From: Promethearchaeota archaeon
GTDB lineage: Archaea > Asgardarchaeota > Lokiarchaeia > Sigyniarchaeales > SOKP01
NCBI GenBank assembly: GCA_019058295.1
Contig: JAHPZI010000021.1
Span: 192,001-256,000, forward strand
DNA: 64,000 nucleotides
Direction of reading: 5' to 3'
Positions 1-64,000 of the stretch are shown in pieces (positions within the stretch are counted from its first letter, which is position 1; the number at the start of each line of letters is the position of its first letter). The position numbers and the translations under genes were made by a program. Under the pieces are notes generated by a model, which worked only from the letters and a program-made list of their open reading frames with translations, made no database searches and had not been told where the DNA came from.

Positions 1-1621
1 ATAAGATCGAGTTCATGTTATTTTCTTTTCTCTTAGCAACTATATGAAACGGAATGTCAACTGTATTTTCTGTTAAAAGGATATAACACCTTCCCGACGC
101 AAATCTACCGGTTCTTCCCCGTCTCTGAATTAATCTAATTTCTGAGGGGACTGGTTCGTAAAAGATTATTGCGTCAACATTCGGAATATCTAATCCTTCT
201 TCTGCAACGCTCGTTGCGATTAATATATTTATTTTATCTTCTCTAAATTCTTGTAAAATTTCAATTTGTTTGAGTTGAGGGAAGCCAAAATCGTCTATTT
301 TCGTCGTCTGACCAATAAATTTCTCAATGACAAGATGATTTTTATATTCCTCTCTCAATTTATTTTTTAGAAACTCTGCCATTTCTCTATATTGTGTAAA
401 TATAATGATTTTTTTATTTTGAAATTCCTCTAATTCCTCTCTAATAATTGAAAACAATTTATTTATTTTAGGATGTGATAAATTTGAAAGTCCTACTTTT
501 TCAATTATGGAATTTATGAATTTATAATTCTCAGAATTTATAATTCTTTTAGCAGATAATATATCTTGATCTGCTTTATATTTCAGTTTCTCCAAAAAAG
601 ATTTAAAAAGCGAAATGTCCTGAGTCTCTAATAAATCTTTAGCGTGAAGCATAGATATGCAACTTGAGCAATAAGAAAATATGGATTGGATGTTTAATTT
701 TTTTACTTTTATAATATCTATTATTTTAGGATCATGATAATATAGATGTTTTAAGAGATCATCATCAGATATTTTAGAATCACGATAATTCCCGTATTTT
801 AAGGAATAGGTTAAATCATGGCTTATTCTCAAAAAATCTAATTTTGAATAATATTTCTTATATGGATTTATCAGGTCGCGCTCTATAAAAAATCTTAAAA
901 ATTTCTTAAATAGGTGATCCCAAACCGTACTTAATTCAATCAATTTGATGGATAATTCTATTCTTTCTAAAAATGTATCGATCTCATAAATGTAATCTTT
1001 GACATCATTATCTTCATAATACTTAAAGACTACATTTTCTATGTATAAATTATCGCATATCTGTTGGATATGTTCATAATCCTTTCCAGGGGATGCGGTT
1101 AATCCTAATATTAAAGGATCAGTGCAACTATTAATATATTCACCAGAAATAAAATAATATGCATAATTTCCTTTACAGCGATGAGCCTCGTCAAAGATTA
1201 TCAATGCTGTTTCTTTTAAATTATATCTTCCTCGTTCTATATCATTCTTAATAATCTGGGGAGTTGAAACGATAATTCGAGATTCTTTAAATAAAAGAAT
1301 ACGCTTTTCAGGGCTTATTTTTCCAGTTAAAGATACTATTTCTTCTTCATTAATTGCTAAAAATTTCTTACAAGAGCTCTTATGCTGTGAAACCAAAGGC
1401 CTAGTTGGAGCAAGTATTATCACCTTTCCCTTAGAATACCTTCTAAGTGTATTTGCCACTAACAGGATTCCAATTATCGTTTTTCCTAACCCTGTAGGCA
1501 AAATTACTAACGAATTCTTGTTCTTACATGCATGAAAAATATTATTTTGATAATGTCGGTAAAAAATCTTATTCTGCTTTAAAAAAGTACCATTAAAATA
1601 TTCGGGAAAATCAGTATGCAT
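1..1621 (-). CDS. hef: Hef/FANCM-like DEAH-box helicase (3' part runs off the window start)
   Basis: Manual translation from ATG at 1621: MHTDFPEYF...LVILPTGLGKT (Walker A), LAPTRPLV, FDEAHR, GLTASPG, ATSVAEEGLDIP, QRRGRTGR. Absent from the ORF track because it is truncated. Confidence 0.88.
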   Translation of the reverse strand, partial: MHTDFPEYFNGTFLKQNKIFYRHYQNNIFHACKNKNSLVILPTGLGKTIIGILLVANTLRRYSKGKVIILAPTRPLVSQHKSSCKKFLAINEEEIVSLTGKISPEKRILLFKESRIIVSTPQIIKNDIERGRYNLKETALIIFDEAHRCKGNYAYYFISGEYINSCTDPLILGLTASPGKDYEHIQQICDNLYIENVVFKYYEDNDVKDYIYEIDTFLERIELSIKLIELSTVWDHLFKKFLRFFIERDLINPYKKYYSKLDFLRISHDLTYSLKYGNYRDSKISDDDLLKHLYYHDPKIIDIIKVKKLNIQSIFSYCSSCISMLHAKDLLETQDISLFKSFLEKLKYKADQDILSAKRIINSENYKFINSIIEKVGLSNLSHPKINKLFSIIREELEEFQNKKIIIFTQYREMAEFLKNKLREEYKNHLVIEKFIGQTTKIDDFGFPQLKQIEILQEFREDKINILIATSVAEEGLDIPNVDAIIFYEPVPSEIRLIQRRGRTGRFASGRCYILLTENTVDIPFHIVAKRKENNMNSIL

Positions 1622-1780
1622 CTTAACTTTAATTCTTATTCAGTACTTTTAAACCCCCCTACAGTTATGAATTTTCGAAACATAATGAGAATAAAAAAAA
1701 AACATTATATGAAAATTATGAAAAAATGTGGAAATTTATGACTTCAAACACCAATTTTTTTATGAGATAGAATAAAATAA

Positions 1781-2794
1781 TTAGAAATGAAATTCTGTCC
1801 CAACAAAGCCTGATGTATGAGAAGGATGAGAGCCCATGATTTTATTAAATCCAAATCCCGTACAATGCATACCACATATTACCTCTGGATTTAGTTTTTC
1901 AAAATATTTTACCTTTTCCTCAATAACCTCAACAGGGTTCCATTCTTCGTGGAATCCACCTATTAAGGCGTAAACTTTATCCGTCCCAGTTAATTTTTGT
2001 CCATGTTTAATAGTATTTATAATGCCTGTATGCCCACAACCTGTTATCACAACTAAACCTTTATCTTTCACATTAATGTAAATTGCAGTTTCATCCCGAA
2101 AGTAATTTTTTTCAAACTCTTTTCTGCTTTTCTGGATGTAAAATCCTTTTGTTACCTCGTCTTTATCAAATAATTCAATTTCTCCGCTCGTCACGATGCC
2201 ATTGTACAATTTAACGGGTTCATTAGTTTCAATTATTTTTATATTATGCTGGTTTGCTAAATTGTGAATTAAAGTTTTATTTAACTGTGGTATCTTTCCT
2301 GATAATTTAATTTTTCCTTCGTTTTTTAATTCCTTTACTGAAGTTAACAGCTCTTCAGGTGGAAGTTCCTCCCCTGAATTAGTTATAGCCCAAAAGTTTT
2401 GCAAATAGCAATTTGGATTTAAATACATTTCACATCCTTCTTTCAATTCTGGAATTACTTTATTTAAACCACCAAAATGATCTAAATGCCCATGACTTAG
2501 GATTAATTTTTCAACATCGTTTAAATTTATATTTAACATTTGACTATTATCTATTATAGTTTGTGGTAAACCTCCAGTATCTAATAAAAAAAGATGACTT
2601 GAATCATCATCTTTTATTTCAATACTCAATGCAAATCCATGTTCCGCCTTAAATCTACTGGCTGCCGTCCCTGGTTGAATAACTTTGCCTTTAAATTTAT
2701 CTTCTGTCAAAACTGTTAAACTAACTTCATTAGTAGTTAAAACTTTCATTGTAACCTTCCCACTTTCTATCCCTTCAGAAATATCATTACTCAT
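1781..2794 (-). CDS. MBL-fold metallo-hydrolase
   Basis: AEHGFAL, LLDTG, SHGHLDHFGG, GCGHTG, GGFH and MHCTG motifs. Confidence 0.85.
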   Translation of the reverse strand: MSNDISEGIESGKVTMKVLTTNEVSLTVLTEDKFKGKVIQPGTAASRFKAEHGFALSIEIKDDDSSHLFLLDTGGLPQTIIDNSQMLNINLNDVEKLILSHGHLDHFGGLNKVIPELKEGCEMYLNPNCYLQNFWAITNSGEELPPEELLTSVKELKNEGKIKLSGKIPQLNKTLIHNLANQHNIKIIETNEPVKLYNGIVTSGEIELFDKDEVTKGFYIQKSRKEFEKNYFRDETAIYINVKDKGLVVITGCGHTGIINTIKHGQKLTGTDKVYALIGGFHEEWNPVEVIEEKVKYFEKLNPEVICGMHCTGFGFNKIMGSHPSHTSGFVGTEFHF

Positions 2795-2882
2795 TTGATC
2801 TATTCCTCATTTTAGATTTTGAATGAATATTCATTATATTAAATAAAAGTAATATTGTAAAAAAAATTTCATAAAAAGTGAT

Positions 2883-4958
2883 CTATTTTTCACGCTTTGC
2901 GAATGCATAGCTATCGTAACTTTTACCCTTCCCGAGAACTACATTTAGATTATGTCGAGCAGAAGCATTATAGGGATCTATTTCAAAAACTTTTTCAAAG
3001 CATCCGACAGCCTTATCAACTTCTTTTTTATAACCATACATAATTCCCATATTTATCAATGCGATAATGTCATTTGGAGTTTTTTCTAACAATTTTTCAT
3101 AACTCTCAAATATCATATCTAGATCTATATCAAATATCATATCTGGATTTATTTCAATTAATTTTTGAAAACTCCTCGCAGCTTTTTCGTAATTCTCTTG
3201 AATATAATAGATTTGCCCTTTATTTTTAATAGCTTCAATATATTTAGGATCCAACTTCAATGCTACGTCATAAAAAGCTATGGCTTTTTCGAATTGTTTT
3301 TGTTTAGAATTTGCATTAGCTAGCCCCACCCAGGGCTCTACTATATCTGCATTTACTTTTATTATTTCTTCGTAGCATTCAATTATTTTATCGAAATTTT
3401 GAGTTTTTTCGAAATATTTTATAGCTTTTTCGTATTCTTTTTTAGAAAAAAACGTGTCGCCTAAGCCGTTCCATGCTTCTTGATATTCTGGTTCCAGATT
3501 TATCGCTTCTTCATAGCACATAATCGCTTCATCATATTTACGTTTATGTTGCCGTATTTTACCCATGTTGACCCATATTGATGGAATATTAGGATTTAGA
3601 TTGGTGGCTCCTTCAAAATAGGAAAATGCTTTATCGTATTTTTTCTTTTTAAGATAGAGAGCCCCCCTATTATTTAAGGCATCAACATAATTTGGATTTA
3701 GCTTTAAAGCTTTATCATAAGCTTGATTTGCATTACTATAGTCTTCTTTAGCCATAAATGCATTTCCTAAGCTATTCCATGCAATTGGTTCCTTTTTGTC
3801 TAGAGTAAGTGCTTTATTATAACATTCAATCGCCTTATCATATGAATTTTTAGCAGCATATACGTTTCCCTTATGAGTCCAAATGAGTGCGCTGCTCTCT
3901 AGTTCAAGGGCTTTATCATAAGATTCGATGGCTTTATCAAAATTATTAATGGCGACATACGCAGAGCCCATGTTATTTAATGCCTTAATATTAGAAGGAT
4001 CCAATTCTATTACTTTTTCATAACAAACAATTGATTTATAGTGAAATTTTAGATAATCGTAAATAGAAGCTAAGAGCATCCAAGCTTCTTTATTTTTTTT
4101 ATCCAATTCAATGGCTTTTTGATAGAAATCAATAGATTTATCAAATTCTTCCTTCGATTGATAATAATTTCCCATATCGCACCATTCTCTTGGAGATTTT
4201 AAAGTTGATTTTCTTAATTCGAGAAAGTCTTCTAAATTCTTTCTTGCTTGGTCATTATTTGGATCTAATTCTAAGATAAATTCAATGCATTCGATTGCTT
4301 TATTATACTCTTTCTTGGCAGCAAATGTAGCAGCCATATTGTTCCAGGAATTAATATCAGTTGGTTTTAATTTAAGTATTTCCGCATAACATTTGATGAT
4401 ATTATCATAATCTTTTATTTTCTCAAAATTTTTAATGGCCTCATCATAATTTTTCTTATTTTTTTCTAAATGTCCTAAATTTTTCCATGCTTCATTAGAG
4501 TTTGGATCAATCTCTAGTGCTTTTTGAAAGCAATTAATTGCTTTACGATAAGATTTTTTATCATTCGTTTTGGAACCATATACTTTGCCCATATTGTTCC
4601 ATATATCGGGAACTTTTGGATTTAAGCTAATAGCTTTTTCAAAATATTTAATTGCTTTTACATAATGATTTTTACTGGCATAGAGATTCCCAAGAGAACT
4701 CCAAGCATGTGGATCATTATTGTCTAATTCAACTGCCCTCTCATAGTGTTTTTTTGCTAAATCAAAAATTTTTAAATGAGCGTAAGCATGTCCTAAATTT
4801 AGAATCGCAATGTAATGATTAGGATCAATCTTTAGCGCTTCTTCATAACAATCAATTGCCTTATGATATATCCCCTTTGCGGCAAAGGAAACTCCTTTAT
4901 TAGTCCATTCTTTAGCAGTGTTCAACTCGGAATTAGTAGTATTTATCATTGGAATCAT
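2883..4958 (-). CDS. Tetratricopeptide-repeat protein (691 aa, almost entirely TPR)
   Basis: Repeated W.N.G......Y..AI..Y..A....P units. Confidence 0.93.
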   Translation of the reverse strand: MIPMINTTNSELNTAKEWTNKGVSFAAKGIYHKAIDCYEEALKIDPNHYIAILNLGHAYAHLKIFDLAKKHYERAVELDNNDPHAWSSLGNLYASKNHYVKAIKYFEKAISLNPKVPDIWNNMGKVYGSKTNDKKSYRKAINCFQKALEIDPNSNEAWKNLGHLEKNKKNYDEAIKNFEKIKDYDNIIKCYAEILKLKPTDINSWNNMAATFAAKKEYNKAIECIEFILELDPNNDQARKNLEDFLELRKSTLKSPREWCDMGNYYQSKEEFDKSIDFYQKAIELDKKNKEAWMLLASIYDYLKFHYKSIVCYEKVIELDPSNIKALNNMGSAYVAINNFDKAIESYDKALELESSALIWTHKGNVYAAKNSYDKAIECYNKALTLDKKEPIAWNSLGNAFMAKEDYSNANQAYDKALKLNPNYVDALNNRGALYLKKKKYDKAFSYFEGATNLNPNIPSIWVNMGKIRQHKRKYDEAIMCYEEAINLEPEYQEAWNGLGDTFFSKKEYEKAIKYFEKTQNFDKIIECYEEIIKVNADIVEPWVGLANANSKQKQFEKAIAFYDVALKLDPKYIEAIKNKGQIYYIQENYEKAARSFQKLIEINPDMIFDIDLDMIFESYEKLLEKTPNDIIALINMGIMYGYKKEVDKAVGCFEKVFEIDPYNASARHNLNVVLGKGKSYDSYAFAKREK

Positions 4959-5159
4959 TATAATTTTAATTATTCAATAATAAACTATAAATCTATATTA
5001 AATTATGAAAATTGAAATTTAAAAGATTTTAGTTTATTAAATTAAATCCTCGATCATTTATTAGGTTAAGAAAGATGGTCTTTGAGTTAAATTGTGTTCC
5101 ACATATTTTATTATATAATTTTTGAAATGAAAGGAAATAAAATGGAATTAAAATATTAA

Positions 5160-5990
5160 TTAAGTAAGATCTACTAATTCATCTATTCTTTTTATTGAAT
5201 TTTTTATGAAATTATCGTCATTTAATATTAGTTCAATTGCTTTTTGAGGGCATATATCTACACATCGACCACATCCTCGGCATTCTTCGTTAATAACCGC
5301 TCTTTTATCAATAATTTGAATTGCATTAGCGAAACAAACGCCTTTCGTACAAGTACCACATCCTATACATTTATCAGTTACTTTTATTTCTACTCCTGGC
5401 ATCTTTTTAAGAGCATTACCTACAAATTTTACCTTTGGGGCATATCTAGTTATACAGCAACAAGGGCAACAATTGCATATTGTAAGTAGTTTACTACCTG
5501 GTCCAATTCCGAGCCATTTTGCGTCTAGTTCATTTCGACCTATTACATGTACTAATCCGGCCTCGCGACATTTTTTAAGATGCTCTAAAGCTTCTTCCTT
5601 AGTAACCAATCTCCCAAATGCAGGATTAATTCCTACTACAGGTTCACCCATAAATAGGCACCCTAATTTTCTAGGATAATCTTCACATTTCAATGATTCT
5701 CTACAGATACAAAAATTCATTATCCAATGATATTTTGCTTTATTAACGAAATATTTTACAACTTCTGAAGGTAAAACCATATCTGTTGGTTTTCCAACTT
5801 CTTGATTTATGGCGATTACTTTATCTTTTGTTAGATAAATCATCTCATCGTTCACTGTTGATTTATCAATACGCTTTTGGATAAAGGAAATTTTAGTTAA
5901 TTTTGTTAAAAAATCAGCATGGCGATAAAGTCTTTTGAGCATATTTACATATCTTACAGATCTACCAGTTTTTTTCTTACTTTTTCCCAT
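5160..5990 (-). CDS. 4Fe-4S ferredoxin-domain protein
   Basis: CICR, CNCCPCCC, CIGCGTC and CRGCGRCVDICP. Confidence 0.85.
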   Translation of the reverse strand: MGKSKKKTGRSVRYVNMLKRLYRHADFLTKLTKISFIQKRIDKSTVNDEMIYLTKDKVIAINQEVGKPTDMVLPSEVVKYFVNKAKYHWIMNFCICRESLKCEDYPRKLGCLFMGEPVVGINPAFGRLVTKEEALEHLKKCREAGLVHVIGRNELDAKWLGIGPGSKLLTICNCCPCCCITRYAPKVKFVGNALKKMPGVEIKVTDKCIGCGTCTKGVCFANAIQIIDKRAVINEECRGCGRCVDICPQKAIELILNDDNFIKNSIKRIDELVDLT

Positions 5991-6048
5991 TTTTAATCAA
6001 TATTTTATTATTATGTACTTAAAATATTATTTTATGATTAGCAAGAAT

Positions 6049-6804
6049 TTAGGTTTGATTTGAAATTTCAGAGGATTTCCATCCGCTAGATCGTCTAAAA
6101 ACAATCATTCCAACCGCAAAAGCTAATACTACTCCAGCAATCTCGTCAATTATGTAGTGCTGCTTCACAAATAATGTTGATAGCACAACTCCGACTGCTA
6201 TGATAAAAGCAATAATTGCTATAATTTTTCTCTTAAAAGTTGGATTTATTTTATAATACTGATACCAAGTGAAGAATAAAATAGTCGACATTCCAGCATG
6301 CATACTTGGTACGCAATTGAAACTTGTCTCGTGCGTATAATATAAGTACATTACATCTGCGAAAAAATTGCCTTGAATTTTATTAGACAAAAGCTCTTGT
6401 CTCCACCAGTAAGTTGATACGGGAAAAATGATATAGATAATGGTTGCGATAGCATTCATTATAACTACAGACCATCCTACACCGTAACCTTTCTCTTCAT
6501 CAAGTAAACCGAAATAGAATAAAGTTATAATTACCATTGGATAAAATAAAAAAACATAGAAAATGACCATTTCTGGAACAAATGGAATAAAATTTTCACC
6601 AAGAAAATCTAATCTATACCCTGTACCTTCAGGATATAAACTACCCGTCCAAGAGTACAAAATAAGCATTATGATAATTCCATATAAAAAAGCCATTAAA
6701 AATAAATTTCCTAAAATAAAGGTAAGTTTTCGGCTTCTTTTTGTAGATTTTCCCTTAAAAAAAACGGTTTCTACACCCTTTTGAAATTTGTCATGAATTT
6801 TTAT
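6049..6804 (-). CDS. PAP2-superfamily membrane phosphoesterase/phosphotransferase (AUR1/IPC-synthase-like); probable ATA start at 6804, first ATG at 6696
   Basis: NCVPSMHAG and QHYIIDE motifs, about 6 TM segments. Frame stays open upstream to 6810 behind AGGTGA. Confidence 0.75.
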   Translation of the reverse strand: MKIHDKFQKGVETVFFKGKSTKRSRKLTFILGNLFLMAFLYGIIIMLILYSWTGSLYPEGTGYRLDFLGENFIPFVPEMVIFYVFLFYPMVIITLFYFGLLDEEKGYGVGWSVVIMNAIATIIYIIFPVSTYWWRQELLSNKIQGNFFADVMYLYYTHETSFNCVPSMHAGMSTILFFTWYQYYKINPTFKRKIIAIIAFIIAVGVVLSTLFVKQHYIIDEIAGVVLAFAVGMIVFRRSSGWKSSEISNQT

Positions 6805-6842
6805 TGTTAATCACCTTTTATTTTTTATCTCCTAATAAACTG

Positions 6843-8561
6843 TTAAATGATTTTTTGGTATTGGAATGTTTGGTGTCCCTTTAATATTACAAATATCATA
6901 AAAATAAGAATAGTTACCGCTCCGATAAAAAATAGAATAACTAATCCTATAATAATAGTACTAAGATAAATTGGCGCATACAACAAACCAACTATGCCAT
7001 ATATAAGACAAATTACAAACATTCCGATTAAATTAAAAATTAAGATCAACCAATACAAGATACTCTTTCTTCCATCATACTCTCTTATTAACATTAAAAG
7101 ACGTATAACAGCATATATTATTAATCCTATAGTTAAAAATGATATACTTGTCTGAAAAATTAGGAGAAACAATATTTCAAGGCCATATATTAATAGAGTT
7201 AAAACAAATATTATTAACTCAATTATGAGAAAAATTATAGCCGCTGCGATAGAGATAACAAAGAGAGCAATTGTAAGCCCATCATAGAGTTTTTTAGGAA
7301 TTGGTGATAAAGTAATTGGTGGTGAATTGAATTGTCCTATATTAAATCCACAATTCATACAAAAGCGGGCATTAATCGTAACTGGCTGACCACAATTAGT
7401 GCAAAATTTAGCAGGCTTTTGTTGTGAAAATTGGGTATATTCAGAATGGTAACTATCATTAAACGATGTACATATAATATCTTCATTAACAACTATAATA
7501 CCTGTTTCGGGGCAACGATAAGTTCTTTTTGCAATTTTATTTGCTCGCCTTAAAAAGCCTAGCAGTAAAGCAAAAGACAAAGAACTTAATACTACATATA
7601 CAATAATTTGAAGGATTAGATCTAAATCTGTGCCTTGGGCGTTAATTGTATAAACGTAAAGTAGAATCCAGACGGAAGAAGTATTCCATAGAAAGTGTAT
7701 AGAAACGGGGATGAGCCAAAGAGGGATGAATCGCTTTAAAAATTTTATGAATTGACTTCCCATTGGGTGGTTCTCTTCTCCTCGCTCAAATCGAAGTCTT
7801 TCTGCTCTTCCTGCCGCAAATCCTCCAATTGAACCACCTAATATGTGGATTGGAGCCCAGTTCCTAATAGTTACCTGAAGATAAATATCAAAATAAAGAT
7901 CAAAGGCATTTCCACCATATAAAATAGTATATCCAAGATATGATATAAGTTCTATTATCTCAAATGTTATTCCTATTATCATACCGAAAAGAAATCCATT
8001 TAATTCGTTTCCAAGCATACCCTTTCCTTTTTGTTCAGAATTTCTGTTCCTCTGTAATACAATGAAAAATGCTAAGATACTGGGAAGAGATTTCAAAAAT
8101 TCTTCCCCAAGTGCGGGTGTAATCCCAATAGCACCAACATTATAGAATACTACAGCTAAAATTTCGTCTCTTGTAAAGTAATAAATACCATTTGCTGCAA
8201 GAAACCAAAGCTCCCCGATTCCCGAATTCCAATATGCTGCGAAATTAACTACACAAATCCCCATAAGGAAAAGCATTAATAAGTATTTATTACGACCACT
8301 GATTAATTTTTCACTTGGAGGATATTTTTTTGTTTTCCAAATATAAAATAATATCCATAATAGGTAGATGGTTAATGGTCCGATTATCATGTAGCTAATG
8401 ATCGTAATTAATTTTGCAGATGTAGGTATTTGATTGGATAATAAGACTAAAATCACAGTTATAGCGTAAATACCACATCCGATCATTGAAATTAACCAAA
8501 TTAATTTCTTGTGGAGGGCAAGTTTGATTTTTTCGGGTTTATAAGGATTATCACTACTCAT
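6843..8561 (-). CDS. PrsW-family intramembrane protease fused to a double zinc ribbon and extra TM helices
   Basis: GEEFLK, FEIIE, PIH and IHFLWN motifs; CTNCG...CMNCG. Confidence 0.78.
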   Translation of the reverse strand: MSSDNPYKPEKIKLALHKKLIWLISMIGCGIYAITVILVLLSNQIPTSAKLITIISYMIIGPLTIYLLWILFYIWKTKKYPPSEKLISGRNKYLLMLFLMGICVVNFAAYWNSGIGELWFLAANGIYYFTRDEILAVVFYNVGAIGITPALGEEFLKSLPSILAFFIVLQRNRNSEQKGKGMLGNELNGFLFGMIIGITFEIIELISYLGYTILYGGNAFDLYFDIYLQVTIRNWAPIHILGGSIGGFAAGRAERLRFERGEENHPMGSQFIKFLKRFIPLWLIPVSIHFLWNTSSVWILLYVYTINAQGTDLDLILQIIVYVVLSSLSFALLLGFLRRANKIAKRTYRCPETGIIVVNEDIICTSFNDSYHSEYTQFSQQKPAKFCTNCGQPVTINARFCMNCGFNIGQFNSPPITLSPIPKKLYDGLTIALFVISIAAAIIFLIIELIIFVLTLLIYGLEILFLLIFQTSISFLTIGLIIYAVIRLLMLIREYDGRKSILYWLILIFNLIGMFVICLIYGIVGLLYAPIYLSTIIIGLVILFFIGAVTILIFMIFVILKGHQTFQYQKII

Positions 8562-8728
8562 AGATAAAATCCAATTAATGAAATAATTTTCTTTTAATTT
8601 ATTTTTTATATCTTAAATTAGTTATTAGGTTTTTTTATAATAAATATATCTTTTCTTATAGGTAAATATGAATTCTAAAAAAAAGTTATTCAATATACTA
8701 CTAAAACGAGTTGGTATTAAGAATAAGG

Positions 8729-8778
8729 AAAAAAAAAAAAATTATATTATATGTTTGTTGCTTGATCTTTTAGATCAA
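8729..8778 (-). terminator. 3' hairpin and oligo-U tract downstream of the histone gene
   Basis: TTGATCT-ttt-AGATCAA at 8762-8778; A13 run at 8729-8741 (U tract on the - strand). Confidence 0.45.
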
Positions 8779-8782
8779 AAGC

Positions 8783-8998
8783 TTAGAAGTATTTAATTGC
8801 TAAAAGTATGTCATCTCTTGTGACTTTTTTCCTCTTAGCGTGTTTGGTTAATGAAAGGGCTGTTTTTGTTATTTTCTCAGCTGAGGATCCCATCCAATCA
8901 ACTAATTCGTCTACTGCATCTCGAGCAACAATAATAGCTCCATTGTGTTTCATAAGGCGTCTAATTGGACTCCAGCTGATATAATCTCTACCTGCCAT
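8783..8998 (-). CDS. Archaeal histone (HMf-like, no tail)
   Basis: PIRRLMK...VARDAV...HAKRKKVTRDDI histone-fold signature, 71 aa. Confidence 0.95.
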   Translation of the reverse strand: MAGRDYISWSPIRRLMKHNGAIIVARDAVDELVDWMGSSAEKITKTALSLTKHAKRKKVTRDDILLAIKYF

Positions 8999-9519
8999 AC
9001 TAATTCATTCCTCCACTTTTTATTTTTTTTTTATTTTAGGTTTAATTTTTATTTTAATTGTTACATAAATGAAGATCAAATATGTATTTAAAGATTTTGA
9101 TATTATCATAAATTTATGAAGAAAAAAATGAAAATGATTAAAAAATTTTGTCGGAAGATATATCAATGATCAATCTGGTGTAAGTTCGTGAGTTTCTGCC
9201 AGATTTTTAAATTTGTGAAAAAATGAATCCAGATTGCTATGATTGTTCAGAATTGTATATTAATTCACCAATTTGGCTTTAAATCAGAAAATAGAATTAA
9301 AAATAATTAAATTCCGATACGCTGATTCATGAATTTTTATAGTATCTATGAGTTAATAAAAATGATTTTGTTATAGAAAAAATATAATTCTCGAAATATT
9401 TCTATTATAGTTTACAGAAATAACTGAAATTGAAGCTAATTAAATTTTATAGATAAACAAATAGAAAACGGGTAAGCTTAATTATAAATTACAATTAATT
9501 AAAGTATTATAATTTCATA

Positions 9520-10794
9520 TTGCTGAGCGAAAGGTGTAAAATAAATTTGAATGATCAAGAAGATAAAATATTAGATCAAAAGGACAGAAAAAAGTTCGAT
9601 TTTTTAGGAGATAATCCTGTTGAACGGATTGAAGCGACAACGGAAATACCTATAATGTATTATGCATTGAACACTACTCCGAGAAAAGAGCATCCGTTTA
9701 ATGTTTATAATGATATAAAATCTGAACCAACCGCAGTAGGAAAGACCCTTGAGGTTGTTGTTGATTCAGTAAATAAAGTTGCAGATGAATTCATAAGACG
9801 AGATATAAGTCATATAGTCGGAATAGGAATGGGAACTAGTCAGTTTGTTATGCAATCGTCTGGTCCTGCATTTTGGGAATGGGCACACATTACATCAGAG
9901 GATAGAGATTCTGTAGAATGTCTTACCGTCGATAAACCCTATGATTTTCAACATACTGCTCTGTTTGCTTACAGTGGTAGTGGGAGCACAGCGGACACAA
10001 TCGCAGCAACAAAAAAGATCCATGAGAAGGGAGCATATTGTATTGCCTTAACATCAGTAGCAGAAAGCCCGATCACTAAGGAGTGTGATGATACAATTGC
10101 CTGCGCAGGGGGCTTTGATACTGGGGGATCTGATACATTTCATTATGCAACTAGATTAGCGGCAAGCTTATTATTAGCTATAGTTCTTGGAGAAAAGAAA
10201 GGGATAAGCGATATTAATTTCACAGATCTGAGAAAGAAATTATATGAAATACCGAAATTTATGGCAGAAAGATGGGAGTATAATGAAGAACGATGTAAAA
10301 GTGTAGCAAAATATTATTCTCATGTAAGAAGTATAATTATTGTCGGGGCAGGTCCTAATTTTGGTACTGCTGAAGAAATGGAACTTAAGTTCGAAGAAAT
10401 GGCACATATCCCTGCAAAATCTATGGTTCCAACGAGGCATCTTCACGGTGCTATAGGATTAACTGATGAAAAAATACTGACAATTCTGCTCTATCCCAAA
10501 AATAATTCAGAAAAATGGTTTGACCAAATTGCTAAATTTACGCAGATGATTAAAAGTCCATGCATTGCAATTTTACCGGATGATGAAGATAAAATCGCAC
10601 CATTGATGGATTGGGTATGGAGAACACCCGTTGATACCGAGCATCTTTTTGCTCTGTATGTAGTTCCAATCATTCAATTATATCCATACATGTGTGCTGT
10701 AGAACAAGGTGATATTAATCCCGACTGCCAAAAATCGAATATTCCTAAACACGCAAGAGCCTGGTCCATGATATTAAAACCAGGTGGTCATTGA
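9520..10794 (+). CDS. Double SIS-domain sugar-phosphate isomerase/deglycase (GlmS C-terminal/FrlB-like); likely start TTG at 9547
   Basis: GMGTS, SGSGST..T, GAGPNFGTAEE..LKFEE and HLHG; no glutaminase domain. Confidence 0.8.
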   Translation: MLSERCKINLNDQEDKILDQKDRKKFDFLGDNPVERIEATTEIPIMYYALNTTPRKEHPFNVYNDIKSEPTAVGKTLEVVVDSVNKVADEFIRRDISHIVGIGMGTSQFVMQSSGPAFWEWAHITSEDRDSVECLTVDKPYDFQHTALFAYSGSGSTADTIAATKKIHEKGAYCIALTSVAESPITKECDDTIACAGGFDTGGSDTFHYATRLAASLLLAIVLGEKKGISDINFTDLRKKLYEIPKFMAERWEYNEERCKSVAKYYSHVRSIIIVGAGPNFGTAEEMELKFEEMAHIPAKSMVPTRHLHGAIGLTDEKILTILLYPKNNSEKWFDQIAKFTQMIKSPCIAILPDDEDKIAPLMDWVWRTPVDTEHLFALYVVPIIQLYPYMCAVEQGDINPDCQKSNIPKHARAWSMILKPGGH

Positions 10795-11739
10795 CTGGGG
10801 TTTAAAATCGGCATTGTAGGTCCTTTAAATGTGGACTTAATAATGCGTGGGAGCGCTCCAACTGATATTAACGAATTGAACAACTGGGCGGGACCTTCTG
10901 ATGTACATTGCCTTACTGCTGGGGCTGCTGGATACATATCACAAAATCTTAAGAAATTGGGTAATGACATTCATATAGTATCCTGCCTTGGTGATGACCC
11001 GTTTGGTGTCATGATACTGAACTCGCTAGAGAAAATTGGGATCAATCCTCAGTTTATTCAAATTGAAAAAGGAAAACTTGGAGCAATCGGGATTTTTATA
11101 TTGCTATTTGAAAATAAAAAAAGACCGTTCACCTTCAGGTTGCCTACTCATCATGGATGGCCTCCTAAATTCGATAAAAAGACTAAAAAGCATTTATTAG
11201 ATGTTGATTTATTCCATTCTGCAGGATATCTTCATTTTTCTGATTTATGGAATACTGAAATCCTTGATCTCTTCAAAGAGGCTAAAAAGAGAGGCATTAA
11301 GACGTCTATCGATCCCCAATTCCCTTTAATCGATCTGAAACCTCCTTGGATTAAAATGATGGAATCGTTAATTCAATATATTGATATTATAATGGTTGAC
11401 GAAAATGAGGCTCTAAATTTAACAGGAAAAAATAATGTAGAAGATGCGGCGGAAGAACTTTTTGCTGCCGGATTTAAAATAATAGCAATAAAGCAAGGAG
11501 CCAATGGTGTCTTGGTAAAAAATTCCACCGAAAAACAACAAATTCCTGCAATCCCTCCTAAAAAGTTTATCGATAGCATCGGAGCAGGTGATTCTTTTGA
11601 TGCGGGATTCCTTCAAGGGTTATTGGAAGAAAAAGATTTAATCACTGCAACAAAAATGGGTGTTACAGCAGCAACCATGAGTATTGAAGGGACAGGAGGC
11701 ACTGAAACGTTTCCTGAAAGGAAAGATTTGAAATTTTAA
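10795..11739 (+). CDS. PfkB-family carbohydrate kinase; probable CTG start at 10795
   Basis: N-terminal KIGIVGPLNVD strand lies upstream of the track's GTG at 10831; DSIGAGDSF signature. Confidence 0.88.
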   Translation: MGFKIGIVGPLNVDLIMRGSAPTDINELNNWAGPSDVHCLTAGAAGYISQNLKKLGNDIHIVSCLGDDPFGVMILNSLEKIGINPQFIQIEKGKLGAIGIFILLFENKKRPFTFRLPTHHGWPPKFDKKTKKHLLDVDLFHSAGYLHFSDLWNTEILDLFKEAKKRGIKTSIDPQFPLIDLKPPWIKMMESLIQYIDIIMVDENEALNLTGKNNVEDAAEELFAAGFKIIAIKQGANGVLVKNSTEKQQIPAIPPKKFIDSIGAGDSFDAGFLQGLLEEKDLITATKMGVTAATMSIEGTGGTETFPERKDLKF

Positions 11740-11876
11740 ATTTTTTCTTTATAAATTTCCAAGGAATTTATTTATAAATTCTTCCACATAATGCGATAAA
11801 TCTGAAAAAGAAATAATAATTGTTACATTTTTTAATTTTCCTTGTTTGTTATAACTTAGAATAAAGAAAAACGATT

Positions 11877-12566
11877 TTGTTAGTAATGTCTAAAATCCTT
11901 GAAGAACTAGAAGAGCTATTTAAAAGTGAAACAATAAAACCCTCCTTTGAGATTGTTCACGTAATTTTAGCAATATTTATATTTGGAGAAAATCGAGATG
12001 GAATTGGTAGATATCGTCTTGAGAAGGAATTATTAATCGGTTCGGGAACCTCTAAATCTCTCATTAAGAGATTGAATAAAAATATTAATTTTATTTCGGT
12101 TTTGGATGAAAATATAAGGAAGGGCCATGTTTTAACTAAGGAGGGGTTAGACTTCATGGAAAAGATAAAACAGATAATCCCTTTTATCAGAGAGGGTGAT
12201 CTTTCAATTTTACAGGAAACGATTATCGATATGGAAAATAATAAAGTATGCTTCTGTCAAGTCAAGAACTATGGTGATAAATTGACTAACGGTATAGAGC
12301 AGAGAGATGCTGCTATAAAGGTTGGTGGTCTTGGGGCAACATGTCTTGTTTATGATGGAAAACAATTAGTTTTTCCATCTGGTTATAATGTCAATACAGA
12401 ACGGGCAGATTCGATCGTTAACGAAAGTGTTTATGAATATTTTAAAAGAGAAATCAATAAATTAGATTCAAAATTAGAACCTAACGATGTATTAATTATT
12501 GGATTAGGAGAAAATTTTGAAAGTGCAAGGTTAGCAACAGTTAATGCTGCACTAACATTATTTTAA
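11877..12566 (+). CDS. Winged-helix protein, DUF4443-like
   Basis: IGRYRLEKELLIGSG..KSLIKRL wHTH; GIEQRDAAIKVGGLGAT. Confidence 0.65.
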   Translation: MLVMSKILEELEELFKSETIKPSFEIVHVILAIFIFGENRDGIGRYRLEKELLIGSGTSKSLIKRLNKNINFISVLDENIRKGHVLTKEGLDFMEKIKQIIPFIREGDLSILQETIIDMENNKVCFCQVKNYGDKLTNGIEQRDAAIKVGGLGATCLVYDGKQLVFPSGYNVNTERADSIVNESVYEYFKREINKLDSKLEPNDVLIIGLGENFESARLATVNAALTLF

Positions 12567-12588
12567 TATAAATTAATTAGGGAATAAT

Positions 12589-13065
12589 ATGAAATTATTG
12601 GAAGATATTAAATTCATCATAGATGATAAGATTTTAAAGAAACTAACTAAATGTGTGAAAAATGCCAGTCCTTACGAAGCATGTGGGCTAATTTTTGGTG
12701 AAATTAATGAAAAAAAAGTAGAAGATGGATTTCAATATCATTATTTAGGGCAAAGATTTGAATGTATTAAATCGACCAATAAGTCTACTGTAGCCTTCTT
12801 AATAGATAATATAGAAGAATTGAATGAACTATATAAAACGGCTGCTGAAAAATATAATAAACGGCTAATTAGCATTTTTCATTCCCATCCGGCTGGTTCC
12901 TCTCCAAGTGGCGTAGATACGGATAACATGAAACATTTAAATGAATTTAAGCTTTTTAAAAACTTAATTTGGACAATTATGAGTGCTGGAAATTACGATC
13001 TAAATGGATTTATTTACCTTAATGAAGAATTTTTCCAAATTCTCGTAGAAATAAATAAAGAGTAA
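12589..13065 (+). CDS. JAB1/MPN/Mov34 (JAMM) metalloprotease
   Basis: EACGLIFG plus HSHPAGSSPSGVD (HxH-x7-S-x2-D). Confidence 0.9.
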   Translation: MKLLEDIKFIIDDKILKKLTKCVKNASPYEACGLIFGEINEKKVEDGFQYHYLGQRFECIKSTNKSTVAFLIDNIEELNELYKTAAEKYNKRLISIFHSHPAGSSPSGVDTDNMKHLNEFKLFKNLIWTIMSAGNYDLNGFIYLNEEFFQILVEINKE

Positions 13066-13111
13066 AATTTGGGCGGATAAAAAATTCAGTGATGCCAAAC
13101 CGATTTAAAAA

Positions 13112-14335
13112 TCATTTTTTTCGAAATTTCTCGCTGTCTCTTCCTTTTTTTGGAATGACCTCTTCACCTATTACTTCTTGTTCTCCTTCTTTTCTAAAAG
13201 GTTTTACGGGTTTAGACTCATCGAGCGCCATGTCACATGCCCAACACGCATTCTCCAGATTCACTAAGGCATTATAACATTTTTGGCAGTAAAATATTTC
13301 ACATCCTCGGCATATAAAATTCATTCCTAGAATATTTCCCTTACATACCACACAAATTTTCTTTTCCTTAGATATTGATACTTCTTCTTCAGTGAGTTTT
13401 TGAGATTTAACGAACATAGCTAAGATGTCTGGGGCATCTTTATCTAATTCGTGTGATTGTTGGTGTTTTGCAAGTTTTACAATTTGATAGATAGAATAAG
13501 AAGTAAACAGGAGGAGCATGGTTTCGAAACCTAAAAGCATAAGGAGAAACTCAAATGGTAAATGTTTGGTTATAGCAATGCTTATAAACCATACAAATGT
13601 AGAGATAAAGTAGCCAGAGATCATTGTCCAGTAAAGTATAGACCGTCTAAAGTATTGCGGGCTAATCCTTGTAGGGGCGATAAACACGAGAGATCCTATA
13701 ATGTAAAAGATAGGGGCCAGTTCTATAGGAGTGATTTCAAGTTCTTTGACTACTTTAGAGTCGAAACCCTGACCTATTATGACGAGCAAAAGTCCAAACA
13801 CCATTATCATTGAGATGGCTTGATATTCAGCTCGAGATCTTTTAGCGAATATGAATAACATGAATGCAAGCATAGTAACATTTAGAAAAATTGCCACATA
13901 CTCAACGTTTATAGCTAAATCAATGGGTAAAAAGAGGATTAAGAAGATTAACACAAAATTTATTAGTATTAGCAGATATCTCATTCGCTTAAGCAAGCTT
14001 TCAGCAAAAAAATACATAAAAGTAATACCAATTATATATGATATATGGGCCATTTTAACTAACATGAGATATGTTTGATTATTTGTATTATAAGTTCCAT
14101 AAAAAGTAGTGCCAATAAAATTTCCGGGCACATATAAATCACTTATAAAGAAGAAAATCCTCATAAAAGCAATGCCTAAGAATGTAAATGAGATTCCTAA
14201 AAAAATCTTTTTTTCTTCACTTTTTTCTTTTTTTTGAGCTAGAACTATGAAGTAAATAGTTATGAGAAATAATATTGAAATTGACACTCCCCATAACGCA
14301 CGTTCTATAGGATTATATATTGGAAAATTAGTCAT
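13112..14335 (-). CDS. Multi-pass (about 9 TM) membrane protein with C-terminal C4C4 RING-like zinc finger
   Basis: Hydrophobic segments followed by CVVC-x10-CRGC-x4-CQKC-x10-CWAC. Confidence 0.75.
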   Translation of the reverse strand: MTNFPIYNPIERALWGVSISILFLITIYFIVLAQKKEKSEEKKIFLGISFTFLGIAFMRIFFFISDLYVPGNFIGTTFYGTYNTNNQTYLMLVKMAHISYIIGITFMYFFAESLLKRMRYLLILINFVLIFLILFLPIDLAINVEYVAIFLNVTMLAFMLFIFAKRSRAEYQAISMIMVFGLLLVIIGQGFDSKVVKELEITPIELAPIFYIIGSLVFIAPTRISPQYFRRSILYWTMISGYFISTFVWFISIAITKHLPFEFLLMLLGFETMLLLFTSYSIYQIVKLAKHQQSHELDKDAPDILAMFVKSQKLTEEEVSISKEKKICVVCKGNILGMNFICRGCEIFYCQKCYNALVNLENACWACDMALDESKPVKPFRKEGEQEVIGEEVIPKKGRDSEKFRKK

Positions 14336-14555
14336 TTTTTTTTATTTTTTAATTTAATTTCATTAATTATTAGGGTTTTATTCCACTATGATTTTTAGGT
14401 TAAGTTAAATTTAACAGTATTGTATTTAATAATTATTATTACAATGCTGTATAAAAATCCTTTCGAAAAAAGTTACCGGATTTTCTGTAAAATCTCAATT
14501 TTTTTGAATTATTACTGGATTATATAACGCCCTAAAATTTTATAATCCAAATTAT

Positions 14556-15188
14556 TTATTGAATTTGATTATAACCATCTTTATCTATGGAACATATTTG
14601 TATCTTAAATCCTGAAGCAGCATCTCTTTCCCTTGACGCTGAAATGGCGGTCTTTATTAAATCTATCCCTTCAGTTATAGACATTTCTTTCTTCCAATCT
14701 GCTTCTAATACGCCCAAAGAAAAAGGAGAACCGGAGCCAAAAGAGATATATTTATCTTCTTCAAAAAGTGTGCCTAATAAATCTATTCCATAAAGCACAC
14801 CCTTCTTCTCTTCAAGAGAATACCCGCCTACAATCATCAGTGAGAGAAAATAAGACCGTCCTGAAAAGAGTATGTTTCTTGTTGTATTTGCTATATATTT
14901 AGGTTCGGGTACTTGGCCCTCCTCTACTTGTTTCAATCTGGATAATGCTTGTATTTGATTAATTACATATTGGCAATCAGCAACACCACCAGATATAGTA
15001 GCGGCAGTATATTTATTGATTTCAAATAATTTGCGCGCCTGCTTCGTTGCTACCATATAACCAGCTGTTGCTTGAGACTCGGTGCCAATTACGACTCCTT
15101 CTTTTACAATTAAACCTACGGTTGTAGTGCCTGATATAACTTTTTTTAAGTTATCTTCATCTAAATTGGTAGAATTATTTTCCATCAT
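14556..15188 (-). CDS. psmB: 20S proteasome beta subunit
   Basis: Propeptide then SG|TTTVG, ISGGVAD, GSGS and RDAASG. Confidence 0.95.
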   Translation of the reverse strand: MMENNSTNLDEDNLKKVISGTTTVGLIVKEGVVIGTESQATAGYMVATKQARKLFEINKYTAATISGGVADCQYVINQIQALSRLKQVEEGQVPEPKYIANTTRNILFSGRSYFLSLMIVGGYSLEEKKGVLYGIDLLGTLFEEDKYISFGSGSPFSLGVLEADWKKEMSITEGIDLIKTAISASRERDAASGFKIQICSIDKDGYNQIQ

Positions 15189-15257
15189 ATCATTTTATTT
15201 AAAAGAACAGAACTAAATATATTTTTCTTTTAATATTTTAAACCTAAAATTTTTGAT

Positions 15258-15737
15258 TCATTTCTCCTCTCGTGTCTGAGTGTTATCCACTTGATCCATT
15301 CGTTTAATGTCAATAAAGATCATAAGGCCGCTTCCAATGGCTCCACCTAGGGCTCCAAATAATGTTCCAAATAACAAGATTATTATAAAAAGAATCCATC
15401 CGTACCCTAACTCACCAAAAATTAAGCCCGCAAATTGATCTAAATTAGCGTAAGCATTTCGAGTAATAATAGCAAAGGTCATATAAATTAACCAGACTAT
15501 TGTAACTCCTAAAGCACCACTATATATTCCACGTTTCATCTTTTTATTAAAAATTCCAGCAACCAACCCTGGAATTATAATTAACTGCCATATTTCTACA
15601 AATGTAAGAAAAAATGTAATAATAACCGCAAAAAAAGTCCCAATTAAAAAATTTATTCGAGCTAGTTTGATTTCTGGATTAATCTCTTTGTTTTCAGAAC
15701 CAATATTAAGTTTTCTTCTTATTTTCTTGAGAGCTAT
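15258..15737 (-). CDS. Small integral membrane protein; probable ATA start at 15737 (track start TTG 15566 is internal)
   Basis: Frame is open up to the upstream gene's TGA (15744) and adds a TM helix (NFLIGTFFAVIITFFLTFVEIWQLIIIPG). Confidence 0.6.
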   Translation of the reverse strand: MALKKIRRKLNIGSENKEINPEIKLARINFLIGTFFAVIITFFLTFVEIWQLIIIPGLVAGIFNKKMKRGIYSGALGVTIVWLIYMTFAIITRNAYANLDQFAGLIFGELGYGWILFIIILLFGTLFGALGGAIGSGLMIFIDIKRMDQVDNTQTREEK

Positions 15738-15743
15738 TTTTAT

Positions 15744-18587
15744 TCACCTTTTTTTGATCCATTGAACCAATGAATGATTCCACTCTTTAATTTTTGAAAT
15801 CTTCTCTTTCTTTTTGATCCATTGAATTAATATATTTCTCTCCTCTTTAATTTTTGAAATCATCTCGTTCTTTTTGATCCATTGAACTAATACATTTCTC
15901 TTTTCATTGATTTTTGGAATTATAGCATTCTTTCTTATCCAGCGAATCTCTATGATGCTAATAATCCCAATAATTAAGAAAATTATTGTAAAAGCTATCC
16001 ATTTGAGAGCTTTTTCAGCCGGAATAAAATGAAGTTGAGATTCAATTTTACTTTCAGGAAAATCTTCAATATCATCATAAAAATATTGAGGATGATATTC
16101 TCCTTCTAAAAATAATTTTAATTGGTCGTCGTAATGTTTGGAGTTTGAGTAACCACGTTGTCCAGAGGGAATTACACTTAAACAATTTTCAAGATCGCTA
16201 AAGTCGATAATCATTCTCTCTGAAGCTCCTCCTCTTGCGCTTCCTTCCCCATCGCTTATATCTACCCAAGAAGGAGTAATAGTATATCCTTCTCCATCCA
16301 ATTCATAAGGCCCTTTACTAAAAGTTTCTATTTCTAAAAGATGTTCAAAATACCCTTTATGTAGTTTTCCCCACTCCCAATCATCTACGTCATCTGAATC
16401 GTAGAAATCTTCAAGCCAATCAACCGTATCTAATAATGCTCTTAGAATAATATCATCTCTCTTTTCAACTTTGAGGGTAAAAATATCGTCAAACCATATT
16501 GAATTTGGATCTTCCCTGGTTAATTTTTCTAACACATTTAATTGAACATACTGATAAGCATCTAACGCATCAAATTCGTCTTCAAATGTATACTCCATAT
16601 AGAAATCGCGCCATTTGCGGTATATTGTAGGAGCAGATTTATCTTTATCCATGTCAAATTGCCAAGATTTAAGATGTGTATAAATTTGATTTATAATGGG
16701 AGCTTTTTCAAAAAACCCACTATTTTCAATTACATTGATTAAATAGGGTGTAAAAGATTCTGCGGCAGTGGATGTTATATCTAGTTGGATTTGTTTCATC
16801 GTTTCTACGCTTACACTCCCATCTTCAGAACCATTAAGTAATTCATTAATTCGTCTCGCTCGATAGCCTGCAGCATATTCTTGTTGAAGGAAATACTTTT
16901 TATATTCAGGACCTACAGCTATTTGGTTTGCAGAAGCCAGATAATGCTGGTCTGGATTTTCTGTATGGGGTAATTCTTCAAAAGGAATGTATCCAATCCA
17001 TTCGCCTTCGCTGCTCGATCCATCGTATGGGAAGGTTCCATTTTCATTTCCAGCTCTTATAGGCACTACTCCAGTTGGTCTAATTCCGATATTACCGTAT
17101 ATATCGCCATAGATCATATTCTGAGCGGGATTGACAAACCATTTTGAAGCTTCGTCAAATTCTGCTCTATTTGTCGCAAAAAAGAATTCATAAAATGCTA
17201 GAGCTTCGTATGTTATAGCATTAGCAGTCCATCTGGGGGCTATTACTATATTTTCATAATCAAGAGAGTCTGGAACCGCATCATCTAAGAAATCGTTTAA
17301 GACAGGACCATGCACGGTTTCTTTCACTTTAAATTCCACTGGATCTTTATCTTTTACGGGAATCTCATATTCTCTTGTTGTATATTTTTTTACCTGGCCA
17401 TTATGAATATAATGATTAGAATCTATCTCATTGTAATAGTACCAGTCTAAAACATCATATCCCGTGTTGGTGAAGCCCCAAGCGATATGTTCGTTATGTC
17501 CAACAATAACGAGTGGCACTCCTGGAAGTGTGAATCCATAGATATTTATCTCCGGATCTTCACACACGCCGTGGAATTCGTACCAAATACCTGGCATTGT
17601 CCAAGCCAAATGCATATCATTGCAGAGAATCGGAAAGCCTGTATCACTTTTTATGCCGTCGACTGCCCAGTTGTTCGATCCTAGGATATTCTGTTTTTTT
17701 AGATTTATTAATTGGTTTTCTGATTCAATATTTTCAACATTGGTTAGAAAACGTGATATAGCATTTAACGCTGAAGAACTTGGGTTTGGTTCATTATGTA
17801 GATTTAATGTATCTTCGTAAGATCCATAATTAGGGCAGATTGGTATTTGATATGGCTGAAAAGGACTATATAATTCATTATATCTCTGTTGTCCTAATGC
17901 CTCAAAATTGATCAATCTATACAAGTCATTGTAATCCCAAGTAAGCATATACGCCATGTACTTTGCGAAACATAATGAATCTGTCATTGTCCATTCAGTT
18001 GGCTTAAAACCCAATATTGCAAATTCGATGGGGAGCTCATTTTGGTGGGTATCTATATAGTAATTAATTCCATCGACATATCGTTTAAAAGAATCTAAAA
18101 AATCAATTTCCCCTCTTTCGTCTTTTTCTTCTAACATTTCAAGTGTTTTTTTCGCCCAATATTCCATTCCTAATGCTAGATTGTATTTATCGGATTCTAA
18201 CATCATCTCACCCGCAATTTCAGATAATCTTCCTCTGATAAGCCTTCTAACCATCTCCATTTGAAATAATCTATCTTGGGCATGGACATACCCCGCCGCA
18301 AACATTAAATCCTCTTCGTCTGACCCGTAAATGTGAGGTATGCCCCAGACATCACGATAAACCGTGATTTCATCATTTAGATCCTCAACATATAATGTAT
18401 CGTGCTCTGGAACCTCTCCTGGGACATTCCATACACCATTACCCGGAAAAAGGATATTTCCAAGAGGAGCAACAGGAGATCCAGTAAGCATTGCAATTAA
18501 TGGAAGGGAAAAAACTGAGTAGGTTAATCCAGTAATAAATCCAACGATAATTAGTTTTTTAACAATTACTTTTTCTTGCTTTTTCAT
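15744..18587 (-). CDS. Penicillin-acylase-family Ntn hydrolase, membrane anchored
   Basis: RDVWGIPHIY, GYVHAQDRLFQME, G|SNNWAV nucleophile, NDMHL; N- and C-terminal TM segments. Confidence 0.92.
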   Translation of the reverse strand: MKKQEKVIVKKLIIVGFITGLTYSVFSLPLIAMLTGSPVAPLGNILFPGNGVWNVPGEVPEHDTLYVEDLNDEITVYRDVWGIPHIYGSDEEDLMFAAGYVHAQDRLFQMEMVRRLIRGRLSEIAGEMMLESDKYNLALGMEYWAKKTLEMLEEKDERGEIDFLDSFKRYVDGINYYIDTHQNELPIEFAILGFKPTEWTMTDSLCFAKYMAYMLTWDYNDLYRLINFEALGQQRYNELYSPFQPYQIPICPNYGSYEDTLNLHNEPNPSSSALNAISRFLTNVENIESENQLINLKKQNILGSNNWAVDGIKSDTGFPILCNDMHLAWTMPGIWYEFHGVCEDPEINIYGFTLPGVPLVIVGHNEHIAWGFTNTGYDVLDWYYYNEIDSNHYIHNGQVKKYTTREYEIPVKDKDPVEFKVKETVHGPVLNDFLDDAVPDSLDYENIVIAPRWTANAITYEALAFYEFFFATNRAEFDEASKWFVNPAQNMIYGDIYGNIGIRPTGVVPIRAGNENGTFPYDGSSSEGEWIGYIPFEELPHTENPDQHYLASANQIAVGPEYKKYFLQQEYAAGYRARRINELLNGSEDGSVSVETMKQIQLDITSTAAESFTPYLINVIENSGFFEKAPIINQIYTHLKSWQFDMDKDKSAPTIYRKWRDFYMEYTFEDEFDALDAYQYVQLNVLEKLTREDPNSIWFDDIFTLKVEKRDDIILRALLDTVDWLEDFYDSDDVDDWEWGKLHKGYFEHLLEIETFSKGPYELDGEGYTITPSWVDISDGEGSARGGASERMIIDFSDLENCLSVIPSGQRGYSNSKHYDDQLKLFLEGEYHPQYFYDDIEDFPESKIESQLHFIPAEKALKWIAFTIIFLIIGIISIIEIRWIRKNAIIPKINEKRNVLVQWIKKNEMISKIKEERNILIQWIKKKEKISKIKEWNHSLVQWIKKR
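15750..15945. repeat. About 3.3 copies of a 60-bp tandem repeat encoding a 20-aa basic tail unit
   Basis: tttttgatccattgaa at 15751, 15811 and 15871; protein ISKIKE.RN.L.QWIKK repeats. Confidence 0.9.
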
Positions 18588-18783
18588 TTTAAAGATTAAA
18601 AAAATCTATTTGTTTTATTTATAACTCTAATTTTTATACCACTATTATAATTACATTTAAAAATATTTTAAATTAAATTTTTTGGCTTAAAATTAATTTA
18701 TTGAATATTGAATATGAAAAAACTTTAAAGATATTGTTTATTAGCAATAATATTGAATTAGAATTAGAACGGTTTAATTCCTA

Positions 18784-19161
18784 ATGGCAAGAAGTCAGTG
18801 GAGAAGCAGAAGAAAATTTACGGGAAAGAAATATAGACATTCACGTAAAAAAAGAAAAAGAGAATTAGAAAGACCTCCAATTAACACAGTAATTGGGACA
18901 GATCGAAAGAAAGAGCAACGAGTAATGGGAGGTAATAGTAAGCTAAAGTTGTTTTCTTCTGTTTTTGTAAATGTGACTGACCTTAATACCAATAAAACTT
19001 CGAAAGTGAAAATATTAAAATTTGAAAGCAACGAGGCATCTTTAGATTTGAATCGAAGACACATTCTTACACGGGGAGCTGTGGTTGAGACTGAACTTGG
19101 TAAAGCAAAGATTACTAGCCGTCCAGGTCAACACGGAGTTTTAAACGCAGTTTTAATATAA
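18784..19161 (+). CDS. rps8e: Ribosomal protein S8e
   Basis: RKKRKRELER, GGNSK, AKITSRPGQHGVLNAVL. Confidence 0.97.
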   Translation: MARSQWRSRRKFTGKKYRHSRKKRKRELERPPINTVIGTDRKKEQRVMGGNSKLKLFSSVFVNVTDLNTNKTSKVKILKFESNEASLDLNRRHILTRGAVVETELGKAKITSRPGQHGVLNAVLI

Positions 19162-19387
19162 ATCCTTCTTAAAGAAGTTCTTATTTTACCAGTATCATAA
19201 TCATTCTTTTTTTAGGCATTACTATGCCAAGATCATTCAATAATATGATGAAATTTAAGTTATGAGGATTTGTAAATACAATTCTAATTGAAAATTTTCT
19301 TGTCAAAAATCAATCCTTATGATTTTAAATAAGACACGAATCTTATTTAATATGTAAAATTTATAATTTTTCTAATAATGAGGAGGG

Positions 19388-19816
19388 GTGTTTTTGTTAA
19401 TAGAAGAGATAGGTATAGTTTCCAGGGGTTTCGTTCTTTATAGAAAAAATTTTCAGGAAGAAATAAATGATATACAAGATTTTAAAAAAGGTGCTTTTTA
19501 TTCTGCGATAATTTCTTTCAGTAAAAGTTTATTTTCAGAAGAATTATCCTATATTGAAGCGACAAAACACATTACGTTCTTTAGTAGCACTCAGATCGAA
19601 TCCTTTGAAGAGGATTATTATGAGAATCTTATTGCATACGCCATATTCAATATTAAAAATAGAAAGAAAACTGAAAAAACCATTACTAAGAAAATCAAAC
19701 CAATAGTAGATGAAGTTTTAAATAGATTCAAAGAGAAATATAATAAAACGAGTTTGGTATATCTAGATCAGTTTGAAGATTTTAATCCAATACTCGAAAT
19801 AGCATTAAAAAACTGA
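19388..19816 (+). CDS. Longin-like domain protein
   Basis: IEEIGIVSRGFVLY...GAFYSAIISFS...ELSYIE...F...Y...FEDF: beta-beta-alpha-beta3-alpha-alpha pattern. Confidence 0.6.
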   Translation: MFLLIEEIGIVSRGFVLYRKNFQEEINDIQDFKKGAFYSAIISFSKSLFSEELSYIEATKHITFFSSTQIESFEEDYYENLIAYAIFNIKNRKKTEKTITKKIKPIVDEVLNRFKEKYNKTSLVYLDQFEDFNPILEIALKN

Positions 19817-19821
19817 AAAAA

Positions 19822-20193
19822 TTATTCCTGAATCTTTATATTTTTCACATTTGCTTTTTTCCCTTCAATTATTTCGGTATTTTTACTTTCACAATGTTGA
19901 CATTGAAATAATTGAAGACCCGTCAGATATGATTCTTGACTTAAGCTTACAGTTGAAATCTCCCCACATTCTCGACATTTAATTTTTCCGGGAACAATCT
20001 CAATTATTAACTCTGCTCCTTCAGCAATTGAGCCATGTGTAGCCATTTTAAATGATTGCTTAAGTAACTCTGGCACAATTAATGTCAGCTCCCCGATTTC
20101 TAAATATACTTCGGAAATCTTTTTGGCATTATATTTAATCGCTGTAGCTTCAGCAACCTTGAATATCTGCATTGCAAAACCAAATTCATGCAT
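19822..20193 (-). CDS. hypA: Hydrogenase nickel metallochaperone HypA
   Basis: MHE N-terminus, CREC and CQHC. Confidence 0.95.
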   Translation of the reverse strand: MHEFGFAMQIFKVAEATAIKYNAKKISEVYLEIGELTLIVPELLKQSFKMATHGSIAEGAELIIEIVPGKIKCRECGEISTVSLSQESYLTGLQLFQCQHCESKNTEIIEGKKANVKNIKIQE

Positions 20194-20205
20194 GAATAGT
20201 TATCT

Positions 20206-20496
20206 TTAGCCTCGCATTTTTCTTATTTCTCTTGCTACTTCTAATATTACTTTAGATTTTTTCTTTCCTTTTGTATTAATGAGAACCCTTCCAGGATTTT
20301 CCCACCACGTTTTAGGATACTTATAATTTCCTTCTATTTCGACTTGATATCCCAATCTTTTTGCTGCTGCTGCGATTTCTTTATGAGTAACTTTATCAAT
20401 TGCAAGTTTGGTAGGAAGTCGTCTTCCATCACTTCTACTTCGCTTTGCATCAAAGTACTGAGGCCAAAAAATAAGAAATGGTTTCCTTGATCTCAT
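20206..20496 (-). CDS. srp19: Signal recognition particle protein SRP19
   Basis: IFWPQYFD...SRSDGRRLP, YPKTWW..PGRV. Confidence 0.95.
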   Translation of the reverse strand: MRSRKPFLIFWPQYFDAKRSRSDGRRLPTKLAIDKVTHKEIAAAAKRLGYQVEIEGNYKYPKTWWENPGRVLINTKGKKKSKVILEVAREIRKMRG

Positions 20497-20583
20497 AAAA
20501 TATTGTGCTAAATTTTACTATTAAAATAAAAAACTCTCTAAAAAATTTAAAAATTATTAGTCTGAAAAATAAGATAAGATTGT

Positions 20584-21162
20584 TTATTTCTTTCCTTTAC
20601 TATCGTTCGAGACCGATGCAACTTTAGATGCTTCCAGAGAGAATGCAATTCGCCGTTTATAAGGGTTGAGCTTATTGATTTCCTTACTAGCTTTGAGCGC
20701 AAGAGCTTTAATGTTTTTGGTCCGGGTTTGATATGCCTCATCTGAAAGTTCTATAAAATTAAGACATCCATAGAAGCAAAAATCGACACATTTTGGAGAA
20801 CCTCCACATAAATCGCATTTGATCGCTTTCAGCTCATTGTTAAAGTCAAGGGCTCCAAATGGGCAGGCATCAACACAAGCACCGCAATCAGTACACTTTT
20901 CTTGGTCTACAGCAACAAGTGTGTCTCCTTGCTGAGTTTTAGTCTTGAAAATAGCTCCTGTCGGGCATGCAGCCAAACACATTGCATCTTCACATTGTAA
21001 GCAGACAGTTGGTCTAGACCATCCTTCCAATCCATTGGTAGCGACCCTTATGCGTGAATGGCTAGGAATAAACTCTCCTTCTTTGACACTAGAGCATGCC
21101 AATTCACACATATGGCATCCTGTGCATTTTTCCGATTGAATAGTCAATACTCTATTGCCCAT
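20584..21162 (-). CDS. 4Fe-4S dicluster electron-transfer subunit (DmsB/HycB-like)
   Basis: Four Cys clusters (CTGCHMCELAC, CLQCEDAMC..ACP, CTDCGACVDACP, KCDLC); directly downstream of AOR. Confidence 0.9.
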   Translation of the reverse strand: MGNRVLTIQSEKCTGCHMCELACSSVKEGEFIPSHSRIRVATNGLEGWSRPTVCLQCEDAMCLAACPTGAIFKTKTQQGDTLVAVDQEKCTDCGACVDACPFGALDFNNELKAIKCDLCGGSPKCVDFCFYGCLNFIELSDEAYQTRTKNIKALALKASKEINKLNPYKRRIAFSLEASKVASVSNDSKGKK

Positions 21163-21164
21163 AG

Positions 21165-22982
21165 TTAAATCCTCATGATTGGCTCAGTGTTGAATCCATA
21201 TTTATCAATTATTTCTTGAGTTGGTATGCCCTCGCTATCCCATCCTCGGCATAAATAGTATTCCGTTCTCATTTTCAAAAAATTATCATTTCCAATAATT
21301 TTCCCTGCCGCTGGACCATCGGGAAGACTTTCTTCTATTATACGTTTGGGCAACATATCATCTTTAAAGTTAAAACCCTCCCGAATATTGATACGTCTGA
21401 TCATTGTCTCAACAATCTCTGCGTGGTTTTTGAGGTCATTTCCAGAGTAATTAAAGCCAGTCACAACATTAAAATATTTAGCCCAATCGTTAGCAGTAAG
21501 TTGCATTCTTGTTCCGATCATGTCGCAAACTAAAAGCGAATGCATTATACACCTTTGAGTCATCAATCCTCTTACGATTTCTGCCTTTCCTTCAATGATG
21601 AAAGGATTTGCACCAGTCATAATTTCTACTGCAGGAGGCCAAGCCCTACGATGGCAAGCGCCTCTAGGTGTCACTGAATATGTAATGGTTGTTCCCCAAC
21701 CCGCACGTGGATCATAGGCCGGAAATTCCAAACCTTTGCATTGTATAGCAAATTCTTCTGTATTATGCCCTAGTAATCGAGCCATCTCTTTCACTCCCTT
21801 AGCACAAAAAGCACCGAAACCTTTTTTATGAGCAATTAATTCCAGTAATTCAACTACAGCCATATAATTGCCGAAATTTAATTCCAAGCCCCCTGTATCC
21901 TCTTTAGTCAAAATACCTCGTTCATAACATTCCATAGCAAATCCAATTACACCCCCCGCAGATATTGTGTCCATACCTAAATCATCACAGAGATAATTTG
22001 CTTTCATAATTGCCGGTAAATAATCTATTTCTAGATTAGCACCTAGCAAAGCGAGAGTTTCATACTCTGGTCCTTCAATTTTGAGATCTTTAAAAATACC
22101 TTCCTTAACTTGCGTTATACTAGCACATCCTCCGAAGCAGGCATAACATGCTCGATCCCTTACTGTGAAATCGATGACACGGTCCTTGTCGATGTTTCCA
22201 ATAGCTTTCTTGAATTGACCTCTGGAAAAATTTCGAGTAGGAAGCATGCCCGCTGTGTTAGTAAGACTTAAAGTCATTGGAGTGATAATTTTAAATTTAC
22301 ATCTCTTTTGATGTTTAAATATGAGTTTATAGAGTCCTTCCATATCAGCACAATTAATACCTCCAGTCCCTTTAACGGCAATGTATTTAAGGTTCTTAGA
22401 CCCCATTACCGCACCAGCACCACCACGGCCAGCTTTTCGAAAAAAGTCACTCCCAACACAAGCAAATGGGATAAGATTCTCTCCAGCAGGACCAATTGAA
22501 AGACATCCACATTCCGGATGGAAGTTTTTCCTAACGTAAGTTTCTGTTTCAAAAGAACCTTTCCCCCATAGATGAGTAGCATCTAGGAACTCCACTTTAT
22601 CATCTTTAATAACCAGTGAACTTGGAGATTTAGCTTTACCAGTAATTATTAGTCCGTCATATCCAGCAAATTTAATCTCTGGAGTCATTCTGCCGCTGGA
22701 ATAAGATTCCAGCCAACCTCCACTTGCAGGAGATTTGGTAATAATTAGATGTTTGCCAGAACCTGGTGCCATTGTACCTCCCAATGGACCAGTAAGGACC
22801 ATAAAGACATTTTCAGGATCTAATGGATCAGTTTCTGACGGAATAAGATCCCAATAGAGTTTTGCCCCTAAGCCACGACCTCCGATATACTTTGTTAATA
22901 TTTCCTCAGGAATAGGAACAGTTTTATGCGTTTGTTGGCTAAGATCAATATGTAAGAGTTTTCCTTTATAACCTTGAAGCAT
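21165..22982 (-). CDS. aor: Tungsten aldehyde:ferredoxin oxidoreductase family
   Basis: YIGGRGLG, GRGGAGAVMGSKNLK, EGPEYET, CDDLGMDTIS and PAYDPR. Confidence 0.93.
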   Translation of the reverse strand: MLQGYKGKLLHIDLSQQTHKTVPIPEEILTKYIGGRGLGAKLYWDLIPSETDPLDPENVFMVLTGPLGGTMAPGSGKHLIITKSPASGGWLESYSSGRMTPEIKFAGYDGLIITGKAKSPSSLVIKDDKVEFLDATHLWGKGSFETETYVRKNFHPECGCLSIGPAGENLIPFACVGSDFFRKAGRGGAGAVMGSKNLKYIAVKGTGGINCADMEGLYKLIFKHQKRCKFKIITPMTLSLTNTAGMLPTRNFSRGQFKKAIGNIDKDRVIDFTVRDRACYACFGGCASITQVKEGIFKDLKIEGPEYETLALLGANLEIDYLPAIMKANYLCDDLGMDTISAGGVIGFAMECYERGILTKEDTGGLELNFGNYMAVVELLELIAHKKGFGAFCAKGVKEMARLLGHNTEEFAIQCKGLEFPAYDPRAGWGTTITYSVTPRGACHRRAWPPAVEIMTGANPFIIEGKAEIVRGLMTQRCIMHSLLVCDMIGTRMQLTANDWAKYFNVVTGFNYSGNDLKNHAEIVETMIRRINIREGFNFKDDMLPKRIIEESLPDGPAAGKIIGNDNFLKMRTEYYLCRGWDSEGIPTQEIIDKYGFNTEPIMRI

Positions 22983-23043
22983 TTATTTCATCTTTTTTTT
23001 AATATTAGATGTTATATTATCGAAAAATTTAATTTTTCTTTGA

Positions 23044-23862
23044 TTATCTAATCTTTTCTGTGAATTTAGGGGAAAATCTCTGGTTAATAAACTCTACTAT
23101 TAGATTAAAACGATAGCTATTAATTTTTGGTTTAAATAATCTCTTTGAAATTTCTTTTATTAAGTCTTTTTTCGAAATATCATCTATGTCTTCAAGGATG
23201 TCTAAAGCACATTCCGCTTCTTTAGTAAAATCTGAAACTATTTGTTGGAACACAAATGTTTGTTCTTGTTCATCAATGATTTCTAATGCTTTATTTACAA
23301 TATTTTCTTCGAATTTTAATTTCTGTTCCCACGGAATCTGTAAAATCTGTTTATTTACATCTAATAATAATCCATCCTTTGTAGTAATCTCAATGCTATC
23401 ATAATCGGTTTCTTTATATATATGTATTGTTCTCCCACCCGTATATCTCTCTGGTAATATGGAATTGGCAATTTTATTTAAGAAATTAGAACTATATTTA
23501 AAATCTTCGCCTATTACAATAAAGATAGGATAATTAAATATTTTTGCGTGTATTAAACTATAGAATTCATATGTACCAAATATGTTCATCATTTTTTTTA
23601 GAGTTAATTCTTCCATAATTTGTCTCTCATCCTTTTTCTTGGGCATCGTCATACTAATGTCAATTTTCTCGTAGCCTCGAACTTTGCCCTCGGAGTCAAA
23701 AAAAATTATGAATTGATGATCAGGACACACTACTCCTTTAGGTATTTGAATTTTAATGGTCCCAATTTTCTTTTGAGAAAATACAATACTTGGAATATCA
23801 AGATTATTAGATTTTTTACAAATAGGACAAGTAACATTTACTTTTTTGTATCGTTCACTCAT
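23044..23862 (-). CDS. Hypothetical protein with N-terminal zinc-ribbon-like domain
   Basis: CPIC...CPDH; possible C-terminal winged helix. Confidence 0.6.
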   Translation of the reverse strand: MSERYKKVNVTCPICKKSNNLDIPSIVFSQKKIGTIKIQIPKGVVCPDHQFIIFFDSEGKVRGYEKIDISMTMPKKKDERQIMEELTLKKMMNIFGTYEFYSLIHAKIFNYPIFIVIGEDFKYSSNFLNKIANSILPERYTGGRTIHIYKETDYDSIEITTKDGLLLDVNKQILQIPWEQKLKFEENIVNKALEIIDEQEQTFVFQQIVSDFTKEAECALDILEDIDDISKKDLIKEISKRLFKPKINSYRFNLIVEFINQRFSPKFTEKIR

Positions 23863-23984
23863 ACAATAATTAATCTATTCACACTAATTTAAATTTTAGT
23901 GTTTAAGCCTTTAAAAATTTTAAAAATTATTGGTTTAAAAAAATTGAGATGGTTAAAAATAAATTTTTACGAAGATTTTTAATA

Positions 23985-24042
23985 ATGTCCTACATAACTT
24001 TCAAATCCATCGTCTTTAAGGGAGGGTGGTCTAGATTGATAT
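23985..24042 (+). repeat. Degenerate direct-repeat copy of the tRNA-Pro upstream region and 5' end
   Basis: GGGAGGGTGGTCTAG at 24020-24034 is identical to 24761-24775; the upstream cctacat...aaatcc is also shared. Confidence 0.8.
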
Positions 24043-24117
24043 ATAAGAATTTAAATATTATTCATGAGAAAAATAAATTAAGCTAGTTATTTTTGTTTAT
24101 TAAAAAGAAAACGCAAG

Positions 24118-24687
24118 GTGATGAAAATTAACGATAAAATAAAGATATTAATTGATAAATTTAGAAATGATTTCGAATTTTCTTCGCAAATTACTTCTAT
24201 CTTGGAAGATATTTCAGACAATGTTAACGTTATAGAAGACGAAAATTTATTAATCCAAACAATAAAGAATATGATAGATCAGACTAATTATTCTCTTATT
24301 TTATATACACCTGTTGCTAATCAAGAGATCTTAACTCTTACAGCAGAGACTGCTTTCCAAAGAAAAAAAGTGAGATTTTTACTCGTATGCAATTGGGATT
24401 TACAAGTATATGGCAAAATCATTAAAAAAATGCGAATGTTAGGAAATATTCAATTTCGAAATATAGAGGGGTTATTTAATTATTATTTATGTTCTCGAGA
24501 TGCTAGTGAATGGTTGTTTGGTAAAAATGAAGATGAATTAATATCAATTCATAGTGAAGATAAAAATAAATGTAAGGTCTTTAATGAAATATTAACTCAT
24601 TTTGTTGGATTAACAAATCCGATAGGAGCTAGAGAAACGAGGAAGAAAGCTAAAAAGGAAAAAAAGAAGAAAAAAATGTCTAAATAG
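24118..24687 (+). CDS. Hypothetical protein, possible TrmB-sensor/PLD-like fold
   Basis: IKNMIDQTNYSLILYTP...VRFLLV...NIQFR...CSRDASEWLFG pattern. Confidence 0.5.
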   Translation: MMKINDKIKILIDKFRNDFEFSSQITSILEDISDNVNVIEDENLLIQTIKNMIDQTNYSLILYTPVANQEILTLTAETAFQRKKVRFLLVCNWDLQVYGKIIKKMRMLGNIQFRNIEGLFNYYLCSRDASEWLFGKNEDELISIHSEDKNKCKVFNEILTHFVGLTNPIGARETRKKAKKEKKKKKMSK

Positions 24688-24760
24688 AGATAGTTAAAAA
24701 TAAATTTAAATATGAATTCAAAATATTGCCTACATGCTTTTTAAAATCCTCTCTTCACAT

Positions 24761-24864
24761 GGGAGGGTGGTCTAGCTTGGTATGATACTCGGCTGGGGCA
24801 AATTATTGCTTTTGCATAATTTACAGATGCCGAGTGGTCGGGGGTTCAAATCCCCCCTCTCCCA
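24761..24864 (+). tRNA. tRNA-Pro(GGG) with a 30-nt intron (24799-24828) at position 37/38
   Basis: Acceptor GGGAGGG/CTCTCCC, anticodon stem CTCGG/CCGAG, T arm GGGGG-TTCAAAT-CCCCC, intron hairpin AAATTAT/ATAATTT in a relaxed bulge-helix-bulge. Confidence 0.9.
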
Positions 24865-24998
24865 TATTTTATACTGTACATCATGGAGATATTTATGAAT
24901 ATTTGCGAAATTGTAAAATTAGTTATGTTATAAAATATAGAACAAAAATTTATTAGATCATTAAAAAATACTTAAGTAGATAAATTCTTTAAAAAGGT

Positions 24999-25826
24999 TT
25001 GCTAAGAGGGATTTTCATGGATTTAGATCTTCATACTAAAGTGAAATTAAATAGTGGAATAGAAATGCCAATTCTTGGATTAGGGACATGGGCACTCACG
25101 GGAAAGTCCGCATATCAAGCAGTTATATGGGCATTAGAGGTGGGATATCGGTTGATTGATACTGCTACGCTTTATGGAAATGAACGAGAGATTGGAAAAG
25201 CTTTAAAAGACACAGATATCCCCCGAGATGAAATATTTATTACAACTAAGGTTTGGCAAACAGATTTGGGGTATGAAAAAACTCTTTCAGCACTAGAAAC
25301 GAGTCTTAGAAAATTAGGTCTTTCTTACGTTGATTTATATCTAATTCATTGGCCAGCATCGGAATTGATACACGAATCCTGGGAAGCATTGCAAAAATCG
25401 TTAAAAGATGAAAAAACTCGTTCTATAGGAGTGAGTAACTACGAAATACAACATCTAGCTGAACTTTTTGACAGATCTGATGTAATACCAAGTGTAAATC
25501 AAGTGGAATTCTCACCATTTCTTTTCAAAAAAGAGCTATTAAAGTATTGTCAATCTAATGATATATCTCTTGAAGCATATTGTCCATTAACCCGAGGAAG
25601 AAAGCTAGATCATCCAAAATTGATAAAAGTTGCAAAAAAATACAATAAAACAACTGCTCAAATTCTTATTCGTTGGGGGTTACAGCATAGAGTCATTGAA
25701 ATACCCAAATCTGAAAATCAAAATCACATTATTGAAAACGCAGATGTGTTTGATTTTAAAATAGACAAAATAGATATGAAAACTCTCGATAATTTGAATG
25801 AAGATTATTCAGTTGTATATCTATAA
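24999..25826 (+). CDS. Aldo/keto reductase (likely start ATG at 25017)
   Basis: GYRLIDTA..YGNE, FITTKVW, DLYLIHWP and IGVSN. Confidence 0.93.
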   Translation: MLRGIFMDLDLHTKVKLNSGIEMPILGLGTWALTGKSAYQAVIWALEVGYRLIDTATLYGNEREIGKALKDTDIPRDEIFITTKVWQTDLGYEKTLSALETSLRKLGLSYVDLYLIHWPASELIHESWEALQKSLKDEKTRSIGVSNYEIQHLAELFDRSDVIPSVNQVEFSPFLFKKELLKYCQSNDISLEAYCPLTRGRKLDHPKLIKVAKKYNKTTAQILIRWGLQHRVIEIPKSENQNHIIENADVFDFKIDKIDMKTLDNLNEDYSVVYL

Positions 25827-25856
25827 AAAATTCTATCTTTTTAATATCAAGGATAT

Positions 25857-26717
25857 TTAATATCCTAAAGCAGACGCTATTATTAATGCTCCATATATTT
25901 CTGTTGGTTTTCCTACTCTGGATGTATCTATTATTACTTTATCTAAACCCATATAAATTGCCCCGTAAGCCTTACCACCCCCCAAATGAACTAAGGTGCG
26001 ATATATTAGATTTCCAGAGATTCCCTCCGGAGCTATAATAACATTTGATTTATTATAAATAGCATTTTCAATTAGAATTTCATCGTGGTTTATTTCTAAA
26101 TTTGGATGTTGTTTTTTAAGCAGATCAACTACTTCCTTAGCATTATTAATTGATTTATCTACTCGGGAATCACGTCCAAGATCTCCTAACCTACCACCAC
26201 TTAAGATGCTAATTTTAGGAATAATATTTAAAGCTTCTAATTCTTCAATAGCTTTATTGACAAATAATACTTTACTTTCAATATTCTTACATTCATCTAT
26301 TCCAACTGGACCATAAAAGAACTGAAATCCATCATGTGTTTCCATTAATGCTAATCGAAATATCTCAGAAATATTAAATTTCTTTTTTAAATTAGCTAAA
26401 AATTTACTTGAGCTCATATTACCTCTCACGATTGCATGAATCTGGTTTTTATTTAAAGAATTAAAAATAGTCTCTTCTGGTTCATTAGATTTAATAAATT
26501 CGATTTTTTTATTATGGATCTCATAAACACTGCTACGTTTAATATCCTGAATTGCCTTTTCATTGCCAAAAAGAACTATTATGGATTGATACTTTTTTAA
26601 AAACTGTAAAGAAGCCTCATAAATCTTTTTATTATGATTTTCTAAATCTCCTAAACAAATTCCAATAGCAACTTCATGATTTTTTGCTATTGATTTAATT
26701 ATCTCTAGAATTTGCAT
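25857..26717 (-). CDS. mtxX: MtxX / methanogenesis marker 4 family protein (phosphotransacetylase-like fold)
   Basis: VRGNMSS, PVGIDE, LSGGR.GD.GR, ILIENA and APEGISGNLIYRTL.HLGGG. Confidence 0.8.
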   Translation of the reverse strand: MQILEIIKSIAKNHEVAIGICLGDLENHNKKIYEASLQFLKKYQSIIVLFGNEKAIQDIKRSSVYEIHNKKIEFIKSNEPEETIFNSLNKNQIHAIVRGNMSSSKFLANLKKKFNISEIFRLALMETHDGFQFFYGPVGIDECKNIESKVLFVNKAIEELEALNIIPKISILSGGRLGDLGRDSRVDKSINNAKEVVDLLKKQHPNLEINHDEILIENAIYNKSNVIIAPEGISGNLIYRTLVHLGGGKAYGAIYMGLDKVIIDTSRVGKPTEIYGALIIASALGY

Positions 26718-26752
26718 AAAAAATCAAAAAATTATTTATAGGCTAAATATAA

Positions 26753-27874
26753 TTAATAAAAAATCATATATAAAAAAGCAATAATGAGAGTTAAACTATT
26801 ATAAACCCCATGAGTTACGGATACTGCAATTAGATTTTCTTCACGCCACCGATACATCCCTCCAATCATAAGACTTATGGCGAGATATGGGGGAAATAAT
26901 AAAAGAAATGATATAAATAAATCTCCGAGGTTCTCTGAGATAAGAAAGATGCTAATCAGGTGTATTCCCGCAAAAATTAATGCGGTAATAATATATCCCC
27001 AGTTTTTACTTAGAACTCTTGAAAGCCCTCGTTGCATAAAACCTCTGAATGCAATTTCTTCACATGGACCTACGACTAAGATCATCATCAAAATCATAAG
27101 AATTAAAACAATTAAGTCATATATTGTAATAGTTCCATATGATTCGGCCTCAGGAGTTACTCGTACTCCAAATAATTCTAATATAATTTGAATAAGTAAA
27201 CTAACCCCTACAACTACAACCACTCCAACAAAAGCAAATCCTATACCGATTCCTACTTCTTTTGCAATTTCTTTTCCATCATAACCTCTTGTAGTGAAGC
27301 CCAACACAGTTAAACGATTTTTAAAAGTAGGATTCTGTATATATCTACCTGCCCACCAAATAGGGAATAAGATTAGGATTAATTCTACTAGAGTTATGAT
27401 AACTAGAAAAAAGGGATTGAGAACGATATTGATTACGGTATTGACATCATTAACGATTAATACCATTAAAATAATAATTCCAAAGAGAATTCCCTGCATC
27501 GCAATAAAACCGAGTATAGGTATTGATATAGACGCCCACCCGGTCCATAATCTTCTCTCCTTGGTATCAAGAAGTTTATCATCTGCGACGAGTCCATATG
27601 GGGCATCATAATGAACCAGAGAGTTATCCTTGGTGTCAAGAATTGCCTGGTTAGACATAACTTTATCTGGTTTGTAATAAGCAGTGGGAGAAGGGTAAAC
27701 TTTAGGCTGTACATATGGATTTGCTTCTTGACGTGAAGGTAATGTCTTATGCTGTTTTATATAATATAAGTCTACACCACATTTAATACAATATCTTAAT
27801 CTTTCGATACTTGGAAGCTCATAGCCGCAGCTTGGACAATACTTCCATTCAATTTTTTGATCGTTATCTGTCAT
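26753..27874 (-). CDS. CPBP (CAAX/Abi) intramembrane protease with N-terminal double zinc ribbon
   Basis: EEIAFRG, FAGIH and HGVYN; CPSCG...CIKCG. Confidence 0.88.
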   Translation of the reverse strand: MTDNDQKIEWKYCPSCGYELPSIERLRYCIKCGVDLYYIKQHKTLPSRQEANPYVQPKVYPSPTAYYKPDKVMSNQAILDTKDNSLVHYDAPYGLVADDKLLDTKERRLWTGWASISIPILGFIAMQGILFGIIILMVLIVNDVNTVINIVLNPFFLVIITLVELILILFPIWWAGRYIQNPTFKNRLTVLGFTTRGYDGKEIAKEVGIGIGFAFVGVVVVVGVSLLIQIILELFGVRVTPEAESYGTITIYDLIVLILMILMMILVVGPCEEIAFRGFMQRGLSRVLSKNWGYIITALIFAGIHLISIFLISENLGDLFISFLLLFPPYLAISLMIGGMYRWREENLIAVSVTHGVYNSLTLIIAFLYMIFY

Positions 27875-27971
27875 TATTAAATTAAAAGAATAAATTAAAA
27901 TTCAAATATATTTACTTTTCAAATTATAAAATAATTCAATATTTAATGTTTAAAAAATAAAGTGTAGACCG

Positions 27972-29735
27972 TTATTTGTGTGAGTAATAACAAAATAATT
28001 CTCTATGTTCTAACTTGACTGGATTGACAAACGCGTACCGTTCCAGTTGTATAGTCTTATTCATTGGAATTTTGAGTAAGTTTATTTCGCCATAACCATT
28101 AGAAATTGAACCATCCGGCTTAAGAATTTGCACATTTATTTTTTCATCTTCGGGAACCCAATGAATAATGGAATAATCTCGATTTAATTCTAAACTATGG
28201 TAATAGGCTTTGATGTTTTTATTTTTTAAATCCACAGAGAGAATCTGAATATTTACACAATCTTTTAGGCGAATAATTTCTCCCGCTTTTAACTTCTTTG
28301 CATCTGATGAAGCAATAAAAATCTTTAATTGTTTATCCTTAGATTTTCCTTTAATTATTCTTTTTCCCTTTTCAGGACTGGAGGGTAATAGGAAGGGTTC
28401 TGCTATATATTCCTCAAATGGGACCTCATCGATCTCAATTAAAATTGGATCTTCAACGAAAAAATATCTATCTGAAATCTCATCAATTATATCCTTATTT
28501 TTTGAATAGAGCCAATTAACTGAAAATGTTATTCCTGTCATTGACATGCCAAGGTCTAATAATGCTTCTTTTAGAGCTTCAGGACGTATCCCCCGCTTTT
28601 TTAGAGATTGTAAACTCCATGTTCTTGGATCATCCCAACCTTTATATAGACCATTTTGGATATTATTTCTCGCGGAAGTTTTGCTTAATTTTATATCTGG
28701 GAAATTTATTCTGCCATAATGAAGAAATTCCGCTTTTTTCCATTTAAAATGTTCCCAAATAAAGTCTTCTATAAAATCTTCCTTTATTAAATCTGCTCCA
28801 CGTAAAATATGTGTGACCCCGATAAGATGATCATCGATTGCCCAGGAAAACTCTAACATAGGCCACACGATATATTTATTTCCGACTTTTGGATGTTCTG
28901 CCTCAGATATTCTCATAATAATTTGGTCTCTTAATGCGGGATCTTTTTGATCCATTCCCGTTTTTAATCTAACAACAGCATCTTGTTCATGATACTTCCC
29001 ATTAAGCATTTTATTCCATTCTTTCAAATTAATTTCTATCGATTGTTCTCTATGCGGGCAATTCTCTTTTTTATTTTTATATTTTTCTTTAAATTTTTTG
29101 GCAGAACAGAAGCAAACATATGCTACATCATCTTTTATTAGTTTCTCGGTATACTCGTAGAAAATGTCTATCCTATCGCTTTTATAATATACTTTTGAAT
29201 ATTTAACACCAAGCCATTCTAATCCTTCTTTTATTAAATCGTAAGCTTCAGGAAGTACATATTTTGCCTTAGGACTGTCTCTTAATGATTTTGGACTTCC
29301 TATGGTATCGTCATAGAATAGAATTAGTTCACCACCATGTCTCTTAACATATTCATTATTTAAAACAATCATTCTTGCATTACCAATATGTAATGCCCCG
29401 CTAGGATAAGGAGCTAAACGCATTATAACTTTATCATAATTATCTACATTAGGTAATGTAGGAAGCTCTTTTTTTTCTTCAATTTTTTCCTTTTTTTCTA
29501 AGGCTTTCGGGTCTAATTGTAATAATTTTCCTTTTTGTTCTTCAAGGCTTAATTTGGAAATTTCCTCAATAATTTGATCTAATACAGGAATAACAGTTTT
29601 GGCTTTAGATCTTAAATCTTTTCTTTTCGCCATTAACTTTCCCATAATAGCCTTTTTATTAGGCTTTCCACCAAATTCTATAGCATTTTTTAAACCGCTA
29701 ATCCAAAGAATCTTTTTTATCTCTTCATCATCCAT
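27972..29735 (-). CDS. gltX: Glutamate--tRNA ligase (archaeal type)
   Basis: RLAPYPSGALHIGN, THILRG, LSKT and WDDPRTWSL. Confidence 0.95.
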   Translation of the reverse strand: MDDEEIKKILWISGLKNAIEFGGKPNKKAIMGKLMAKRKDLRSKAKTVIPVLDQIIEEISKLSLEEQKGKLLQLDPKALEKKEKIEEKKELPTLPNVDNYDKVIMRLAPYPSGALHIGNARMIVLNNEYVKRHGGELILFYDDTIGSPKSLRDSPKAKYVLPEAYDLIKEGLEWLGVKYSKVYYKSDRIDIFYEYTEKLIKDDVAYVCFCSAKKFKEKYKNKKENCPHREQSIEINLKEWNKMLNGKYHEQDAVVRLKTGMDQKDPALRDQIIMRISEAEHPKVGNKYIVWPMLEFSWAIDDHLIGVTHILRGADLIKEDFIEDFIWEHFKWKKAEFLHYGRINFPDIKLSKTSARNNIQNGLYKGWDDPRTWSLQSLKKRGIRPEALKEALLDLGMSMTGITFSVNWLYSKNKDIIDEISDRYFFVEDPILIEIDEVPFEEYIAEPFLLPSSPEKGKRIIKGKSKDKQLKIFIASSDAKKLKAGEIIRLKDCVNIQILSVDLKNKNIKAYYHSLELNRDYSIIHWVPEDEKINVQILKPDGSISNGYGEINLLKIPMNKTIQLERYAFVNPVKLEHRELFCYYSHK

Positions 29736-29897
29736 TAATGTTACTCATCTTATTAGATATTTTAATGAAATTATTAACCAAATTTTAAACAATATATAAT
29801 TAATATTATCTATCAAAAAATTATTAAGAATTTTTAAATATGAATAAAAAAACACAAATATAATAAAAGAAGATATAATAAAAATAGGTGTTTTAAA

Positions 29898-30182
29898 ATT
29901 TATTATCGAGGATATATTCTAGTCCGTCTAAAAATCATTGGTACTGAATGGAAAGTAGTGGAAAAATTGAAAGGTTTAAAATCCACCGACCCTGGTGAAA
30001 ATTGGATGGTAACATATTCTACACCAGTCTATGGTGGATGGGATCTGATTATCGAATGCTCATTTAGTAATCTTCAAGATTTAGATAAAATTGTTACTTT
30101 TTGTAGAGTTGATGATGAACTTGGTCAATGGATAGAAGAAACAACTACATTAGTTTCATCGCGTCCTGATTGGACAAAATAA
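29898..30182 (+). CDS. Lrp/AsnC C-terminal (RAM)-like domain protein; probable ATT start at 29898
   Basis: In-frame upstream YYRGYILVRL supplies the first beta strand; PVYGGWDLII...ETTTLV. Confidence 0.65.
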   Translation: MYYRGYILVRLKIIGTEWKVVEKLKGLKSTDPGENWMVTYSTPVYGGWDLIIECSFSNLQDLDKIVTFCRVDDELGQWIEETTTLVSSRPDWTK

Positions 30183-30326
30183 ATTTTACAATTTTTTTAA
30201 CTATTTTTAATTTATGTAAAGTATATATAATAAATTAAAGAGAATAGATTACTATAGGAATGTCTTAGTATTCAAACTCGTTTTCCCAAAAGATTAGGCG
30301 GGATATAAATTAAAATTCTTTTATTT

Positions 30327-31859
30327 TTGATTATTATGAGCGAAAAAATGAATGTTTTGTTTATAGTATGCGACGCAAATCGATCAGATCATTTAGGCTG
30401 TTATGGAAATCAAATTTTAAAAACACCAAATCTGGACAAATTAGCGGATGAGGGTATACGATTCACAAACTGCTTTTGTACAAATCCAATATGCATGCCA
30501 AATCGTGCGACGATGATAACAGGTTTATATCCAAATGTCCACGGTGTGCGGAGTAATGGAATTAATTTACGAGAGGATATCCCAACCATAATAAAGACTT
30601 TACAAAAGCGTGGATGGCATACAGCAGCTATGGGAAAAATTCATCATCAATTTTGGATGGCTCCATTTAAGCTTAAATATAAGTCTGCAGAAAGTCTTGT
30701 TAGTTGGGTGGAAAATACTGGAAAAGATCCAGTAAGGAACAATTTTCCTCTTCCTTATTATGGATATGAAGAGGTAGAAGTGATTTCAGGCAATGGCTCA
30801 GTTTGCGCCGGTCATTATACTGAATGGTTAGAAGAACGAGCTCCAGATATCGCTGAGGATATGAAAAAAAGGGTTAAAAATTATGATAATCTTTTCAGTC
30901 TTTTCTGTAAAGAGATACCTGAAGAATTTTATAATACTACATGGGTTAAAGAACGAACACTAGCATTTCTTGAAAGATATGCTCGAGGAGACTATGGAAA
31001 TAAACCATTTTATTTGCATTGTTCATTCCCCGATCCTCATTATCCTTTATATCCACCAAAGAGATTCCAAGATATGTATAACCCAGAGGATATTCCACTT
31101 CCGACCAATTTCGATGATATCACTAATTTATACAACCATGAATATTTAGGACAGCATCTAAAAAAGCCACCATTTAAAAAAGCCTTTATACGCGAGTCGA
31201 CAGAAGATGAGGTAAGGAAGATTACAGCTTTAACTTACGCTTCAATTGGATATGTAGATGCTTGTATAGGCCAAATTTTAGCGTCTTTAGACAACTTAGG
31301 CTATGCAGATAACACTATAGTAATCTATACGAGCGACCATGGAGATTTAATGGGAGATCACGGGTTATTATTCAAGGGTCCTTGCCCTTTTAATGGTGTA
31401 TTGCAATTACCAATGATATGGAAAGTGCCTGGTCTAATAAAACCTGGAAGTGTTTCAGACTCATTAGTGAGTTCAATTGATTATCCAAAGACAATTCTAA
31501 ATCTCTTAAAGATTCCAGAACATCACCATCCTCCAGATATGCAAGGTTTTGATATGACACCAATTTTAAAAAACTCTAATGAAAGAATAAGAGATTATTG
31601 TTTAATAGAGAATGATGAAGAAATTGGACCTCTCATCTCCAGATTAAGACACCTGATTACTGAAAACTACAAGTTAACAATATATGAAGGAATGGAGAAT
31701 TTTGGAGATATTTATGATCGTAAAAAGGATCCTGAAGAATTACATAACTTATGGTATGATAAGGATTTTAAAGAAAAGCGATTCGAATTGGTTAATAAAT
31801 TACTTCAAGAAAACCTTAAAGCACAGAGTAAATATCCAAAACGGATTGCTGGAACTTAA
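30327..31859 (+). CDS. Cys-type (formylglycine-dependent) sulfatase
   Basis: CMPNRATMITG (CxPxR), GKIH, DPHYP and SDHGD. Confidence 0.93.
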   Translation: MIIMSEKMNVLFIVCDANRSDHLGCYGNQILKTPNLDKLADEGIRFTNCFCTNPICMPNRATMITGLYPNVHGVRSNGINLREDIPTIIKTLQKRGWHTAAMGKIHHQFWMAPFKLKYKSAESLVSWVENTGKDPVRNNFPLPYYGYEEVEVISGNGSVCAGHYTEWLEERAPDIAEDMKKRVKNYDNLFSLFCKEIPEEFYNTTWVKERTLAFLERYARGDYGNKPFYLHCSFPDPHYPLYPPKRFQDMYNPEDIPLPTNFDDITNLYNHEYLGQHLKKPPFKKAFIRESTEDEVRKITALTYASIGYVDACIGQILASLDNLGYADNTIVIYTSDHGDLMGDHGLLFKGPCPFNGVLQLPMIWKVPGLIKPGSVSDSLVSSIDYPKTILNLLKIPEHHHPPDMQGFDMTPILKNSNERIRDYCLIENDEEIGPLISRLRHLITENYKLTIYEGMENFGDIYDRKKDPEELHNLWYDKDFKEKRFELVNKLLQENLKAQSKYPKRIAGT

Positions 31860-31865
31860 TTAAAT

Positions 31866-33158
31866 TTATCGCATCTCTCGCTTTAACTTTTTTACCAATT
31901 CTTTCAGTTCTTTGGCACCATTAAGGTAACTATTCTTTGCGATAAAGGAAGGTTCTTCTTTTGCTTGTCTTTTAAAGATATTTGCTTTTAGAGCATAGGT
32001 TTCTAAAAGAATATCTTTTTCAATTAAATTACTTCCCTTAATTATAATATCAAGGATATGTAAGGCTAGTTGAAGCTTGCCATTTTCATGCAGATTTTTG
32101 GCATGATTAAGATATGTTTTTGCATCGTTTATTTTTAAGAATTCCTTAGCAATGTCTTCTGATTTTGCAGGGAAAAGATCAGTCGGATTTCCAGTATTAT
32201 ACCAACCATGATAAAGTCTGTAGGTGGCATGTATAGCAAATCGGTAGCAACCATAGGTGGGCCTTAAAAATTCGTGATTCTTAAATTTATCTGGATAAAT
32301 TTCAAGCATCTCATGATATATCTGTTCAAACCATTTTCCCTCATTCATCCTTTTAACTACTTCATCATGGACAAAGTGCATTGCTTCAGCTCTGATTGAT
32401 AAGGCCTTTTTAACATTTTCTTTACCTTCATAAAGTTGTCCATGACCAGGTAGGATATATTCGGCATCCTTCTCCAACATTTTTTCCATAGCCAGAGCCC
32501 AGTGCTTTGGATAGCGTTGGACTTTGTTTGGGTTGCCTATGTTCGGAAACCCTGGATTCATGCACAGGTCGCCAGAGAAAATAACTTTCTTTTCGGGGAA
32601 AAACAACCATAAGCTATCATCTGTTTCACCCTTATCGTGATAAACCTCAAAATTATATTTTCCTAATTGAAAGGAATAAGAGGCATCATTCCCAATAAGA
32701 ACGATTGTTGGATCAAGCGTATCGTGAGCTGAAACAATACCCTCTCGTTGTTTAACGCCTGCAGAAGCAAATTGTTGACTGTTTAACCAAATATGATATT
32801 TATCTAATAGTCGATATTTTTCAAATCTCTCTAAAATATTTTCGTGGCCAATTACTTGGGGCATTTCCCAGCCTTTTTCTTTAATTTCCTCTATAATCGA
32901 AGCGAATCCAAAGGCATGATCAAAATGCCCGTGTGAGTAAATAATATATTTTACAGGTTTATCAGAAAATTCTCGAAGCTCTTTAAATATAATTTTATGA
33001 AATTGTCTTGGTGCTATATCAAAAAGTATCAACCCTTCATCAGTTTCTATAACACCAACATTACCAAAAGAGGGCAGAATTTTACATGTTCCATCCGCAA
33101 ATGTTTTAGGTGGAAAATTTCCCATAAAATTATTCATATCTTCTTTAGTTGTATTCAT
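31866..33158 (-). CDS. Alkyl-sulfatase-like MBL-fold hydrolase
   Basis: YSHGHFDHAFG, GETDD, PNIGNP.KVQRY, LPGHG and YHGWY.GNP. Confidence 0.85.
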   Translation of the reverse strand: MNTTKEDMNNFMGNFPPKTFADGTCKILPSFGNVGVIETDEGLILFDIAPRQFHKIIFKELREFSDKPVKYIIYSHGHFDHAFGFASIIEEIKEKGWEMPQVIGHENILERFEKYRLLDKYHIWLNSQQFASAGVKQREGIVSAHDTLDPTIVLIGNDASYSFQLGKYNFEVYHDKGETDDSLWLFFPEKKVIFSGDLCMNPGFPNIGNPNKVQRYPKHWALAMEKMLEKDAEYILPGHGQLYEGKENVKKALSIRAEAMHFVHDEVVKRMNEGKWFEQIYHEMLEIYPDKFKNHEFLRPTYGCYRFAIHATYRLYHGWYNTGNPTDLFPAKSEDIAKEFLKINDAKTYLNHAKNLHENGKLQLALHILDIIIKGSNLIEKDILLETYALKANIFKRQAKEEPSFIAKNSYLNGAKELKELVKKLKREMR

Positions 33159-33275
33159 TATTGTTTCCCTTATTAGTATTAATTAACATTTAATTGATAG
33201 ATTGTTTAATCTTTCATTTTTTATATCTATTTTTTGAGAAAGACAAACATATGTAATATTGATTAAATAAAAAAA

Positions 33276-34241
33276 TTAGGATTTTGATAACATTCTAACG
33301 GATTCTTCAGCTTCTTTCATAATACGCTCAATTAATTCTTTAACCGTAGGGATATCGTTAATTAGCCCAACACCTTGACCGCAAGCAATGATTCCAGCTG
33401 TTAAATCGCCCTCTTCGTACATCAATTTTGATTTAGCTCCTGCCGCAGCATTGAATATCTCCGATTGATCACCTTTCGATGCTTCTATTTCGAGCACTCT
33501 TTGAGCTGCCTTGTTACTCCAGACTCTATGTGTTGCTCCGATAGTTCTCATAATTATAGATGTATCGTAGATCGTGGCACTCAGAAGAGCTTGTTTTAGA
33601 TTTTCATGGATCGGACATTCTTTTGTGGTCAGAAGACGTGTACCTATTAAACCTCCCTCTGCTCCTAATGCTAGTATCGCAACTAATCCTCTTCCATCTG
33701 AAATACCTCCTCCTCCCACAACGGGAATATCTATTGCATCAACAGTGGCGGGGGTTAATACAAGAGTTCCGATATCAAACTTTCCTGTGGCTCCACCATT
33801 TTCCCAACCGACGACCTCAACAATATCGGCTCCAAGAGAAGCTGCTTTTTTTGCATATCTTACACCAGCACATTTATGGATCCATGTTATATCATTTTTT
33901 TTGAAAAGAGGGATGTACTTTTCAGGTGCTTGATGACCAGATGTTTCAATAATTTTGACCCCTTCCTCAATCATGGTTTTAACTAAATCAATTTGCTTTA
34001 CGGGTTTTAACATGGGAAATAAATTTAGATTTACTGCAAATGGTCGATCAGTTAAACTCATAAGTTCTCTAAGAGCCTCACGTAAGGGTTCAGGTTTGCG
34101 AAACATTACTGATGCCATTATTCCGAGCGCACCGGAATTTGAACATGCAGCAGCAAACTCTGGATATGAGATATTCATCATATTACCGCAAAAGATAGGA
34201 TACTTTAAATGTAACATTTCTGTTACTCTTGTTTTAAACAT
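33276..34241 (-). CDS. Nitronate monooxygenase / FabK-like flavoprotein
   Basis: KTRVTEML...YPI, PFAVN, GGISDGRG and GTRLL.TKEC. Confidence 0.88.
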   Translation of the reverse strand: MFKTRVTEMLHLKYPIFCGNMMNISYPEFAAACSNSGALGIMASVMFRKPEPLREALRELMSLTDRPFAVNLNLFPMLKPVKQIDLVKTMIEEGVKIIETSGHQAPEKYIPLFKKNDITWIHKCAGVRYAKKAASLGADIVEVVGWENGGATGKFDIGTLVLTPATVDAIDIPVVGGGGISDGRGLVAILALGAEGGLIGTRLLTTKECPIHENLKQALLSATIYDTSIIMRTIGATHRVWSNKAAQRVLEIEASKGDQSEIFNAAAGAKSKLMYEEGDLTAGIIACGQGVGLINDIPTVKELIERIMKEAEESVRMLSKS

Positions 34242-34372
34242 TTTACAACACCTATAGAATTTGATTTTATAAAAAATGGTTTTTTCTGTTAATTCTAATT
34301 ATTTTGTTAAATTATAAAACATTAACTATTATAATTTAAATCTTGATATAATATGGAATATTTCTAAAGAAC

Positions 34373-35503
34373 ATGCAAAAATTAACTTCTAAAGATTACT
34401 ATGATAAAGTTTTAGGATCATGGATAGGGAGAGTTGCGGGAGATTTTGTAGGTGAACCTGTTGAATTTTGGCCTTATGAAACAATTATAGAGAAGCATGG
34501 TGATATTGATTATTATCTCAAGCCTATAGACCTTAATTATGTTAATGATGATGAAATGTACGAGATCTGTGCGTTAGTTGCTCTTGAAAAACATGGGATT
34601 AATATTACAGCAAAGGAAATTGCTCAGGAATGGATTGATCTCCTTTATAAATTTAATTTCACCGCAGAGGAAGTTGCTCTGAAAAACCTTAGAAATGATA
34701 TTTGGCCACCTAATTCTGGGATGCATAATAATATTTATTATGATGCAATCGGAGCGCAGATGCGGGCAGATATTTGGGGACAAATTGCTCCAGGATGCCC
34801 AGAAATTACTAAAAAATATGCTGAAATGGATGCTTCAATAAGTCATGCGGGTATTGGTATTGATGGGGAAGTTTTCGTAGCAATTTTACTCTCTCATGCA
34901 TTTATTGAAAATGATATAAGAAAAAATATCGAAATGAGTCTAAAATTCATACCCTCCGCTAAAGAAAATTTTTATACTCAGATGGTCCATAAAGCATTGG
35001 AAATTTATGATCAATTTCCCGAAGACTTTAGAAAAGCAAGGGAAAAATTGATTGAATATTGGAATCATGTAAGAAAAAAGGAATTACCTATTACAGGAGT
35101 ACCGGGTTCTAAATCAGAAAGTTTGCTATTAAGAAAAAGAAGAATGTTCTTATACAAATACCAGAGAGCGGGCGTCCATGTTTTACCTAACATTGGGATA
35201 ATGATCCTTTCTTTACTATATGGGGCTCAAGATGAGGATTCTCTTGGAAAATCTATTTGTACAGCTGCCATGATGGGGCTTGATACTGATTGTAATTGCG
35301 GAAATATAGGTGCTATTTTAGGTGCTCAATTGGGGGCAGATAAAATTCCCTCCAAATGGAAAGATCCTTTGCAAGATACGTTTTCTACTTATGTAAAAGG
35401 ATATGAAAAATGGAAAATTACTGAATTAGCTAAAAGAATTACTGAAATTGGAAAAAAAGTTGTTAGAGAAAAATGTCAAGATAAAATTAAAATAATTGAG
35501 TGA
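34373..35503 (+). CDS. ADP-ribosylglycohydrolase-family protein
   Basis: GDFVGEPVE, NDD, GAQMR and DTDCNCGNIGAILGA. Confidence 0.85.
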   Translation: MQKLTSKDYYDKVLGSWIGRVAGDFVGEPVEFWPYETIIEKHGDIDYYLKPIDLNYVNDDEMYEICALVALEKHGINITAKEIAQEWIDLLYKFNFTAEEVALKNLRNDIWPPNSGMHNNIYYDAIGAQMRADIWGQIAPGCPEITKKYAEMDASISHAGIGIDGEVFVAILLSHAFIENDIRKNIEMSLKFIPSAKENFYTQMVHKALEIYDQFPEDFRKAREKLIEYWNHVRKKELPITGVPGSKSESLLLRKRRMFLYKYQRAGVHVLPNIGIMILSLLYGAQDEDSLGKSICTAAMMGLDTDCNCGNIGAILGAQLGADKIPSKWKDPLQDTFSTYVKGYEKWKITELAKRITEIGKKVVREKCQDKIKIIE

Positions 35504-37131
35504 TTGTAATGAGTTTAGATTTAATTATAAGGAATGGTACAATAGTAGATGGTACAGTAAATCCGGGTTATCAATCAGATATAGGTATTTCCAAAGGTAA
35601 AATTATGAATATAAAACCCAGTCTTACTGCAAAAGCAGAAAAGGAGATTGATGCGACAGGTCATATCGTATGTCCAGGATTTATAGACATGCATTCCCAT
35701 ACAGATTTGGTACTTATTCTTTTTCAGAAAATGCAATCGTCAATCTTTCAAGGAATTACGACATCAGTTGTTGGAATGTGTGGTACTGGTCTTGCACCTG
35801 TACATCCTGATAAAATTGAAGAATTTAAAAGTATCTTTAGGAGTTATATACCCCCTGGAATAGATATTAAAATTGAATGGAATTCTTATAGGGAAATGCT
35901 CGAAAGAGTGGAGAGATATCGCTGTCCAGGAAATCTTGCTTTTGTAGTAGGTTACGAGAATATAAGGATCGCTGGAGGACAAGGTACCGAAAATAGACCT
36001 CCAACTAAAGAAGAATATGAGGCAATGAAAGATTATGTGAGAGAGGCAATGGATGCTGGTGCTTTTGGAATGAGCACAGGTCTGATTTACGCACCACAAG
36101 TTTTTGCCACTACTGAAGAATTAATCGAATTATCAAAAGTAGTTGCGGAATATAAAGGGCTTTATTTTTCCCATATTCGCAATGAAGGAGGAAAAGTAGT
36201 TGAGGCTGTTAAAGAATTTATTGAAATTGTAGAGAAATCAGGTTGTGCGGGAGGGGAAATAGCGCATCATAAAGTTGCTGGAAGGACATATTGGGGGCTA
36301 AGTAAGAAAACATTGGAGTTAATTGACGAAGCTAATAAGCGTGGGTTAAGCATAACTTGCGATTCATATCCCTATACTAGAGGAATGTCAACTCTTGTTA
36401 CGGCTCTTCCGCCATGGGTACATGAAGGTGGTATTGAAAAAATTTTGGAGCGGTTAAAAGACAAATCTTTACGAGAGAAAATAAAAAAGGATATTGAAAA
36501 GGGTTTAGAAGGCTGGGAGAATTGGATTCAAGTTAATGGTTTTGATCATATCTATATATCTTTTTGTAAGACAGATAAGTGGAGAGATGTAAGTGGTAAG
36601 AACATTTCTGAAATTACAAAGATGAAAGGAATGGAAGATGATTGGGAGACATTTTTCGAAATCTTAATAGATGAAAATGCAGGTATATCAATAACTATTG
36701 AAAGCCAAGGTGAGGAAGATATTACAAGAATCATGAAAAGTAAATATCAGATGGTTGGAACCGATGGTATGGCAATTCCGAAGATCTCTGCCTTACCAGC
36801 TTTACATCCTCGTTTATATGGGACTTATCCAAAAGTCTTTGAGAAATATGTTCGAGAGAAAAAAATCTTGACCTTGGAACAAGCTATTCGCAAAATGACT
36901 TCCTTCCCAGCTGAACGATTAGGATTAAGGGATCGAGGCATTTTAAAAGAAGGTATGGCTGCCGATATTGTAGTATTCAATCCAAATACTATTAGAGATA
37001 ATTCAACTTATCTAGATACTCATCAATATCCTGATGGAATTCCATATGTCATAGTAAATGGAGAAATAGTTGTTGAAAAGGGAAAACAACTTCGAAATTA
37101 TCCAGGAAAAGTGTTGCGTCGTCCCACTTAA
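35500..37131 (+). CDS. N-acyl-D-amino-acid deacylase (amidohydrolase)
   Basis: PGFIDMHSH, GMSTGLIYAP, SHIRNEG and HPRLYGTYP. Confidence 0.9.
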   Translation: MIVMSLDLIIRNGTIVDGTVNPGYQSDIGISKGKIMNIKPSLTAKAEKEIDATGHIVCPGFIDMHSHTDLVLILFQKMQSSIFQGITTSVVGMCGTGLAPVHPDKIEEFKSIFRSYIPPGIDIKIEWNSYREMLERVERYRCPGNLAFVVGYENIRIAGGQGTENRPPTKEEYEAMKDYVREAMDAGAFGMSTGLIYAPQVFATTEELIELSKVVAEYKGLYFSHIRNEGGKVVEAVKEFIEIVEKSGCAGGEIAHHKVAGRTYWGLSKKTLELIDEANKRGLSITCDSYPYTRGMSTLVTALPPWVHEGGIEKILERLKDKSLREKIKKDIEKGLEGWENWIQVNGFDHIYISFCKTDKWRDVSGKNISEITKMKGMEDDWETFFEILIDENAGISITIESQGEEDITRIMKSKYQMVGTDGMAIPKISALPALHPRLYGTYPKVFEKYVREKKILTLEQAIRKMTSFPAERLGLRDRGILKEGMAADIVVFNPNTIRDNSTYLDTHQYPDGIPYVIVNGEIVVEKGKQLRNYPGKVLRRPT

Positions 37132-38279
37132 TATTTCCCAAATTCTTGTATAGCTTTATAAAGTGCAACAATATTTTCTGGTGGTTGATCTAATAGAAAA
37201 TTGGTAGGGCCTGGAATATAACCTCCTTTTTTACCTAAAGTCTGTATACTTTTTTTAACTGAATTTCTTACGGATTCAGGCGATTCATAATTTAACATTT
37301 CTGAATCATCAATTGTTCCAACGAGAGTAATTTCTGGGTATTTTTCTCGATACATTGAGAGATCATTATTTTTTGGTTTTAAAGATTCTACACCATCAAT
37401 GCCAATTTCAACAAAATCCGGAAAAATTTCGTGAAGATTTCCACAACTGTGTAATATGAATTTAGCACCCCCATCGTGAGCCATTTTTACGTAATTAGCT
37501 AATATTGGTTTGATAAATTTGCGCCAATGTTCCGCAGGCATTTGGAGACCTATGTTATATCCATAGTCATCTCCACACATTACAACCTCAGGTTTAGTTT
37601 TCATTATCATTTTCATCAATGGCTCTTCCATGGTTTCCCATTGAAATTCAATATGTTGTTGAAGGTAACTTGGGTCCTTTCTGGCAAAACGCGCAAAATT
37701 TGCATGTCCAATTCCAAAAATACAATTTTCGAATGGACCAGGTTGACCTTGAGAAACTACAATATCATATTTTTTTAACATGTTCCTTCGAATTTTAGCA
37801 AAGTTACTAACACTATCCTGACTCGGTCTTAAATCGTTTGCTTTACTCCAATATTCTTCAATATTTTCTTTTTTTAAAAGTGCAGGACCTGAGAACCACC
37901 AGTGTGGAATTCCCTCATCACGAATAACAACCTTGAAATAGCCCCCATTGTTAATAACATAATCATTTAAGGTTTCTAATTTTATCGGTAATCCTGTTCC
38001 AGTGGTTCGCCAACATAAATCAATCTTTGCGTCTAAACCTCCTGGTAATATCTCAGGTGGAGAGAACTTTGCTATAATTGCATACATAAACGGAGGAGTA
38101 TATGATACTTTATCCTTATCTAATTGTTTCATGTCCTCATCAGTTAAAGCAAACGGAGATTTCATGAATTTGTCAATAAAATCAAAGTCTCCACCTAAAC
38201 AAAAACTTGGAACTCTATCGGGAATTTTTCCCTCTAAAACCGTTAAGATTCTCTCAAGAGCAGACATTTTTTCCGTCAT
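37128..38279 (-). CDS. Uroporphyrinogen decarboxylase / MtaA-CmuA superfamily protein
   Basis: DDYG, LHSCG and GGYI. Confidence 0.8.
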   Translation of the reverse strand: MTEKMSALERILTVLEGKIPDRVPSFCLGGDFDFIDKFMKSPFALTDEDMKQLDKDKVSYTPPFMYAIIAKFSPPEILPGGLDAKIDLCWRTTGTGLPIKLETLNDYVINNGGYFKVVIRDEGIPHWWFSGPALLKKENIEEYWSKANDLRPSQDSVSNFAKIRRNMLKKYDIVVSQGQPGPFENCIFGIGHANFARFARKDPSYLQQHIEFQWETMEEPLMKMIMKTKPEVVMCGDDYGYNIGLQMPAEHWRKFIKPILANYVKMAHDGGAKFILHSCGNLHEIFPDFVEIGIDGVESLKPKNNDLSMYREKYPEITLVGTIDDSEMLNYESPESVRNSVKKSIQTLGKKGGYIPGPTNFLLDQPPENIVALYKAIQEFGKY

Positions 38280-38281
38280 TC

Positions 38282-38647
38282 TTAGCCAGCAACACCCAAT
38301 AATTTTGCTAAAACTGTTAAAATCTCAAAATTATTCAATTTAACTTTACCTTCCGCAATTGCATCCCTTATCCCAGCTGGTCCTTTATAAAGTATTTCGG
38401 TAGAGAGAGCCAAATATTCATCACATTCAATATTATCTAAATCCTTAGGATCTTCTATATCTTCTAAAAGTTCGATTTCAAAATCTTGTTTATCAACCCT
38501 AACCATGAATGCTGGAGGAGAATCAGTTAAAAGCACAACTACTTTAAGTGGTAAATTCGGGAAAACTTTCTCTAATCTTCTAAAAGTTCGAAGAATCCAT
38601 AATGCAGAGTATATCATTGCTGGAAATCCTTCAAATAGAGGACACAT
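38282..38647 (-). CDS. SCP2 (sterol carrier protein 2)-like protein
   Basis: CDEYLALS...AIAEGKVKL pattern. Confidence 0.55.
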   Translation of the reverse strand: MCPLFEGFPAMIYSALWILRTFRRLEKVFPNLPLKVVVLLTDSPPAFMVRVDKQDFEIELLEDIEDPKDLDNIECDEYLALSTEILYKGPAGIRDAIAEGKVKLNNFEILTVLAKLLGVAG

Positions 38648-38701
38648 TTTTAGAATTTTTTAATTTAATTGGTTTTTAACCTTATAAAATAGGAGATATA
38701 T

Positions 38702-39367
38702 TTAATATTTTTTCTCAATAATAGCTTTTATAGCATCTTTAAAAATTGTCGTACCCATTTGCTTATAACCCTCAACTGAAAAATGAAGACCATCTATGTA
38801 AGCGCACTCTTTTTTTAAGTTTCCTTCCTCATTTTTCATTCCAATATATAAATCTGCAAAGGGAATCTTATTATTTTTAAAATAATCCCGCAACATATTG
38901 TTAAGAGCAATTTTCCTTTTGTTATAAGCTTTGTTGGATTGTTCCATTCTTATTGGAGGAATGGTTCCTCCTATTGAAAATATTTTAAATTCTCTGGAAA
39001 TTTCGTGTAATTTTTTAATATTTTCAAATATTTTCTCGTTTGGGATGCCCCACCCTAAATCATTAGTACCTCCAATAATTATTGAATAATTAGGTTTTGG
39101 CTTATATCTAAGTAAATCATAATTAATTCTTTGTAGAAAATTGCTTGTTAGCTCCCCGGGAATTCCTTTATTAACGAAAAGCAAGTCATTACTAGTTTCC
39201 TCATCTATTTTCCGTCCCTTTCCTTCAATGTATTCTATACATAATTTTTTTAACCAAAATTCGTATTGAGAATTGTAATTACCATAACCCTCAGAAATTC
39301 CATCTGGTGCAGGGTCATAACCAGGATAACCAGCCGTTAAGGAATCTCCTAGACATAAAAATATCAT
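38702..39367 (-). CDS. SGNH/GDSL hydrolase
   Basis: GDSLT, NKGIPG, GGTND and DGLH. Confidence 0.92.
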   Translation of the reverse strand: MIFLCLGDSLTAGYPGYDPAPDGISEGYGNYNSQYEFWLKKLCIEYIEGKGRKIDEETSNDLLFVNKGIPGELTSNFLQRINYDLLRYKPKPNYSIIIGGTNDLGWGIPNEKIFENIKKLHEISREFKIFSIGGTIPPIRMEQSNKAYNKRKIALNNMLRDYFKNNKIPFADLYIGMKNEEGNLKKECAYIDGLHFSVEGYKQMGTTIFKDAIKAIIEKKY

Positions 39368-39372
39368 AAAAA

Positions 39373-40044
39373 TTACTCTGCTTCTATTTTTAATAATTTT
39401 ATAATATCTTTAATACTAACAAATGATAAATCTTTTACAATTAAATCTGCAATTAATAACTCTTTTTCATCATGGGTTGTTGTAATGGCAATTGATTTCA
39501 TACCAGCTCTTTTTGCAGCTTCAATACCTACTGGAGCATCTTCAATTACTATACAATTTTCAGGTTTAACATTAATATTCTCTGCAGCGATTAAAAATAC
39601 GTCAGGTTCAGGTTTACTTCTTGATACTTCAGCAGCAGTTATAATAACGTCAAAGTATTTTTTAATTTTTAAAGTATTTAATAATAATTCAACATTTTCA
39701 GGAGGACCGCTTGAACCTACAGCTAATTTAAATCTCTCGTCTTTAAGAGTTTTTATTAATCCAATTGCTCCCGGTAAGGATTCTAATTTATCTTTTACCA
39801 TTTCTCGATAATAAAATTCTTTCAGATTTGCTCTCTTAACAACTTCTTTATCATCAACTTCATCCCCTAACAATTTACGAGTGATAATTACGCTTTGTTG
39901 GCCAAAAGTATCTTCAAAAAATTCTCTCGTAAATTCGACGCCTATTTCATTAGCCATTTTTACCCAACTCTCGAAATGGATAGGTCCTGTATCAGCCAAG
40001 ACTCCGTCCATATCAAAGATAACGCAATAATCACTATAAGACAT
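39373..40044 (-). CDS. HAD-superfamily phosphatase (beta-PGM-like)
   Basis: FDMDGVL, KPEPDVF and IEDAPVG. Confidence 0.92.
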   Translation of the reverse strand: MSYSDYCVIFDMDGVLADTGPIHFESWVKMANEIGVEFTREFFEDTFGQQSVIITRKLLGDEVDDKEVVKRANLKEFYYREMVKDKLESLPGAIGLIKTLKDERFKLAVGSSGPPENVELLLNTLKIKKYFDVIITAAEVSRSKPEPDVFLIAAENINVKPENCIVIEDAPVGIEAAKRAGMKSIAITTTHDEKELLIADLIVKDLSFVSIKDIIKLLKIEAE

Positions 40045-40127
40045 AATTTTATCTATAACGTCAAATTATTTAATTATTATAAAGAATTAAAATAGGCTAA
40101 TAATTTTTTGCGATACAATAACAGAAT

Positions 40128-40202
40128 GACCCTGTAGCCTAGCATGGATGGGGCGTTAGCTTGCGGAGCTAAAAATCGAGGGTTCAAATCCCCCCAGGGT
40201 CA
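40128..40202 (+). tRNA. tRNA-Arg(GCG)
   Basis: Acceptor GACCCTG/CAGGGTC, anticodon arm TTAGC-TTGCGGA-GCTAA, T loop TTCAAAT. Confidence 0.92.
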
Positions 40203-40233
40203 TATTGTAATCTAATGCTCATTAGAGATTACT

Positions 40234-41712
40234 TTAGTTTTGGTTTTGGTTTTTTGATTCTTGAACAAGAATCCAATAATTTTTAACCATTTCTTCCAAG
40301 TTAGTAAAGCTAGGAATGTTATTATTAGCTAACAACTGTGATATATATGCAACTTCCTTTGCCTCACCAATCAACCAGAAGAAAATCGGTTTTGAGATTT
40401 GATTTGTATTTTTTATCATTTCATCAACATTATATTGTTGTCTAAAGCGTTTTGAGCAAAAGAGCATATTGAAAAGGCCTTCTATCTCAGGTTCGCCCAG
40501 TATTGCATCATATACTAATTTTAATAAAACTGAGCGATTTATATTATTTTTCTGGGCTTTCTCCATTGCTGGCCAAATATCTATGAGACTGAATCGATTT
40601 GGGGGCATCCAGGAGGGGAATATCTCTTCAAGGGTTTTATATGCCTTATCTCTAAAAAGGGGTAGATTTAAACCATGTTGCATAAGAAGATCCGCAAGAA
40701 TTGTGCCAGCTCCTCCTGATCCAACTATTATTGCGACGCCACCACCTTTTTGGGGTAGTTGCTTCCCTGTATTATACATCATTGAAAATGTTCTGGCAAA
40801 CTGAAATAATTCATGGAAGCTGTGAGCTCTTATTACGCCAGACTGTTTGATTATAGCTTCAGTCAATTGTGAGTTTTCTGCAAGAGATCCTGTATGGCTT
40901 AAGGTTGCCTTTTTTCCTTGAGACGTTAACCCGCCTTTAACTAAAATTAAAGTCTTCTTCGGGATGGTTTTCGCTTTTCTGCATAATTCAATGAATTTTC
41001 TCGGATCTTTAAATGATTCTAGATATATTGCAATAACATTGACGGTAGAATCTTCAAGAAAATATTCAAGAAACTCTATTTCACTTAAATCTGGTTTATT
41101 TCCAATTGTACATGAATATCTAAAACCGATATCAGGATATTTCTCCATTATATACATTAAATACCCACCGTTTAACATCCCGGATTGACTTATTATCGCA
41201 ATATTTCCTCTTTTATAATTATTGAAAACACCGAATCCACTAAAAAATCCTCCTTTTTCTTCACTAGTGCTATCATTATCAAATCTCGTGATTCCCATGC
41301 AATTCGGCCCAACAATTCTTATTTTTTTAAAATTATCGGTAATTTTAAGGATTTGATCTCTCAATTCTAAACCTTTATCGGTACCCACTTCTTGAAATCC
41401 CGCAGTTTGTATGATTGCTCCCTTAATTCCTTTTTGAATACATTCCTTTAATATCTCAGGGACAACCTTATTTGGACTATAAAAAATCGCAAGATCAACC
41501 TCATTTTCAATATCCAAAACTGATTTCTTAATCTCTAAGCCATACATTTTACCCTCTGTATTAGGGTTTATAGGATAAATCTCTCCTTTAAAATTATTAA
41601 GTGTGAGATTATTTACAATCCAGTTTCCTCCCTTTAATGGATTTTTGGAAGCACCAATGACCGCCACTGATTTTGGGTTCAGGAATAAATTGATAATATC
41701 ATTATTAGACAA
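40234..41712 (-). CDS. NDP-forming acyl-CoA synthetase alpha subunit
   Basis: PKSVAVIGAS, GPNCMG, SQSG and SHTGSLA (phospho-His). Confidence 0.88.
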   Translation of the reverse strand: MSNNDIINLFLNPKSVAVIGASKNPLKGGNWIVNNLTLNNFKGEIYPINPNTEGKMYGLEIKKSVLDIENEVDLAIFYSPNKVVPEILKECIQKGIKGAIIQTAGFQEVGTDKGLELRDQILKITDNFKKIRIVGPNCMGITRFDNDSTSEEKGGFFSGFGVFNNYKRGNIAIISQSGMLNGGYLMYIMEKYPDIGFRYSCTIGNKPDLSEIEFLEYFLEDSTVNVIAIYLESFKDPRKFIELCRKAKTIPKKTLILVKGGLTSQGKKATLSHTGSLAENSQLTEAIIKQSGVIRAHSFHELFQFARTFSMMYNTGKQLPQKGGGVAIIVGSGGAGTILADLLMQHGLNLPLFRDKAYKTLEEIFPSWMPPNRFSLIDIWPAMEKAQKNNINRSVLLKLVYDAILGEPEIEGLFNMLFCSKRFRQQYNVDEMIKNTNQISKPIFFWLIGEAKEVAYISQLLANNNIPSFTNLEEMVKNYWILVQESKNQNQN

Positions 41713-41896
41713 TATTTTAGCACTTTTTCTATTTTGTTCACTATTCTTAATAATTCATGAAATTGTTCCTAATTCATAATTTTTTTGATTTATCTCTAAT
41801 TATAATTTCTTTAAAAGAAATATTTAAAAATAGAACTTATATAGGTTTTATTATAAAAAGAATTTTAATAAATAAGAATATAGGTGGACATCTACA

Positions 41897-42580
41897 ATAT
41901 CATACGCAGATAAAATTTATCAAGCGGCAGAATGGATAAAAAATTCCAAACATCTTGTAGTATTTACGGGAGCGGGAATTAGTACAGAATCAGGGCTCCC
42001 TGATTATCGAGGGATTTGGAGCGATGATGTTGATAATCAAACTCGCTATAATGCTCTAGCTGTAGACTGGAAAAATGTTAAACCCAATAAAGGTCATAAA
42101 GCATTGGTTAAATTACAAGATTTAGGTATGTTAAAATTTCTTATTTCCCAAAATATAGATAATCTCCATAGAACCTCTGGAATTCAAGATGATTTAATCG
42201 CTGAGCTCCATGGTAATGTCACTTTGGCAAGATGTCAAGATTGTGGAAAAAAATATGCGAAAACCTGGGATCGTCCTAATAAGTGTTCTTGTGGAGGTCC
42301 AATTAAATCATTTATTATAAAATTTAATGACGAGATGCCAAAACAGGAATTAGCCCACGCTTTTGAACATTCAAAGCAAGCTGATGTTTATCTAGTGGTT
42401 GGCTCCTCACTTATCACCCAACCAGCAGGTAGTTTACCGAGGATAGCAAAAAGAAATGGTGCAAAGTTAATCTTTATAAATCGAGGTGAAACAACTTTAG
42501 ATAGATTAGCAGATTTAAGATTCAATGAAAATTCCAACGATGTCTTAACCGCAATCGTGGAAGAAATTAAAAATGAATAA
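41897..42580 (+). CDS. Sir2-family NAD-dependent deacylase (SIRT6/7-like); probable ATA start at 41897
   Basis: FTGAGISTESGLPDYRG lies in frame upstream of the track start (42104); SQNIDNLH, ELHGN, CQDC/CSC and GSSL. Confidence 0.9.
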   Translation: MSYADKIYQAAEWIKNSKHLVVFTGAGISTESGLPDYRGIWSDDVDNQTRYNALAVDWKNVKPNKGHKALVKLQDLGMLKFLISQNIDNLHRTSGIQDDLIAELHGNVTLARCQDCGKKYAKTWDRPNKCSCGGPIKSFIIKFNDEMPKQELAHAFEHSKQADVYLVVGSSLITQPAGSLPRIAKRNGAKLIFINRGETTLDRLADLRFNENSNDVLTAIVEEIKNE

Positions 42581-42626
42581 AATATAACTTTTCAATCTTA
42601 TTATACTTTTTTATATTTTTATTTAT

Positions 42627-43391
42627 TTATTGTATGAAATCCAGAATCTCAGAGAGATTATTAATTTTTCTTAGATTAGGAATATCGATTTCTTTTTCAT
42701 AGGGAAATTTATATTGGCGTTCAAATAGAATTGTTTGTAAACCAGCTCTTTGTCCTCCGATTATATCTGCATATTCATCTCCAACCATAATCACAGACGA
42801 GCTTTGTTCATTTTCTAATCCCATTTTTTTTAAAGTATAATGAAAGATTTCTGGGTTAGGTTTTCTATTACCAAATTTAGCAGATGTAACAACAGCATCA
42901 AAATATTTCAATAGATCGTATTTTTTTAGAAGATTTCTAATCGTAAAATGATGTGGATGGTTGCTGAGAACCCCTATTTTAACATTCTTTAACTCCAATA
43001 TTTTATTTAAGGTATCCTTTGTGTGTTTATATGGGATCCACTCCTCTTCTTCACAAGAATGATACAAATTAGCTAATTCTAAGTAGAACTCATCAGTTAA
43101 TTTAGAGATAATTTCTTCTCCTAAAAACGTCCCCAAAACATGTTTAAAAACATAAGATGTAGGAAATTCGTTTTTTGTTTTTACACTTTTCCTAAAGAAT
43201 TCAATTCTTTCTTTTTGAAATTTTGTAGTAAATTCTTTAATTATATCTTCCTTCAAAATCTTGGATTCTTTTAATAAGGTTACAGCCTTTTGTAATCCTC
43301 TATTATAACAATCAAAGTATTTCTCAATTGAAACATTATCAAAATGGAATAATGTAAATCCAAAATCGAAAATTATCCCTTTTATATTCAT
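42627..43391 (-). CDS. HAD-superfamily hydrolase
   Basis: FDFGFTL, LSN, RKPNPEIF and MVGD..ADI. Confidence 0.88.
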   Translation of the reverse strand: MNIKGIIFDFGFTLFHFDNVSIEKYFDCYNRGLQKAVTLLKESKILKEDIIKEFTTKFQKERIEFFRKSVKTKNEFPTSYVFKHVLGTFLGEEIISKLTDEFYLELANLYHSCEEEEWIPYKHTKDTLNKILELKNVKIGVLSNHPHHFTIRNLLKKYDLLKYFDAVVTSAKFGNRKPNPEIFHYTLKKMGLENEQSSSVIMVGDEYADIIGGQRAGLQTILFERQYKFPYEKEIDIPNLRKINNLSEILDFIQ

Positions 43392-43531
43392 ATATTAGAT
43401 TATAAAAGAAAGTAAAAGATATTAAATTTTTTCTAAGATCTAATTTAAATTAGCTAATAATTATTCTCTTTTATACGAAAGGCCCCCAACAATCGTCTTA
43501 TATGATTATTTAAAGAGTTTTTATCCCTTTT

Positions 43532-43873
43532 TTATTCCCTTAATTTCTTTTTTAATATTTTAAGTTCTTCTTTAGTTTCCTTAATCTGTCTTTCTCTATG
43601 ATCTACAATTTCTTTTAATTTAGCCTCTATAGAAGCTTTCTTTTTTTTAATCATTAAGTTATATTCCTTTTTCGCAGCTTTTTCATGATCTAATCTAGAT
43701 TTTATCTCGGAAAATATAGGTTTAAATTTGTTATCTATTTCTTTCAAATTAAGAAAAATTTGCGAAAAAGATTCTTCTTCCAATTTGGCGATATTATCTT
43801 CTTTAATGTTAATTAGTTTTTGTATTTCATTTATGATATTCTCATCTAAAGTCTGCATATTTTTCAATCCCAT
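43532..43873 (-). CDS. Hypothetical coiled-coil protein
   Basis: K/E-rich heptad pattern. Confidence 0.6.
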   Translation of the reverse strand: MGLKNMQTLDENIINEIQKLINIKEDNIAKLEEESFSQIFLNLKEIDNKFKPIFSEIKSRLDHEKAAKKEYNLMIKKKKASIEAKLKEIVDHRERQIKETKEELKILKKKLRE

Positions 43874-43937
43874 TCTTTGTTATATTTTTTTTTTTTGAGT
43901 ATATTTGAATTTATTGTATATTAGTTTTACAATTTTC

Positions 43938-44390
43938 TTATTTCGATGGTTTTGCTGTAGCAGAAGTTATTATTTCTTGGACTAACTTTACATGAGGAAT
44001 GCCTCGCAATTTGGCTTTGAATGTGATCATTTTTAGAAACCACCCAAAACTTGATTTTTCAGTATCCATAAAATCTTCAACTTTCGCTTCCAAATAGCCC
44101 CACCATAATAGATACTTACGTTTGAGGATTTCCTTTGAGATACTCTTATCAATGCCTTTGACATCAATATTACCGTTTTCAATGATTATTAACGCAGCCC
44201 AATCACCATCTTTAGGGTTAAAAACAATTCTACTCCTTACTCCTCTAATAATTTCTTTAACTTTTACCTCGTTAAGTTTTAGAGCCATGTTTAAAGCCGA
44301 AGAAATAGTTTTTGCGAATCCTTTAAGTCTTTCCTTTTTAATCCTTTCCTTAGGTTTTTTTTTCAATTTTTTATCTTCTTGAATTATCAC
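43938..44390 (-). CDS. SCP2-like protein
   Basis: Shares L.GF...I.SAL N-terminus with 38282..38647; AALIIIENGNIDV...KAKLRG. Confidence 0.5.
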   Translation of the reverse strand: MIIQEDKKLKKKPKERIKKERLKGFAKTISSALNMALKLNEVKVKEIIRGVRSRIVFNPKDGDWAALIIIENGNIDVKGIDKSISKEILKRKYLLWWGYLEAKVEDFMDTEKSSFGWFLKMITFKAKLRGIPHVKLVQEIITSATAKPSK

Positions 44391-44411
44391 TTTAATCCAC
44401 CTTTATATTAT

Positions 44412-44828
44412 TCAAATGCTAATCTTTTTTATATTTGAAATTACTATTTTTATTCCGATTAAGTAAAATATAGAACCTAATCCTAAGAAAAGAAATGAAA
44501 CCATAAAACTCCTAGTATCCATAATGTCAGGTAAAAATAGAACCTGTAATATTATTATAACTGCTGATATGAAAAGCCATCCAACTAAATAAACTAAATT
44601 ATATAAATTATACTTTACAAATATATTGGTAAAAACTCTTCTTACTCCTCCAATATAGTTTATGAAAAAAGTTATCAGTAAACCCGCAATCCCTATTAAA
44701 GTAATAATAGAGGGGATTTCATGTATCCACTCATATGCTAATAAAACGGATACAAATAAAATATATATAATTGCTGGTATTAAATATTTGAATTTGAATG
44801 AATACGGCGCCCATCCTTTTTTTTTCAT
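44412..44828 (-). CDS. Hypothetical 4-TM membrane protein
   Basis: Four hydrophobic segments. Confidence 0.65.
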   Translation of the reverse strand: MKKKGWAPYSFKFKYLIPAIIYILFVSVLLAYEWIHEIPSIITLIGIAGLLITFFINYIGGVRRVFTNIFVKYNLYNLVYLVGWLFISAVIIILQVLFLPDIMDTRSFMVSFLFLGLGSIFYLIGIKIVISNIKKISI

Positions 44829-45035
44829 ATCAAAACATCCTTAATTTTGAAATTTTTTGAAATTTTTTAACCAATTATCATTTAAATGGTTTAATGAATT
44901 TTTAACAGATCTCTTAAATAAATTAAATGATTGGAATTTATAATATTTCCTAAATTTTATTAATTTAGTCTACTCTTGATTGTTAAATCTTTAATAATAA
45001 ATACATTTTTATGAGTGGATTTTACTTTTATTTGA

Positions 45036-45578
45036 GTGATTATGTCAATAGATAAATGGTTTACAAAAGATAATTCTAAAGAAGACCGAGAGAGAAGAGA
45101 AAAGATTTTTAAAAATCTCTCAGAAGAAGAGGTTCAAAATTTAAAAAAAAAATCAACTCGAGATTTAACACAAAAAAGAAGTAAAATAAAAGAACTTAAT
45201 GGTATGCCTGATGATTTTTTAAGTTATGTAATTGAATTTAAAGATTGGCTTAATCAGAGAACTTATTTAAAAGGTGATGTTGATAAGATAGAAATTTGGA
45301 TAAAGAATTTAAACAAAAAGTTAGATTATGAAAATACTCAAGGATTAATAGCTAAAAATAATGTAATAGCTCAATTAAGTAATGAATTTAAAAAAATTCC
45401 ACATAATTTTCTAGATGAAAAAACGAGAATCGCAATAAATAAAAAAATGCGAGCAAAGAAACGAACGAACTCAGATAATTATTATTTAAGAAAATTAAAA
45501 AGCATAGTCCAAGAAAAATTAAAAGAAGCAAGTTATTACGAGATTCTAAAAAAAGTTTTGGAATTTAATGCCAAATAG
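45036..45578 (+). CDS. Hypothetical basic alpha-helical protein
   Basis: 180-aa ORF upstream of and co-oriented with the nucleotidyltransferase. Confidence 0.65.
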   Translation: MIMSIDKWFTKDNSKEDRERREKIFKNLSEEEVQNLKKKSTRDLTQKRSKIKELNGMPDDFLSYVIEFKDWLNQRTYLKGDVDKIEIWIKNLNKKLDYENTQGLIAKNNVIAQLSNEFKKIPHNFLDEKTRIAINKKMRAKKRTNSDNYYLRKLKSIVQEKLKEASYYEILKKVLEFNAK

Positions 45579-45626
45579 AGCTAATACAATAATTTTTATA
45601 TTATATCTATTGTTATATTATTTAAT

Positions 45627-46718
45627 ATGTTGTTAATTTGCCCGATTGCTGGAGTTGGAAAGCGTTTACAACCATTTACTTATTCTAAGCCGAAAGCATT
45701 TCTTAAAATTGCGGGCAAAAGGTTAATAGACCATAACCTAATTAAGTTAAAAAAGGCTTTTCCAAAAGGCACAAATATTTGTTTTATTGTAGGTTATAAG
45801 AAAAGACAAATTACAGAGTATTTGACTCAAACTTATGGCGATTATTTTAATATATTTTTTGTTAAACAATCCCCATTAGGATATTCTGGAGATGTTCCGT
45901 ACTTTTCTGGTCTCGGCGATGCGATTTTATTGGCTAAGGATTTTGCAAAAAATGATGATTGTTTTATTTTTCTAAGCGATAGACTTCCTATGGAAGAATA
46001 TACAAATATTCTTTTAAATTATCATAAGGAAGACTGCGATGGAATTATTAATATTAAAAGAGTGGATAATCCTCAATTTTACGGAGTTGTTCTTTTAGAT
46101 GAAGATAAAAAATATATTATGAAAATTGTAGAGAAACCTATTGAATTCATCTCAAATTATGCAGTTTCTGGGGCATACATACTTCGTAAAAGTATAACTC
46201 CTCTAATGTTTGATTTGTTAGAAGAACAGAGCAAAATAAAACTTGAGAATGGTCAGGAACATCAAATGGCTCCCGTATTACAAAAACTTATTGAAGATGG
46301 ATTTAAATTCAAAATATACGAAGCTAAAGAAGAGATTTTAGATTTTGGGAGGCCAGAAAGTTTATTGGAAGGGCATCGACATTTACTTACTGAAATCAAA
46401 CTTCAAGACCCTTTATATGAGGATTTATATCAATCTGGTAATTTAGTTGATTCTAAAATTGTTCCACCTGTTTTTTTAGGCAAGAATGTTAAAATTTCCG
46501 ATTCAGTCATCGGACCAAACGTATCCATCGGCGATAATGCAATATTAGAGAAATGTATTATTTCTGAGTCCATTATAGGGGATGGTGCATATTTAAAAAA
46601 AATTATATCTTCTGACAGTATAATTGGTGATTATACAATTTTAGAAGATTTAATCAAGAAAAGCATAACAATTGGAGATTCTTCTTATATAACAACAAGT
46701 AATATGAAATCTTTCTAA
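45627..46718 (+). CDS. Sugar-phosphate nucleotidyltransferase with C-terminal left-handed beta-helix
   Basis: AGVGKRLQPFT..KPK, GLGDA, VEKP and hexapeptide repeats. Confidence 0.9.
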   Translation: MLLICPIAGVGKRLQPFTYSKPKAFLKIAGKRLIDHNLIKLKKAFPKGTNICFIVGYKKRQITEYLTQTYGDYFNIFFVKQSPLGYSGDVPYFSGLGDAILLAKDFAKNDDCFIFLSDRLPMEEYTNILLNYHKEDCDGIINIKRVDNPQFYGVVLLDEDKKYIMKIVEKPIEFISNYAVSGAYILRKSITPLMFDLLEEQSKIKLENGQEHQMAPVLQKLIEDGFKFKIYEAKEEILDFGRPESLLEGHRHLLTEIKLQDPLYEDLYQSGNLVDSKIVPPVFLGKNVKISDSVIGPNVSIGDNAILEKCIISESIIGDGAYLKKIISSDSIIGDYTILEDLIKKSITIGDSSYITTSNMKSF

Positions 46719-46744
46719 TCATTTAAAGAAAAAAAAATTTATAA

Positions 46745-48169
46745 TTAAAATTTAGGTCTCTTATCTTGCCACGGTTGAATTTCTTCGAAAGCCTTTGAAA
46801 CTTGAAGCACTGTTAACTCATCGAATCTTTTTCCAATAATTTGCATTCCAATAGGCAATCCTTCACTCGTCCAGCCACATGGAATTGAGGCTGCGGGATT
46901 TCCCGTTAAATTAAACGGATATGTATAAGACATAAAAGCTACAGGAGACACACCTTTACCTGCGATTGTTGGAGGATACATCATACCTAATCCAAATGCA
47001 GGACATGCTGTGGTAGGAGTTATTAAGATATCATAATTTTTAAAGAAATTATTTACCACTTTATAGACACCATCTCGCTGATATTCAGCTCTTTTAACGT
47101 CTACTGCATTGTAAGTCAAACCAGCTTCAATCATTCTAATGAGAGTTTCATCTAAAAGTTCTCTATTTTTTAAATCTGATTGAAGATCAAATCCAAATCC
47201 TGCAGTGACTATTGTATTAAAACACAATTCTGGTTTTTTCATTCTAATTTTTGCTTCTTCAACAGACCACTGTAAAGTTTCAAATTTATGGACCGACTCT
47301 ACTACATTTTTTTCAACCTCGGGATCAATAGCTTTCACAAAACCTAATTTAATTGAATACCCAATTTTAATATTCTTTATTTCATCCTTTAGCTTTTCTA
47401 CATAACTAATGTTATTATCAGGAATTGTATTCCTATCATAATCATCTGGCCCTTTCATGACATCTAACATTAATGCAGCATCTTCTACATATCGAACGAG
47501 AGGTCCATAATGATCGAGTGTGCTCCATCCAATATGTCCATGATGCTCTGTGGGTATTCTTCCAAAAGAGGGTTTAATTCCAAAAATACCATTAAAAGAA
47601 CTTGGAATCCTCACAGAACCTCCTCCATCCGATCCTAATGCTAAGGTTCCTAATCCCGCCGCAATTGATGCCCCTGCCCCTCCACTCGATCCTCCAGAAG
47701 TTCTTTTTAAATTCCAAGGATTTAAAGTTGTACCAAAGATTTTATTATCCGTTACAGGCATATGTCCAAAAGCTGGAGTATTAGTCTTGCCAAGAATCAC
47801 TGCTCCAGCTTCTTTTAGACGTTTCACTACAATTTCATCATCTTCAGCGATATTATTTTCATAAATTTTACAGCCTAAAGTAGTTCTTACACCTTTGATA
47901 TCCATTAAATCCTTTATACTGGTTGGGATACCATTTAAAAGGGGAATTGTTTCACCATTCTTTACTGCCAAATCTGCTTTTTTGGCAGAATCTCTTGCTA
48001 AATCAAAGGTAGGTATGCAATATGCGTTAATTATAGGATTAATTTTCTCAATTCTTTCTATTATTGTTTCAGTTATTTCAACAGCGCTTAACTCTTGAGA
48101 TTTTATTTTTTTTGCTATGTCACATGCTGACATAAAACAAATTTCTTCTTTATTCATATAATCACACAA
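46745..48169 (-). CDS. Amidase-signature family amidase (copy 3)
   Basis: SIKD, GGSSGG and GSDGGGSVRIP. Confidence 0.93.
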   Translation of the reverse strand: MCDYMNKEEICFMSACDIAKKIKSQELSAVEITETIIERIEKINPIINAYCIPTFDLARDSAKKADLAVKNGETIPLLNGIPTSIKDLMDIKGVRTTLGCKIYENNIAEDDEIVVKRLKEAGAVILGKTNTPAFGHMPVTDNKIFGTTLNPWNLKRTSGGSSGGAGASIAAGLGTLALGSDGGGSVRIPSSFNGIFGIKPSFGRIPTEHHGHIGWSTLDHYGPLVRYVEDAALMLDVMKGPDDYDRNTIPDNNISYVEKLKDEIKNIKIGYSIKLGFVKAIDPEVEKNVVESVHKFETLQWSVEEAKIRMKKPELCFNTIVTAGFGFDLQSDLKNRELLDETLIRMIEAGLTYNAVDVKRAEYQRDGVYKVVNNFFKNYDILITPTTACPAFGLGMMYPPTIAGKGVSPVAFMSYTYPFNLTGNPAASIPCGWTSEGLPIGMQIIGKRFDELTVLQVSKAFEEIQPWQDKRPKF

Positions 48170-48257
48170 TTAAGATTGAGTTAAATTGAATATTATTAGA
48201 GAACCAATAGTATTTATGATTTTTGTTTTTAAAATAATAAGTAGGAAAAAAAAGGAA

Positions 48258-49685
48258 TTAATTGAATTTTGGCTTTTTCGCTTGCCAAGGAGCAATTTCT
48301 TCAAATGCTTTTGAAACTTGTAGAACTGTTTTATCATCAAACATTTTACCAATAATTTGCATTCCTAAAGGTAATCCTTCTTTTGACCATCCGCATGGAA
48401 CGGAAGCTGCTGGATGACCCGTTAGGTTTATCGGAAAGGTAAAAGCTTGCCATGCTGTTGGGGAAACATTTTTATCTTGAATCTTTGAAGGAAATGATAT
48501 TCCTAAATCAAAAGCGGGAACTGCGGTAGTTGGTGTAATTAATATATCATATTCCTTAAAAATCTTATAAAAGCTTTCATAGATAGTTTTTCTTACATCC
48601 ATTGCTTTAATTATTGAAAATCCATCATAATTCAAACCTCCCTCAATCATCTTTATGAGGTCAGGATCCATTTGATCACGCCACTTGTCTAACTTAGGTT
48701 TCATGCTATAAGCAATTTCTGAAGTCCAAATTGTATAAAAAGGAAGCTCTGGTTTTTTTATTCTCATTTTCACTTTTTCTGGGATCCAACCGATTTCATT
48801 GAACTTTTCAATTGAATTTAATACAGCCTCCTCAACTTCAGAATCAACTGCTTTTGCATATCCCATATCTAATGAATAGGCAATCTTTAATTTTGCAGGT
48901 TTCTTATCAACAGTTTCATAGTAGCTAATATTATCTTCAGGAAGAGAATATTGGTATCCTTCGAATGGTCCCTTCATTACATCTAACATAAGGGCAGCAT
49001 CTTTTACATATCGAGTAATTGGGCCAGCCACGGATAATGTATGGGCGAATATGTATTCCTTAGGATAAATAGGAACTCTACCAAAGGTTGGTTTAATCCC
49101 AAACACACCATTTAAGCTTGCAGGAATCCTGATAGACCCTCCACCATCAGAACCTTGAGCTAAGGGACACAATCCAGAGGCAACAGCAGCTCCAGCTCCT
49201 CCACTTGAACCTCCACAAGTTTTTTTTAAATTCCAAGGATTTTTTGTACTCCCAAATATCGCATTATCAGTAGCCCCTTTAAATCCAAATTCAGGTGTAT
49301 TGGTTTTTCCTAGAATCACACATCCAGCATCTTTTAATCTACTCACATAAATGCTATCTTCAGTTGGTATAAAATTTTCATAAATTTTTGAACCAAAAGT
49401 GGTTCTTATCCCCTTTGTTAAAGTGAGATCTTTTAAAGATGTAGGAATTCCTTCTAATAATCCTATATTTTCTCCTTTCTTTATGGTTTCTTCGGAGTTC
49501 TTTGCCATTTCTCTTGCTAATTCAAAAGTAGGAGTACAATAGGCATTGATTATTGGATTGATCTTCTCGATTCTCTCTATAAAGATTTCAATGAGATCCC
49601 CAATGGAGATTTCTTCTGTTTTGATTTTCTCTTTCAATTCAAAAGCAGAAATAAAACAAATATCTTCTTTACTCATTTTTATCAC
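48258..49685 (-). CDS. Amidase-signature family amidase (copy 2)
   Basis: SLKD, GGSSGG and [11 protein letters not shown]. Confidence 0.93.
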   Translation of the reverse strand: MIKMSKEDICFISAFELKEKIKTEEISIGDLIEIFIERIEKINPIINAYCTPTFELAREMAKNSEETIKKGENIGLLEGIPTSLKDLTLTKGIRTTFGSKIYENFIPTEDSIYVSRLKDAGCVILGKTNTPEFGFKGATDNAIFGSTKNPWNLKKTCGGSSGGAGAAVASGLCPLAQGSDGGGSIRIPASLNGVFGIKPTFGRVPIYPKEYIFAHTLSVAGPITRYVKDAALMLDVMKGPFEGYQYSLPEDNISYYETVDKKPAKLKIAYSLDMGYAKAVDSEVEEAVLNSIEKFNEIGWIPEKVKMRIKKPELPFYTIWTSEIAYSMKPKLDKWRDQMDPDLIKMIEGGLNYDGFSIIKAMDVRKTIYESFYKIFKEYDILITPTTAVPAFDLGISFPSKIQDKNVSPTAWQAFTFPINLTGHPAASVPCGWSKEGLPLGMQIIGKMFDDKTVLQVSKAFEEIAPWQAKKPKFN

Positions 49686-49715
49686 TCATTATTTTATCAC
49701 TTAAATATTCTATTT

Positions 49716-51143
49716 TTAATTAAATTGGGGTTTTTTATCTTGCCATGGAGCAATCTCTTCAAAAGCCTGCGAAACTTGAAGCACTGTTTTTTCATCATAT
49801 CGCTTCCCTACGATTTGCATTCCTATTGGTAGCCCCTCACTGGACCATCCACATGGAATAGAAGCTACTGGATGCCAAGTCAAATTAAAAATGTATGTAA
49901 ATGGCGTCCATCCTATGGGTGAAACTGGACGACCGGCAATTTTCGTAGGATTCATCCTTCCTAATTCAAATGCGGGGACAGCAGTTGTAGGAGTAATCAA
50001 AATGTCATATTCCTTAAAATAGAGATCAAATTTTTCGTCCAGTTTCCTTCTGGCAAATTCTGCTTGCTTGATATCAAAAATACTTATATTTACACCCCCA
50101 TCAATCATTTTAACCAAAGTAGGATCTAATTTATATCTCCATTCTTCTATAAGGTCTTTAAAATCATATGATATTCCCGCACCAGCAATAACTAAATATG
50201 TAGCATATAACTTTCTCATTTTCGAAAATTTGACGTGTTCTACATTCCAGTCTAAAGACTCAAACTTTTGAACAGAATCCATTACTGCTTTTTCAACATC
50301 TCGATCTATAGCTCTTACGTATCCAAGATCCAATGAATACCCTATTTTTAACTTACTTGGTTTATCTTTAAGAGCATTTAGATAATTAATCTTAGTTGAA
50401 ATTAATGAAAATTTATCCATAGGGTGTGGACCAGCCATTGCGTCCATCATTAATGCGGCATCTTTAACATATCTTACGATTGGTCCATAATGGGACAAAG
50501 TAGACAAACCCATTTTTTGATAAATTCTTGGAATTCTGCTATAATAGGGTTTCAATCCATATACCCCACACAAACAGCTAGGAATCCTAATAGATCCTCC
50601 TCCATCAGAACCTAGAGTTAAAGGCCCCAATCCAGCGGCAACTGCTGCTGCGGATCCTCCGCTTGATCCTCCTGTCGTTCTCTCGTGATTCCATGGATTT
50701 TTTGATTCTCCAAAAATAAGATTATCAGTAACACCTTTATGACCAATGCTTGGTGTGTTTGTTTTCCCTAACATAACAATTCCTTCATTAAGCAAGCGAT
50801 CTACTGCGATAGCATTTTTATCAGGAACATAATTTTCATAAATTACACAGCCATATGTCGTCCTTATACCTTTTGTATCTATTAAATCCTTTATAGAAGT
50901 GGGAATACCGTGTAATAGACCTAGTTTTTCTCCTTTTTTCACAGCATCATCTGCTTTTTTAGCCATATCTCTTGCTAGATCAAGAGTGGGTGTACAGTAC
51001 GCATTAATAAGAGGATTTAATTTTTCAATTCTTTCGATTATAGTTTCAGTTATTTCTAAAGAAGTTAATTCTTGCTTTTTTATTGCGTCAGCCATATCGC
51101 AAGCAGACATAAAGCAAATATCTTCTTTACTCACTTTTATCAC
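49716..51143 (-). CDS. Amidase-signature family amidase (copy 1)
   Basis: SIKD, GGSSGG and [11 protein letters not shown]. Confidence 0.93.
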
Positions 51144-51286
51144 TCATTTTAATTAATATAGTTAAAATTAATTATGATGCTATTTAATATAAATAATAGC
51201 CTTATTGGAATAATTTTAATAAAAAAATAGTATTACATAAAATTGAAGTACAAAATAAACTATAATAATAACACCTTGATGGCAAA

Positions 51287-51967
51287 TTGAAATTTAAGAA
51301 AATTCTGTTAGTATCGCTTGTCTTTATTTCATTAATTAACGGCATTTTATGGATGTCCGTCGATGTAGGAGCCGTAACTTACGAGTTTGAGCTTGACGAG
51401 GATGACTCGTTTACGTGGGAAGTAACCGAAGTAAATCCACACCAATTTGAAAAAGTATTTGGATTTGAACCTAATTTTGAAAAGAATGATGAAAATAAAT
51501 ACACTATACAAAGAATCGATGATACTGCAGATGGATGGTCCCTTACAATAGAGTTCTGGGATTTCAAAATTGATAAAGATGATAATGGGACAATAATATA
51601 TGAGAATGTTCCCGATAGTCCTGGAGATTATGATGAAAATATTTTTATTCCGACGCCTGTTAATGACTTCCTAGCTGCTGCTGGTGATAGTTTATCTACA
51701 AAATATTCAGTGGATGGTGCTACTGTTGAGCGCACAGAAACAGATTATACTATGACTAAAGAATATGATCAAAGAGGGGTATTAATTTCAGAAGAATACG
51801 TCGATGATGATGGAATAGTCCTTGTTAGAGTAGAAGGATTATTTCGCGTAATACCATCAGGAAATATTGAAGTGGTTTTAGGTTTTATTGCTTTAGCAAT
51901 CACAGGCATCATTATTGTTTTGATAAAAAAGAACAAACTCCTTATTAAAAATTCTTCTATTTCTTAA
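51287..51967 (+). CDS. Acidic exported protein with signal peptide and C-terminal TM anchor
   Basis: MKFKKILLV signal; IPSGN-hydrophobic-KKNK tail. Confidence 0.7.
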   Translation: MKFKKILLVSLVFISLINGILWMSVDVGAVTYEFELDEDDSFTWEVTEVNPHQFEKVFGFEPNFEKNDENKYTIQRIDDTADGWSLTIEFWDFKIDKDDNGTIIYENVPDSPGDYDENIFIPTPVNDFLAAAGDSLSTKYSVDGATVERTETDYTMTKEYDQRGVLISEEYVDDDGIVLVRVEGLFRVIPSGNIEVVLGFIALAITGIIIVLIKKNKLLIKNSSIS

Positions 51968-52007
51968 GGTTAAATTTTATTTTAGTATATTTATTTAAGG
52001 CATAAAA

Positions 52008-53711
52008 ATGAAAGAATATAGACTTAAAAAATTAAATAAATTTTCAGGACGGGAAGGTCCCCTCATTTTTATCATCATGGATGGAGTCGGTCTTGGTAAA
52101 AAAGACAATAATAATGCTTTTTTCTTAGCTAAAACTCCTTATCTAGATAAATTACAAACTGAATGGCCTAAAAAGAAGTTATACACAGAATTAAAAGCGC
52201 ACGGTACGGCGGTAGGTTTACCTACTGATAATGAAATGGGTAACTCCGAAGTTGGTCATAACGCATTTGGGGCGGGAAGTGTTCCAAAGCAAAGAGCCAC
52301 CTTAGCAAAAGAAGCTATAGAAACGAAATCATTGTTTTTAGATCAAAAATGGATTGATTTTTCAAATGATATTAAAAATAATAATAAAAAGCTTCATTTT
52401 ATTGGGTTATTATCTGATGGGTATGTTCATAGTCATATTTCTCATTTAATTGGATTATTATATGGTTCAAGGGATTCAGGAATTAAAAAAGTACGGCTTC
52501 ATCCATTATTAGATGGAAGAGATGTACCTCCTCAATCTTCTCTAGAATATATCGACAAAATAGAAAAAGAGATGAATAAGATAAATAGCGAGAGAGATTT
52601 CGATTATTGTATTGCTTCAGGGGGCGGTCGAATGCATGTAACTATGGATAGGTACAATTCGGATTGGGAGGTCGTCAGAAGAGGTTGGGATGCGCATGTT
52701 TGTGGAATTCCAGATGAATTCCCGAGTTATGAAGGTTATTTTAGATCCGCAGAAGAGGCGATTAAAAAAGCGAGAGAAATCGATCCTGATATTAGCGATC
52801 AGTACTTACCTTCTTTTGTCGTTGTAGATGAAAATAATATCCCTGTTGGAAAGATGGAAGAGGGCGATGGCGTAATTTATTTTAACTTTAGAGGGGATAG
52901 AGCCATCCAAATTTCAAGGGCTTTTGATGAAGATGACTTTAATGAATTCGAAAGAAAATGCTATCCTAAAGTTAATTATTATGGTTTAATGGAGTATGAT
53001 GAGCAATTGGGCATTCCTAAGAAGTTTTTTATTGATCCTCCTAAAATTGAAACTACAATTGTCGATTATATGGACGATAATAATATAAGTCAATTTGCGA
53101 TTTCTGAAACACATAAAATAGGGCATTTGACATATTTTTGGTGCGGAAACCGAGATTTAAAAGTCTCTACTGAAAATTTTATTGATGGTGAATACGAAAT
53201 AAACCTCTCTAAGTCAAGCTTAAATGAAACATACTTTGAAGTTGTTTCAGAACCATCCGAGTTAATAAAAGAGCATCCTAAAATGCGAGCTTATAAGATT
53301 AGAGATGAATTAATTAAAGCACTAAACTCCAAAAAATACAAATTCCTACGAGTAAACTTTGCGAATGGAGATATGGTCGGGCACACGGGAAGTTTAAGCG
53401 CTGCTATAATTGCAGCAGAGACGGTTGATGAATGTGTTAAAGAAATTGTGGAAACTGTAAATAATCTCAATGGAATTACAATAATTACAGCAGATCATGG
53501 AAATCTTGAGTACATGGCAGGAAATTTTGAAACTGCCCACACCTTAAACCCTGTCATGTTCGCTATTGTAGATTCTGGTTATAATAACGAGTATATGATT
53601 AATAATGAGATAAGAGAACCTGCTTTAGGGAATGTGGCTGCCACAATCCTTAATTTATTAGGTTATGAGAAACCAGATACTTTCTTGGATTCTTTAATAA
53701 AATTTATATGA
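52008..53711 (+). CDS. gpmI: 2,3-BPG-independent phosphoglycerate mutase
   Basis: MDGVG, MGNSEVGH, LDGRD, NFRGDR, NGDMVGHTG and TADHGN. Confidence 0.93.
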   Translation: MKEYRLKKLNKFSGREGPLIFIIMDGVGLGKKDNNNAFFLAKTPYLDKLQTEWPKKKLYTELKAHGTAVGLPTDNEMGNSEVGHNAFGAGSVPKQRATLAKEAIETKSLFLDQKWIDFSNDIKNNNKKLHFIGLLSDGYVHSHISHLIGLLYGSRDSGIKKVRLHPLLDGRDVPPQSSLEYIDKIEKEMNKINSERDFDYCIASGGGRMHVTMDRYNSDWEVVRRGWDAHVCGIPDEFPSYEGYFRSAEEAIKKAREIDPDISDQYLPSFVVVDENNIPVGKMEEGDGVIYFNFRGDRAIQISRAFDEDDFNEFERKCYPKVNYYGLMEYDEQLGIPKKFFIDPPKIETTIVDYMDDNNISQFAISETHKIGHLTYFWCGNRDLKVSTENFIDGEYEINLSKSSLNETYFEVVSEPSELIKEHPKMRAYKIRDELIKALNSKKYKFLRVNFANGDMVGHTGSLSAAIIAAETVDECVKEIVETVNNLNGITIITADHGNLEYMAGNFETAHTLNPVMFAIVDSGYNNEYMINNEIREPALGNVAATILNLLGYEKPDTFLDSLIKFI

Positions 53712-53770
53712 ATTTTTTTATGTATGAAAATAAAATTATTTTGAAATTGGATATTAAACCTTTATCAAAT

Positions 53771-54178
53771 TCAAAATTTAAAATCTTTTTGCCAACTCTT
53801 ATATCCAATTTTCCAAAGTTTTAATCTCGCTTTATTCACTAAATTATCAACTTCAATAGCGGGTTTGGGATTATCCATCACTTTACGATAGCGAGTGTAA
53901 TATTCTTCTGCGCTTGGATTCCCGTGAATCATACTTAAAATTGCTTTTTCGGTGAAATATAGTATTAAATCTGGTACTATATCTGGCTTTTTTTTTGTTA
54001 TTTCTAATGTATTTTCCTCTTTTTTATATAAATAGTAAATCAATTTGACATTATCATTATTGATGGAATTTTCAAAGATTTGATATTCCCAACAAGCATT
54101 AACATGAAGATGTCTCATTAAATCAAGGGTATTTGGAAAATATTTTTTTAATTCAATATATAATTCCTTGGAATCCAT
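53771..54178 (-). CDS. Hypothetical protein, SCP2-like, distant paralog of 55748..56227
   Basis: PDLILYFTEKAILSM...EYY...LWKIGYKSW. Confidence 0.5.
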   Translation of the reverse strand: MDSKELYIELKKYFPNTLDLMRHLHVNACWEYQIFENSINNDNVKLIYYLYKKEENTLEITKKKPDIVPDLILYFTEKAILSMIHGNPSAEEYYTRYRKVMDNPKPAIEVDNLVNKARLKLWKIGYKSWQKDFKF

Positions 54179-54197
54179 TGGAATCCAACTCTATTTA

Positions 54198-55691
54198 TTA
54201 CTTTATTTTATCAATATTTAATGGGGTTCCATCATAAATATATTTTCCAAAAACTAATTCTTGCGGATAATATTTACATCCTGGAGGATATGCGGAATCC
54301 TTAATTCCCCCTAAGGATACAGTAATATCAACCAGCATAGGTCTGGCATTAATATAAATATTCGCTGCCTCCAATTTATTTTTGAAAATCTCAATATTGC
54401 CCAAATTCGAAGTATACACAACTGCTCGCATACCATAATTACTAGCATTAGCTAATTTTATGGCATCTTTCATATCATTAGCTTTAGTTACGGATCGGAC
54501 GGGGCCAAATGCTTCTTCTCGCCATAAAAATGGCGCTTTTGTTAAATCTTCGCAAAGTTCAGGCTTTATCTCTACTAATGTAGGTTTATAGAATAATCCA
54601 TAATCCGCCCCGGTATCGATTTTTTCTGCTCCTGTGTAAATTTTTGCTCCAAATTTTTTAGCATCTTCGACCATTACTTCCATCATCATTAGTATTTTTC
54701 TACTTCCTAATGGCCCAATATCTACATCTGGATCCGTCGGATCTCCATATTTTAATTTCTCCATTTCTTTTATTACTAATTCAATATATTCATCATAAAT
54801 ATCTTTATGAACAATTATTCGTTTCATTGAAAAGCATTGCTGTCCTGAATTAGTAAAACTAGCCATTACATTCCATTTTGCTACTTGCTCCAAATTCACA
54901 TCATTCATAACTATACCAGCATCATTTCCAGCACATTCAAAAAAGAATTGTTTAAATGGAGTAGTATACATGGTAACGCCCATGGATCTATCAACGCCTT
55001 TCTTTAATACTTTCGCATAACGAACTAATATATCCTTTGCTGTATGCGATGCTGTAATCGTCATTATTGTTTTGACTAAGGGAGAGCTGAGAAACTCATC
55101 CACTGCCCATTCTCCAGGAGCTATAACTAGACCTAAAGCATCAAGACCGGGTAGATCTATATCTTCCATCATAGCATAAGCTTCTAACATGGTTAACGGA
55201 CAAGCCGTAGATGGTTTAACAATGGCACCATTCCCAACTAAATAATTAGCGCCTAATTGATAAAGAGGGAGACTAATAGGTGTATTACGAGGAGAAATAC
55301 ATGCTGCCAACCCATGAGGTATATATCTAATCCTAACGTTTTGCTCTCCTTCTATACTGGTTAATGTTTTCTCTTCTAAAAATTGATAATACCAATCGCA
55401 AAACTTAAATCCAGTTAAAACAATAGACAGCTCCCATTCAGAATATTTAACTGGAAGCCCTCCTTCTGCAACAATTAAATCTTTCAATTTTTGCTTATTA
55501 AATCTTAATTTGCTTGAATATCTTGATAAGAGATTTGCTCGTTCGAAAAAGTCCATCTCTGTTAATAAATGTTGGTGTTCATGTACACGCTTTATCTTTT
55601 CCCTAACTGTTTCGACTGTGTCTGCAGGGATAGTGTCAATAATTTCGCCTGTATACTTGTTTTTAATCTCTAACTCTTTTACTTTTGACAT
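54198..55691 (-). CDS. Aldehyde dehydrogenase family protein
   Basis: SPRNTP, VKPS, ECAGND, NSGQQC and EEAFGP. Confidence 0.92.
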   Translation of the reverse strand: MSKVKELEIKNKYTGEIIDTIPADTVETVREKIKRVHEHQHLLTEMDFFERANLLSRYSSKLRFNKQKLKDLIVAEGGLPVKYSEWELSIVLTGFKFCDWYYQFLEEKTLTSIEGEQNVRIRYIPHGLAACISPRNTPISLPLYQLGANYLVGNGAIVKPSTACPLTMLEAYAMMEDIDLPGLDALGLVIAPGEWAVDEFLSSPLVKTIMTITASHTAKDILVRYAKVLKKGVDRSMGVTMYTTPFKQFFFECAGNDAGIVMNDVNLEQVAKWNVMASFTNSGQQCFSMKRIIVHKDIYDEYIELVIKEMEKLKYGDPTDPDVDIGPLGSRKILMMMEVMVEDAKKFGAKIYTGAEKIDTGADYGLFYKPTLVEIKPELCEDLTKAPFLWREEAFGPVRSVTKANDMKDAIKLANASNYGMRAVVYTSNLGNIEIFKNKLEAANIYINARPMLVDITVSLGGIKDSAYPPGCKYYPQELVFGKYIYDGTPLNIDKIK

Positions 55692-55747
55692 ATGTCTTAT
55701 CTTCCAATATATTTTTTTTAATATTAGTTTATTTTAAAAAAATGAGT

Positions 55748-56227
55748 TTAAAGCTTGTATACTTCATCTTCATCTTCAAGTATACCAGCTGTCTTTGCAA
55801 ACTTTCCATAACCCATATCTATTAAAGTTTGCGTCCTTTTATACAAAGTAAAATCAATCCATTCTTTCTCTTCATCCGGATCATTATAATACGAACCAAG
55901 TAGCTGTGCGTACTCCACTTTCGTATCTGTTTGAACTAGTTTTTTAACGGCAGCAATCGAGAGCGCTAGTTCCAAATCAGATTCATTCGCCCTTCCTGAT
56001 TTTATTTCAATTCCATTTTCATTGCGAAGCACATTAAATGTATCCGCAGGAGACTTATCAAAATAATCCTTAATTGAATTATAGAGGCAAAAATCGAATA
56101 TCGATCCATCATCTAAATCAGAAAAAATCTCAGGATATTTTGTGAGAAAGATAGTATAATTTTTTGCTATTTCAGTTCTAAATTCTTGAATATCAATAAC
56201 TTGCCCTGTTAATTCTTCTTCTAACAT
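55748..56227 (-). CDS. Hypothetical protein, SCP2-like
   Basis: GIEIKSGRANESDLELALS..AVKKL...EYA...LIDMGYGKF. Confidence 0.5.
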   Translation of the reverse strand: MLEEELTGQVIDIQEFRTEIAKNYTIFLTKYPEIFSDLDDGSIFDFCLYNSIKDYFDKSPADTFNVLRNENGIEIKSGRANESDLELALSIAAVKKLVQTDTKVEYAQLLGSYYNDPDEEKEWIDFTLYKRTQTLIDMGYGKFAKTAGILEDEDEVYKL

Positions 56228-56244
56228 TTTTTAACATCTTATTC

Positions 56245-57258
56245 CTATTTTTTTTTGCTTTTTTCATTAGTTTTAATAAAGTTCTGATACCAAGCTACAG
56301 TTTTTTCTAGTCCCTCTCTTAATGGAGTAATTTTATAGCCTAGTTTTTCAATAGCTTTTTTTGATGAAAATGCCCAATTATATTTTAAAACATCAATAAC
56401 TTCTCGAGTAATATATGGTTCTTTTTTACTAATCTTTGATTTCATTTGACAAATTCGAGCATAAGAATAACCACCCCACATTGGGAAACGTCTAGGCTTT
56501 TTTACATCTGCAATTTCTGCTACTAAATCGAGATAATCTCCAAAGGGCAGATTTTCTCCTCCAAGAATAAAATCTTCACCATTTAAATCATTTTTTTCGA
56601 TGACACTTACCATTCCTTCAACAACATCATATAAATACGACATACAGCCAATTGAATCTCCTTTCCCCGCTAATCCTAAAAATTTTCCTCTAACAATGTC
56701 ATAAAGCATTTCACCGAAAATATTCCAATCGCCAGGACCATAAATGATTCCAGGATAAAATACTATCGTTTTAAGTCCTTTGTTAATAAATTCTTTAATT
56801 TTTTTAAGACCAAAATGCTTGCTTCTTTCATATTCCAAACAAAAAATTCCCTGATGTTCAAAAGTTTCATCAACAGGATTACCTGTTCCATCATTATTGG
56901 GGCCTAGAGCTGCAAATGAGCTTATATAAACAAGCCTTTTATTCTTTTCTAAAGCTACATTTGCTATATTTTCGGTTCCTTTAACATTTGTATTTTCCCA
57001 TAATGCTTTATCTTTAGCCCATTTCCGTGTATAGGCAGCAAGATGGTAAATTATATCGACATTTTCTGCAGCTTTATATAAACTTTCAATATCTCGAATA
57101 TCTCCAATAATATACTCAATCCTTTCTAAATCTTCAAAAGGAGTTAAGTTGCTAGTTTCTCTTATTAAAAGCTTTAAATTATGTCCCAATGTCTGTAATC
57201 GCTTTACTAATGGAACGCCCAAATAGCCCGTTCCACCTGTTATTAAAATAGTAACCAT
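56245..57258 (-). CDS. Extended SDR NAD-dependent epimerase/dehydrogenase (3-beta-HSD/HpnA-like)
   Basis: TGGTGYLG, YHLAA, YERSK and IYGPGD. Confidence 0.88.
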   Translation of the reverse strand: MVTILITGGTGYLGVPLVKRLQTLGHNLKLLIRETSNLTPFEDLERIEYIIGDIRDIESLYKAAENVDIIYHLAAYTRKWAKDKALWENTNVKGTENIANVALEKNKRLVYISSFAALGPNNDGTGNPVDETFEHQGIFCLEYERSKHFGLKKIKEFINKGLKTIVFYPGIIYGPGDWNIFGEMLYDIVRGKFLGLAGKGDSIGCMSYLYDVVEGMVSVIEKNDLNGEDFILGGENLPFGDYLDLVAEIADVKKPRRFPMWGGYSYARICQMKSKISKKEPYITREVIDVLKYNWAFSSKKAIEKLGYKITPLREGLEKTVAWYQNFIKTNEKSKKK

Positions 57259-57599
57259 GTCATGACCTTATTAAACTATTTACACAAAGATAAGTTTTGA
57301 TTTAATAAGATTTTATTAATTTTTTAATAATAAAAAAGTTGTCATATTTTTCCAAATATTTCATGTTTTTTCAATTTGTTTTCTGCTTATATATTGAAAA
57401 ATCTTGGAAAAAAAAATTAGAAATAATAACTAGATATGATTCTTAGCTCTTTTAATCTCAAAATTATTATTAATTTAGTATCAATAGATATTTTGAAAAT
57501 TAAAAATTTTTTAAATTTTAAGGAATATATTTTTAAGGAGAATCTTACTAATTACTTTTATCAATTTTTTTAAAAAAAAAGTTTTGAGGGAAAAAAAAT

Positions 57600-57797
57600 A
57601 TGCCGTATAGCCCACCTACAAAAATGACCATAATTATCTCCCTTATTATCTTAATAATAGGTTTTATATTAGGAATAGTTGGTCTTTATGTACCTGCCGT
57701 AAAAGACTGGTCTGAAATACTAATTCTTATCGGTCTTATTCTGTGTTGTATAGCTTGGGTTCTTATGTTTTTAGGAGTAATGATTCGCGGAATTTAG
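57600..57797 (+). CDS. Small 2-TM membrane protein
   Basis: 65 aa, two hydrophobic helices, GAGGG upstream. Confidence 0.65.
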   Translation: MPYSPPTKMTIIISLIILIIGFILGIVGLYVPAVKDWSEILILIGLILCCIAWVLMFLGVMIRGI

Positions 57798-57932
57798 CTT
57801 CAAGACATTCATATAAGTGAAAAAATAAATTCCTATTTTTTTTTTTCTTATTTATTAGAAGTAATAATTTATTATAGAATATTTAACAATGATATAATTA
57901 TCTAATAAAAATTTTTTAGCGGTAATAAAAAG

Positions 57933-58472
57933 ATGAGTGAATCATTAGCTGACAAGTTTTCTAGTATTAAATTTAAAGAAGAATCTAAAAGTCTCAGAAA
58001 AAAAATATCAATTGGAATCTTAATTGTATTGATTTTAGGATATATCTTTGTAGGATTGTTTAATTTTGTTGTAGTTTGGTCTGCCTCAGGAATAAGAGTA
58101 CGAACTAAAAACTTCGATAGAGCCTCTGTTGATAATACAACTATTGGTATTAAAGGAGATATTATGATTAAAAATGACCATTGGTACTCTGTTGATATAG
58201 ATGATTTAATTATTGAAATGGGAATATATACTGAAGATGGAGATAAAATTAAGGAGAAAAGAAAAGAAGTAAATAAAATTCCAAGACTTAAGAATGAATT
58301 AATTGAACTTGATTTTACTTTCGCACTTTCAGATATAGACTACGATGATATTATGGCATATTACTCGTTGCTCAATACAGATAAGTTAGTTATAGAATTT
58401 AGTGTTTCTGTTAGGTATACGATGTATATAATAAAATTTGAAATAGAAACTGAAGCTGAACTGGAGGGATAG
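57933..58472 (+). CDS. Membrane-anchored beta-rich protein (LEA_2/WHy-like)
   Basis: N-terminal TM; IMIKN.....IDDL...IY pattern. Confidence 0.55.
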   Translation: MSESLADKFSSIKFKEESKSLRKKISIGILIVLILGYIFVGLFNFVVVWSASGIRVRTKNFDRASVDNTTIGIKGDIMIKNDHWYSVDIDDLIIEMGIYTEDGDKIKEKRKEVNKIPRLKNELIELDFTFALSDIDYDDIMAYYSLLNTDKLVIEFSVSVRYTMYIIKFEIETEAELEG

Positions 58473-58482
58473 GGGTGATAAA

Positions 58483-58959
58483 ATGTCAAGATGGATAAAT
58501 TGGGTTACTTTTTTTAGGAACTTAATCTTATCAATTATTTTCGGATTTGTAGTACCATATTATTTAGTAATTAATCTTGATCCTAATGGGATTTTATTTA
58601 ATGTAGATGCCCTAATAATTAATGGCTGGATTTTCCTCTTAATGTATAGCTTTTATGGTTTTTTCAAGAAAGAAACGGTCATTAGATTCTTTATCGGTTG
58701 TGGATGGATTGCTACATTGGTTTATTTCTATACAGTAGGTTCTAATGTTTATACCTCTTATTTGCCTAATTGTGGCTTTGGTTTATTCTGTGTTGATGGC
58801 GAATTGAATAACGTCAAAATAGCATTTCAATTTAGTTATGCGTGGTTGATTATTATCTTCCTAAGCTTGAAGGGTTTGAACCTATTTAGGCATTTAGTAA
58901 AACCAATGGAAGAAAAAAAATACGACTATCTGCAATTTTCAAAATATCTCGGAGAATAA
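58483..58959 (+). CDS. Hypothetical membrane protein
   Basis: About 4 TM segments; GGGGTGA ribosome-binding site. Confidence 0.65.
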   Translation: MSRWINWVTFFRNLILSIIFGFVVPYYLVINLDPNGILFNVDALIINGWIFLLMYSFYGFFKKETVIRFFIGCGWIATLVYFYTVGSNVYTSYLPNCGFGLFCVDGELNNVKIAFQFSYAWLIIIFLSLKGLNLFRHLVKPMEEKKYDYLQFSKYLGE

Positions 58960-59116
58960 TTAAATAACTTCTTTTTTTTTTTTTCGACATTTTAAAATTA
59001 TCCATTAGATTTATATATAAAATTCTTGACAGAGAGGGGCGATTTTACAGTCTAAATAGAATATCTTTAATAGTGTAAAAAAATAGTTTAAAAAAAAAAA
59101 GAATTTAAAAATTTTA

Positions 59117-59353
59117 TTATGATCTGGATTTTGCTTTGCGAACGATGAAGTAAACTATAATTCCTATGATCGGAGATAATAAAAGAATTATAATCCAGAG
59201 TTCTCCGTTTAAGTCTCTCTTTACAGCGTCTTTATAGATATATTGAACCAAATAGATATATACTATAATTAAAGCTATTGCTAAAATAATTAAAAGAGCA
59301 ATTACAAAGATTGGTAATGCTGTCATCACTTCGCCTCTTTCTAATAATACCAT
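59117..59353 (-). CDS. Small membrane protein (PLDc_N-like hairpin)
   Basis: YKDA.KR....LWIIILLLSPIIGIIVYFIVR. Confidence 0.7.
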   Translation of the reverse strand: MVLLERGEVMTALPIFVIALLIILAIALIIVYIYLVQYIYKDAVKRDLNGELWIIILLLSPIIGIIVYFIVRKAKSRS

Positions 59354-59533
59354 TTTACTTTCCTCATTTTTTTTTATTCATAAGTTATATTTTTTACTTA
59401 TTATTTATAGAAAAATACTCATTATATTTAAATCATCACTAGTCCAATATTTGAAATATGTATTTTTATTAAAAAAAATATATAATTTTATAAGAGGGGA
59501 TGAACATTATTAAAATATAAGGTTCAATAAAAG

Positions 59534-60277
59534 GTGGTTACAATTACTAATGAATCTAAAAAAAATCCAAGAATTAATTTTTTAATAGAAAATGAAGTAA
59601 AGGATAGATGGATTAAGTTCGTTGAAGATAATGAGGATCTCTCAACCCTATCCAAATTAATTCGTATAGCTGTTGAAAATTATATAGAACAACAATTGAA
59701 TAAAGAAGAAAGCTATAAAATTTCTAAATTTGCACATAGAATAAAAGAAGAATTAAGCTCAATAAAAGGTTATTCAAAGATGTTAATGGATGAATTTAAA
59801 GATGAGTGGTCTTTTGAAAATTTAAAAAAACTTTCCCATATATATCAAAATAGCCTAACTATAGAAAATATAATTAATTTAATTCAAAATCCAGAAAGTA
59901 TTGAGAAACAGAAATATGATGTTTTAATTATTGATGATAATCCTGGTGCGATTGATTTAATAACTGATATATTAAAAAATAAAGGTCTTTCTTATAAAAC
60001 AGCTCATTCTGGGAGTAGTGCTCTTGAATTATTAAAAATTTCAAAGCCTAAATTAATTTTACTGGATATTCTCTTACCTGGGAGTGATGGATATGAAATT
60101 TGCATGAAGATAAAGACAAAAAAAAGCTTAAAGGATATTCCAGTGTATTACATCACAGCTGTACCTGAAGAAGAAGTTGCTGAGAAATTTAAGGAAACAG
60201 GAGCAGAAGGATATATTTTAAAACCTTTTGAAGTTGAAAATTTTAATTCTATAATTCAATCAGTAAAAAATAAATAG
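59534..60277 (+). CDS. Response regulator: ribbon-helix-helix + HisKA/DHp-like + receiver domain
   Basis: RINFLI...WIKF......LSKLIRIAVENYI; FAHRIKEELSSIKGY; IIDD...LLDILLP..DG...ITA...KPF. Confidence 0.85.
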   Translation: MVTITNESKKNPRINFLIENEVKDRWIKFVEDNEDLSTLSKLIRIAVENYIEQQLNKEESYKISKFAHRIKEELSSIKGYSKMLMDEFKDEWSFENLKKLSHIYQNSLTIENIINLIQNPESIEKQKYDVLIIDDNPGAIDLITDILKNKGLSYKTAHSGSSALELLKISKPKLILLDILLPGSDGYEICMKIKTKKSLKDIPVYYITAVPEEEVAEKFKETGAEGYILKPFEVENFNSIIQSVKNK

Positions 60278-60284
60278 AGATAGG

Positions 60285-61694
60285 ATGATCTTCCAGCAAA
60301 CACCGAGGGAACACTTTTCTATTATATTCTTTGTAATCAGTTTTATAATATCTATAATACTGTTAATGTTGATTATACATTTTTACCGTAAGAAGAAAAG
60401 TGCTATTAGAATGTTCCTTATAGTTATGTTTTTAGCAAACTTTTTATTTACAATGATTGGGATAATTGGTTATTATACTCCAGGTTATTTAGTGGAATTT
60501 ATACTTTCATTAATAGCGATAATAGCAGTATTTATTGTATTAATTACATTAAACAGAAAACTCTCTGAAGAAATGGAGGAAACTGCTGAAGAACTAAAAG
60601 TATCTGAAGATAAATATCGAATGATAATTGATAATATAATTGATGTGATTTTTGAAATAGATTTAAATGGAGCCTTTTCATATTTTAGCCCACAAATCAA
60701 AGAACTTCTCAATTACGATCCTGAAGAGATATTGATTCTTGAAATGTCTACATTTATTCATTCAGAGGATTTACAGTTATTAGAGAACTCAGTTGAAAAA
60801 ATGAAAGAGACAGGAGAGAATTTATCTATTGAATGTAGGTTTATACACAAGTCTGGTAGATACATACCTACCTCCACAAGAGCTAGTTTAGTAAAAGATA
60901 AAAAAGGTAAATTAAAGAAGATAGTTGGGATTATTAGAGATATAACAGAACAAAAGAAAACAGAAAAAATAATCCAAAAGCAAATGGATAAATTAAAAGA
61001 AATTGATAAAATTCGCACAGATCTCGTAAGAAGGACGTCGCATGAATTAAAAACCCCTTTATTATCTATATATAGCTCATCTCAATATTTGTTGGATTCC
61101 TATAAAGATAGTTTAAATGAGGACATCCTTAAGCTCATTGGAACAATAAATAGAGGGGGAAAACGACTTAAAATTTTAACTGATAATTTAATAGCTTCAT
61201 ATAATATAGAATCGAGAGGGATAGAATTAAAGAAAGAAAAAGTAGATATAGTTAAGACTATAAAGCAATGCGTTGATGACTTAATACTATCCATAGAAGA
61301 AAGAGATCTTTATTTAAAATTTGAGCTTGATGACAGCTATTTTATTGAAATTGATAAAATGAGAATTGAACAGGTAATATTAAATATTTTATCCAATGCT
61401 ATAAAAAATACTCCACCAAAGGGTTTTATTTATATTACATTAGAGGAGAATGGTGAATTTATAGATATTATTGTAAATGACACTGGAATAGGATTTAATG
61501 AATCTGAAAAAGAGAAGATCTTTAAAAAGTTTGGAAAAATTGAAAGACAAGGCGAATATATTAATACAGAAGGATCTGGGCTTGGATTGTATATCTCAAA
61601 AGAAATAGTGGAATTACATGGTGGAAGGATCCTTGTTGAATCTGAAGGGAGAAATCAAGGAGCTAAATTTATAATACATCTCCCTATAAAATAG
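60285..61694 (+). CDS. Membrane-bound PAS-domain sensor histidine kinase
   Basis: 3 TM, PAS/PAC, SHELKTPL, NILSNAIK, DTGIG and GSGLGL. Confidence 0.95.
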   Translation: MIFQQTPREHFSIIFFVISFIISIILLMLIIHFYRKKKSAIRMFLIVMFLANFLFTMIGIIGYYTPGYLVEFILSLIAIIAVFIVLITLNRKLSEEMEETAEELKVSEDKYRMIIDNIIDVIFEIDLNGAFSYFSPQIKELLNYDPEEILILEMSTFIHSEDLQLLENSVEKMKETGENLSIECRFIHKSGRYIPTSTRASLVKDKKGKLKKIVGIIRDITEQKKTEKIIQKQMDKLKEIDKIRTDLVRRTSHELKTPLLSIYSSSQYLLDSYKDSLNEDILKLIGTINRGGKRLKILTDNLIASYNIESRGIELKKEKVDIVKTIKQCVDDLILSIEERDLYLKFELDDSYFIEIDKMRIEQVILNILSNAIKNTPPKGFIYITLEENGEFIDIIVNDTGIGFNESEKEKIFKKFGKIERQGEYINTEGSGLGLYISKEIVELHGGRILVESEGRNQGAKFIIHLPIK

Positions 61695-61802
61695 AATATA
61701 ATAAGACCTTTTTGAATATGGGACTTAATATTAATATCTATAAAATTTGAAATTATAATAAATATTTAATTAAATTAAATAATATTTTATTTGGTTTTAT
61801 GA

Positions 61803-62615
61803 ATGAGTCAGAATTTAGAAAGATATTGGGAATTTGGAAAAAAATTTGAGCAATTTTTAAGACCAGCTACTTTTCCAATAGCGATTAAACTAATAAAAAA
61901 TGAATCAGAAATTCCTCCAGGCTGTAAAAGCCCTGATAAGGATTTAAAAATCCAAAACTTTGTATGTCAGAATTTTACAATGGTCAGAAGATATGGTTCG
62001 AGTGTTTTAATTACAGAAAAAGATATAGTTTGTAAATTTGCTCGAACTGTATATGGTTGGGATGAAATTAATGAAAAAATGGCAGAATGGGGAAATAAGT
62101 TCAACATAGGGCTCTATGCTAAAGATTTAGAAACTTCTAAAAAAATACAAAGACACATTTATATCTTGAATAATGAATATATAGGGCTTGTAATTTCACC
62201 TCTCACGCGAACTAAAGTGGAACCAGATGTTGTTCAAATCTATTGTACACCTGCTCAAGCAATGCGGTTAACTCAAGCATATCTTTATATGGAAGGTGGG
62301 ATTCTTAGATTCACAGACGCAGGAAGGATGGGGTCTTGTCATATTGGTGTAATAAAAACCTTTCAAACTAACAAACCTCAATTAGTAATGCTGGGAAATG
62401 GAGATCGAGTATGGGGTGGCGCAGAAGATTATGAAGTCATGTATTCGATTCCACAGAGTAAATTAGATATTATCATCGAGGGCTTAGAAGCAACTCATAC
62501 AGCAGGATTGAGATATCCAATACCTAAATATATGAATTATAAGCCAGGTTTCCAAACAGATTTTGAGAAAAGGGCAAAAAAAAGAGCGGGGGGCACAATA
62601 CTTAAAGAAAATTAG
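61803..62615 (+). CDS. DUF169-family protein
   Basis: FPIAIKL, CQ....RRYG, PDVV..Y.TPAQAMRL and GDR. Confidence 0.8.
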   Translation: MSQNLERYWEFGKKFEQFLRPATFPIAIKLIKNESEIPPGCKSPDKDLKIQNFVCQNFTMVRRYGSSVLITEKDIVCKFARTVYGWDEINEKMAEWGNKFNIGLYAKDLETSKKIQRHIYILNNEYIGLVISPLTRTKVEPDVVQIYCTPAQAMRLTQAYLYMEGGILRFTDAGRMGSCHIGVIKTFQTNKPQLVMLGNGDRVWGGAEDYEVMYSIPQSKLDIIIEGLEATHTAGLRYPIPKYMNYKPGFQTDFEKRAKKRAGGTILKEN

Positions 62616-62647
62616 TTCATTTTTTTTTAGCCAATCAAGATTGTCTT

Positions 62648-63667
62648 TTAATTGATAATTTTAAGTTTATATTTATCCATAAATCCCGCCATGGGGATAA
62701 ATTCATTGTTTTCTATGCCCATTCTTATTTTATGGTTATTCATCAGAGATTCATAGGTTGATTGGGTAATCTCACGTATGGGATTACCCCAAATATAAAG
62801 TTCTTTAAGTGATTTTAAATCTTCCAAGTTTTCTAGTCGATTAATTTTATTTTCAGAAAGATCCAAATGTTCGAGATTTGGTAAATTTTCAAGATTTTCT
62901 AATTTTATGATTTCATTATGATTTAGGTCGAGCCAGGTGAGCTTTTCAAGTCCATTAAGATTCTCTATTTTTGATATTTGGTTATAACCGAGCATAATTC
63001 TTTCTAAATTACTTAAATTGCTAAGATTATCAATATCTTTAATTTCGTTATTATACAAAACAAGATCTCTTAGATTTGTTAAATAATCAAGTCCAGAAAT
63101 TTTTGTAATTGAATTTGAGGCAAGATTAAGATATTCGAGTGATGTAGGTAAGATTAAATTATCAAGGGCTATGATATAATTATTATGCAAATCCAAATCC
63201 GACAATTTGCCCAAGCTTGATAAATTTGCATGTAGTTCTATCTGATTTTCAGCTAGATTTAGTTTTTCTAGATTTTTCAATCCGTCAAGCCCTTCAATTC
63301 TTTTTATCTGGTTGAAAGAGAGATTTAGTTCAATTAAATTTGTGTTTTCATCTAAATTTTCGATTTTTTCTAGACGCGCATTATGAATTCCTAATGTCTT
63401 TAGATTTTTCAAAGAATGAAGATTTTGAATTTTCGAAATCTTATTCCCAAAAAGAAAGAGAGATTCAAGTTGAGGAAAAAGGTGAGTATATTCAATTTTT
63501 TCTATCTGAACATCTAGATCATGTTGTATTAGACTTATACTTTTTAAATTTGGAAAGATTTCAAATTCTTTTAAATTCTTAATTGGTATATAGGCGAGTC
63601 TTAAATATGTGATATCTTTTTTATAGTTTTTACCATAAAATGTGATTTGATCTTTTTCCTCGCTCAT
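62648..63667 (-). CDS. SDS22-like leucine-rich-repeat protein
   Basis: About ten 22-aa L..L.L..N.I..IE.L repeats ending in GNPI. Confidence 0.93.
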   Translation of the reverse strand: MSEEKDQITFYGKNYKKDITYLRLAYIPIKNLKEFEIFPNLKSISLIQHDLDVQIEKIEYTHLFPQLESLFLFGNKISKIQNLHSLKNLKTLGIHNARLEKIENLDENTNLIELNLSFNQIKRIEGLDGLKNLEKLNLAENQIELHANLSSLGKLSDLDLHNNYIIALDNLILPTSLEYLNLASNSITKISGLDYLTNLRDLVLYNNEIKDIDNLSNLSNLERIMLGYNQISKIENLNGLEKLTWLDLNHNEIIKLENLENLPNLEHLDLSENKINRLENLEDLKSLKELYIWGNPIREITQSTYESLMNNHKIRMGIENNEFIPMAGFMDKYKLKIIN

Positions 63668-63754
63668 AGTTAATAACTCAAATTATTAATACATTATAAT
63701 AGTTATTAAAATGCTGGATGTGATTCCGAAATATTAAATGATTTTCAAATATCA

Positions 63755-64000
63755 TTACTTATTTATTAAATATAAAGCTTCTGCTAATTCGTTAAATGAT
63801 TTTATTACATTATCTCCTGTTAAAGCAGAAGTTTCAAAATAGACGAGATTAAGTTCTTTTGCAAGTTTAGACGCTTCTTCTTCAGAAACGACTCTTTCAT
63901 CGCGGAGATCAGATTTATTTCCTAAAATGAATCCGATTGGCTCTTCTCGAATATTTACATATTTGGCGATGTCATTATACCAGCTTTTAATATTATTAAA
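63755..64000 (-). CDS. Rab-like small GTPase (C-terminal part; 5' end beyond the window)
   Basis: Manual translation FNNIKSWYNDI...GNKSDL (G4)...YFETSALTG (G5)...*. Confidence 0.9.
   Translation of the reverse strand, partial: FNNIKSWYNDIAKYVNIREEPIGFILGNKSDLRDERVVSEEEASKLAKELNLVYFETSALTGDNVIKSFNELAEALYLINK

Follow-up and report, generated by a model that had tools for sequence, protein, structure and literature searches.

Probable near-cognate start codons behind SD motifs in five genes of an Asgard archaeon of the Promethearchaeota/Lokiarchaeia type

The window analyzed here is a stretch of 64,000 nucleotides from an Asgard archaeon of the Promethearchaeota/Lokiarchaeia type, whose genome (G000 in the comparisons) is a metagenome bin, 79% complete, in 30 scaffolds with N gaps. 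It carries five genes (Table 1) for which an earlier note on this DNA had reported coding sequence 5' of the first ATG, GTG or TTG, with no canonical codon back to the preceding in-frame stop. All five sites were confirmed: the in-frame stop is followed by conserved coding sequence, and the first canonical codon lies 12-69 codons downstream. The candidate start codons occur 7, 7, 7, 8 and 10 nt past a GGTG motif, in agreement with the range of 7-10 nt given earlier, and the two canonical starts that had been named for comparison were indeed found 7 nt past the same motif. Pfam domains scored above the curated cut-off in three of the five genes (SIR2, PfkB and PAP2).

Table 1. Coordinates of the five genes with candidate near-cognate starts and of two canonical starts used for comparison
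Feature	Position in the window	Strand	Candidate or comparison start	Length (codons)	Pfam
Sir2-family deacylase gene (sirtuin)	41897..42580	+	ATA 41897	227	SIR2
PfkB-family sugar kinase gene	10795..11739	+	CTG 10795	314	PfkB
Stand-alone RAM-module protein	29898..30182	+	ATT 29898	94	
PAP2-superfamily membrane protein gene	6049..6804	-	ATA 6804-6802	251	PAP2_3/PAP2
Small multi-pass membrane protein	15258..15737	-	ATA 15737-15735	159	DUF5518 (weak)
Canonical comparison start	34239..34252	-	GGTG, 7 nt, ATG 34241		
Canonical comparison start	44388..44401	-	GGTG, 7 nt, GTG 44390		

In the sirtuin gene, an in-frame TAA at 41873 precedes AGGTGG (41882-41887), and the first canonical codon, TTG 42104, is found 69 codons downstream of the ATA, past the segment FTGAGISTESG that contains the NAD-binding motif GAGISTESG. 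The SIR2 family (PF02146) matches the protein with 103.9 bits against a cut-off of 24, and the GAGIS.ESG motif is seen in the translation. The PfkB gene is preceded by a SIS-domain gene (9520-10794) that has AGGTGG (10782-10787) within its 3' end, which places GGTG at 10783-10786 with a spacing of 8 nt. The TGA of the SIS-domain gene (10792-10794) directly adjoins the CTG and is in frame with PfkB, whose first canonical codon is GTG 10831.

The RAM gene has a TGA at 29841 and AGGTG at 29886-29890, with the ATT at a spacing of 7 nt; initiation at its first canonical codon, GTG 29958, would cost the product strand beta1 and part of helix alpha1. This product, called Lrp-like earlier, is predicted to be an Lrp/AsnC-type stand-alone RAM module with a beta-alpha-beta-beta-alpha-beta topology. 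The AlphaFold model (pLDDT 85.5, beta1 at residues 2-11) has its best PDB matches by Foldseek among the stand-alone RAM modules 2cvi (E 2.7e-4) and 2e1a (E 5.2e-4), with a TM by target of 0.78 for both, and 2zbc (TM 0.72, E 6.2e-3). The Pfam search of the protein returned no match, and because it lacks an HTH domain it is not an Lrp regulator.

In the PAP2 gene, the TGA of the SD motif AGGTGA (6816-6811) is itself the in-frame stop, with the ATA at a spacing of 7 nt and a further in-frame TAG seven codons 5' of the TGA. With ATG 6696, its first canonical start, the protein would be shorter by 36 conserved residues; it is in this truncated form, of 215 aa, that the gene is called in the public record, which bears out the claim that standard gene callers truncate such genes. 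The membrane protein gene has the same motif (AGGTGA, 15749-15744), whose TGA terminates the penicillin-amidase gene lying upstream (15744-18587); this stop is in frame, the ATA lies 6 nt past it, and the spacing is 7 nt. The first canonical codon, TTG 15566, would deprive the protein of its first transmembrane helix and of the conserved WQLIIIPG motif. The exact start of this protein is uncertain because several more in-frame ATA, ATT or ATC codons occur downstream of ATA 15737.

Alignment with orthologues and homologues, proposed earlier as a check, showed ATG at the codon that is ATA, ATT or CTG here for the sirtuin, PfkB, RAM and PAP2 genes. For the sirtuin, seven homologues in relatives have ATG at the aligned codon and most of the others begin no more than a few codons away (M-[DE]-L-E-E-K-I..AAKWI); because identity to the best relatives is no higher than about 45-53%, no independent assembly backs the ATA. 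PfkB has three orthologues within the genus (58-63% identity) that follow the same upstream gene; their ATG falls exactly on the position of the CTG, and they carry a spacer of 12-33 nt that is absent here. Confirmation in a second species was not seen for the sirtuin ATA and the PfkB CTG.

The remaining three genes retain their near-cognate starts in other species. In the RAM gene, AGGTG-N7-ATT is invariant in G005, G006 and G007; the aligned codon is ATG in G003, G004, G001, G010 and G017, ATT in G014 and ATC in G022, so that ATT and ATC at this start recur in other genera. In PAP2, G004 and G018 have ATG at the aligned codon, G005 and G007 have ATA behind the same SD, and G008 and G003 have ATT with only AGGGA before it; the near-cognate orthologues are thus not uniformly provided with a strong SD. 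The membrane gene keeps GGTGA-N6-ATA-GCT-CTC in G005 and G007, with an extra in-frame TAA between the TGA and the ATA, and has ATG or GTG starts behind AGGAGG-type SDs in other genera; its near-cognate start is therefore conserved in relatives, but no ATG occurs at the aligned codon. Overall, the SD and the ATA or ATT are conserved in three other species of the genus (G005, G006 and G007, independent assemblies of separate species), and synonymous changes occur downstream. At the protein level, the N-terminal extensions are conserved across genera.

At the scale of the genome, the proposal of GGTG, which is present at the five sites, as the ribosome-binding motif proved too narrow as a general rule. 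Because GGTG alone precedes only about 5% of ATG starts, 4- and 5-mers of GGAGGTGA were adopted as SD: any stretch of this sequence acts as the motif, with a 5-mer at about 12% and a 4-mer at about 28% of ATG starts. The spacing at ATG starts ranges from 4 to 11 nt with a peak at 5-8 nt, and the profile of ATA, ATT and ATC peaks 7-8 nt past the SD, within the peak range of ATG. Enrichment over all pre-canonical positions was weak, and the signal was resolved by restriction to positions near the ORF opening and by the spacing profile. The codon 6-9 nt past a 5-mer SD was counted in long ORFs lacking any canonical start within 10 codons. This yielded 20 ATA (5.6 expected), 24 ATT (6.9), 4 ATC (1.8), 3 CTG (0.4) and 2 ACG (0.5); as a start, CTG rests on few cases. 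The genome-wide count called for in the earlier note thus shows a real excess: ATA, ATT and ATC against all other codons at SD spacing give an odds ratio of 5.9 (p 6e-16). This excess is frame-specific, with 51/95 in frame and 8/214 out of frame (p 1.6e-23).

The candidates include uS12, HisA, TFB and CopA, and N-termini can be recognized among them. The Pfam match of uS12 starts 5' of the first canonical codon, and position 1 of the HisA match is the codon right after the ATA. V-ATPase subunit D is no more than a possible candidate, since its Pfam match begins a single codon ahead of the first canonical TTG. A coding-potential mixture, to be taken as a rough bound since its separation is weak, at about 0.2 bit per codon, and samples of 1.2 Mb give noisy results, assigned coding-like sequence directly 5' of the first canonical start to about 2-4% of genes. 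Near-cognate starts are estimated, in a model-dependent way, for at least 1.5% and probably 3-6% of the genes. The earlier statement that the lineage routinely uses SD-guided near-cognate initiation is thus upheld by the genome-wide excess and by conservation, provided that "routinely" is read as a few percent of genes and not as the majority. The in-frame sites per about 1.2 Mb numbered 22 here, 11 in the same-genus genome G001 and 4 in G032, from another family, corresponding to 18.6, 9.2 and 3.3 sites per Mb at equal GC and equal SD use. This gradient between sister families of equal GC indicates that the trait is evolvable and not a simple by-product of AT richness, and start-codon stringency appears lower in this lineage than in the sister family. 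In the pooled flanks of about 115 small loci from relatives, which hold little sequence, only the target genes themselves scored.

The five genes are very probably functional and translated from SD-led near-cognate starts. Judged from the sequences compared, such starts are a habit of the lineage, which extends to essential genes such as uS12, rather than five accidents. We infer the exact initiating codon from SD spacing and alignment, and with it the first methionine; AUA is proposed for the sirtuin, PAP2 and the membrane protein, AUU for the RAM protein and CUG for PfkB. The SD, a part of GGAGGUGA, would pair with the 3' end of the 16S rRNA from its position 7-10 nt upstream and set the P site of the 30S subunit on the codon. 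The initiator Met-tRNA (anticodon CAU) presumably reads this codon with one mismatch, which would fall on the third position for AUA, AUU and AUC, and on the first for CUG. The likely origin of these starts is AT-biased mutation of ATG to ATA or ATT, which may be tolerated where a good SD exists. Two other causes were discarded: reassignment of ATA to methionine, as tRNA-Ile(UAU) is present and ATT is used as often as ATA, and A-to-I editing of AUA as a general cause, again because ATT is as frequent as ATA.

Given the state of the bin, with its gaps and missing fifth, and the out-of-frame ATG, GTG or TTG near some sites (e.g., ATG 6794 and TTG 10791), a miscalled ATG base or an indel hiding an out-of-frame canonical start might fake the missing starts. 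This explanation is largely refuted and extremely improbable. Independently assembled genomes of other species, MAGs of the TEKIR_6S and AMARA_1S type, share the ATA or ATT together with its SD, and conservation of codon and SD across species, with synonymous changes downstream, argues against both assembly error and the pseudogene decay that the earlier note had raised. Moreover, the starts of the PAP2, PfkB and membrane protein genes are spanned with 0 gaps by contigs of other sequencing runs (X2, X3 and X4), a coverage that does not imply base-by-base identity, given the base differences (640) recorded, and those from X2 and X4 also span the PfkB-SIS junction without gaps. Finally, errors would be neither frame-specific nor concentrated 7-8 nt past SD motifs. 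It is also unlikely that the genes are young pseudogenes, or translated from the first downstream ATG, GTG or TTG with the conserved upstream sequence left unexpressed. The ancestral spacer and ATG context have indeed been deleted from the PfkB start region specifically in this lineage, and the start could be a recent lesion; the entire SIS-PfkB cassette is absent from a co-occurring strain in run X2; and the genome has at least six Sir2 matches, the sirtuin included, for which reason its loss would be tolerable. However, the truncated products would lack GAGISTESG in the sirtuin, the first strand in PfkB, beta1 in the RAM protein, the conserved N-terminal segment in PAP2 and the first transmembrane helix in the membrane protein. 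In none of the five is the ORF interrupted anywhere along its length, conservation of the extensions reaches across genera, and essential single-copy genes such as uS12 display the same pattern.

The proximity of upstream stops raises the alternative that the genes are reached by translational coupling, i.e., re-initiation after the upstream stop, or by readthrough of an in-frame TGA into fusion proteins, instead of true SD-led initiation. A start a few nucleotides from an upstream co-directional stop is found only for PfkB and the membrane gene, both with the stop in frame, as described above. The sirtuin and RAM genes follow divergently transcribed neighbors and hence have no upstream co-directional gene, and genome-wide an upstream co-directional gene is found at a distance of 30 nt or less for only 32% of the near-cognate candidates vs 49% of the ATG genes with SD. 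As to readthrough, the extra in-frame TAA in G005 and G007 rules out a fusion for the membrane gene, PAP2 has its additional TAG, and TGA is an ordinary stop in this genome, ending 267 of the 1963 long ORFs. Coupling or readthrough is therefore very unlikely, and SD-led near-cognate initiation is the preferred reading.

Initiation at AUU is known from the E. coli genes infC and pcnB, and ATT, ATC, ATA and CTG are listed as alternative initiators in NCBI translation table 11 (see also PMC5499595). The proposed starts resemble these cases in having an SD-led mRNA and a near-cognate codon read by the initiator tRNA with one mismatch, and in a weaker initiation that needs a good SD and is subject to discrimination by a fidelity factor. 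The bacterial examples are isolated, with a handful per genome, unlike the estimated share of the genes here, ribosomal proteins among them, and the machinery is archaeal (aIF1/aIF1A/aIF2) and does not include IF3. In eukaryotes, initiation at CUG, GUG, ACG, AUU and AUA is tuned by the levels of eIF1 and eIF5 (PMC3326321, PMC5714202), CUG being considered the strongest non-AUG start (PMC11706245). The core factors a/eIF1, a/eIF1A and a/eIF2 are homologous, and in both systems a class of genes would have its output governed by how stringent start selection is globally; the differences are that the ribosome is positioned by the SD and not by cap scanning and Kozak context, and that AUA and AUU dominate here. 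Among archaea, ribosome profiling of Haloferax assigned about 30% of the new initiation sites to near-cognate codons, but these were left aside (PMC7261190). For the AtubA tubulin gene in a MAG of the Kariarchaeaceae (Heimdallarchaeia), a published analysis inferred a "rare ATT start codon" (PMC13394414); in that Asgard genome as well, the public gene call was truncated, the first beta strand was missing and an ATT lay at RBS distance. That report concerns a single gene of another Asgard class, treated as an exception and without genome-wide or comparative analysis, and the literature search returned nothing on such Asgard starts beyond this anecdote.

One consequence is that gene finders limited to ATG, GTG and TTG would cut short, or overlook, a few percent of the proteins encoded by these Asgard genomes, as seen in the public PAP2 record and, with the same problem, in the published tubulin case. 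Such truncation introduces a bias into domain inventories and structure predictions as well as into the search for eukaryotic signature proteins. A lineage that has AUA and AUU starts even in ribosomal-protein genes and aIF1 at AUU would also offer a natural system for the study of archaeal and eukaryotic-type start-codon stringency, and could show whether eIF1-style feedback predates eukaryotes.

Bacterial IF3 is autoregulated through its own AUU start. Feedback of this kind by a fidelity factor is not known from any archaeon. Work cited in PMC6237735 attributes to aIF1, the homologue of eIF1, a discrimination against non-canonical starts in Sulfolobus, and to eIF1 an autoregulation via a weak start site, an AUG in poor context (Ivanov et al. 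2010). In 16 of the 18 relatives listed from the window's family, aIF1 has no canonical start before the zinc knuckle and presents a conserved GTGA, 10 nt, AT[TC], in likeness to the IF3 and eIF1 systems; the difference is that this start is known from relatives, the aIF1 gene not having been found in the incomplete assembly of the present genome. The initiator tRNA was likewise not found in this assembly, whose only CAU tRNA sits in an atypical tRNA array. By-eye comparison of the aIF1 proteins of the two families revealed no difference in the KRKWG loop or the GDHR motif.

By analogy, the conserved AUU/AUC start of aIF1 in the window's family suggests an IF3/eIF1-style feedback that would fix the set-point of stringency. 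A tentative extension, which we regard as possible but rather doubtful, is that stringency in this Promethearchaeota family is unusually low and kept at that level by aIF1 acting back on its conserved AUU/AUC start, with the SD-AUA and SD-AUU genes forming a "stringency regulon". If so, the output of these genes, several percent of the total, would rise and fall with aIF1 activity, as a prokaryotic, SD-based counterpart of the near-cognate initiation controlled by eIF1 and eIF5, in the archaea most closely related to eukaryotes. In the sister family, aIF1 starts with TTG, GTG, ATG or ATA; among the genomes compared, it has ATA in G030 and TTG in G038. An AUU start is not unique to aIF1 in these genomes.

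In each of the five genes at issue, which encode a Sir2-family sirtuin, a PfkB kinase, a RAM protein, a PAP2 protein and a membrane protein, an in-frame stop is followed by recognisable protein sequence that contains no canonical start (ATG, GTG or TTG) over 12-69 codons, as found by reading the sites and translating the frames. Coding sequence ahead of the first canonical start, the pattern described in the earlier note, is real and present at 5/5 sites. Counted from the last G of GGTG, the candidate codon lies at 10 nt in the sirtuin gene, 8 nt in PfkB and 7 nt in the other three, within the 7-10 nt claimed, and the canonical starts offered for comparison, ATG 34241 and GTG 44390, both lie at 7 nt. 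It was also correct that a canonical start would cost the sirtuin its NAD-binding motif, as FTGAGISTESG precedes TTG 42104. That standard gene callers truncate such genes is borne out by PAP2, whose public protein is exactly the truncated 215-aa form.

Start regions of the five genes in the window, with the Shine-Dalgarno motif (SD)
Gene	Strand	In-frame stop	SD	Candidate start	First canonical codon
Sirtuin	+	TAA 41873	AGGTGG 41882-41887	ATA 41897	TTG 42104
PfkB	+	TGA 10792	AGGTGG 10782-10787	CTG 10795	GTG 10831
RAM protein	+	TGA 29841	AGGTG 29886-29890	ATT 29898	GTG 29958
PAP2	-	TGA within SD	AGGTGA 6816-6811	ATA 6804	ATG 6696
Membrane protein	-	TGA within SD	AGGTGA 15749-15744	ATA 15737	TTG 15566

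Pfam matches confirmed SIR2, PfkB and PAP2, and the membrane protein gave a weak DUF5518 match; the Pfam search with the RAM protein returned no match. The model of the latter, predicted with 21 orthologues (pLDDT 85.5), is a beta-alpha-beta-beta-alpha-beta module whose best solved-structure matches are the stand-alone RAM modules 2cvi, 2e1a and 2zbc. The protein, labelled "Lrp-like" in the earlier note, is a stand-alone RAM module. Its predicted strand beta1 (residues 2-11) lies ahead of the GTG, which is residue 21. Elsewhere in the window, a CoA-ligase-like gene (40234-41712, minus strand) has 14 stop-free codons (IIKNSEQNRKSAKI...) ahead of its first canonical TTG (window:41712-41754); the coding score of this stretch is neutral, and the gene is a possible sixth case.

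Homologues of each of the five proteins were sought in 40 relatives belonging to the same order, and alignment of the start regions placed ATG at the aligned codon for the sirtuin, PfkB, RAM and PAP2 proteins. In sirtuin homologues (about 45-53% identity) the ATG coincides with the position of ATA 41897 or lies a few codons away at most, and in seven it coincides exactly. Most of these homologues (loci L002-L020) start with ATG behind an AT-rich, SD-less upstream region and look leaderless; the ATA-start copy of the window, unlike most of them, carries AGGTGG, a difference consistent with near-cognate starts requiring an SD-led mRNA. Three PfkB orthologues from the same genus, which have 58-63% identity and the same gene upstream, read ATG-G[GD]Y-KIG, versus CTG-GF-KIG in the window. 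The TGA before this CTG terminates the SIS-domain gene upstream, and it adjoins the CTG because the 12-33 nt spacer found between the two in the orthologues (L022-L024) is missing from the window. The end of the SIS gene also changed, from GGAGAACAT-TAA in the orthologues to GGTGGTCAT-TGA in the window (10780-10800), which created the GGTG SD 8 nt from the CTG.

The RAM start, AGGTG-TTTTAAA-ATT, is identical in three other species of the genus (G005, G006 and G007), with varying third-codon positions downstream. The start codon is ATG in G003, G004, G001, G010 and G017 and ATC in G022; in G014, from another genus, ATT again stands behind GGTG, and no canonical start occurs until within the conserved core. 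For PAP2, AAGGTGA-TTAACA-ATA is common to the window, G005 and G007, and the codon is ATT in G008 and G003 and ATG in G004 and G018; G003 and G004 thus differ by ATT versus ATG in an otherwise near-identical context. The membrane-protein start (GGTGA, 6 nt, ATA-GCT-CTC) is kept in G005 and G007, and distant homologues, which start with ATG or GTG behind AGGAGG-type motifs, keep the helix that a start at TTG 15566 would remove.

Taken together, the candidate near-cognate codons alternate with ATG at one position and are conserved within clades, as expected of functional starts but not of errors or decay. The PAP2, PfkB and membrane-protein starts are crossed gap-free by contigs from further runs, some belonging to the same study and some to another, which rules out indels only. 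In run X2, a contig at depth 7.6 links window:9362 directly to 11780, omitting 2417 nt, and indicates a co-occurring strain in which the SIS-domain and CTG-start PfkB genes are absent as one cassette. The TGA before the membrane-protein ATA ends an upstream penicillin-amidase gene, and a readthrough fusion at this site is excluded by an additional in-frame TAA between TGA and ATA in G005 and G007; TGA is an ordinary stop in this Asgard genome of the Lokiarchaeia/Promethearchaeia type (3.2 Mb in 30 scaffolds, 31% GC, estimated 79% complete), where it ends 267/1963 long ORFs. Which codon initiates is least certain for PfkB and the membrane protein. Termination-reinitiation would require a close upstream gene, and a co-directional one at most 30 nt away is found for 32% of the candidates, compared with 49% of ATG genes with an SD and 13% of SD-less ATG genes. 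The sirtuin and RAM genes, two of the five, have divergent upstream neighbours. Such neighbours and the low share of closely coupled candidates argue against reinitiation as a general mechanism and point to SD-led initiation.

An excess of near-cognate cases was also found genome-wide. The words enriched upstream of ATG starts are pieces of GGAGGTGA, spaced 4-11 nt from the ATG with a peak at 5-8 nt. Codons in frame with an ORF of 120 codons or more, no more than 15 codons from its opening and at least 10 codons upstream of its first canonical start, were scored for a 5-mer SD 6-9 nt upstream. Observed versus expected matches were 20 versus 5.6 for ATA, 24 versus 6.9 for ATT, 4 versus 1.8 for ATC, 3 versus 0.4 for CTG and 2 versus 0.5 for ACG; pooled AAA, AAT, TTA, TAT and TTT gave 10 matches in 2509 positions. 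Together, ATA/ATT/ATC scored 48/1197 and all other codons 45/6426 (OR 5.9, p 6e-16), with a sharp spacing peak at 7-8 nt versus a flat profile for AT-rich control codons. As an internal frame control, ATA/ATT/ATC triplets at SD spacing gave 51/95 in frame with a long ORF and 8/214 out of frame (p 1.6e-23).

The 53 candidate matches are distributed over 50 ORFs, including familiar N-termini (uS12, uS3, TFB, flavodoxin, ABC ATPase, HisA and CopA) and two small GTPases whose P-loop sits in the extension. The Pfam match of uS12 begins 13 codons ahead of its first canonical codon, and the codon immediately after the ATA of HisA is Pfam position 1. In V-ATPase subunit D, an equivocal candidate, the Pfam match begins one codon ahead of the first canonical TTG. 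By a noisy coding-potential mixture model, coding-like sequence precedes the first canonical start in about 4% (8 codons) or 2% (12 codons) of 2312 genes. We estimate that at least about 1.5% of genes would have near-cognate starts, which corresponds to about 40 true cases in which a 5-mer SD is present and the gap is 10 codons or more; the overall share is probably 3-6%. The window, with 5 cases in about 55 genes, lies above the genome average.

The same tests were applied to two further genomes, 1.2 Mb from each: G001, of the same genus, and G032, a complete genome that belongs to a different family within the order. G032 matches the window's genome (G000) in GC (31%) and SD use (14% of ATG starts).

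Near-cognate start statistics in three genomes (OR, ATA/ATT/ATC versus other codons)
Genome	OR	p	In-frame	Out-of-frame	In-frame sites per Mb
G000 subset (1.18 Mb)	6.7	5e-8	22/37	1/84	18.6
G001 (1.2 Mb)	4.0	9e-4	11/28	4/58	9.2
G032 (1.2 Mb)	1.8	0.3	4/19	0/48	3.3

By these figures, the near-cognate signal is graded across lineages: it is strong in G000, also found elsewhere in the genus, and low in the sister family, where it may still exceed zero. AT richness alone cannot account for it. The proposal that this lineage uses SD-guided near-cognate initiation is supported, at the level of sequence, by the orthologue alignments, the genome-wide excess and the lineage figures.

Near-cognate initiators belong to translation table 11 and are well studied in single bacterial genes. 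Near-cognate initiation itself is known, and its apparent lineage-scale extent here is new. Ribosome profiling in Haloferax assigned near-cognate codons to about 30% of the new initiation sites, which were then discarded (PMC7261190), and re-annotation gave a single Asgard tubulin gene a "rare ATT start codon" (PMC13394414). No systematic description of near-cognate starts in Asgard archaea was found in the literature searched, where archaeal hints are indirect only.

The start-codon fidelity factor aIF1 (SUI1, PF01253) rejects non-canonical starts in Sulfolobus, according to work cited in PMC6237735. It is present in 35/40 relatives, including all nine of the same genus; a search for SUI1/aIF1 across the window's own 79% complete assembly gave no match, probably owing to that incompleteness. 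In 16/18 relatives shown from the window's family (f1), the stretch from the in-frame stop to the N-terminal zinc knuckle of aIF1 (ICPxCS..LCxC) contains no ATG, GTG or TTG. A conserved (AAGGTT)GTGA lies 10 nt ahead of an ATT or ATC, and in the two exceptions (G013 and G016) the GTG is part of this motif itself. The aligned start in sister families is TTG, GTG or ATG, with ATA in G030 and G034. Bacterial infC is autoregulated and has an AUU start, to which the ATT/ATC of family-f1 aIF1 is alike, and eukaryotic eIF1 is autoregulated through a poor start context, comparable to the weak, near-cognate aIF1 start; only by this analogy do we infer that aIF1 might feed back on its own start. The family-f1 leaders (L229-L236, L240, L246-L254) share a conserved AAGGTTGTGA, whose TTG-TGA forms an in-frame start-stop pair directly before the aIF1 ORF, 10 nt ahead of the ATT/ATC, and may belong to the SD or represent a minimal upstream ORF.

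Outside the window, a region of about 750 nt (G000:C22:30777-31516) carries nine tRNA genes arranged head to tail with gaps of 5-16 nt (Lys-UUU, Ile-UAU, Arg-UCG, Met-CAU, Trp, Arg-UCU, Val, Lys-CUU and Ile-GAU), among which tRNA-Ile(UAU) is notable. At least the Met-CAU and Ile-GAU genes have encoded CCA ends. Met-CAU, besides which no CAU tRNA was found in the assembly, carries an A1:U72 pair, but its anticodon stem is weak and poor in GC. In appearance, the array resembles viral or mobile tRNA arrays more than it does ordinary archaeal tRNA genes.
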